Shown here in pieces: positions 1 through 25,098 of a stretch of 25,098 bases of DNA. The stretch is taken from the NCBI GenBank assembly GCA_038209745.1, contig JBBQXJ010000071.1:1-25098 (forward strand). The letters are read 5' to 3'. Under the pieces are notes generated by a model. That model made no database searches, was not told the DNA's origin, and worked only from the letters and a program-made list of their open reading frames with translations. Made by a program: the position numbers and the translations under genes. The DNA comes from Verrucomicrobiota bacterium. GTDB lineage: Bacteria > Verrucomicrobiota > Verrucomicrobiia > Limisphaerales > CANJSG01. Position 1 is the first letter of the stretch, and each line of letters starts with the position of its first letter.

Positions 1-783
1 CCCGACGAAGCCGTGGCGCTCGGCGCGGCCATCCAGGCGGAGATCCTCAACGGTGGCTTCAAGAACGTGCTGCTGCTCGACGTCACGCCGCTCTCGCTCG
101 GCATCGAGACCTTCGGCGGTTTGATGAACGTCATCATCCACCGCAACTACACCATTCCCGTGAAGGCCGGCGAGATGTTCACCACCGCCGTGGACAACCA
201 GAAGTCGATGCTCATCCATGTGCTCCAGGGCGAACGCGAACGGGCGAAGGACAACTGGAGCCTCGGCAAGTTCCAGCTCGAGTTCGAGCAGGCGCCGAAG
301 GGCGTGCCGCGCGTGGGCGTGCAGTTCGAGATCGACGCCAACGGCATCCTCCAGGTGCTCGCCCGCGACGTGAAGACCGGCCATCAGAAGATCGTGCCGA
401 TCAAGTCCGCCGTGGATGTGGACGACGCCGACGTGCAGAAGATGGTCGAGGAATCCGTGGCCCACGCCTTCGACGACCTGCGCTACCGCCAATGGACCGA
501 GGCCAAGATCAAGGCCGGCGAAAACCTCATGGCCACGCGCAAGACCATGGCCGAATACGCCGCCGATCTGGACCCCGAATACAAGGGCCAGCTCGACGCC
601 GCGATGGAAGAACTGGAAGCCGTCCTATCCACCGAAGATTCCAAGACCAAGTCCGGCGATCCCAAGAAGCTGAAGGAAGCCAACGCCAAACTGGACGAAG
701 CCACCAAACCCCTCGCCGACCACGCCATGGACAAGGCGATGGAAGCGATGCTGCGGAAGAAGGGTTTGATCCCGCCCGCCTGA
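1..783 (+). CDS. Hsp70-family chaperone, C-terminal part (HscA-like rather than canonical DnaK); 5' end lies outside the window
   Basis: Frame is open from base 1 (PDEAVALGAAIQA). Contains the Hsp70 linker LLLDVTPLSLGIET and substrate-binding motifs RNYTIP, FTT, IHVLQGERE, QFEIDANGIL. It lacks a Gly-rich/acidic DnaK tail, and IHVLQGERE is HscA-like. Confidence 0.9.
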   Translation, partial: PDEAVALGAAIQAEILNGGFKNVLLLDVTPLSLGIETFGGLMNVIIHRNYTIPVKAGEMFTTAVDNQKSMLIHVLQGERERAKDNWSLGKFQLEFEQAPKGVPRVGVQFEIDANGILQVLARDVKTGHQKIVPIKSAVDVDDADVQKMVEESVAHAFDDLRYRQWTEAKIKAGENLMATRKTMAEYAADLDPEYKGQLDAAMEELEAVLSTEDSKTKSGDPKKLKEANAKLDEATKPLADHAMDKAMEAMLRKKGLIPPA

Positions 784-797
784 ACGAAGACTTTTTC

Positions 798-1063
798 AAC
801 CACAGATGGACACAGATACACACAGATGGGGAGTGGACCAGAAGACTCCCAGCCTGTCCTCGAAGCCTGAGCGGCTCGTCGGTAGGGCTGCGCTACCGCG
901 CTGCCCACACATCCGGAAAAAACCAGCGCAGCGCAGGTTCCTCTCGGGAGTTCGTTCTCCGGCCGAGAGGTTGCGTCCAGACTCAGGCTTGGGCTGGGAG
1001 CCTGACCGACTGGGCACGGCCGGCTTTCATTTCATCTGTGTTGATCTGTGTCCATCTGTGGTT
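798..1063. repeat. 266-bp element bounded by 31-bp inverted repeats made of three 10-nt CACAGAT-nnn units (MITE/REPIN-like)
   Basis: 798-828 AACCACAGATGGACACAGATACACACAGATG versus the reverse complement of 1033-1063 AACCACAGATGGACACAGATCAACACAGATG: 29/31 identical. Additional inner inverted 9-mers at 846-854/992-1000 and 863-871/982-990. Confidence 0.9.
881..906 (+). repeat. GTAG-headed REP-like hairpin
   Basis: GGTA-GGGC-T-GCGC-tacc-GCGC-T-GCCC: GTAG head followed by an 8-bp stem with one T/T mismatch. Same GGTAGGGCT head as 13825. Confidence 0.65.
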
Positions 1064-1074
1064 CTTTCGCTCCC

Positions 1075-1338
1075 GTGACCCCCATTGAACAACAGCTGCT
1101 CGACGAACTCCTCGCCTACGAGGACACGGTACGTCGTCTGCCCGCGCTGAATCCAAAGCCCAGCCTGCTCGCGATCTTCGAGAAGCTGGACGGAATGACC
1201 GCGCAACTGCCGCGCGGCACTTCGCCGGACCTGCTGCACTTCCTGCACAAGAAGAGCTACGAGAAGGCGCGCATGTGGCTTCAAGATCGGCGCGACGAGA
1301 TCGCACGCGGCGGCTGCGATGGGAAGGCGCAGCACTGA
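1075..1338 (+). CDS. Small hypothetical protein (~87 aa), predicted helical
   Basis: GTG start at 1075 just after the repeat element. Typical high-GC3 codon usage, co-oriented with the flanking genes, motif LLHFLHKKSYEKA. The ORF-track start at 1048 falls inside the repeat. Confidence 0.7.
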   Translation: MTPIEQQLLDELLAYEDTVRRLPALNPKPSLLAIFEKLDGMTAQLPRGTSPDLLHFLHKKSYEKARMWLQDRRDEIARGGCDGKAQH

Positions 1339-1364
1339 AGACTGTTCACTGGCTACTGAATACT
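1334..1364 (+). repeat. Heptamer tandem array (ACTGnnn x4)
   Basis: ACTGAAG ACTGTTC ACTGGCT ACTGAAT ACT. The first unit contains the TGA stop (1336-1338) of the upstream ORF. Confidence 0.7.
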
Positions 1365-1386
1365 TGGGCTGATACCTGACGCCGCC

Positions 1387-2754
1387 ATGTTCAACGACAC
1401 CATCGCCGCCATCGCGACGCCGCTCGGGGAAGCCGGGATCGCCGTAATCCGTGTTTCCGGAAACCAAGCGCTCAGTCTGGCGGATCAATGCTTTGAGCCA
1501 GCGAGCATCTCCGCGACGAAGCCTTCAGCGGCCGCGTCGCACACGCTGCACTACGGGCACATCGTTCGAAGCGGTGCCCGCGTGGACGAAGTCATGTTGG
1601 CCGTGCTGAAAGCACCCCGGACCTTCACCCGGGAAGACACGGTGGAGATCTCCTGCCACGGCGGCGTGCTCACGACCAAGCTGGTCTTGGATGCCGTGCT
1701 AACGGCGGGAGCCCGCTTGGCTGAACCCGGCGAGTTCACGCGTCGTGCTTTTCTCAACGGCCGCATCGATCTCACCCAGGCCGAAGCGGTCGCGGATCTG
1801 ATCCACGCCCGCACCGAACTGGCCGCCCAGGCCGCCGGCGAACAGCTCGCCGGCAAACTCTCGGCCCGGATCAACGTTCTCCGCGACGACCTTCTCCGGG
1901 TCTTGGCCCACGTCGAGGCGCACATCGATTTCCCCGACGAGGACATTTCGCCCGACACCCAGAAGGAACTTCTTCGTAAACTCGATGGCGGCATCGCCTT
2001 CATCGACGAACTGCTGCGCACGGCCGACGAAGGCCAGATCCTGCGGCGCGGGATCCGGGCGGCGATCATCGGCCGTCCCAATGCGGGCAAGTCCAGCCTG
2101 CTGAATCTGTTGCTGGGCCACGACCGCGCCATCGTCTCGCCCATCGCCGGCACCACGCGCGACACGATCGAGGAGACGGCCAACATTCGCGGCATTCCCG
2201 TGATCTTCATCGACACCGCCGGACTGCGCGAAGCCTCGGACTCGATCGAGCAGGAAGGCATCCGTCGCAGCCGGACGAGCGCGGCGCGGGCGGATCTGGT
2301 GCTGCATTTGATCGACGGCTCAGAGCCGTTGCACCCGGAAGACGCGGGTTGGCTGAAGGAATTTGCGGGCAAGAAGCGGATCCTCGTCTGCAACAAGTGC
2401 GACCTCCCGAAACGGGCCGGGCTGTCGATCGAGGGTGCCACGATCGTGGAGGTCAGCTGTGTGACCGACGCGGGTTTTGAATCGTTGAAGGACGCGATCA
2501 AAGCCGCCGTCTGGTCCGGGGATATCGCCGGGGATCCGCTCCAGATCATGATCAACTCGCGCCATCAAGAAGCGCTGCAACGTGGTCGTTCGGGAGTCGT
2601 CCGCGCGGCGGAGGCGCTGCGGAGCGGGTTGACACTGGAACTGGTCGCGGCCGATCTGCGGGGTTCGGTACAGGCGGTCGGGGAGATCGTCGGAAAGACT
2701 TCGACGGAGGATCTCCTGGACTCGATCTTCAGCCAGTTCTGCTTGGGGAAATGA
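1387..2754 (+). CDS. mnmE: tRNA modification GTPase MnmE (TrmE)
   Basis: N-terminal DTIAAIATP..GIAVIRVSG, FTREDTVEISCHGG, PGEFTRRAFLNGRIDLTQAE, G1 GRPNAGKSS, GTTRD, DTAG, NKCD and C-terminal FCLGK. Confidence 0.98.
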   Translation: MFNDTIAAIATPLGEAGIAVIRVSGNQALSLADQCFEPASISATKPSAAASHTLHYGHIVRSGARVDEVMLAVLKAPRTFTREDTVEISCHGGVLTTKLVLDAVLTAGARLAEPGEFTRRAFLNGRIDLTQAEAVADLIHARTELAAQAAGEQLAGKLSARINVLRDDLLRVLAHVEAHIDFPDEDISPDTQKELLRKLDGGIAFIDELLRTADEGQILRRGIRAAIIGRPNAGKSSLLNLLLGHDRAIVSPIAGTTRDTIEETANIRGIPVIFIDTAGLREASDSIEQEGIRRSRTSAARADLVLHLIDGSEPLHPEDAGWLKEFAGKKRILVCNKCDLPKRAGLSIEGATIVEVSCVTDAGFESLKDAIKAAVWSGDIAGDPLQIMINSRHQEALQRGRSGVVRAAEALRSGLTLELVAADLRGSVQAVGEIVGKTSTEDLLDSIFSQFCLGK

Positions 2755-2755
2755 T

Positions 2756-2900
2756 GGAGCGCGGACGGTCACGTCCGCGAGGTCTGCCTCGACAACGTCG
2801 AGCGATCTCTTCTTGTCATGGCGACAAGCAACAACGACGGGTTTGACTCCGCTTGTTTCCTCGTTGGACGCCGCCTCGCGGACATGGCCGTCCGCGCTCC
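2756..2900. repeat. Inverted pair of GGAG-headed REP-like palindromes (REP doublet) between convergent genes
   Basis: 2756-2782 GGAGCGCGGACGGTCACGTCCGCGAGG versus the reverse complement of 2874-2900 GGAGCGCGGACGGCCATGTCCGCGAGG: 25/27 identical. Each copy is itself a CGCGGAC...GTCCGCG hairpin. Confidence 0.9.
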
Positions 2901-3322
2901 TATCGTGTCGCCGACTCCACCGCTTGCGGCTTCTTGGCCTCCTTCACCTTCTCGCTGTAGGTGATCAACGCGGCCCCGATGAGAATGAACGCAACTCCGC
3001 TCCAGCGCATGGGACTCACGGTTTCGTTCAGGACCAGCTTCGCGGCGATGGTGGTGAAGACGAAGCTGAGGGCGGTCATCGGCCAGACGAAACTGACGTC
3101 GGCCTGGCTCAGGAGATAGAGCAGCCCACCGAAGAACGCCGCTTCCAGGGCGATTCCGGCAATCATCCCCCGATTCGTGGCGGCGGCTTTGGCCAATCGC
3201 CAAACCTCCGGGAACGAGACATCTTTCAGCACGCCGATTTCCTTCATGGCGCGGCTGAGCAGGACGACTCCAGCGGCTTCGCAAGCGAGCCCGACGAGAA
3301 TGATGATGAGGAATTTTGTCAC
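2900..3322 (-). CDS. Small EamA/SMR (DMT superfamily) membrane transporter, ArnE/ArnF-like
   Basis: 140 aa with four hydrophobic helices and the DMT-type motif LSQADVSFVWPMTALSFV...LVLNETVSPMRWSGVAFILIG. The GTG start overlaps the hpnK stop (GTGA). Confidence 0.8.
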   Translation of the reverse strand: MTKFLIIILVGLACEAAGVVLLSRAMKEIGVLKDVSFPEVWRLAKAAATNRGMIAGIALEAAFFGGLLYLLSQADVSFVWPMTALSFVFTTIAAKLVLNETVSPMRWSGVAFILIGAALITYSEKVKEAKKPQAVESATR

Positions 3323-4200
3323 AGGTCTTGGTGGCGAATGAGACGGATCCCGGCCGCGGCAACCGCCCGGCGGACCCGGGGGCTGATCAACGCGGCCGTT
3401 TCATGGGCAAAGTCGGTTTCCGAAGGGTGCGAGTAAAGTTCCGAGTCGCCGGCGGGCAGGCACGGGAGCAACCGGAGGAGGAAGTCTTCGTGGACGCGGC
3501 CATTTTGGAGGAGACCGAAAACCCTGTCGGTGTGGCGGATCCCGGCGCGACGCAGCTTCGGTCCAGCCCAGGCGCTCAACATCCGGAAAATGAGCGCGTG
3601 GCTGCATCGGTAGGTCCACTCGCCGCCCGCCAAGCGGGTGTTCAGCCAAAACGGATCGACGGTCAGCCGAAGACGACGGATGCCCCACTGATCCGCCTTG
3701 CGCAGCAGGACGCGAAGGACCGTCGGGTGCAGGTGGAAATTCAGGTGCCCATCGACGTGGTCGAGGACGAGACCCGTCGCACGGAAGCGCTCAAACTGGA
3801 GGGACAATTCCTGCTCGATCCACGTTTCCATGGACCGGTCGAAGAAGAACTGGAAGCCGGCTTGAACGGGGGACATCGGCGAGCAACCCGCATTCAACTT
3901 CGAACATGCAACGCCCAACGCGGAGGCTCTTCGACGCTGGTTGTGGGTCGTTGGTTGTTGGTTGTTTGCAGAGGTCCTTCCTCCGACCAGAACCAAGTGC
4001 AGCCCGACTCCAAGTCTTGGATTCTCACGGGCCAATTGAACCGCCTCGTCGGCGAACGGCTCGTTCACCATCAGGCTGGCGGTGGTGAGGATGCCGTCGC
4101 GATGGGCGCGGATGACGGCGGAATTGATCGAGGGCGAACGACCAAAGTCGTCGGCGTTGACGATGAGCCGGCGGATCCTTGTTGAAACGAAGCCCCTCAT
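3319..4200 (-). CDS. hpnK: ChbG/YdjC/HpnK-family deacetylase, hopanoid-associated HpnK
   Basis: LIVNADDFG, GILTTASLMV, GVGLHL, LDHVDGHLNFHLHP and ELYSHP motifs, directly downstream of hpnD. ATG at 4200 chosen because the 4227 start lies in a repeat. Confidence 0.88.
   Translation of the reverse strand: MRGFVSTRIRRLIVNADDFGRSPSINSAVIRAHRDGILTTASLMVNEPFADEAVQLARENPRLGVGLHLVLVGGRTSANNQQPTTHNQRRRASALGVACSKLNAGCSPMSPVQAGFQFFFDRSMETWIEQELSLQFERFRATGLVLDHVDGHLNFHLHPTVLRVLLRKADQWGIRRLRLTVDPFWLNTRLAGGEWTYRCSHALIFRMLSAWAGPKLRRAGIRHTDRVFGLLQNGRVHEDFLLRLLPCLPAGDSELYSHPSETDFAHETAALISPRVRRAVAAAGIRLIRHQDL
3896..3966. repeat. Opposed heptamer arrays inside the hpnK coding sequence
   Basis: AACTTCG AACATGC AACGCCC AACGCGG (3896-3923) and GGTTGTG GGTCGTT GGTTGTT GGTTGTT (3939-3966). 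Confidence 0.75.
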
Positions 4201-4201
4201 G

Positions 4202-4326
4202 TTTGAAGAGGAGCTAGCAGGGAACACGGAGGAGAACCGAAAAGATCGGCTGCATGGTCATCGGTCTGGCAGGAAGTCTTCCACTGCTTTCCTGTGCTCC
4301 GCTTCCTCGGCTGGCTCCTGTTCAAA
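4202..4326. repeat. Inverted pair of degenerate 9-nt-unit (CAGAG-type) repeats between hpnD and hpnK
   Basis: 4202-4231 TTTGAAGAGGAGCTAGCAGGGAACACGGAG versus the reverse complement of 4297-4326 TTTGAACAGGAGCCAGCCGAGGAAGCGGAG: 23/30. A related pair lies at 17029-17192. Confidence 0.7.
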
Positions 4327-4345
4327 ACCTCAGGGGTTCACCCGT

Positions 4346-5215
4346 TCAGGCCGGCCCATAGTTCGGGGTCAGCATGCCGGCCGAGAGACGGAACCAGGTG
4401 CGGCCGATGAGAAGGATCTTCTGCAGCTTGTTCAACCGGGTCAGAGAGGGGCCGAAGACGTTGAACTGCCGCTGCTCCAGTTTGGCCAGCAGACGCCAGT
4501 AGACGGAGCCCATCAGCTCGGCGGCGATCATGTTGCGCCGATCGGCGGTGGGCAGGAGCTCACGGGCCTTGGCGTAGTGGAAGCGGGCACGCTCCCCGAC
4601 GCTGAAGGCGAGGTCGCGGAATTCCGGGGTGTAGTGGCCGTGCAGAATATCGTGCTCGGACACCTTGAAGCGACGGAGCTCCTCCAGCGGGAGGTAGATC
4701 CGGCCGCGTTCGGCATCGACCTTCACGTCCCGCAGAATATTGGTGAGCTGGAGCGCTTGGCCAAGGTGGACGGCGTATTCGCGGCACTTGGGATCGGTGT
4801 AGCCGAAGATCTCGATGCTGAGGAGGCCGACGACGGAGGCGACGCGGTAGCAGTATTGCTCCAAACCGGCGTAGTCCTCGTAGCGGACGGTATCGAGGTC
4901 GGTTTCGCACCCGACGATGAGCTCGTCGAAGAGCTCGAACGGCAGCCGGTATTGGCGGATGACCGACTGAAGCTCCTGGTTGACGCCCATCCGCGGCTTC
5001 TCGGAACCGCAGGCGCGACGGATGTCGTCACGCCATTCTTGGAGACCCTTGCGGCGGTCGACGACGGATCGGGACTCCTCGTCGGCCACATCGTCCACCT
5101 CGCGGCAGAAGGCGTAGAGCGCGGCCATGCCCTCGCGCTTGGGCTTGGGCAGGAGGATGAAGGCCAGCGCGAGATTGGACGAACTCTTGCGGGTGATGGC
5201 CTCGGACTGCTCCAT
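4346..5215 (-). CDS. hpnD: Squalene/phytoene synthase family, presqualene diphosphate synthase HpnD-like
   Basis: ALYAFCREVDDVAD (DDxxD), YCYRVASVVG, LGQALQLTNILRDVKVDAERGRIYLP. Adjacent to hpnK. Confidence 0.85.
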   Translation of the reverse strand: MEQSEAITRKSSSNLALAFILLPKPKREGMAALYAFCREVDDVADEESRSVVDRRKGLQEWRDDIRRACGSEKPRMGVNQELQSVIRQYRLPFELFDELIVGCETDLDTVRYEDYAGLEQYCYRVASVVGLLSIEIFGYTDPKCREYAVHLGQALQLTNILRDVKVDAERGRIYLPLEELRRFKVSEHDILHGHYTPEFRDLAFSVGERARFHYAKARELLPTADRRNMIAAELMGSVYWRLLAKLEQRQFNVFGPSLTRLNKLQKILLIGRTWFRLSAGMLTPNYGPA

Positions 5216-5218
5216 GGA

Positions 5219-5631
5219 TCAGAGCTCGGGGTTCTGACCGGGGTCGCGCAAAGGCGGGAGGCCGCCGGTATCCGCCAACGTCGGGTTGTTGACGCGCTGG
5301 ACGCTGGTGGTGCCGTCGCTGGAGCGCTTGTGGCGCCGATGATGCCGCTTTCCGCGATGCCCCGACGATTCCCCGGTCGACGGATCCACCCGGGCAACGC
5401 CGTCCTCGCCCGCTTGATACTTGGGATAGGACGACCTTTTCTTGACCGGCTTCCGATAGGCCCTCTTGGCCACGAGAAAAATGATGATAGAGAGGATCAC
5501 CAGGATCCCGATGACGATGCCGGCCTCTTTCAGGCCGCTGTTCTTCATGGATTCCCACCAACCGCCCGATGTCGGGGCCGTCGTGGTGCGCCCGGTCGTG
5601 CCGAGCTGTGCAAGTAATCCGACGATAGCAT

Positions 5632-5635
<4 letters not shown>
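5219..5635 (-). CDS. Hypothetical single-pass membrane protein with basic cytoplasmic tail
   Basis: TM segment AGIVIGILVILSIIIFLVA followed by a Lys/Arg/His-rich region and the C-terminal motif NPTLADTGGLPPLR. ATGA overlap with the upstream regulator stop, 3-bp gap to hpnD. Confidence 0.75.
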
Positions 5636-7059
<1,424 letters not shown>

Positions 7060-8462
7060 CGTCGGTTTGCAGGAGGCTTTTTGAGGGGAAGACGAGGACG
7101 AAGCGAGCCCCTTGTCCGACGGCCGATTCGAGGCGGACCGACCCTCCATAGAGCTCGGTGTTGTGCTTCACGATGGCGAGCCCCAGTCCGGATCCGTTTT
7201 CCTTCGTCGAAAAACTGCTCTCGAAGACGCGCTCCATCCGCTCCGGAAGTATGCCAGGACCGTTGTCCTCGATCACCACCTCCACCGAACGGTTGGATCC
7301 GTTCGAGGCACGGATGGAGACCACGCCCGAGTCGCCCAGCGCTTCGCGGGCGTTTTGGAGGAGGTTCACGAAGATCTCCCAGAGATGGATCCGCTGCATC
7401 AGGAGCGCGGGCAGATCGGGCGAGAAGCTTCGCCGGACCTGGATCCGGAACGCGGCCGCCGGCGGAAACACCTCCTGGATCGCCCGCTCCAGTTCCTCGA
7501 CCACAACGAGCTTCTCCACCTTGCCGTCGGCCAGTTTCGCATAGCCCATCAGCTCGGTGAGAATCCGGTCGGAACGGGTGACTTCTTCCCGGATGATGTC
7601 GAGCTGGGCCTGGGCCGGTTCGCTGCGGATGGAGCGCTGGAGAACAAAGGCGGCGTTGGTGATGATCGCGAGAGGATTGCGCAGCCGGTGGGCGATCTCG
7701 GCGGAAATGCGGCCGGCCGTGTGCAGATGCTCGGTGCGGGCGAAGATTTCCGCCGCCTCTTCGCGGTCATGGCGGCGTTTTTCCATGAGGATCTGGGCCC
7801 CGTGCGCGCAGACCGCGGTCAGAACCAGCACGACAACGCGCAGCAGGAAGGGCTCCGCAGGACCTCCTTGATTGGTCGACTCGAAAGCGCGACGGATGTC
7901 GGGATCGATCATGTTGATCTCCTCCGCGAGGATTCCCACATCGACCAGCCCGGCGATCAGGTAGAGCAGGCACACACAGACGTTCAGAGCCACCCCCGGT
8001 GTCGTGTGCTGGAGGCTGATGGTGTGGCGGACGATCAACACCAGGAGCATCCAGAAAAGGATGCTGTCGAAGCCTCCGGTGAGCAGCGTCAACGCGCAGA
8101 CCAGCAACGTGTCGAACAGGCCCCCCGCGAAGATCAACCACTCCAGCGCCGTCGGTGGGATCCGCTTCACCCCGAAAATGATCGCCCCAAAGACGCCTTG
8201 AACGGCGATGTAGACCAGCAGCAGGTGCTGCAGGGTTTCGACCACGAGATCGCGGGTGAAAATGGCTTCGTCGAACCAGGAGCCGCCGAAGAAGACCAGG
8301 TAGAGGATGATCACCGCCCCGAGCCGCACCGGGAACACCACGTCCCGCTCGATCCGCCGCGCCCTCGCCGCGCCCCCTTGGCCGATCGGTGCGCTGACCG
8401 CCTTGAGCAGTCCCCCCAGCCCGTCCTTGATCAACTGTCTCGCGGCGCGGGCCATACCGGCG

Positions 8463-9011
8463 TCAGGTCAACAGGTGCTTCACCCGTTCCGCGATGCGGT
8501 CCACCGGCCAGAGCCGCCCGACCCCTTCATAGCCGCAGGAGAGCATCCCCTCCTCCGGTCCGATGAACTCGACGCCCCGCTGCTTGAGCGTCGCGACGTT
8601 CGCCTGCGTGGCCGGGTGGAGCCACATCTTGCCGTTCATCGCCGGGGCCACGAGCAACGCCGCCTTGGGCTGTAGGGCGAGGGCGATGCAGCTGAGCGCA
8701 TCGTCCGCCAATCCATGGGCCAGCTTGGCCAGGACGTTGGCCGTCGCCGGAGCCACCAGGAACAGGTCCGCTTCGTCCGCCACGCGGATGTGCGAGGGCT
8801 TCCAGCCTTCCTCCTCGTCGTAAAGATCGGTGATGACCGGTTGGCGGGACAGGGTCTTGAAGGCCAGCGGCGTGATGAACCGCTGCGCGTCCGCCGTCAT
8901 CACGACCGTCACGGCAAAGCCCGCCTTGGCGAGAAGGCTCGTCAGGTCCGCGGCCTTGTAGGCGGCGATCGATCCGGTGACTCCGAGGACGACGTTCTTG
9001 GGAGTGCTCAT
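8463..9011 (-). CDS. coaC: Phosphopantothenoylcysteine decarboxylase (standalone CoaC flavoprotein, no CoaB domain)
   Basis: VVLGVTGSIAAYKA, APATANVLAKLAHGLADDAL, APAMNGKMW, LSCGYEGVGRL. Ends at about 182 aa. Start ATG 9011 (alternative TTG 9032). Confidence 0.9.
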   Translation of the reverse strand: MSTPKNVVLGVTGSIAAYKAADLTSLLAKAGFAVTVVMTADAQRFITPLAFKTLSRQPVITDLYDEEEGWKPSHIRVADEADLFLVAPATANVLAKLAHGLADDALSCIALALQPKAALLVAPAMNGKMWLHPATQANVATLKQRGVEFIGPEEGMLSCGYEGVGRLWPVDRIAERVKHLLT

Positions 9012-9024
9012 GCGTTGGGGCGGT

Positions 9025-9651
9025 TCAATCAAAGCTCGGCGCCGTCGACCGGGCCTGCTTCATCCTCTCGGCCAGGATGATGGCGCGGGCGCGCCGGACA
9101 TCTTCGTTGATGCTCGTGCTGATCAGGAGGTAGTCGAAGTGTTTCCATTGCGCCAGTTCCTGCCGCGCGACGCTCAGGCGCTTCTGGATCACCGCGGCGA
9201 CGTCCGTGCCGCGCTTGTTCAGGCGGCGCTCCAGTTCGGACATTGAGGGCGGAGTCAGGAAAACGCAGACCAACGCGCGCCGCAGCTCCTCGTCCTCCTT
9301 CGCCTTGGCCTGGATGGCGGCCGCGCCCTGCACGTCGATGTTCAACAGCACGTCGCGACCGGAACGCAGCTTCGCCACCACCTCGCTCTTCAAGGTGCCG
9401 TAGCTGTTGCCGTAGACCGTGGCGTGTTCGAGGAAGTTGCCCGCCTGGACCCGCCGCAGGAAATCGCCCGCTTCCAGGAAGTGGTAGTCCACCCCGTCCT
9501 TCTCGGACTCGCGCGCCGCCCGGGTCGTGCAGGTCACCACCCGGGTCATGTTCGACTCGGCGGCGATCAGCTGCTGGCAAAGCGTCGTCTTGCCGCCCCC
9601 GGAAGGAGCGGAAATGACGATCAACAGGGCTTGGGATTTTCCGGTCTCCAT
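9025..9651 (-). CDS. gmk: Guanylate kinase
   Basis: ISAPSGGGKTT P-loop, TTRAARESEKDGVDYHF, YGNSYGT, IDVQGA, FLTPPS. Confidence 0.97.
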   Translation of the reverse strand: METGKSQALLIVISAPSGGGKTTLCQQLIAAESNMTRVVTCTTRAARESEKDGVDYHFLEAGDFLRRVQAGNFLEHATVYGNSYGTLKSEVVAKLRSGRDVLLNIDVQGAAAIQAKAKEDEELRRALVCVFLTPPSMSELERRLNKRGTDVAAVIQKRLSVARQELAQWKHFDYLLISTSINEDVRRARAIILAERMKQARSTAPSFD

Positions 9652-9655
9652 GGTC

Positions 9656-10531
9656 TCACTCCACGTTCTGGGCCTGCTCGCGGAACTTTTCGAGCTCGGT
9701 CTTGAGCACGACCACTTCGCGGGAAATCACCGCGTCGTTCGCCTTGGCGCCGATGGTGTTGATCTCGCGGTTCATCTCCTGTGACAGAAAATCCAGGGTG
9801 CGGCCGACCGCGTCCTTCGAACCGGAGATCGTCTCGAACTGCGCGAAATGGCTCTTCAGCCGGGCCAGCTCCTCGCTGATGTCGGAGCGGTCGGAGTAGT
9901 AGACGATCTCCTTCAACAGCCGCTCGTCGTCCTCCGCCGGCAAAGGCAGCCCCGCCGCCGCGACGCGTTCGCGAAGCTGTTCGCGGAACCGCACCATCAC
10001 CTGCGGAGCCTGGGCCGCGACCCGCGCCACCGCCCCGGACAGCTCCGTGATCCGCGCCCGCAGATCGACGGCGAGATGCGCGCCTTCGCGCTCCCGCATG
10101 GAGACAAGATCCTTCAACGCCGCGGTCAGCGCCGTGCGCACGATCGGCCAGACCGTTTCCGGGTCCTGCGCAGAGGCGGCCACTTCGACAATGCCCGGAA
10201 CGCGCAGGACATGCTCCAGACTGACGGCTCCCAAGTTCAATTCCTTGGCCAATTCTCCCAGCTGCGCCGCGACGGAACGGGCCAATACGGCGTTGATGCG
10301 GGTGGGAGGAACGGACCCGGCACCGCATTCGAGCGCCACCCGGCAAGTGACCCGCCCACGGGACACCACGCGGTTGATCTCCTCGCGGACACGGGATTCG
10401 AGCACATCGAGCTCGCGGGGAAGGCTCAGGGCGATCTCCGATTGCTTGCGGTTCACGGAGCTGGTTTCGACGGTGATTTTGAGCCCCTCTTGGGACGCTT
10501 CACCCCGTCCGTAGCCGGTCATCGACTTCAT
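9656..10531 (-). CDS. yicC: YicC/YloC family endoribonuclease
   Basis: MKSMTGYGRG, SVNRK, DISEELARL, GRTLDFLSQEMNREINTIGAK and REQAQNVE. Conserved position upstream of gmk. Confidence 0.95.
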   Translation of the reverse strand: MKSMTGYGRGEASQEGLKITVETSSVNRKQSEIALSLPRELDVLESRVREEINRVVSRGRVTCRVALECGAGSVPPTRINAVLARSVAAQLGELAKELNLGAVSLEHVLRVPGIVEVAASAQDPETVWPIVRTALTAALKDLVSMREREGAHLAVDLRARITELSGAVARVAAQAPQVMVRFREQLRERVAAAGLPLPAEDDERLLKEIVYYSDRSDISEELARLKSHFAQFETISGSKDAVGRTLDFLSQEMNREINTIGAKANDAVISREVVVLKTELEKFREQAQNVE

Positions 10532-10555
10532 TGAGCGAGGGACTATGCGGAGGGA

Positions 10556-10597
10556 CCCGGTTGGGCGGAAGCCATTTCCCGGCGTCGGCCAACCGGG
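10556..10597. other. Hairpin between the PVC-type protein gene and yicC
   Basis: CCCGGTTGG (10556-10564) pairs with CCAACCGGG (10589-10597), with further imperfect pairing inside. No U-tract. Confidence 0.4.
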
Positions 10598-10610
10598 ACC
10601 GCCAGCCGGC

Positions 10611-13600
10611 CTATTCTCCGCCGCCCAGCATCGCCCGCTTTTCCGGCGTCAACGGGCCTTCCTGCGGCGGCGAGAGAATGAACCAGATCAGGTTCCGGAA
10701 ATCCGCCTCGGGCATCTGCTCCAATCCTTCGGGCATGGCCGAAAGCTGGGTCACGGTCAGGTTCTTCACCTTGGACTTGTCGATCACGGCTTCGCTCGGG
10801 CCGGCCATGACCAGCTTCACGTGGGTCGCGGTGTTTTCGGTCATGCGGCCGCTGAAGACCTGGTCGTCCTTGGTCTCCACTTCGACCTGTTCATAACCGG
10901 CGCCGATGATTTCGTTCGGGTTGATGACGTTGTGCAGCAGGGCATCCAGCGAGCTGCGACCGACCCCGGTCAAGTCGGGCCCGACGTCCCCGCCTTCTCC
11001 GTAGAGCTTGTGGCAGATGAAGCAGTTCCGTTGGGCCACTTCATGGCCGGCCGCGAGGTCGATCGGGCCGGCGACCACGACCTTCCGCTTCGCGGCGATG
11101 AGCTTGAGTTTCTCTTCGCTCGACTGGTTCACGCGGCCGAACAGCTGGATGGCCTTCTGCCGCTCGTTGTCGGCCTTGGAGGTGGCCAACGAGCGGATGA
11201 CGGTCGGCGGAATGTCGCCGCGCTTCACTTCGCCGCGCTCGATGGCGGCGTAGAACGGCCATTTCCAATTGCCGCGCGTGGTGCAGAGCTCGGCCACGGC
11301 GGCGCGGACGGTGGGTGAGAGCGTCGCCCACTTGGCCAGCAACTGCTGCGCGGTGTCGTCCTCGCCCACGTCCGCCATTCCGCGCACCGCTTCCACCTTG
11401 AGCGTCTCAGAAGCGTTCCCGCTGAATACGCCCAGCAACGCGGCGCGCGTCTCATCCGTCTTCAACCGCCGCGCGGTGCGGATGGCCGCGATGCGATCGG
11501 CTTCGCTGGCGGACGCATCCGTGATGCGGGCCAAGCTGGCCCGAACCGCCGAAGCGTCGCCCCAGAGCGAACCCACTTCCTGGGCGGCCTTGGCCAGTTC
11601 GGGATTGGAGGACTGGGCCAGCCGCGAAACGACCGCGATCGCCCCGGTGTTCGGCACCAAGATTTTCCCGCGCTGTCCGTCGAGCAACCCTTGCAGGCCC
11701 GCGATGAGAGTCGAAGCCGCCGACTCGGGAATCCCACCGAACTCGATGACCGAGCGGCTCAACGTGTCTTCATCCCGCAGATCGCAGACGCGGTGCATGA
11801 TCTTGGTGAGCAGCTTGGCGGAGAACGGTTGTTCCTTCACTGCGCCATCCCGTTTGTAGGCGCCGATCCCATGGACCGGATCGAAGGCGATGATCGGTTC
11901 CAAGGCCATCCAGTAGAGAAAATCGAGAACCGGATCGTTCTCTTCCTTGGTCCGATCCTGGTGACCGACGAAGAGCGCGCTCAAAATCGGTCCGGTGACG
12001 ACTTCAGGGATCGGCACCTTCGGCGGCGTGTCGATGGTGAGAGCACCGGAGACAAACTGCCGAGCCGCGACCGTCACCCCCAGCCGAACACCCGGATCCG
12101 GATCCTTGGCCAAGGTCGACAACCGCTGCATCGCATCGCCCAGAGGAAGCCCCCGCTCGCCGGTCAAACGGGCCGCCCAGGTGCGGAGGCCCGGGGCCTT
12201 GTCTTCCGCGGCCTTGTCCAAGTCGCCGTCGTTCAGGAACTGCATTCCATGCAGGGTCCAAAGCGCGGCCAATCGTGCGTCGGGATTGGGACCTTCCTCG
12301 AACATCTTGTGCAGCGACGTTTCCGGATGGAGGGATCGGGAACCGAATGCGCCGGGGCCGCGCTCGGTCAACAACCGCTGGGCCATGCGGCGCTGCCACA
12401 CATTGTCGTTGGCCAATTGCTGGACCAATTGATCGGTCGAAAGCTTCGCCAGATCCATGTCCACCGACGGACGGCTGGGCACGGGCTTTCCAGTTTCCTT
12501 GCCCGTGTAGACCACGCGCCAGATGCGGCCGAGTTCGCGGTCGACGCCTTCGGGATCGGCCACGGCGTTCTGGTAGCAGGGATAGCGGTCATACCAGTCG
12601 CTGATCCAGACGGCGCCGTCGGGCCCGACCCGTTGCATGGTGGGCCGGAACCAACCGTCGTTGGCCCGGACGAGGTCCTTCCACTCCGAAGCCACGAAGC
12701 TCGAACCCTTCGGCGTCAACTTGTCGGCGTGGACCGAGTTGTCGTGGATGTTGCCCATCAGCGCGCGCCCGCTCCATTCGGCCGGAAACTGGTTTCCCTG
12801 ATAGATCTGCACCCCGCAATAGGCGGCCATCTTGTGCCGGTGATCGACGATCGAGGGCAGCAGCTCGTAGGCATACGGGAAGTTCGGCTGGCCCGCCTGC
12901 CGCGCATACAGACCGCCGGGGACCAGATGGAAGAAGTGGTCGATGACGCAGGCGCTGACGAAGGCGTTGCCGCGCGCGTCGAAGTCCACGCCCCAGGGAT
13001 TGCTCGTGCCGTCGGCGAAGACCTCGAACTTCTTCGTCCGCGTGTTCAGCCGGGCCACGGCGGCGTTCATCAAGACGCCGTCGTCGTCGGGGTCGTTCGG
13101 GTTCTTCACCGTCGAGTAGGTGAAGACGCCGTGGGTCATGTAGAGATCGCCCTCCGGTCCCCAGGTGAAGCCGTTCAACAGCTCGTGCCGGTCCTCGCTG
13201 CCGAAACCGGTCTTGAACACTTCGCGCTTGTCCGCCCGGTCGTCGCCATCGGTGTCGGAAAGGAACAGCAGGTCGGGCGCTTGGCCGACGTAGGCCCCGC
13301 CATCGCCGAGCAGCAGCCCGGTGGCGAGGCTCAGACCGTCCGCCCAGACGTGGACCTTGTCCGCGACGCCGTCGCCGTCCGTGTCTTCCAGGATCTTGAT
13401 GCGGTCGCGGCCCTTGGTCCCGGGCGCGGCGCCTTTGGGATATTCATAGAGCTCCAAGACCCACAGCCGGCCGCGCGCGTCCCAGGACATGGCGACGGGA
13501 TTCACCACCATCGGTTCAGCGGCGAAGATCCGGATCTCGAACCCTTCGGGCAGCGTGAACTTCTTCTGCGCCTCGGCTGGTGCCAGCGCGGGGGTCGAAG

Positions 13601-13757
13601 CCGGCGCGTGCTGGCCGCTGATCTGCCGGCCGATCGGCGCGTTGGTGTAGACCGGAAAATCGTAGCTGCGGGCGCGGAAGTCCGGCGTGGCGGCGGCGGC
13701 GAGGCTGGCGGCGAGACATCCACCGGCAAACAGGATGGGGCGAAGATCGGGCTTCAT
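10611..13757 (-). CDS. PVC-type heme-binding CxxCH protein (membrane-bound dehydrogenase-like beta-propeller, HEAT repeats, C-terminal c-type cytochrome)
   Basis: Signal peptide from ATG 13757 (MKPDLRPILFAGGCLAASLAAA). FTLPEGFEIRIFAAEPMVVNPVAMSWDARGRLWV, EDTDGDGVAD, NPWG, ISDWYD, HEAT-like repeats, CFICH..GGDVGPDLTG and SAMPEGL. Confidence 0.93.
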   Translation of the reverse strand: MKPDLRPILFAGGCLAASLAAAATPDFRARSYDFPVYTNAPIGRQISGQHAPASTPALAPAEAQKKFTLPEGFEIRIFAAEPMVVNPVAMSWDARGRLWVLELYEYPKGAAPGTKGRDRIKILEDTDGDGVADKVHVWADGLSLATGLLLGDGGAYVGQAPDLLFLSDTDGDDRADKREVFKTGFGSEDRHELLNGFTWGPEGDLYMTHGVFTYSTVKNPNDPDDDGVLMNAAVARLNTRTKKFEVFADGTSNPWGVDFDARGNAFVSACVIDHFFHLVPGGLYARQAGQPNFPYAYELLPSIVDHRHKMAAYCGVQIYQGNQFPAEWSGRALMGNIHDNSVHADKLTPKGSSFVASEWKDLVRANDGWFRPTMQRVGPDGAVWISDWYDRYPCYQNAVADPEGVDRELGRIWRVVYTGKETGKPVPSRPSVDMDLAKLSTDQLVQQLANDNVWQRRMAQRLLTERGPGAFGSRSLHPETSLHKMFEEGPNPDARLAALWTLHGMQFLNDGDLDKAAEDKAPGLRTWAARLTGERGLPLGDAMQRLSTLAKDPDPGVRLGVTVAARQFVSGALTIDTPPKVPIPEVVTGPILSALFVGHQDRTKEENDPVLDFLYWMALEPIIAFDPVHGIGAYKRDGAVKEQPFSAKLLTKIMHRVCDLRDEDTLSRSVIEFGGIPESAASTLIAGLQGLLDGQRGKILVPNTGAIAVVSRLAQSSNPELAKAAQEVGSLWGDASAVRASLARITDASASEADRIAAIRTARRLKTDETRAALLGVFSGNASETLKVEAVRGMADVGEDDTAQQLLAKWATLSPTVRAAVAELCTTRGNWKWPFYAAIERGEVKRGDIPPTVIRSLATSKADNERQKAIQLFGRVNQSSEEKLKLIAAKRKVVVAGPIDLAAGHEVAQRNCFICHKLYGEGGDVGPDLTGVGRSSLDALLHNVINPNEIIGAGYEQVEVETKDDQVFSGRMTENTATHVKLVMAGPSEAVIDKSKVKNLTVTQLSAMPEGLEQMPEADFRNLIWFILSPPQEGPLTPEKRAMLGGGE

Positions 13758-13824
13758 ATAGGTCAGGGCGTTGGCCGATTGGAACGGGAGAACGGCCGAG
13801 ACGCAATGAGCGGATGGGGCAATT

Positions 13825-13978
13825 GGTAGGGCTACGGCTCCCGCCGAGCCGCCTTGGTTCGAGCGGAGAGAGGCGGCCGGAGGGAGCATTTCGGCCAATC
13901 GTGCGTCTCGTGAGAAGATCGCTCCGCTCGCACCGCCTGCGGCGGTAGATGGGGACGCCTCGGCGTGGCGTCCCTGCC
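13825..13978. repeat. Two inward-facing REP-like hairpins in the leuS / CxxCH-gene intergenic region
   Basis: 13825-13851 GGTAGGGCTA-CGGCTC-ccgcc-GAGCCG on +. 13952-13978 reads on - as GGCA-GGGACGCC-acgccga-GGCGTCCC (perfect 8-bp stem). Confidence 0.65.
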
Positions 13979-13985
13979 GGGGCTG

Positions 13986-16943
13986 CTACCCCACCACGAT
14001 GTTCACCAGCTTCTTGGGCACGATGATGATCTTCTTCACCGTCTTGCCTTCGAGGAATTGCTGCGCTTTCTCGGACTTCAGCACCATCTGCTCGATCGTC
14101 TCTTTCGAGGCATCGACCTGGATGCGGATGACGTCGCGGAGCTTGCCGTTCACCTGCACGGGAAACTCGATCTCGGTCTCGACCAGCCGCGCGGGATCGA
14201 ACGTCGGCCACGGGGCGTAGCTCAATGACACATTTTGAATTCCAAATTTTGTATTGGTCTTCGCCCAAAGCTCCTCCGCGAGATGCGGCGAGAAGGGCGC
14301 GAGCAGCTGCACGAAGGTGCGGTAGACGCTGGCGGGCTTCACCTCCCAGCCCATGGCGTCGTTGATGAAGACCATCATGGAGGAGATGGCGGTGTTGAAG
14401 CGCAGGCCTTCCAGATCCTCCGTCACCTTCTTGATGCAGGTGTGGAGGGTCTTGAGCTGCGCGGGCGTGGCGGGAACGTCCTGGATCGCGGCGGAGAGCT
14501 GGATCTGGCCAAGGAACGTCGCGCTGTCGCCGTGGGCGGCGGCGGCCTGTTCGTAATCGGTCTCGCTGGCTTCGTCGACGAAGGCGCGCCAGACGCGGCC
14601 GAGGAAACGGTAGACGCCTTCGACGCCCTGGGTGTTCCAGGGTTTGGTGTCCTGGAGCGGGCCCATGAACATCTCGTAGAGGCGGAAGGCATCGGCGCCG
14701 AACTCGCCGATCACGTCGTCGGGGTTGACCACGTTGCCGCGGCTCTTGGACATCTTCTGGCCGTCGGAGCCGAGGATCAGGCCCTGGTTGACCAGCTTGT
14801 AGAACGGTTCGGCGGTGGAGACGTGGCCGAGGTCGAAGAGGACCTTGTGCCAGAACCGCGCGTAGAGCAGGTGCAGCACGGCGTGCTCGGTGCCACCGAC
14901 GTAGAGATCGACACCGGGCGTTGTGCCGGAGTTTTCGGTTTTCAGGGTCGAGTGTTCAGACTGACCACTGGCCACTGACGACCGGGCACTCGCCGCCGTT
15001 CCCATCCAGTAGCTCTCGACGTCCTTGCCGACGAAGCCGGCGGCGTTCTTCGCGTCGAGGTAGCGGAGGTAATACCAACAGGAACCGGCCCACTGCGGCA
15101 TAGTGTTGGTCTCGCGGATGGAGCCGTCGAGCAAGTGCAGCCACTCCTTGGCCCGGGCCAAGGGCGGCTGGCCGTCGGCGGTCGGCTTGTAGTCCTCCAA
15201 GGTCGGCGGGAGGAGGGGCAAGGCGCTCTCGGGCAGGGCCTCGTGGTAGAGCTGCCCGTCAGCGCCCTTCTTCCAAATGATGGGGAACGGTTCGCCCCAA
15301 TACCGCTGCCGGCTGAAGAGCCAGTCGCGCAGCTTGAAATTGACCGTCTTCTGACCAAGGCCCTTGGACTCCAGCCACGCGGTGATTTTAGCTTTGGCTT
15401 CGGCGGTGGGGAGGCCGTTGATGTCCGGAGGCGAGAAGTCCCAGGGCAACCGCTGTTGATCCTTCGGCAGATTCATGTCTTCCAATCGCCAGCCGTGGGA
15501 TGGGGACTCGAATGCGACGCCCTCTTCGCAGAATGGGGCTTCCAAGGGACCGATCGCACCGCCCTTGAGGTCTTTGGGAATGACAACTTGATTGATCGGT
15601 AGATTGAACTTCTTGGCGAACTCGAAATCCCGCTCGTCGTGCGCGGGCACGGCCATGATTGCGCCGGTGCCGTAGGTCGCGAGGACGTAGTCGGCGATCC
15701 AGATGGGGATCTTCTCGCCGTTGACCGGATTGATGGCGTAGGCGCCGGTGAAGACGCCGGACTTTTCCTTGGCCAGTTCGGTGCGCTCCAAGTCGGACTT
15801 GGTAGTGGCGAATTCCTGATACTTCTTCACCGCCTCCGCCTGCTCGGGCGTCGTGATCTGAGCGAGCAGCTTGTGTTCGGGCGACAGGACCATGTAGGTC
15901 GCTCCGAAGAGCGTGTCAGGTCGCGTAGTGAACACGCGGATCTTGGCAGCGTGTCCATCCAGCTTGAAATCAACCTCTGCGCCCTCTGACCTTCCGATCC
16001 AGTTCCGCTGCATTTCCTTCAGCGAATCGGACCAGTCGATGGTGTCGAGATCGGCCAGCAGGCGCTCGGCGAAGGCGGTGATGCGGAGCATCCATTGGCG
16101 CATCGGCTTGCGGATGACGGGGAAGCCGCCGACCTCGCTCTTGCCGTCGATGACTTCCTCGTTGGCCAAGACGGTGCCCAGCTCAGGGCACCAGTTGACC
16201 GGGGCTTCGCTGACGAAGGCGAGGCGCTTGGAGTCCACGTAGGCGCGGCGTTTGGCTTCCAACTCGGGAGGGCAGCAGGCGGGGGCGCCTGCTGGACTGG
16301 TCACAGGCGGGGGCGCCTGTGCCACTACCACTCCCGTTACGCCTTCCGGCCAGGCCAGCGCGTCGGGATACTTCAGCGTGCTGATCGGCTCGGCCTTGTT
16401 GGTCTCGGGGTTGAACCAGCTGTTGTAGATCTGGAGGAAGATCCACTGGGTCCACTTGAAATACCCGGGGTCGGTGGTGGCGACTTCGCGGGACCAATCG
16501 TAGCTGAAGCCGAGGCTTTTGATCTGCCGGGTGAAGTTCGCGATGTTCGCCTCGGTGGTCACGCGGGGGTGCTGGCCGGTCTTGACCGCGTATTGCTCGG
16601 CGGGCAGGCCGAAGGAATCCCAGCCCATCGGATGCAGGACGTTCCTGCCCTGCGACCGGCGGTAGCGGGCGAGGATGTCCGTGGCGGTGTAGCCCTCGGG
16701 ATGGCCCACGTGCAGGCCGGCGCCGGAGGGATAGGGGAACATGTCGAGGATGTAGAACTTCCCCGGAGCCTGGCCGGCGGCGATCTTCTCGGGGCTCATC
16801 GCGTCGGCGCCGTGGCGTTGGGCGAAGGGATGGCTGGCGGGCACGGCGTCGGACGGATTCCAGGCGCGGAAGGTCTGTTCCGCGTCCCAGTGCTGCTGCC
16901 ACTTGGGTTCGATGAGATGAAAGGGATACTGCCGGCGCGACAT
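13986..16943 (-). CDS. leuS: Leucyl-tRNA synthetase (985 aa, with several insertions)
   Basis: [14 protein letters not shown] (HIGH), editing domain FTTRPDT and [59 protein letters not shown]. Start ATG 16943 (MSRRQYPF). Confidence 0.98.
14232..14255. repeat. AT-rich heptamer array inside leuS
   Basis: ATTTTGA ATTCCAA ATTTTGT ATT, an abrupt AT-rich patch in a GC-rich gene. Confidence 0.5.
14931..14990. repeat. Opposed heptamer arrays inside leuS
   Basis: GTTTTCG GTTTTCA GGGTCGA GTGTTCA (14931-14958) then ACTGACC ACTGGCC ACTGACG ACCGGGC ACT (14960-14990). Confidence 0.75.
16273..16328. repeat. REP-like palindrome doublet inside leuS
   Basis: CAGCAGGCG-gggg-CGCCTGCTG (16273-16294) and CACAGGCG-gggg-CGCCTGTG (16302-16321), followed by CCACTAC (a GTAG head on the - strand). 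Confidence 0.85.
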
Positions 16944-16953
16944 AAGGCCGGGC

Positions 16954-16981
16954 ATCATGGGAAAGCGGCTTTTCAAGGCAA
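16954..16981 (-). promoter_or_regulatory. Possible sigma70-type promoter immediately upstream of leuS
   Basis: On the - strand TTGCCT-16 nt-CATGAT, ending 10 nt before the ATG. No Shine-Dalgarno visible. Pattern match only. Confidence 0.3.
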
Positions 16982-17028
16982 TCGCGGAGTTCAACGGCGG
17001 AGTGATTCGGCCGGGAGCAAACCATTGC

Positions 17029-17192
17029 TTTGGCCAGGAGACCGCAGAGAAAGCAGAGGAAGACAGACAGGCTTTTCGTGAGCCATCCGTCATGGAGGGG
17101 CATTCCCCGACCAACGGCTTACGGCCTGCCGTGCGACGACGGCATGTTTTTCCGGCCCGGCGCCCTGCTTCCTCTGTTTGCTCCGGTTCGAA
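17029..17192. repeat. Inverted pair of degenerate 9-nt-unit (CAGAG-type) repeats in the divergent leuS / repeat-protein intergenic region
   Basis: 17029-17058 TTTGGCCAGGAGACCGCAGAGAAAGCAGAG versus the reverse complement of 17163-17192 TTCGAACCGGAGCAAACAGAGGAAGCAGGG (20/30). The latter matches the 4297-4326 arm at 23/30. Confidence 0.6.
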
Positions 17193-17284
17193 GGAATTGT
17201 GGCCGGAGGTTTTTCGGACAATTTACATTTTGACGGGATGCGTTCGCACACATTCTCCGTCCAACGGTCTCAAGGATAAGTGCC

Positions 17285-19672
17285 ATGAAAAAAACAGGAG
17301 CTCTCCTCGCGCTGACGGCCGCCGCCGGGATCGCCGCCGGCATCTGGACGGATCGCGCCATCCTCCGCCTGCCGCCATTCGGCCGAATCCACTCGAAGAC
17401 CGGCAGCAACGCGGTGGAGTCGGCCTCAGTCGAGCGGGCCCAAGGACCGAAGGACCCGGCCGAAGTGGCGCCGAAAAAGGATGCCCGAGTGGCGCTGGAG
17501 GGGTTGATCGGTGCGGCCTCACGTCATCGCGCCGACCGCTTCGGTGACCTCCAACGCATCGTGTCCGACCTGACCGCCGCCGAACTGCCGGCGCTGCTCG
17601 CCTGGGCCGACACGATCCGCCATCGGCAAGACCGGCAGACGTTGTTGAACTTGTTGCTGCTTCGTTGGGGCAATCTGGCACCGACAGACGCGTTGGCCTG
17701 GGCCGGAGCCAGCGCTCGATCCGCCGGAGATCGGCGCAACGGGCAGGCCACGGTGCTCCGCGGTTGGGCGAGCACGGACGTGGCCGCCGCCCGGCATTGG
17801 GTCGAAGCGCTGGAGGACACCCAACAGAGAAAAGAATGGATGTCGCAGATCATCGTCCCGGCGATGGCGGCGGCGGATCCGGCCGCGGCGCTGCGACTGG
17901 AAGTCTCGCTCGATACCGGACCCGGCCGACCGAACTCCAGCGCGATGTATTCCATTTTCAGCCGCTGGGCGGAACTGGATCCGAACGCGGCCGCAGCCGA
18001 GGTGCTGAAGCTGAAGGACGCCGCACAGCGGGAACAAGCGGTCGGAGCCCTGGTCGGAAGCTGGGCGGCGAACGACGCTCCCGCCGCATGGGCCTGGGCG
18101 AATGCACTGGCCTCCGGCAATGCCCGAAGCTCGGCCCTTCAGCAGATCGCGAACACGGACCCGGTGGCGGCGGCCTCCCTCGCCCTGGCCATGCCTCCAG
18201 GCTCCACCCGCAACATGCTCATCCAGAGTGTGGCCGGCTCGTGGGCCGGCAACGATCTCCCGGCGGCTCTGGCCTGGGCGAAGCAATTGCCCGAAGGCAC
18301 GGCCAAGCAGGGCGCGCTGCAATCCCTTTCCTATCAGTGGGCCCTGGAAGATCCCCGTGCCGTGGCGGCGTTCGTCCGGGACATGCCCCCGAGCCAGCAA
18401 CGCGGCAACATGGTCTCCAGCCTTGCGTCACAATGGGCGCAGAACGATCCCCAAGCCGCTCTGGCCTGGGCGGAGCAACTCACCGGCGCGGGCGGCAAGA
18501 ACCAGGCGATGCAGTCCGTCCTGTCCTCCTGGGCGAACTCCGATCCGAAGGCCGCCGCCGCCCACATGGAATTGATGCCTGCCGGTTCCCTGCGGAACAA
18601 CCTGCTGCAAAACCTGGCGTATTCCTGGGCCCGCACCGACCCCAAGGCCGCCGCCACTTTCATGGAAAGCCTGCCGCCCGGTGGCATCCGGAGCCAAGTC
18701 TATGGCGCCGTCGCCGGCTCGTGGGCGGAGAACGATCCCGCCGGGGCGATGGAATGGGTGAAGGGGTTGCCACCGGGGCAGATCCAACGCGATGCGGCCC
18801 AGAACATGATCTATCGCATCGCGGCCGACGACCCGAAGGCGGCCGCAGAATTCATTGCGACCCTGTCACCGGGTTCGACCACGCCCTTGTATGCCTCCGT
18901 CGCCCAGCAATGGGCTCAATCCGATCTTCCGGCAGCGGTCCAATGGGCCGATCAATTGCCCGAGGGAAAGGGCCGTCAACAGGCTTTGGAAAGCCTGTCC
19001 CAGCAATGGGCCCAGACCGATCCCAAGGGATTGGCCGACTTCGCCCTCGGCCAAACGACCAAATCCGTCCGCGAAAGCCTGTTGAACAACGTGGCCAACA
19101 GCTGGGCGCAAAACGATCCGACGTCGGCGGTCGACTGGGCCCGAGCGCTGCCCGAGGAGGAGCGGAACCACGCGTATCAATCCATCGCGTCCTCGTGGGC
19201 GCAGAGTTCCCCGCAGGATGCCGCCCAGTTTGTGGCCTCCCTGCCGCCGGGAGACGCGCAGACCGGCGCCGCGCAAAACGTGCTGTCGTCGTGGTCCGGG
19301 AACGATCCCGCCGGCGCGGCCCAATGGGCGGCCGGCTTTCCCGAAGGCTCCCAGCGCGACAGCGCCCTGGAGGTCGTGAGCCGGAACTGGGCGAACAACG
19401 ATCCCTTCGGCGCGGCCGACTGGCTGGCCACGCTTTCGCCGGGTTCGGCCCGCGAGGCGGCGGTCGGGGCCTACGTGGACGGTGTGTCCTACCAGTATCC
19501 GGAAGCCGCCGTGCAGTGGGCCCAGACCCTGGCCAACGACCCGGACCAACGTCGTCTGGAAAACGCCGCCAGCCGCTGGATGCAGGAGGATCCGGCCCGG
19601 GCCTCGGAGTGGGTGACCACGTCCACCCTGCCGGAGGACAACAAGAAGCGCCTGCTGGACAGGGCGCACTGA
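17285..19672 (+). CDS. Exported or membrane-anchored Trp-rich helical tandem-repeat protein (~21 x ~32 aa), function unknown
   Basis: N-terminal MKK plus a hydrophobic stretch. Recurring unit WAxxDPxAAxxW/FxxxLPxGxxRxxAxxxV/Lxxx, e.g. WAGNDLPAALAWAKQLPEGTAKQGALQSLSYQ. AAGGA lies upstream of the ATG. Confidence 0.88.
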   Translation: MKKTGALLALTAAAGIAAGIWTDRAILRLPPFGRIHSKTGSNAVESASVERAQGPKDPAEVAPKKDARVALEGLIGAASRHRADRFGDLQRIVSDLTAAELPALLAWADTIRHRQDRQTLLNLLLLRWGNLAPTDALAWAGASARSAGDRRNGQATVLRGWASTDVAAARHWVEALEDTQQRKEWMSQIIVPAMAAADPAAALRLEVSLDTGPGRPNSSAMYSIFSRWAELDPNAAAAEVLKLKDAAQREQAVGALVGSWAANDAPAAWAWANALASGNARSSALQQIANTDPVAAASLALAMPPGSTRNMLIQSVAGSWAGNDLPAALAWAKQLPEGTAKQGALQSLSYQWALEDPRAVAAFVRDMPPSQQRGNMVSSLASQWAQNDPQAALAWAEQLTGAGGKNQAMQSVLSSWANSDPKAAAAHMELMPAGSLRNNLLQNLAYSWARTDPKAAATFMESLPPGGIRSQVYGAVAGSWAENDPAGAMEWVKGLPPGQIQRDAAQNMIYRIAADDPKAAAEFIATLSPGSTTPLYASVAQQWAQSDLPAAVQWADQLPEGKGRQQALESLSQQWAQTDPKGLADFALGQTTKSVRESLLNNVANSWAQNDPTSAVDWARALPEEERNHAYQSIASSWAQSSPQDAAQFVASLPPGDAQTGAAQNVLSSWSGNDPAGAAQWAAGFPEGSQRDSALEVVSRNWANNDPFGAADWLATLSPGSAREAAVGAYVDGVSYQYPEAAVQWAQTLANDPDQRRLENAASRWMQEDPARASEWVTTSTLPEDNKKRLLDRAH

Positions 19673-19753
19673 TCGACTGGGGACAACCTGTTAACATCTT
19701 GGTCGGAACCCGTGCTGGCGGAAGCCTCGGGAATGCCGTTTCCTCTCCGGTCC

Positions 19754-21244
19754 ATGATCGACGGAACCGACACAGGCGGCGCGCCGGGTGAAAAGCCCGA
19801 TTTCCGGCGCAAACGCCGCAGCTCAAAGCCAGCGGGCAATGTCTCGCTCGGAGACCGGTTGCCGCCGCACGCGCTCGAAGCCGAGCAGGCGGTTCTCGGT
19901 TGTGCCCTCCTCGCCCCGCAGGAGTGCCTCGGCGAGTGCGTCGAAAAGTTGAAGTCCAGCCAGCAGGCGTTCTACGACCTCCGTCACCAGGTGCTCTACG
20001 AGACCCTGGTGGAGATGTATGACAAGAAGGACCACATCGATCTCATCACCGTCCAACAGCGGCTGAAGGACCAGGGGCAGCTCGAATCGGTCGGAGGGCG
20101 CGGCTACCTGACGGAATTGCCGGACAAGGTCGCCTCCCCGGCGATGGTCGGCACCTACTTGGCCGTGGTGTGGGACAAATACATCCTGCGCCGGACGATC
20201 CAAGTGTGTTCCAACGTCGTGGCGCGCGCCTTCGAGCACACGGACTCGGTGGACTCACTGATCGACGAAGTGGAGAAGGACATTCTCCAGATCAGCCAGG
20301 AACGGGTGAACACGACCTCCCCCGGCATGAGGGAACTGGTCAACAAGGCGGTGGAGAAGATCCAGTTCTACTACACCCACGCGGGTCAGACGACCGGGGT
20401 CCCGACCGGCTTCCTGGACTTCGACCGGATGACCAACGGCCTCCAACCCGGCGACATGATCGTGATCGCGGCCCGTCCATCGATGGGCAAGACGTCCTTC
20501 GCCATGAACATCGTGGAGCACGTGGCGGTGGAGCAGAAGATCCCGGTGGGCGTGTTCAGCCTGGAGATGACGGCCGAATCGCTCGTCATGCGCATGCTCT
20601 CCTCCTGCTCGCGGGTGAACATGCGGAACATCCAGGACGGCTTCCTGGCCGAGACGGACTTCGCGAAGCTGACCAGCTGGGCCGGCCGGTTGGCGGCGGC
20701 GCCGATGTATATCGACGACACCAGCGGCCTCTCGATCCTCCAGATGCGCGCCAAGGCGCGGCGAATGTGGCAGCAGCACCACGTGCGGCTGATAGTCATT
20801 GACTACCTGCAATTGCTCCATTCAACGTCCCGCCGAGCCGAGAACCGCCAGCAGGAAATCGCGGACATTTCCAGCGGCATCAAGTCGTTGGCGAAGGAAC
20901 TACGGATCCCGATCATCGTTCTCGGCCAGTTGAACCGCGAGTTCGAGAAGGACAAGGACCGGAAGCCCAAGCTGTCGGACTTGCGCGAATCCGGCGCCAT
21001 TGAACAGGATGCGGATATCGTGGGTCTGCTCTACAAGGCCGATCCGGAAAACCCGGGCCGGGCCAAGAGCCGCGACGATGACGGTGATGGCGGAGTCGAG
21101 AGCGACGTGCTTCCGGTCAACCTGCTCATCGCCAAGCAGCGCAACGGTCCCACCGGGGACGTGCGAATGACGTTTTTGAAGAAATTTACCCGGTTTGAGA
21201 ATGCGGCCAAGATCAGCGCGGAAGACCTCCCCCAGGGCGGCTAA
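19754..21244 (+). CDS. dnaB: Replicative DNA helicase
   Basis: LPPHALEAEQAVLG, Walker A AARPSMGKT, FSLEM, IDYLQL, QLNR, PKLSDLRESGAIEQDAD, IAKQRNGPTG. No intein. Start ATG 19754. Confidence 0.98.
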   Translation: MIDGTDTGGAPGEKPDFRRKRRSSKPAGNVSLGDRLPPHALEAEQAVLGCALLAPQECLGECVEKLKSSQQAFYDLRHQVLYETLVEMYDKKDHIDLITVQQRLKDQGQLESVGGRGYLTELPDKVASPAMVGTYLAVVWDKYILRRTIQVCSNVVARAFEHTDSVDSLIDEVEKDILQISQERVNTTSPGMRELVNKAVEKIQFYYTHAGQTTGVPTGFLDFDRMTNGLQPGDMIVIAARPSMGKTSFAMNIVEHVAVEQKIPVGVFSLEMTAESLVMRMLSSCSRVNMRNIQDGFLAETDFAKLTSWAGRLAAAPMYIDDTSGLSILQMRAKARRMWQQHHVRLIVIDYLQLLHSTSRRAENRQQEIADISSGIKSLAKELRIPIIVLGQLNREFEKDKDRKPKLSDLRESGAIEQDADIVGLLYKADPENPGRAKSRDDDGDGGVESDVLPVNLLIAKQRNGPTGDVRMTFLKKFTRFENAAKISAEDLPQGG

Positions 21245-21245
21245 G

Positions 21246-23621
21246 ATGAAACGCAACCAACGCCCATTCAAATGGGCGGCGTTGATGCTCGCGCTGGCCG
21301 CGATGCACGCGTCCGCCCAGTCCGACCTCCCCGAGATCAAGATTTCGAAGATCGAGATCACCTACGTCGGGCCTTCCACCGTGAGCGACGCCGTCGTCCG
21401 CTCCAACATCCGGCTCAAGGAAGGCGACATCTACCGCCCCGCGTCGGTGGACGACGACATCCGCGCGCTCTATGGGACCGGTTTCTTCTACAATGTCCGT
21501 GTCGGCACCGAGGATCTCGGAGGCCACGCCGTCAAGCTGACCTACGTCGTCCAGGGCAACCCCACGCTCACCTCGATCAAATTTGTCGGGAACACCAAGT
21601 TCTCCGAAAAGAAGATCATCAAGAAGGCCAAGGTCGCCTCCAAGGTCGGAGAGCCGCTCAGCGAGCGGAAGCTCTTCACCGACGCGCAGGAGATCCAGAA
21701 GATCTACCAGAAGGCGGGCTACCAGAAGACCACCGTCAAGGCCGTTCCCAGCATCGACCAGAACTCGGGCCGGGCCAGCGTCACCTTCGAGATCTCAGAA
21801 GCTCCGAAGATCCGCGTCACCGAGGTCGTCTTCGACGGGGCCCATGCGTTCGAGCAAAGCAAGCTGCGCAAAACCCTCAAGACCCGGCGTTGGTGGATGT
21901 GGTCCTGGCTCACCGGCAGCGGCGTGCTGAAGGACGAGCAGTTCGAGGACGACAAGGACAAGCTCACCGAGTTCTACCAGGCCGCCGGATACATCGACTT
22001 CCAGATCAAGGACGTCCGCTTCGACTATCCAAAGGCGAACCGGATGGTCATCCACTTCGTCATCGACGAAGGCCGGCAATACAAGGTCGGGAAGGTCAGC
22101 TACGAGGGAAACAAGCTCTTCAAAGGCGAGGAGTTCGCCAAATTGTCCTACCGGGACGACCGCACCAAGCGGCACCAGATGGCCGAAGGTTCGACCTTCA
22201 CGCCCGACGCCCTGAACAAGACCAAGGGCGCCATCGAGGACTACTACGGCACCCGAGGCTACATCGACACCCAGATCGTCGCGGTCAAAAGCGCCAACAC
22301 CACAACCGGCACGATCGACATCAAGTTCCTCATCGACGAACGCGACAAGGTCTTCATCGAAAAGATCGAGATCAAGGGCAACGTCAAGACCCGCGACCGC
22401 GTCGTCCGCCGCGAGTTGGCGGTGCATCCGGGCGAGATCTACGACATGGTCCGGGTCAAGGCCAGCAAGGCGCGTCTCGAGGGCCTGCAATACTTCGAGG
22501 AGCGCGGCGTCGAAACCACCTCGCAGAAAACCGACGTGCCGAACCGCCGCGATCTCGTCATCAGCCTGCAGGAAAAGAGCACCGGCAATTTCACCGTCGG
22601 CGCGGGCTTCAGCTCGGTGGACAGCATCGTCGGCTTCGCCGAAGTGTCCCAGGGCAACTTCGACCTGTTCAACCCGCCCACCTTCACCGGTGGCGGCCAA
22701 AAGGCCCGCCTGCGCGCCTCCGTCGGCACCCAGCGCCAAGATTACCAGCTCAGCTTCATCGAGCCGTGGTTCCTCGACCGGCGTCTCTCGCTTGGCGTCG
22801 ATCTCTACCACCGCGACCTGCGCTACCTCTCGGACATCTATGACGAGACCCAGACGGGCGGCAGCGTCAGCCTGACCAAGCAGCTCTATGCCGACAGCCG
22901 CGGCGGCGTCTACGTCGGCAGCGTGGGCTACACGCTGGAGAGCATCGACATCAAGCTCCACGATTTCGCGGCATCCTCTCCGCAGATGCAGGCGGAAAAC
23001 GGACGCCGCCTCGTTTCCAAGATGACCACGTCCTTGGCCTACGACACCCGGGGCGGCGGCCTGTTGCCCGATCGCGGCCAGCGGACCGAGCTGTCGGGCG
23101 AACTGGGCGGCGGCCCCTTCGGCGGAGATGTGAACTTCTACAAGCTGGAGCTGAAGACTGCCTGGTATTTCCGGGGCTTCGGCGAAGGCCAAGTGCTCGA
23201 AGTCGTCGGCCGCATCGGAGTCACCGACCAATATTCCGACACGACGCTGGTGCCGATCTTCGAACGCTACTTCCTCGGCGGCCTCTATTCGTTGCGCGGC
23301 TTCAAATACCGGGACATCGGACCGAAGGACGTGAACGGCGAGCCGCTCGGCGGCAACAGCTACTACTTCGGTTCGCTCGAATACAGCATCCCGATCATCG
23401 ACCGTCTGCGCTTCGCCATGTTCTACGACATCGGCAACGTCTACCAGAAGGCCTACGACTTCGACTTCGGCAAGTGGAACGACAACGTCGGCGTCGGCAT
23501 CCGCATCAATCTCCCCATCGGCCCGTTGCGGCTGGACTACGGATTCCCGATCAACCACGACTCCGCGCCGGGCGGCTCCGGACGGTTCAATTTCGGAGTC
23601 GGCTACACCCGCGAATTCTGA
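21246..23621 (+). CDS. bamA: Outer membrane protein assembly factor BamA
   Basis: Signal peptide from ATG 21246, POTRA repeats (DIRALYGTGFF, YQAAGY, GNVKTRDRVVRRE), barrel motifs EKSTG, GGGQK, FIEPW, LRGF, PIGPLRLDYG and C-terminal Phe. Confidence 0.97.
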   Translation: MKRNQRPFKWAALMLALAAMHASAQSDLPEIKISKIEITYVGPSTVSDAVVRSNIRLKEGDIYRPASVDDDIRALYGTGFFYNVRVGTEDLGGHAVKLTYVVQGNPTLTSIKFVGNTKFSEKKIIKKAKVASKVGEPLSERKLFTDAQEIQKIYQKAGYQKTTVKAVPSIDQNSGRASVTFEISEAPKIRVTEVVFDGAHAFEQSKLRKTLKTRRWWMWSWLTGSGVLKDEQFEDDKDKLTEFYQAAGYIDFQIKDVRFDYPKANRMVIHFVIDEGRQYKVGKVSYEGNKLFKGEEFAKLSYRDDRTKRHQMAEGSTFTPDALNKTKGAIEDYYGTRGYIDTQIVAVKSANTTTGTIDIKFLIDERDKVFIEKIEIKGNVKTRDRVVRRELAVHPGEIYDMVRVKASKARLEGLQYFEERGVETTSQKTDVPNRRDLVISLQEKSTGNFTVGAGFSSVDSIVGFAEVSQGNFDLFNPPTFTGGGQKARLRASVGTQRQDYQLSFIEPWFLDRRLSLGVDLYHRDLRYLSDIYDETQTGGSVSLTKQLYADSRGGVYVGSVGYTLESIDIKLHDFAASSPQMQAENGRRLVSKMTTSLAYDTRGGGLLPDRGQRTELSGELGGGPFGGDVNFYKLELKTAWYFRGFGEGQVLEVVGRIGVTDQYSDTTLVPIFERYFLGGLYSLRGFKYRDIGPKDVNGEPLGGNSYYFGSLEYSIPIIDRLRFAMFYDIGNVYQKAYDFDFGKWNDNVGVGIRINLPIGPLRLDYGFPINHDSAPGGSGRFNFGVGYTREF

Positions 23622-23634
23622 CAAAGACACCCCC

Positions 23635-24300
23635 ATGAAATCGTCATCGCTCAAGACCTCCCTCGTCGCTGCGGCGGCCCTCGTCTTCTTGGCTCCCGCC
23701 TCGTTCGCGCAGGCTCCCGCCACGAACGCCCCCGTCGTCCAAAAAATCGCCACCATCGATCTTCGCCGGACCTTCGACGGCTATTACAAGACCAAGGCGG
23801 CCGATGCCGGCCTCAAAGCGGAAGCTTCCGAGATCGACGCCCAGCGCAAGACGATGGTGGACAATCTCCGCAAGGACGAGGACGCCTTCAAGGTGCTCAA
23901 CGAGAAAGCCAACGACCAGGCCGTCTCCTCCGATGAGCGCGACAAGGCCAAGAAGCTGGCCGAACGGAAATTCGCCGAATTGAAGGACAACGAGAACGCG
24001 ATCAAGCAGTTCCTCGGCAACAGCCAGGAGAAGCTCAAGGAGAAGCAGCGCCGCCTTCGCGAGAAGATCCTTGGTGAGATCCAGGACCTGGTCAACGCGA
24101 AGGCCAAAGCCGGCGGCTACTCCCTCGTTCTCGACTCCGCTTCCGAGTCCGTCAACAGCACCAAGGTCGTCGTCTTCACCACCGGGGAAAACGATCTCAC
24201 CGAGGGGATCCTCTCCCAGTTGAACGCCTCGGCCCCGGCCGACTTCAAGCCCGACGCACCCGAAGCGGTCGGCACGAAACCCTTGGTGCCCGGCCAATAA
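23635..24300 (+). CDS. skp: OmpH/Skp periplasmic chaperone
   Basis: Signal peptide, KIATIDL, long coiled-coil, GYSLVLD and DLTEGIL. Lies directly after bamA. Confidence 0.92.
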   Translation: MKSSSLKTSLVAAAALVFLAPASFAQAPATNAPVVQKIATIDLRRTFDGYYKTKAADAGLKAEASEIDAQRKTMVDNLRKDEDAFKVLNEKANDQAVSSDERDKAKKLAERKFAELKDNENAIKQFLGNSQEKLKEKQRRLREKILGEIQDLVNAKAKAGGYSLVLDSASESVNSTKVVVFTTGENDLTEGILSQLNASAPADFKPDAPEAVGTKPLVPGQ

Positions 24301-24316
24301 CCTTCGTTAAGACGTG

Positions 24317-24357
24317 AAAAGGCGGTGGATCCTACGATCCACCGCCTTTTTGCTTTT
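24317..24357. terminator. Bidirectional rho-independent terminator
   Basis: AAAAGGCGGTGGATC-ctac-GATCCACCGCCTTTT, a perfect 15-bp stem including the A/T tracts, followed by TGCTTTT, between the convergent skp and NIPSNAP genes. Confidence 0.9.
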
Positions 24358-24418
24358 ACCGATACGACGGGCAGCACCCGTCACGCGTAGGCGACGAGCC
24401 GACCGGAGCGCGGACCCA

Positions 24419-25096
24419 TCAGATCTGGGAAGCTGGGAGGCGCTTCAGGAAGACGCTGATGACCCTGGAGACGTTGTCCTTGTATTGAGGATCGTTCTTC
24501 AGCCGGGTCCACACCGCGTCGTCGAAGAAGCCCTTCCACGCCACCTTGTGCGCTTCCCGGTCTCCGCTGGAAACCATGTAGACGAGATTGGGCATGTCTT
24601 CGCCGAGGATCGTCTGGCCGAAGAACACGGGACCGAGGTTCACCTTCTTCATCAACGGAATCTCGCCGTCGTTGAACATCGCCACCTTGTTGATCGCCTT
24701 GGCCTCGCTGTGGCTCCAATAGGTGCGCAGCTCGAAGACCCTGGGATGATCGGCGGACGGCGCCACCGGGACTTCGAGGTGGTTCATCGCGTCGAAGGCC
24801 ACGCTGACCGAGCTCTGGATCCGGACATAGGCCGGGTCTGATTTCGGGGCGTCGAGGTAGCCCGCCCCGGCCTTCTGGTATTCGGCGTCGGCCGCCAGCT
24901 TGGCGGGCACGGCCGCCATCGATTCCAAGGAATCGTGCGCGATCAGCACGTAGACATGGTTCGTCGCCGAGGCCTCCTCTTCCGTGAAGACGCCCACTGG
25001 ACCGGCACCCAGCCGTCGATAGGCCGGCACTGCGGCATCGTGCCAGAAGGCGTCGATCCGCTGCTGCTGCGCCTCGGATTTGGTGGTGTAGACGCG
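24419..25096 (-). CDS. NIPSNAP family protein (two-domain), 5' end outside the window
   Basis: Frame is open to the window edge (RVYTTKSEAQQQRIDAFWHDAAVPAYRRLG). Second domain FELRTYWS...AWKGFFDDAVW...LKRLPASQI is a typical NIPSNAP pattern. Confidence 0.85.
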   Translation of the reverse strand, partial: RVYTTKSEAQQQRIDAFWHDAAVPAYRRLGAGPVGVFTEEEASATNHVYVLIAHDSLESMAAVPAKLAADAEYQKAGAGYLDAPKSDPAYVRIQSSVSVAFDAMNHLEVPVAPSADHPRVFELRTYWSHSEAKAINKVAMFNDGEIPLMKKVNLGPVFFGQTILGEDMPNLVYMVSSGDREAHKVAWKGFFDDAVWTRLKNDPQYKDNVSRVISVFLKRLPASQI

Positions 25097-25098
25097 CA

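What the first reader, a model, noticed from the sequence alone, without database searches (positions are those of the whole stretch)
798..17192. Candidate repeat-seeding system: three short-repeat families fill intergenic gaps, and two also sit in frame in core genes
Seen: about a dozen loci in 25 kb. They fall into (i) GTAG/GGAG-headed hairpins (881, 2756/2874, 13825/13952, 16273-16328, fragment at 24405), (ii) inverted pairs of 9-10-nt tandem units bracketing about 65-205 bp of unrelated filler (798/1063, 4202/4326, 17029/17192) and (iii) heptamer arrays (1334, 3896-3966, 14232, 14931-14990). Most share one architecture, two opposed arms around a variable spacer. All four intragenic copies keep the reading frame. 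Established: GTAG-headed REPs are spread by RAYT HUH transposases, and in-frame palindrome insertion into proteins is known from Rickettsia palindromic elements. Inference: these are gene-less, non-autonomous cassettes mobilised in trans, and they act as a source of new protein loops. From recollection only, similar 9-10-mer and 7-mer arms flank GxxExxY and four-helix-bundle genes elsewhere, which would be candidate partners. No mobilising gene is in this window.
Basis: partly seen in the sequence, partly recalled or inferred. Interest (0 to 1): 0.85.

Follow-up and report, generated by a model that had tools for sequence, protein, structure and literature searches.

The report
Gene-less hairpin repeats seeded between genes
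The window carries several unrelated kinds of small inserted hairpin DNA. Most are gene-less look-alikes of small nuclease-gene cassettes found elsewhere in the same genome, they come and go between related species, and a few sit in frame inside essential genes.

Summary
The repeats are at the stated coordinates, but they are not "three families of one system". An unbiased 16-mer map finds four unrelated dispersed families:
- the CACAGAT decamer-arm hairpin (798-1063)
- a GGAGCGCGGAC REPIN-like doublet (2756-2900)
- a remnant of a GTAG-headed ~155-bp MITE (13825-)
- a REP doublet in frame in leuS (16273-16329), whose relatives flank a Y1/RAYT-like gene elsewhere

Four loci are single-copy array hairpins: 4190-4342, 17036-17192, 14925-14995 and 3896-3968. 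Four are chance or unsupported: 881, 1334, 14232 and 24405.

The array hairpins share their arms and layout with this genome's GxxExxY cassettes (9-10-nt units) and four-helix-bundle cassettes (mostly 7-nt units). Orthologous sites in relatives are empty, or hold a different hairpin or a full cassette, so this is inserted DNA with turnover. Strains 2-3% apart keep the same copy.

Across 31 genomes, the four whose cassette has CGCAGAT arms are the four richest in gene-less CGCAGAT arrays. Trans-mobilisation by the cassette nuclease stays an inference. One relative shows classic 5-bp target duplications, and heptamer arrays persist in a genome with no four-helix-bundle gene detected.

The scan has reported these cassettes before on other DNA. 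The links to gene-less and in-frame copies are the additions here.

The parts
795..1066 (.). CACAGAT decamer-arm hairpin element between dnaK and a small conserved ORF. The arms are 798-827 and 1034-1063, three 10-nt units each. The interior is 206 bp, is unique to this copy and is itself hairpin-rich.
   Evidence: The family has 21 convergent pairs with unrelated interiors. This copy folds at -138 kcal/mol.
2756..2900 (.). REPIN-like doublet. Two inverted copies of the 26-nt palindromic unit GGAGCGCGGACGGTCACGTCCGCGAG (2756-2781 and 2875-2900) lie between the convergent genes mnmE and an EamA-family gene.
   Evidence: 45 arms against 0 in the control, 16 pairs, z -6.9.
3896..3968 (-). In-frame heptamer array (TGGTTGT/ACAACCA units) inside ydjC. 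It replaces a conserved loop with a segment about 16 aa longer.
   Evidence: It is shared only with G002 among 21 orthologues. The same heptamer forms the arms of the four-helix-bundle cassette at C95:3855. The hairpin is not significant (z -1.2).
4190..4342 (.). Single-copy hairpin with degenerate 9-10-nt array arms. It is inserted exactly at the junction of the squalene/phytoene-synthase gene and ydjC, and it supplies the present ydjC start codon.
   Evidence: In G001, G003, G004, G005 and G023 the two genes overlap with nothing between them. G010 has an unrelated array hairpin at the same junction. z -4.2.
13825..13985 (.). Remnant of a GTAG-headed ~155-bp MITE family (left TIR GGTAGGGCNACGGCTCCCGCCGAGCCGCC at 13825-13857), followed by a second GTAG-headed hairpin that abuts the leuS stop codon.
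   Evidence: About 45 TIR hits genome-wide, many as full 155-bp inverted pairs.
14925..14995 (-). In-frame hairpin of inverted heptamer arrays (ACTGNCC / TTCAG units) in the leuS loop between YWMG and GVDLYVG.
   Evidence: z -3.1. Relatives hold other in-frame array hairpins at this loop, or a minimal loop of 21-27 nt.
16268..16332 (-). In-frame REP doublet (two CAGGCGGGGGCGCCTG hairpins plus a GCCACTAC tail) in a second variable leuS loop.
   Evidence: The unit occurs at 17 sites. The same doublet flanks the Y1_Tnp domain at C11:4578-4805 and sits in frame in mnmE of G020.
17036..17192 (.). Single-copy hairpin with decayed decamer arms (CGCAGAGAAA/GCAGAGGAAG type) in the divergent leuS / unknown-gene intergenic region.
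   Evidence: z -3.0. At the same place upstream of the conserved leuS leader, G001, G002, G004 and G006 carry other arms and G005 carries none.
1334..1376 (+). Solo ACTG-type heptamer run starting at the stop codon of the small ORF. Not supported as an element.
   Evidence: z -0.1 and the motif is not enriched. It resembles one arm of the C3:13253 four-helix-bundle cassette. The region is indel-rich between strains.
24405..24415 (+). 11-nt GGAGCGCGGAC match only. Chance.
   Evidence: The sequence beyond the 11 nt does not match the family.

Best explanation
The window holds insertions from several independent populations of small hairpin-forming, gene-less DNA elements.

(1) Classical palindromic repeats. 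There is a REPIN-like doublet, a remnant of a GTAG-headed MITE, and a REP doublet whose family flanks a Y1/RAYT-like transposase gene elsewhere in the genome.

(2) Array hairpins. These have two inverted arms of three or so tandem 7-10-nt units around a variable centre. They are the gene-less form of the small cassettes that carry a GxxExxY (PD-(D/E)XK) nuclease gene (9-10-nt units) or a four-helix-bundle gene (mostly 7-nt units) between the same kind of arms.

Shown:
- These elements are insertions.
- They land at stop/start junctions and in tolerant protein loops.
- Different species hold different occupants at the same site.
- In each genome the gene-less decamer population carries the same 7-nt core as a resident GxxExxY cassette.

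Inferred: the gene-bearing cassette is the long-lived master copy. It seeds, or its nuclease mobilises, the gene-less copies, as a RAYT does for REPINs. The arms pair in DNA or RNA so that the insert is looped out and harms neighbouring genes little. In-frame copies persist only where the added 10-40 residues fall in a surface loop.
For: Family reality.

Same arms as cassettes in the same genome:
- The GxxExxY gene at C32:44674 lies between two 138-bp CACAGAT hairpins.
- The C95 four-helix-bundle cassette uses GGTTGT heptamers, as in ydjC.
- The C12 cassette uses GCCGGAT, the commonest heptamer array (37 of 80 arrays).
- About 22 of 34 decamer arrays are CACAGAT. At least 5 more match the arms of the other two GxxExxY cassettes.

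Period goes with the gene family in the genus. Of 15 four-helix-bundle flanks with a clear array, 13 have period 7. GxxExxY flanks have period 9-10.

Filled and empty sites:
- SQS-ydjC: 5 empty, with the genes overlapping; G000 filled; G010 filled with an unrelated hairpin.
- cysH-cysD: 3 empty, 1 gene-less CACAGAT hairpin, 2 GxxExxY cassettes.
- leuS leader and the orf96 upstream site show different arms in different congeners.

Turnover: CRCGAAG arrays number 0 in G000 and 4-24 in the six congeners.

Co-variation: orthologous GxxExxY cassettes keep the format TTNAACC-(CNCNNAT-NNA)x3 with a lineage-specific core. The four genomes with a CGCAGAT-armed cassette have 59, 22, 20 and 11 CGCAGAT arrays. 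The other 27 genomes have 4 or fewer. The two genomes with a CACAGAT-armed cassette have the two highest CACAGAT counts, 53 and 36.

Transposition signature in a relative: 9-10 of 12 G009 copies show a 5-bp direct duplication.

In-frame insertions.
Against: - No excision or insertion polymorphism among strains. Contigs from runs X2, X5 and X19 keep the 798-1063 element with only 3 base changes.
- In G000 the 21 CACAGAT pairs have unrelated interiors and no visible target duplication. Whole-element copy-and-paste is therefore not shown here.
- The G009 burst has an outer terminus (CCTAAATCCGGCAGTTG, 43 sites) and 5-bp duplications. These point to an ordinary transposase, not the nuclease, so G009's high count is not clean support.
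- The third motif test was mixed. CACGGAT arrays are commonest in G030, G009 and G020. The predicted genomes G023, G016 and G006 rank 4th, 6th and 8th.
- G002 has 32 CACAGAT hits but no CACAGAT-armed cassette was found. Its assembly is 79% complete.
- G001 has 22 GCCGGAT heptamer hits but no PF05635 match.
- The same arms also bracket unrelated cargo: a DSP phosphatase at C38 and two unknown ORFs at C12.
- The genomes compared are relatives, not independent samples.
Confidence: 0.6

Rival explanations
1. The hairpins move through ordinary transposases: a DDE enzyme giving 5-bp duplications for the array hairpins, and Y1/RAYT enzymes for the REPs. The GxxExxY and four-helix-bundle genes are only frequent passengers. 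They share arms with gene-less copies because both sit inside the same kind of non-autonomous element, in the manner of a mobile insertion cassette.
For: - 5-bp target duplications and a shared outer terminus in G009.
- Arms bracket other cargo: a phosphatase between GGAGCGCGGAC arms at C38:6422-7093, and two unknown ORFs between CACAGAT arms at C12:13287-14145.
- Five Y1_Tnp matches in the genome.
Against: - No transposase gene bounded by decamer or heptamer arms was seen in any locus examined.
- The GxxExxY cassette upstream of the same neighbour gene is retained across several genera with its arms intact. That fits a maintained master copy better than a random passenger.
- The arm core co-varies with the protein lineage.
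Confidence: 0.3
2. The single-copy array hairpins (4190-4342, 17036-17192, 14925-14995, 3896-3968) arose on the spot. Replication slippage made the tandem units and template switching made the inverted copy. Nothing was transposed.
For: - These loci have no other copy in the genome.
- Each has its own motif.
- Some relatives have only direct heptamer runs, with no inverted partner, at the leuS loop (G010, G023, G003).
Against: - The insertions are 70-165 bp of new sequence that appears at once at junctions where relatives have overlapping genes.
- Their layout and unit length equal those of the dispersed families and the cassettes.
- Inverted partners exceed direct ones: 19 against 4 for period 10, and 23 against 13 for period 7.
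Confidence: 0.15
3. The hairpins are host regulatory parts, such as terminators, RNase III sites or operon insulators. Selection keeps them, and their spread reflects function, not selfish mobility.
For: - They sit exactly at gene boundaries and fold strongly.
- Strains 2-3% apart conserve them.
- The 4190-4342 element supplies a start codon, and it carries TGA in all three frames on its upstream side (read from the sequence).
Against: - Orthologous junctions work without them in most congeners.
- Occupants at one site are unrelated in sequence.
- Copies also sit inside coding sequence.
- No Rfam family matches.
Confidence: 0.15

Closest known systems
REPIN / RAYT systems (REP doublets and their single-copy Y1 HUH transposase; Bertels & Rainey, PMC3116915 and PMC3337134, abstracts seen in the listing)
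   Same: - Short inverted doublets form a hairpin, with the spacer less conserved than the arms.
- Tens of copies per genome lie beside one gene that is itself flanked by the same repeat.
- The gene is inherited vertically at a fixed locus.
- Families turn over between species.
- For the leuS-type REP, a Y1_Tnp gene really is flanked by the repeat.
   Different: For the array hairpins, the flanked gene is a PD-(D/E)XK (GxxExxY) or four-helix-bundle gene, not a Y1 transposase. The arms are tandem 7-10-nt arrays, not a single palindrome. The interiors range from 26 to 800 bp.
MITEs and mobile insertion cassettes (MITE review PMC10969869, passages read; the term mobile insertion cassette is recalled, not checked)
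   Same: - Terminal inverted repeats and no transposase gene.
- Some copies carry passenger genes.
- 5-bp target duplications and a uniform 165-bp copy in G009.
   Different: In G000 the copies share only the arms, no duplication is visible, and no cognate transposase was found.
Rickettsia palindromic elements (RPEs; PMC10969869, passages read)
   Same: Palindromic repeats inserted in frame into unrelated housekeeping genes, adding a peptide segment.
   Different: The phylum differs. Several unrelated repeat kinds do it here, including tandem-array hairpins. The same loop is hit independently in many lineages.
ORF-bearing intervening sequences of 23S rRNA (Coxiella IVS with S23p, PMC4990558, abstract seen), and the cassettes reported earlier in this scan
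   Same: The same two gene families, and inverted arms that pair to loop the insert out of the host transcript.
   Different: The copies in this window have no gene. They lie in mRNA leaders, at operon junctions and in coding sequence, not in rRNA.
Short tandemly repeated repetitive (STRR) heptamers of heterocystous cyanobacteria (recalled; the listings only mention them; the PMC4692102 abstract notes an excess of heptameric repeats in bacteria)
   Same: Genus-specific dispersed arrays of tandem heptamers. GCCGGAT has 10-32 two-unit hits in each of the 7 congeners and 3 or fewer in each of the other 24 genomes.
   Different: The phylum differs. Here the arrays often come as inverted pairs, and they match the arms of four-helix-bundle cassettes.

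Membership tests
REP / REPIN-RAYT | Short imperfect palindrome dispersed in tens of copies, mostly extragenic | tested here: met
   GGAGCGCGGAC unit, 45 hits against 0. GTAG-headed TIR, about 45 hits. CAGGCGGGGGCGCCTG unit, 17 sites.
REP / REPIN-RAYT | Inverted doublets (REPINs) that fold as one hairpin | tested here: met
   16 convergent pairs of the GGAGCGCGGAC unit, with recurrent gaps of 44-46 and 104-105 nt. Window copy z -6.9.
REP / REPIN-RAYT | A Y1 HUH (RAYT) gene flanked by the same REP | tested here: inconclusive
   Met for the leuS-type REP: a Y1_Tnp domain at C11:4578-4805 with the REP on both sides. No such gene was seen for the GGAGCGCGGAC or GTAG-headed families. Only the flanks of the 4 Y1_Tnp loci were read.
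REP / REPIN-RAYT | For the array hairpins (CACAGAT and the like): the associated gene is a Y1 transposase | tested here: not met
   The flanked gene is PF13366 (GxxExxY) or PF05635. One Y1_Tnp gene (C12:6880) has a CGCAGAT-type array on one side only.
MITE | Terminal inverted repeats and no transposase | tested here: met
MITE | Target-site duplication | tested here: inconclusive
   A 5-bp duplication in 9-10 of 12 fetched G009 copies. None is visible next to the arms of the G000 copies.
MITE | Copies share the whole sequence, and an autonomous element has the same ends | tested here: not met
   In G000 the interiors are unrelated. No transposase was found between such arms. The G009 copies do share the whole 165 bp.
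RPE-like in-frame palindromic insertion | A member of a dispersed palindromic family lies inside an ORF, keeps the frame, and is absent from orthologues | tested here: met
   The leuS segment 16263-16361 is absent from G003, G005 and at least 5 other orthologues. The family is dispersed. The same family sits in frame in mnmE of G020.
IVS-type cassette (GxxExxY / four-helix-bundle gene between inverted tandem arrays) | Inverted arrays of 7-10-nt tandem units at a stop/start junction | tested here: met
IVS-type cassette (GxxExxY / four-helix-bundle gene between inverted tandem arrays) | Carries a GxxExxY or four-helix-bundle gene | tested here: not met
   No such gene lies in the window. The window copies are gene-less. 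They work like the cassette arms but are not full members.

The most novel reading that the evidence does not exclude
The GxxExxY PD-(D/E)XK gene and the decamer-array hairpins form a second, non-HUH counterpart of the REPIN-RAYT partnership. One vertically inherited nuclease gene sits between its own arms. It reads a 7-nt core (CNCNNAT) repeated once per helical turn, and it maintains a genome-wide population of gene-less hairpins. The core of that population drifts together with the protein: CACAGAT, CGCAGAT, CACGGAT, CGCGAAT. The population also seeds new loops in essential proteins.
Probability: 0.25. Interest if true: 0.85.

Novelty: new variant of a known kind. Interest (0 to 1): 0.62.

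Why it matters
If the reading holds, two very common but unexplained small gene families would gain a role. These are the GxxExxY proteins and the "23S rRNA intervening sequence" four-helix-bundle proteins, which would become the resident genes of a widespread class of hairpin elements. Many unexplained intergenic hairpins and short tandem arrays in Verrucomicrobiota would be their gene-less offspring.

The finding also gives concrete cases outside Rickettsia of essential enzymes gaining loop segments from repeat DNA: LeuS, MnmE and YdjC. The same loop is hit again and again in different lineages.

For annotation, it flags false N-terminal extensions such as the one in leuS. It also explains contig breaks at these repeats.

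Tried and rejected
- Rfam (gathering thresholds) and tRNA/tmRNA scans of the window found nothing.
- I considered integron attC sites, because the ends read AAC...GTT. I dropped the idea because the copies are scattered singly among core genes and the arms are tandem decamers. No integrase search was run.
- The small ORF at 1048-1338 is not cargo. It is conserved next to mnmE in about 20 of 29 relatives, and it has no Pfam match.
- No listed sequencing run that holds this DNA is on record as RNA, so expression could not be examined.
- The contigs laid gave no joint that removes any element at its own locus. The joints at 827/829->1034 are other copies of the family; one matches the C27 copy.
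- A 13-mer repeat map was too noisy to use and was replaced by 16-mers.
- My test for "intragenic" arrays (an open frame spanning ±150 nt with coding-like GC3) called 43 of 80 heptamer arrays intragenic. It also flagged 4 CACAGAT arms that are probably intergenic. I treat it as an upper bound and do not rest on it.
- Literature: one search for "GxxExxY" found 3 papers that only mention the name. One search on intervening sequence / four-helix bundle / inverted repeats found no description of array-armed cassettes. These two searches are the basis for saying I did not find the cassettes described.
- The dnaK-orf96 junction could not be compared cleanly, because the congeners have a different upstream neighbour.

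Full report
**Setting.** The window is contig C71 of a 4.58-Mb, 140-contig, 63% G+C assembly. Pfam gives this gene map:
- dnaK 3' end, 1-783 (+)
- a small ORF, about 1075-1338 (+)
- mnmE, 1387-2754 (+)
- an EamA-family gene, 2900-3322 (-)
- ydjC, 3319-4227 (-)
- a squalene/phytoene-synthase gene, 4346-5215 (-)
- a two-component pair, a flavoprotein, gmk and yicC
- a DUF7133/HEAT protein, 10611-about 13800 (-)
- leuS, 13986-about 16950 (-)
- an unknown 795-aa protein, 17285-19672 (+)
- dnaB, bamA, ompH and a NIPSNAP protein

The small ORF is conserved next to mnmE in about 20 of 29 relatives, so it is a core gene and not cargo.

**Which of the listed loci are real.** An unbiased map of 16-mers present three or more times in the genome picks out four places as dispersed repeats:
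- 793-818 and 1043-1063 (28 copies)
- 2756-2782 and 2885-2900 (20 copies)
- 13834-13857 (11 copies) with 13926-13950 (5 copies)
- 16275-16329 (9-10 copies)

| Motif | Observed | Controls |
|---|---|---|
| CACAGATNNACACAGAT | 53 | 0 (reversed genome), 0 and 0 (Markov) |
| GGAGCGCGGAC | 35 | 3-19 |
| GGTAGGGC | 115 | about 59 (two Markov genomes); 449 in the reversed genome |
| ACTGNNNACTG | 55 | 38-71 |
| GAACAGGAGNNANCAGAG | 0 | - |

About 27 of the 35 GGAGCGCGGAC hits belong to the extended family. The match at 24405 stops after 11 nt. The hairpin at 881 is only part of the interior of the first element.

**Four unrelated dispersed families.**

Family A has the arm AACCACAGATGGACACAGATGAACACAGAT, three decamers. 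It gives 56 arm hits at up to 8 mismatches and 21 convergent pairs of 86-859 bp. The interiors are unrelated in sequence and length, and each element folds as one long hairpin. One copy (C26:13448) has a family-B doublet nested in its centre.

Family B has a 26-nt unit, itself a small palindrome. There are 45 hits against 0 in the control, and 16 convergent pairs with recurrent gaps of 44-46 nt (six pairs) and 104-105 nt (four pairs). The window copy has a gap of 93 nt. The interiors are again mostly unalignable. One pair (C38:6422-7093) encloses a lower-G+C segment that encodes a dual-specificity phosphatase.

Family C is a GTAG-headed inverted-repeat element of about 155 bp, with some 45 TIR hits. 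The window keeps one good TIR at 13825-13857.

Family D is a doublet of CAGGCGGGGGCGCCTG hairpins with a GCCACTAC tail, found at 17 sites. The same doublets lie on both sides of a Y1_Tnp (PF01797) domain at C11:4578-4805. This is the classical REP/RAYT arrangement.

**Array hairpins and the cassettes.** The genome has 3 PF13366 (GxxExxY) genes and 6 PF05635 (four-helix-bundle) genes. Most of them are visibly bracketed by inverted arrays of short tandem units, and each locus has its own motif.
- The GxxExxY gene at C32:44674 lies between two nearly identical 138-bp family-A hairpins.
- The four-helix-bundle gene at C95 lies between GGTTGT/ACAACC heptamers, the motif found inside ydjC in the window.
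- The one at C3 lies between ACTGAAG heptamers, as at 1334.
- The one at C12 lies between GCCGGAT heptamers.

A census of tandem arrays of three or more units found 200 in the genome against 50 in a block-shuffled genome.

| Period | Genome | Shuffled |
|---|---|---|
| 7 | 80 | 22 |
| 8 | 21 | 20 |
| 10 | 34 | 2 |

Inverted partners within 1.5 kb outnumber direct ones: 19 against 4 for period 10, and 23 against 13 for period 7. About 22 of the 34 decamer arrays are family A. At least five more carry the motifs of the other two GxxExxY cassettes, CACGAAT and CGCTGATC. 37 of the 80 heptamer arrays are GCCGGAT.

Across the genus, 13 of the 15 four-helix-bundle flanks with a clear array have period 7. 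GxxExxY flanks have period 9-10. Earlier notes of this scan report 7-9-nt arms around GxxExxY genes in other phyla, so this pairing of period with gene family holds for this genus only.

1. SQS-ydjC junction (window 4190-4342). In G001, G003, G004, G005 and G023 the two genes overlap by a few bases, with nothing between them. G000 has about 150 bp of hairpin there (z -4.2), which also provides the present ydjC start codon. G010 has a different hairpin, made of CTTAATC-type arrays, at the same junction.

2. cysH-cysD junction elsewhere in the genome. G001, G003 and G004 have a 24-nt spacer. G005 has a gene-less family-A hairpin. G000 and G006 have a GxxExxY cassette with CACGRAT arms.

3. Just upstream of the conserved leuS leader:
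- G000 has the 17036-17192 hairpin.
- G004 has a CGCAGA-type hairpin plus a CACGAAG arm.
- G001 and G006 have CGCGAAG arms.
- G002 has a family-B arm plus heptamers.
- G005 has a plain hairpin only.

4. Upstream of the small ORF, G001, G003, G004 and G006 carry CGCGAAG/CACGAAG decamer hairpins and G005 carries none.

5. Downstream of mnmE, congeners carry a GAAGGCC-heptamer-armed element where G000 has family B.

At the level of strains the picture is ordinary. Contigs from three other metagenome runs, about 2-3% diverged, keep the 798-1063 element with three substitutions.

**In-frame copies.** Alignment of LeuS from 24 relatives shows that the real start is the conserved MSRRQYPF. The first ~55 codons of the long ORF, which include the arm at 17029, are therefore not coding.

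Family D at 16263-16361 lies in a loop that is absent in G003, G005 and at least five others. In the rest, the loop holds unrelated segments.

The loop between YWMG and GVDLYVG is 21-27 nt in G005, G006 and three others. In G008, G013, G011 and G017 it holds in-frame hairpins made of inverted heptamer arrays, each with a different motif (MFE -31 to -51 kcal/mol). G010, G023 and G003 have direct heptamer runs. G000 has the 14925-14995 hairpin (z -3.1). G009 has a 582-nt in-frame segment with a PBECR3 nuclease-like domain.

In ydjC, G000 and G002 alone among 21 orthologues replace a conserved loop with a longer, heptamer-encoded segment.

MnmE of relatives shows the same habit:
- G020 has a family-D REP in frame.
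- The five congeners aligned have a CATCCGG-type heptamer segment, two full units in two of them.
- G030 has a 42-residue hairpin insert.

The site at 14232 is not an insertion. That these copies keep the frame is expected, because out-of-frame insertions in leuS would be lethal.

**Cross-genome behaviour.** Family A occurs in all 7 genomes of the genus (53, 9, 32, 4, 7, 36 and 14 hits) and in 7 of 24 other genera. The reversed-pattern control gives 0 everywhere. CRCGAAG arrays show the opposite pattern: 0 in G000 and 4-24 in the six congeners.

GxxExxY cassettes of the genus occupy a few conserved junctions. Their arm cores follow the protein lineage: CGCAGAA, CGCAGAT, CACGAAG, CGCGAAG, CACGGAT and CACAGAT.

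Orthologues of the C32 protein (50-89% identity) in nine other genera keep the arm format TTNAACC-(core-NNA)x3. In at least G009, G010 and G030 the cassette also lies upstream of the same neighbour gene. The cores differ:
- CACAGAT in G000 and G005
- CGCAGAT in G009, G010, G017 and G030
- CACGGAT in G023 and G016
- CACGAAT in G018
- CGCGAAT in G007 and G024

I then predicted that CGCAGAT arrays would be commonest in the four genomes with a CGCAGAT-armed cassette. They have 59, 22, 20 and 11 hits. The other 27 genomes have 4 or fewer, and G000 has 0.

A similar test for CACGGAT was mixed. G030 (84), G009 (67) and G020 (35) lead, and the predicted G023 (30), G016 (11) and G006 (9) follow. G009 does have a second cassette with CACGGAT arrays on both sides, at C259.

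For heptamers, GCCGGAT arrays are genus-specific: 10-32 hits in all 7 congeners and 3 or fewer elsewhere. They are present (22 hits) in G001, where no PF05635 gene was found in a 93%-complete assembly. This counts against a strict dependence on a resident four-helix-bundle gene.

**Mechanism: what is shown and what is not.** These things are shown:
- The elements are insertions.
- There are preferred landing places.
- Occupants turn over between species.
- Arms are shared with the cassettes.
- The arm core changes in concert across all units, both arms and the genome-wide population.

In G009 the gene-less CGCAGAT elements are a uniform 165-bp family. 9-10 of 12 fetched copies have 5-bp direct duplications of the target, for example TTCAA, ATGAA and TTAAC. 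This is direct evidence of transposition. However, these copies carry an extra outer terminus that occurs 43 times in that genome, also next to CACGGAT hairpins. An ordinary transposase may therefore be responsible there.

In G000 the copies share only the arms. I cannot tell whether the centres were replaced after insertion (nested insertions are seen), whether the arms spread by another route, or whether the copies are old.

My preferred reading is that the gene-bearing cassette is a long-lived master that seeds or mobilises the gene-less hairpins, as a RAYT does for REPINs. This is an inference.

**Comparison with what is known.** Families B, C and D fit REP/REPIN and MITE descriptions (abstracts of PMC3116915 and PMC3337134 in the listing; MITE review PMC10969869, passages read). 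In-frame palindromic insertions are known from Rickettsia (same review). The two gene families are known from ORF-bearing 23S rRNA intervening sequences (PMC4990558, abstract). Tandem heptamer arrays recall cyanobacterial STRR sequences; that resemblance is recalled, and searches returned listings only.

I did not find array-armed GxxExxY or four-helix-bundle cassettes, or their gene-less satellites, described in two searches. This scan has reported the cassettes at least nine times before, on other DNA and on another contig of this genome. What this window adds:
- the gene-less population that matches each resident cassette
- the cross-genome co-variation of the arm core
- clean filled/empty comparisons
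- repeated in-frame hits on the same loops of LeuS, MnmE and YdjC

**Verdict.** It is a new variant of a known kind of element, of moderate to high interest. The open question is who moves the hairpins.

Noticed in passing
L059 (G009 leuS locus), loop between YWMG and GVDLYVG: A 582-nt segment lies in frame inside leuS, at 52% G+C against 57% for the locus. It encodes a PBECR3 (barnase/EndoU/colicin-E5/RelE-like) nuclease domain (E 8e-20). It sits at the same loop where other genomes carry array hairpins.
   Followed up: partly
G000 contig C11:4400-5250: A Y1_Tnp (RAYT-like) domain with its flanking REP doublets lies inside a single 1694-codon open frame, between two halves of what look like sugar-nucleotide enzymes. 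I did not resolve whether it is truly translated in frame or has its own start.
   Followed up: partly
G000 contig C38:6422-7093: Two inverted GGAGCGCGGAC arms enclose a 620-bp lower-G+C segment. It encodes a 161-aa dual-specificity phosphatase of the polymorphic-toxin-associated Tc-R-P type (E 3e-22). This is a passenger gene in a REPIN-like frame.
   Followed up: partly
window 15426-15563 (leuS residues 518-563): A third hypervariable leuS segment. Relatives have between nothing and about 45 unrelated residues here. No repeat structure is evident in G000.
   Followed up: partly
window 4318-4345 and 4190-4210: On the coding strand, the upstream edge of the 4190-4342 hairpin has TGA in all three frames. 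The downstream edge supplies the ATG now used by ydjC. The insert therefore both ends the upstream gene and restarts the downstream one.
   Followed up: no
G009 loci L146-L157: A uniform 165-bp element with 5-bp target duplications carries either a CGCAGAT or a CACGGAT hairpin behind a common outer terminus, CCTAAATCCGGCAGTTG (43 sites).
   Followed up: partly
window 1075-1338: A small ORF (about 87 aa, no Pfam match) is conserved immediately upstream of mnmE in about 20 of 29 relatives of the order. It is an uncharacterised partner of mnmE.
   Followed up: partly
window 17285-19672: A 795-aa protein with good coding statistics has no Pfam match at E 0.01.
   Followed up: no
G000 contig C36:377-456: The longest array in the genome: about 11 tandem CTGACGA heptamers next to a GTAG-headed TIR.
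   Followed up: no
window 1324-1377: Between strains, the orf96-mnmE spacer (the ACTG run) shows seven small deletions and many substitutions in one contig of run X2. This is far more than in the flanking genes.
   Followed up: no
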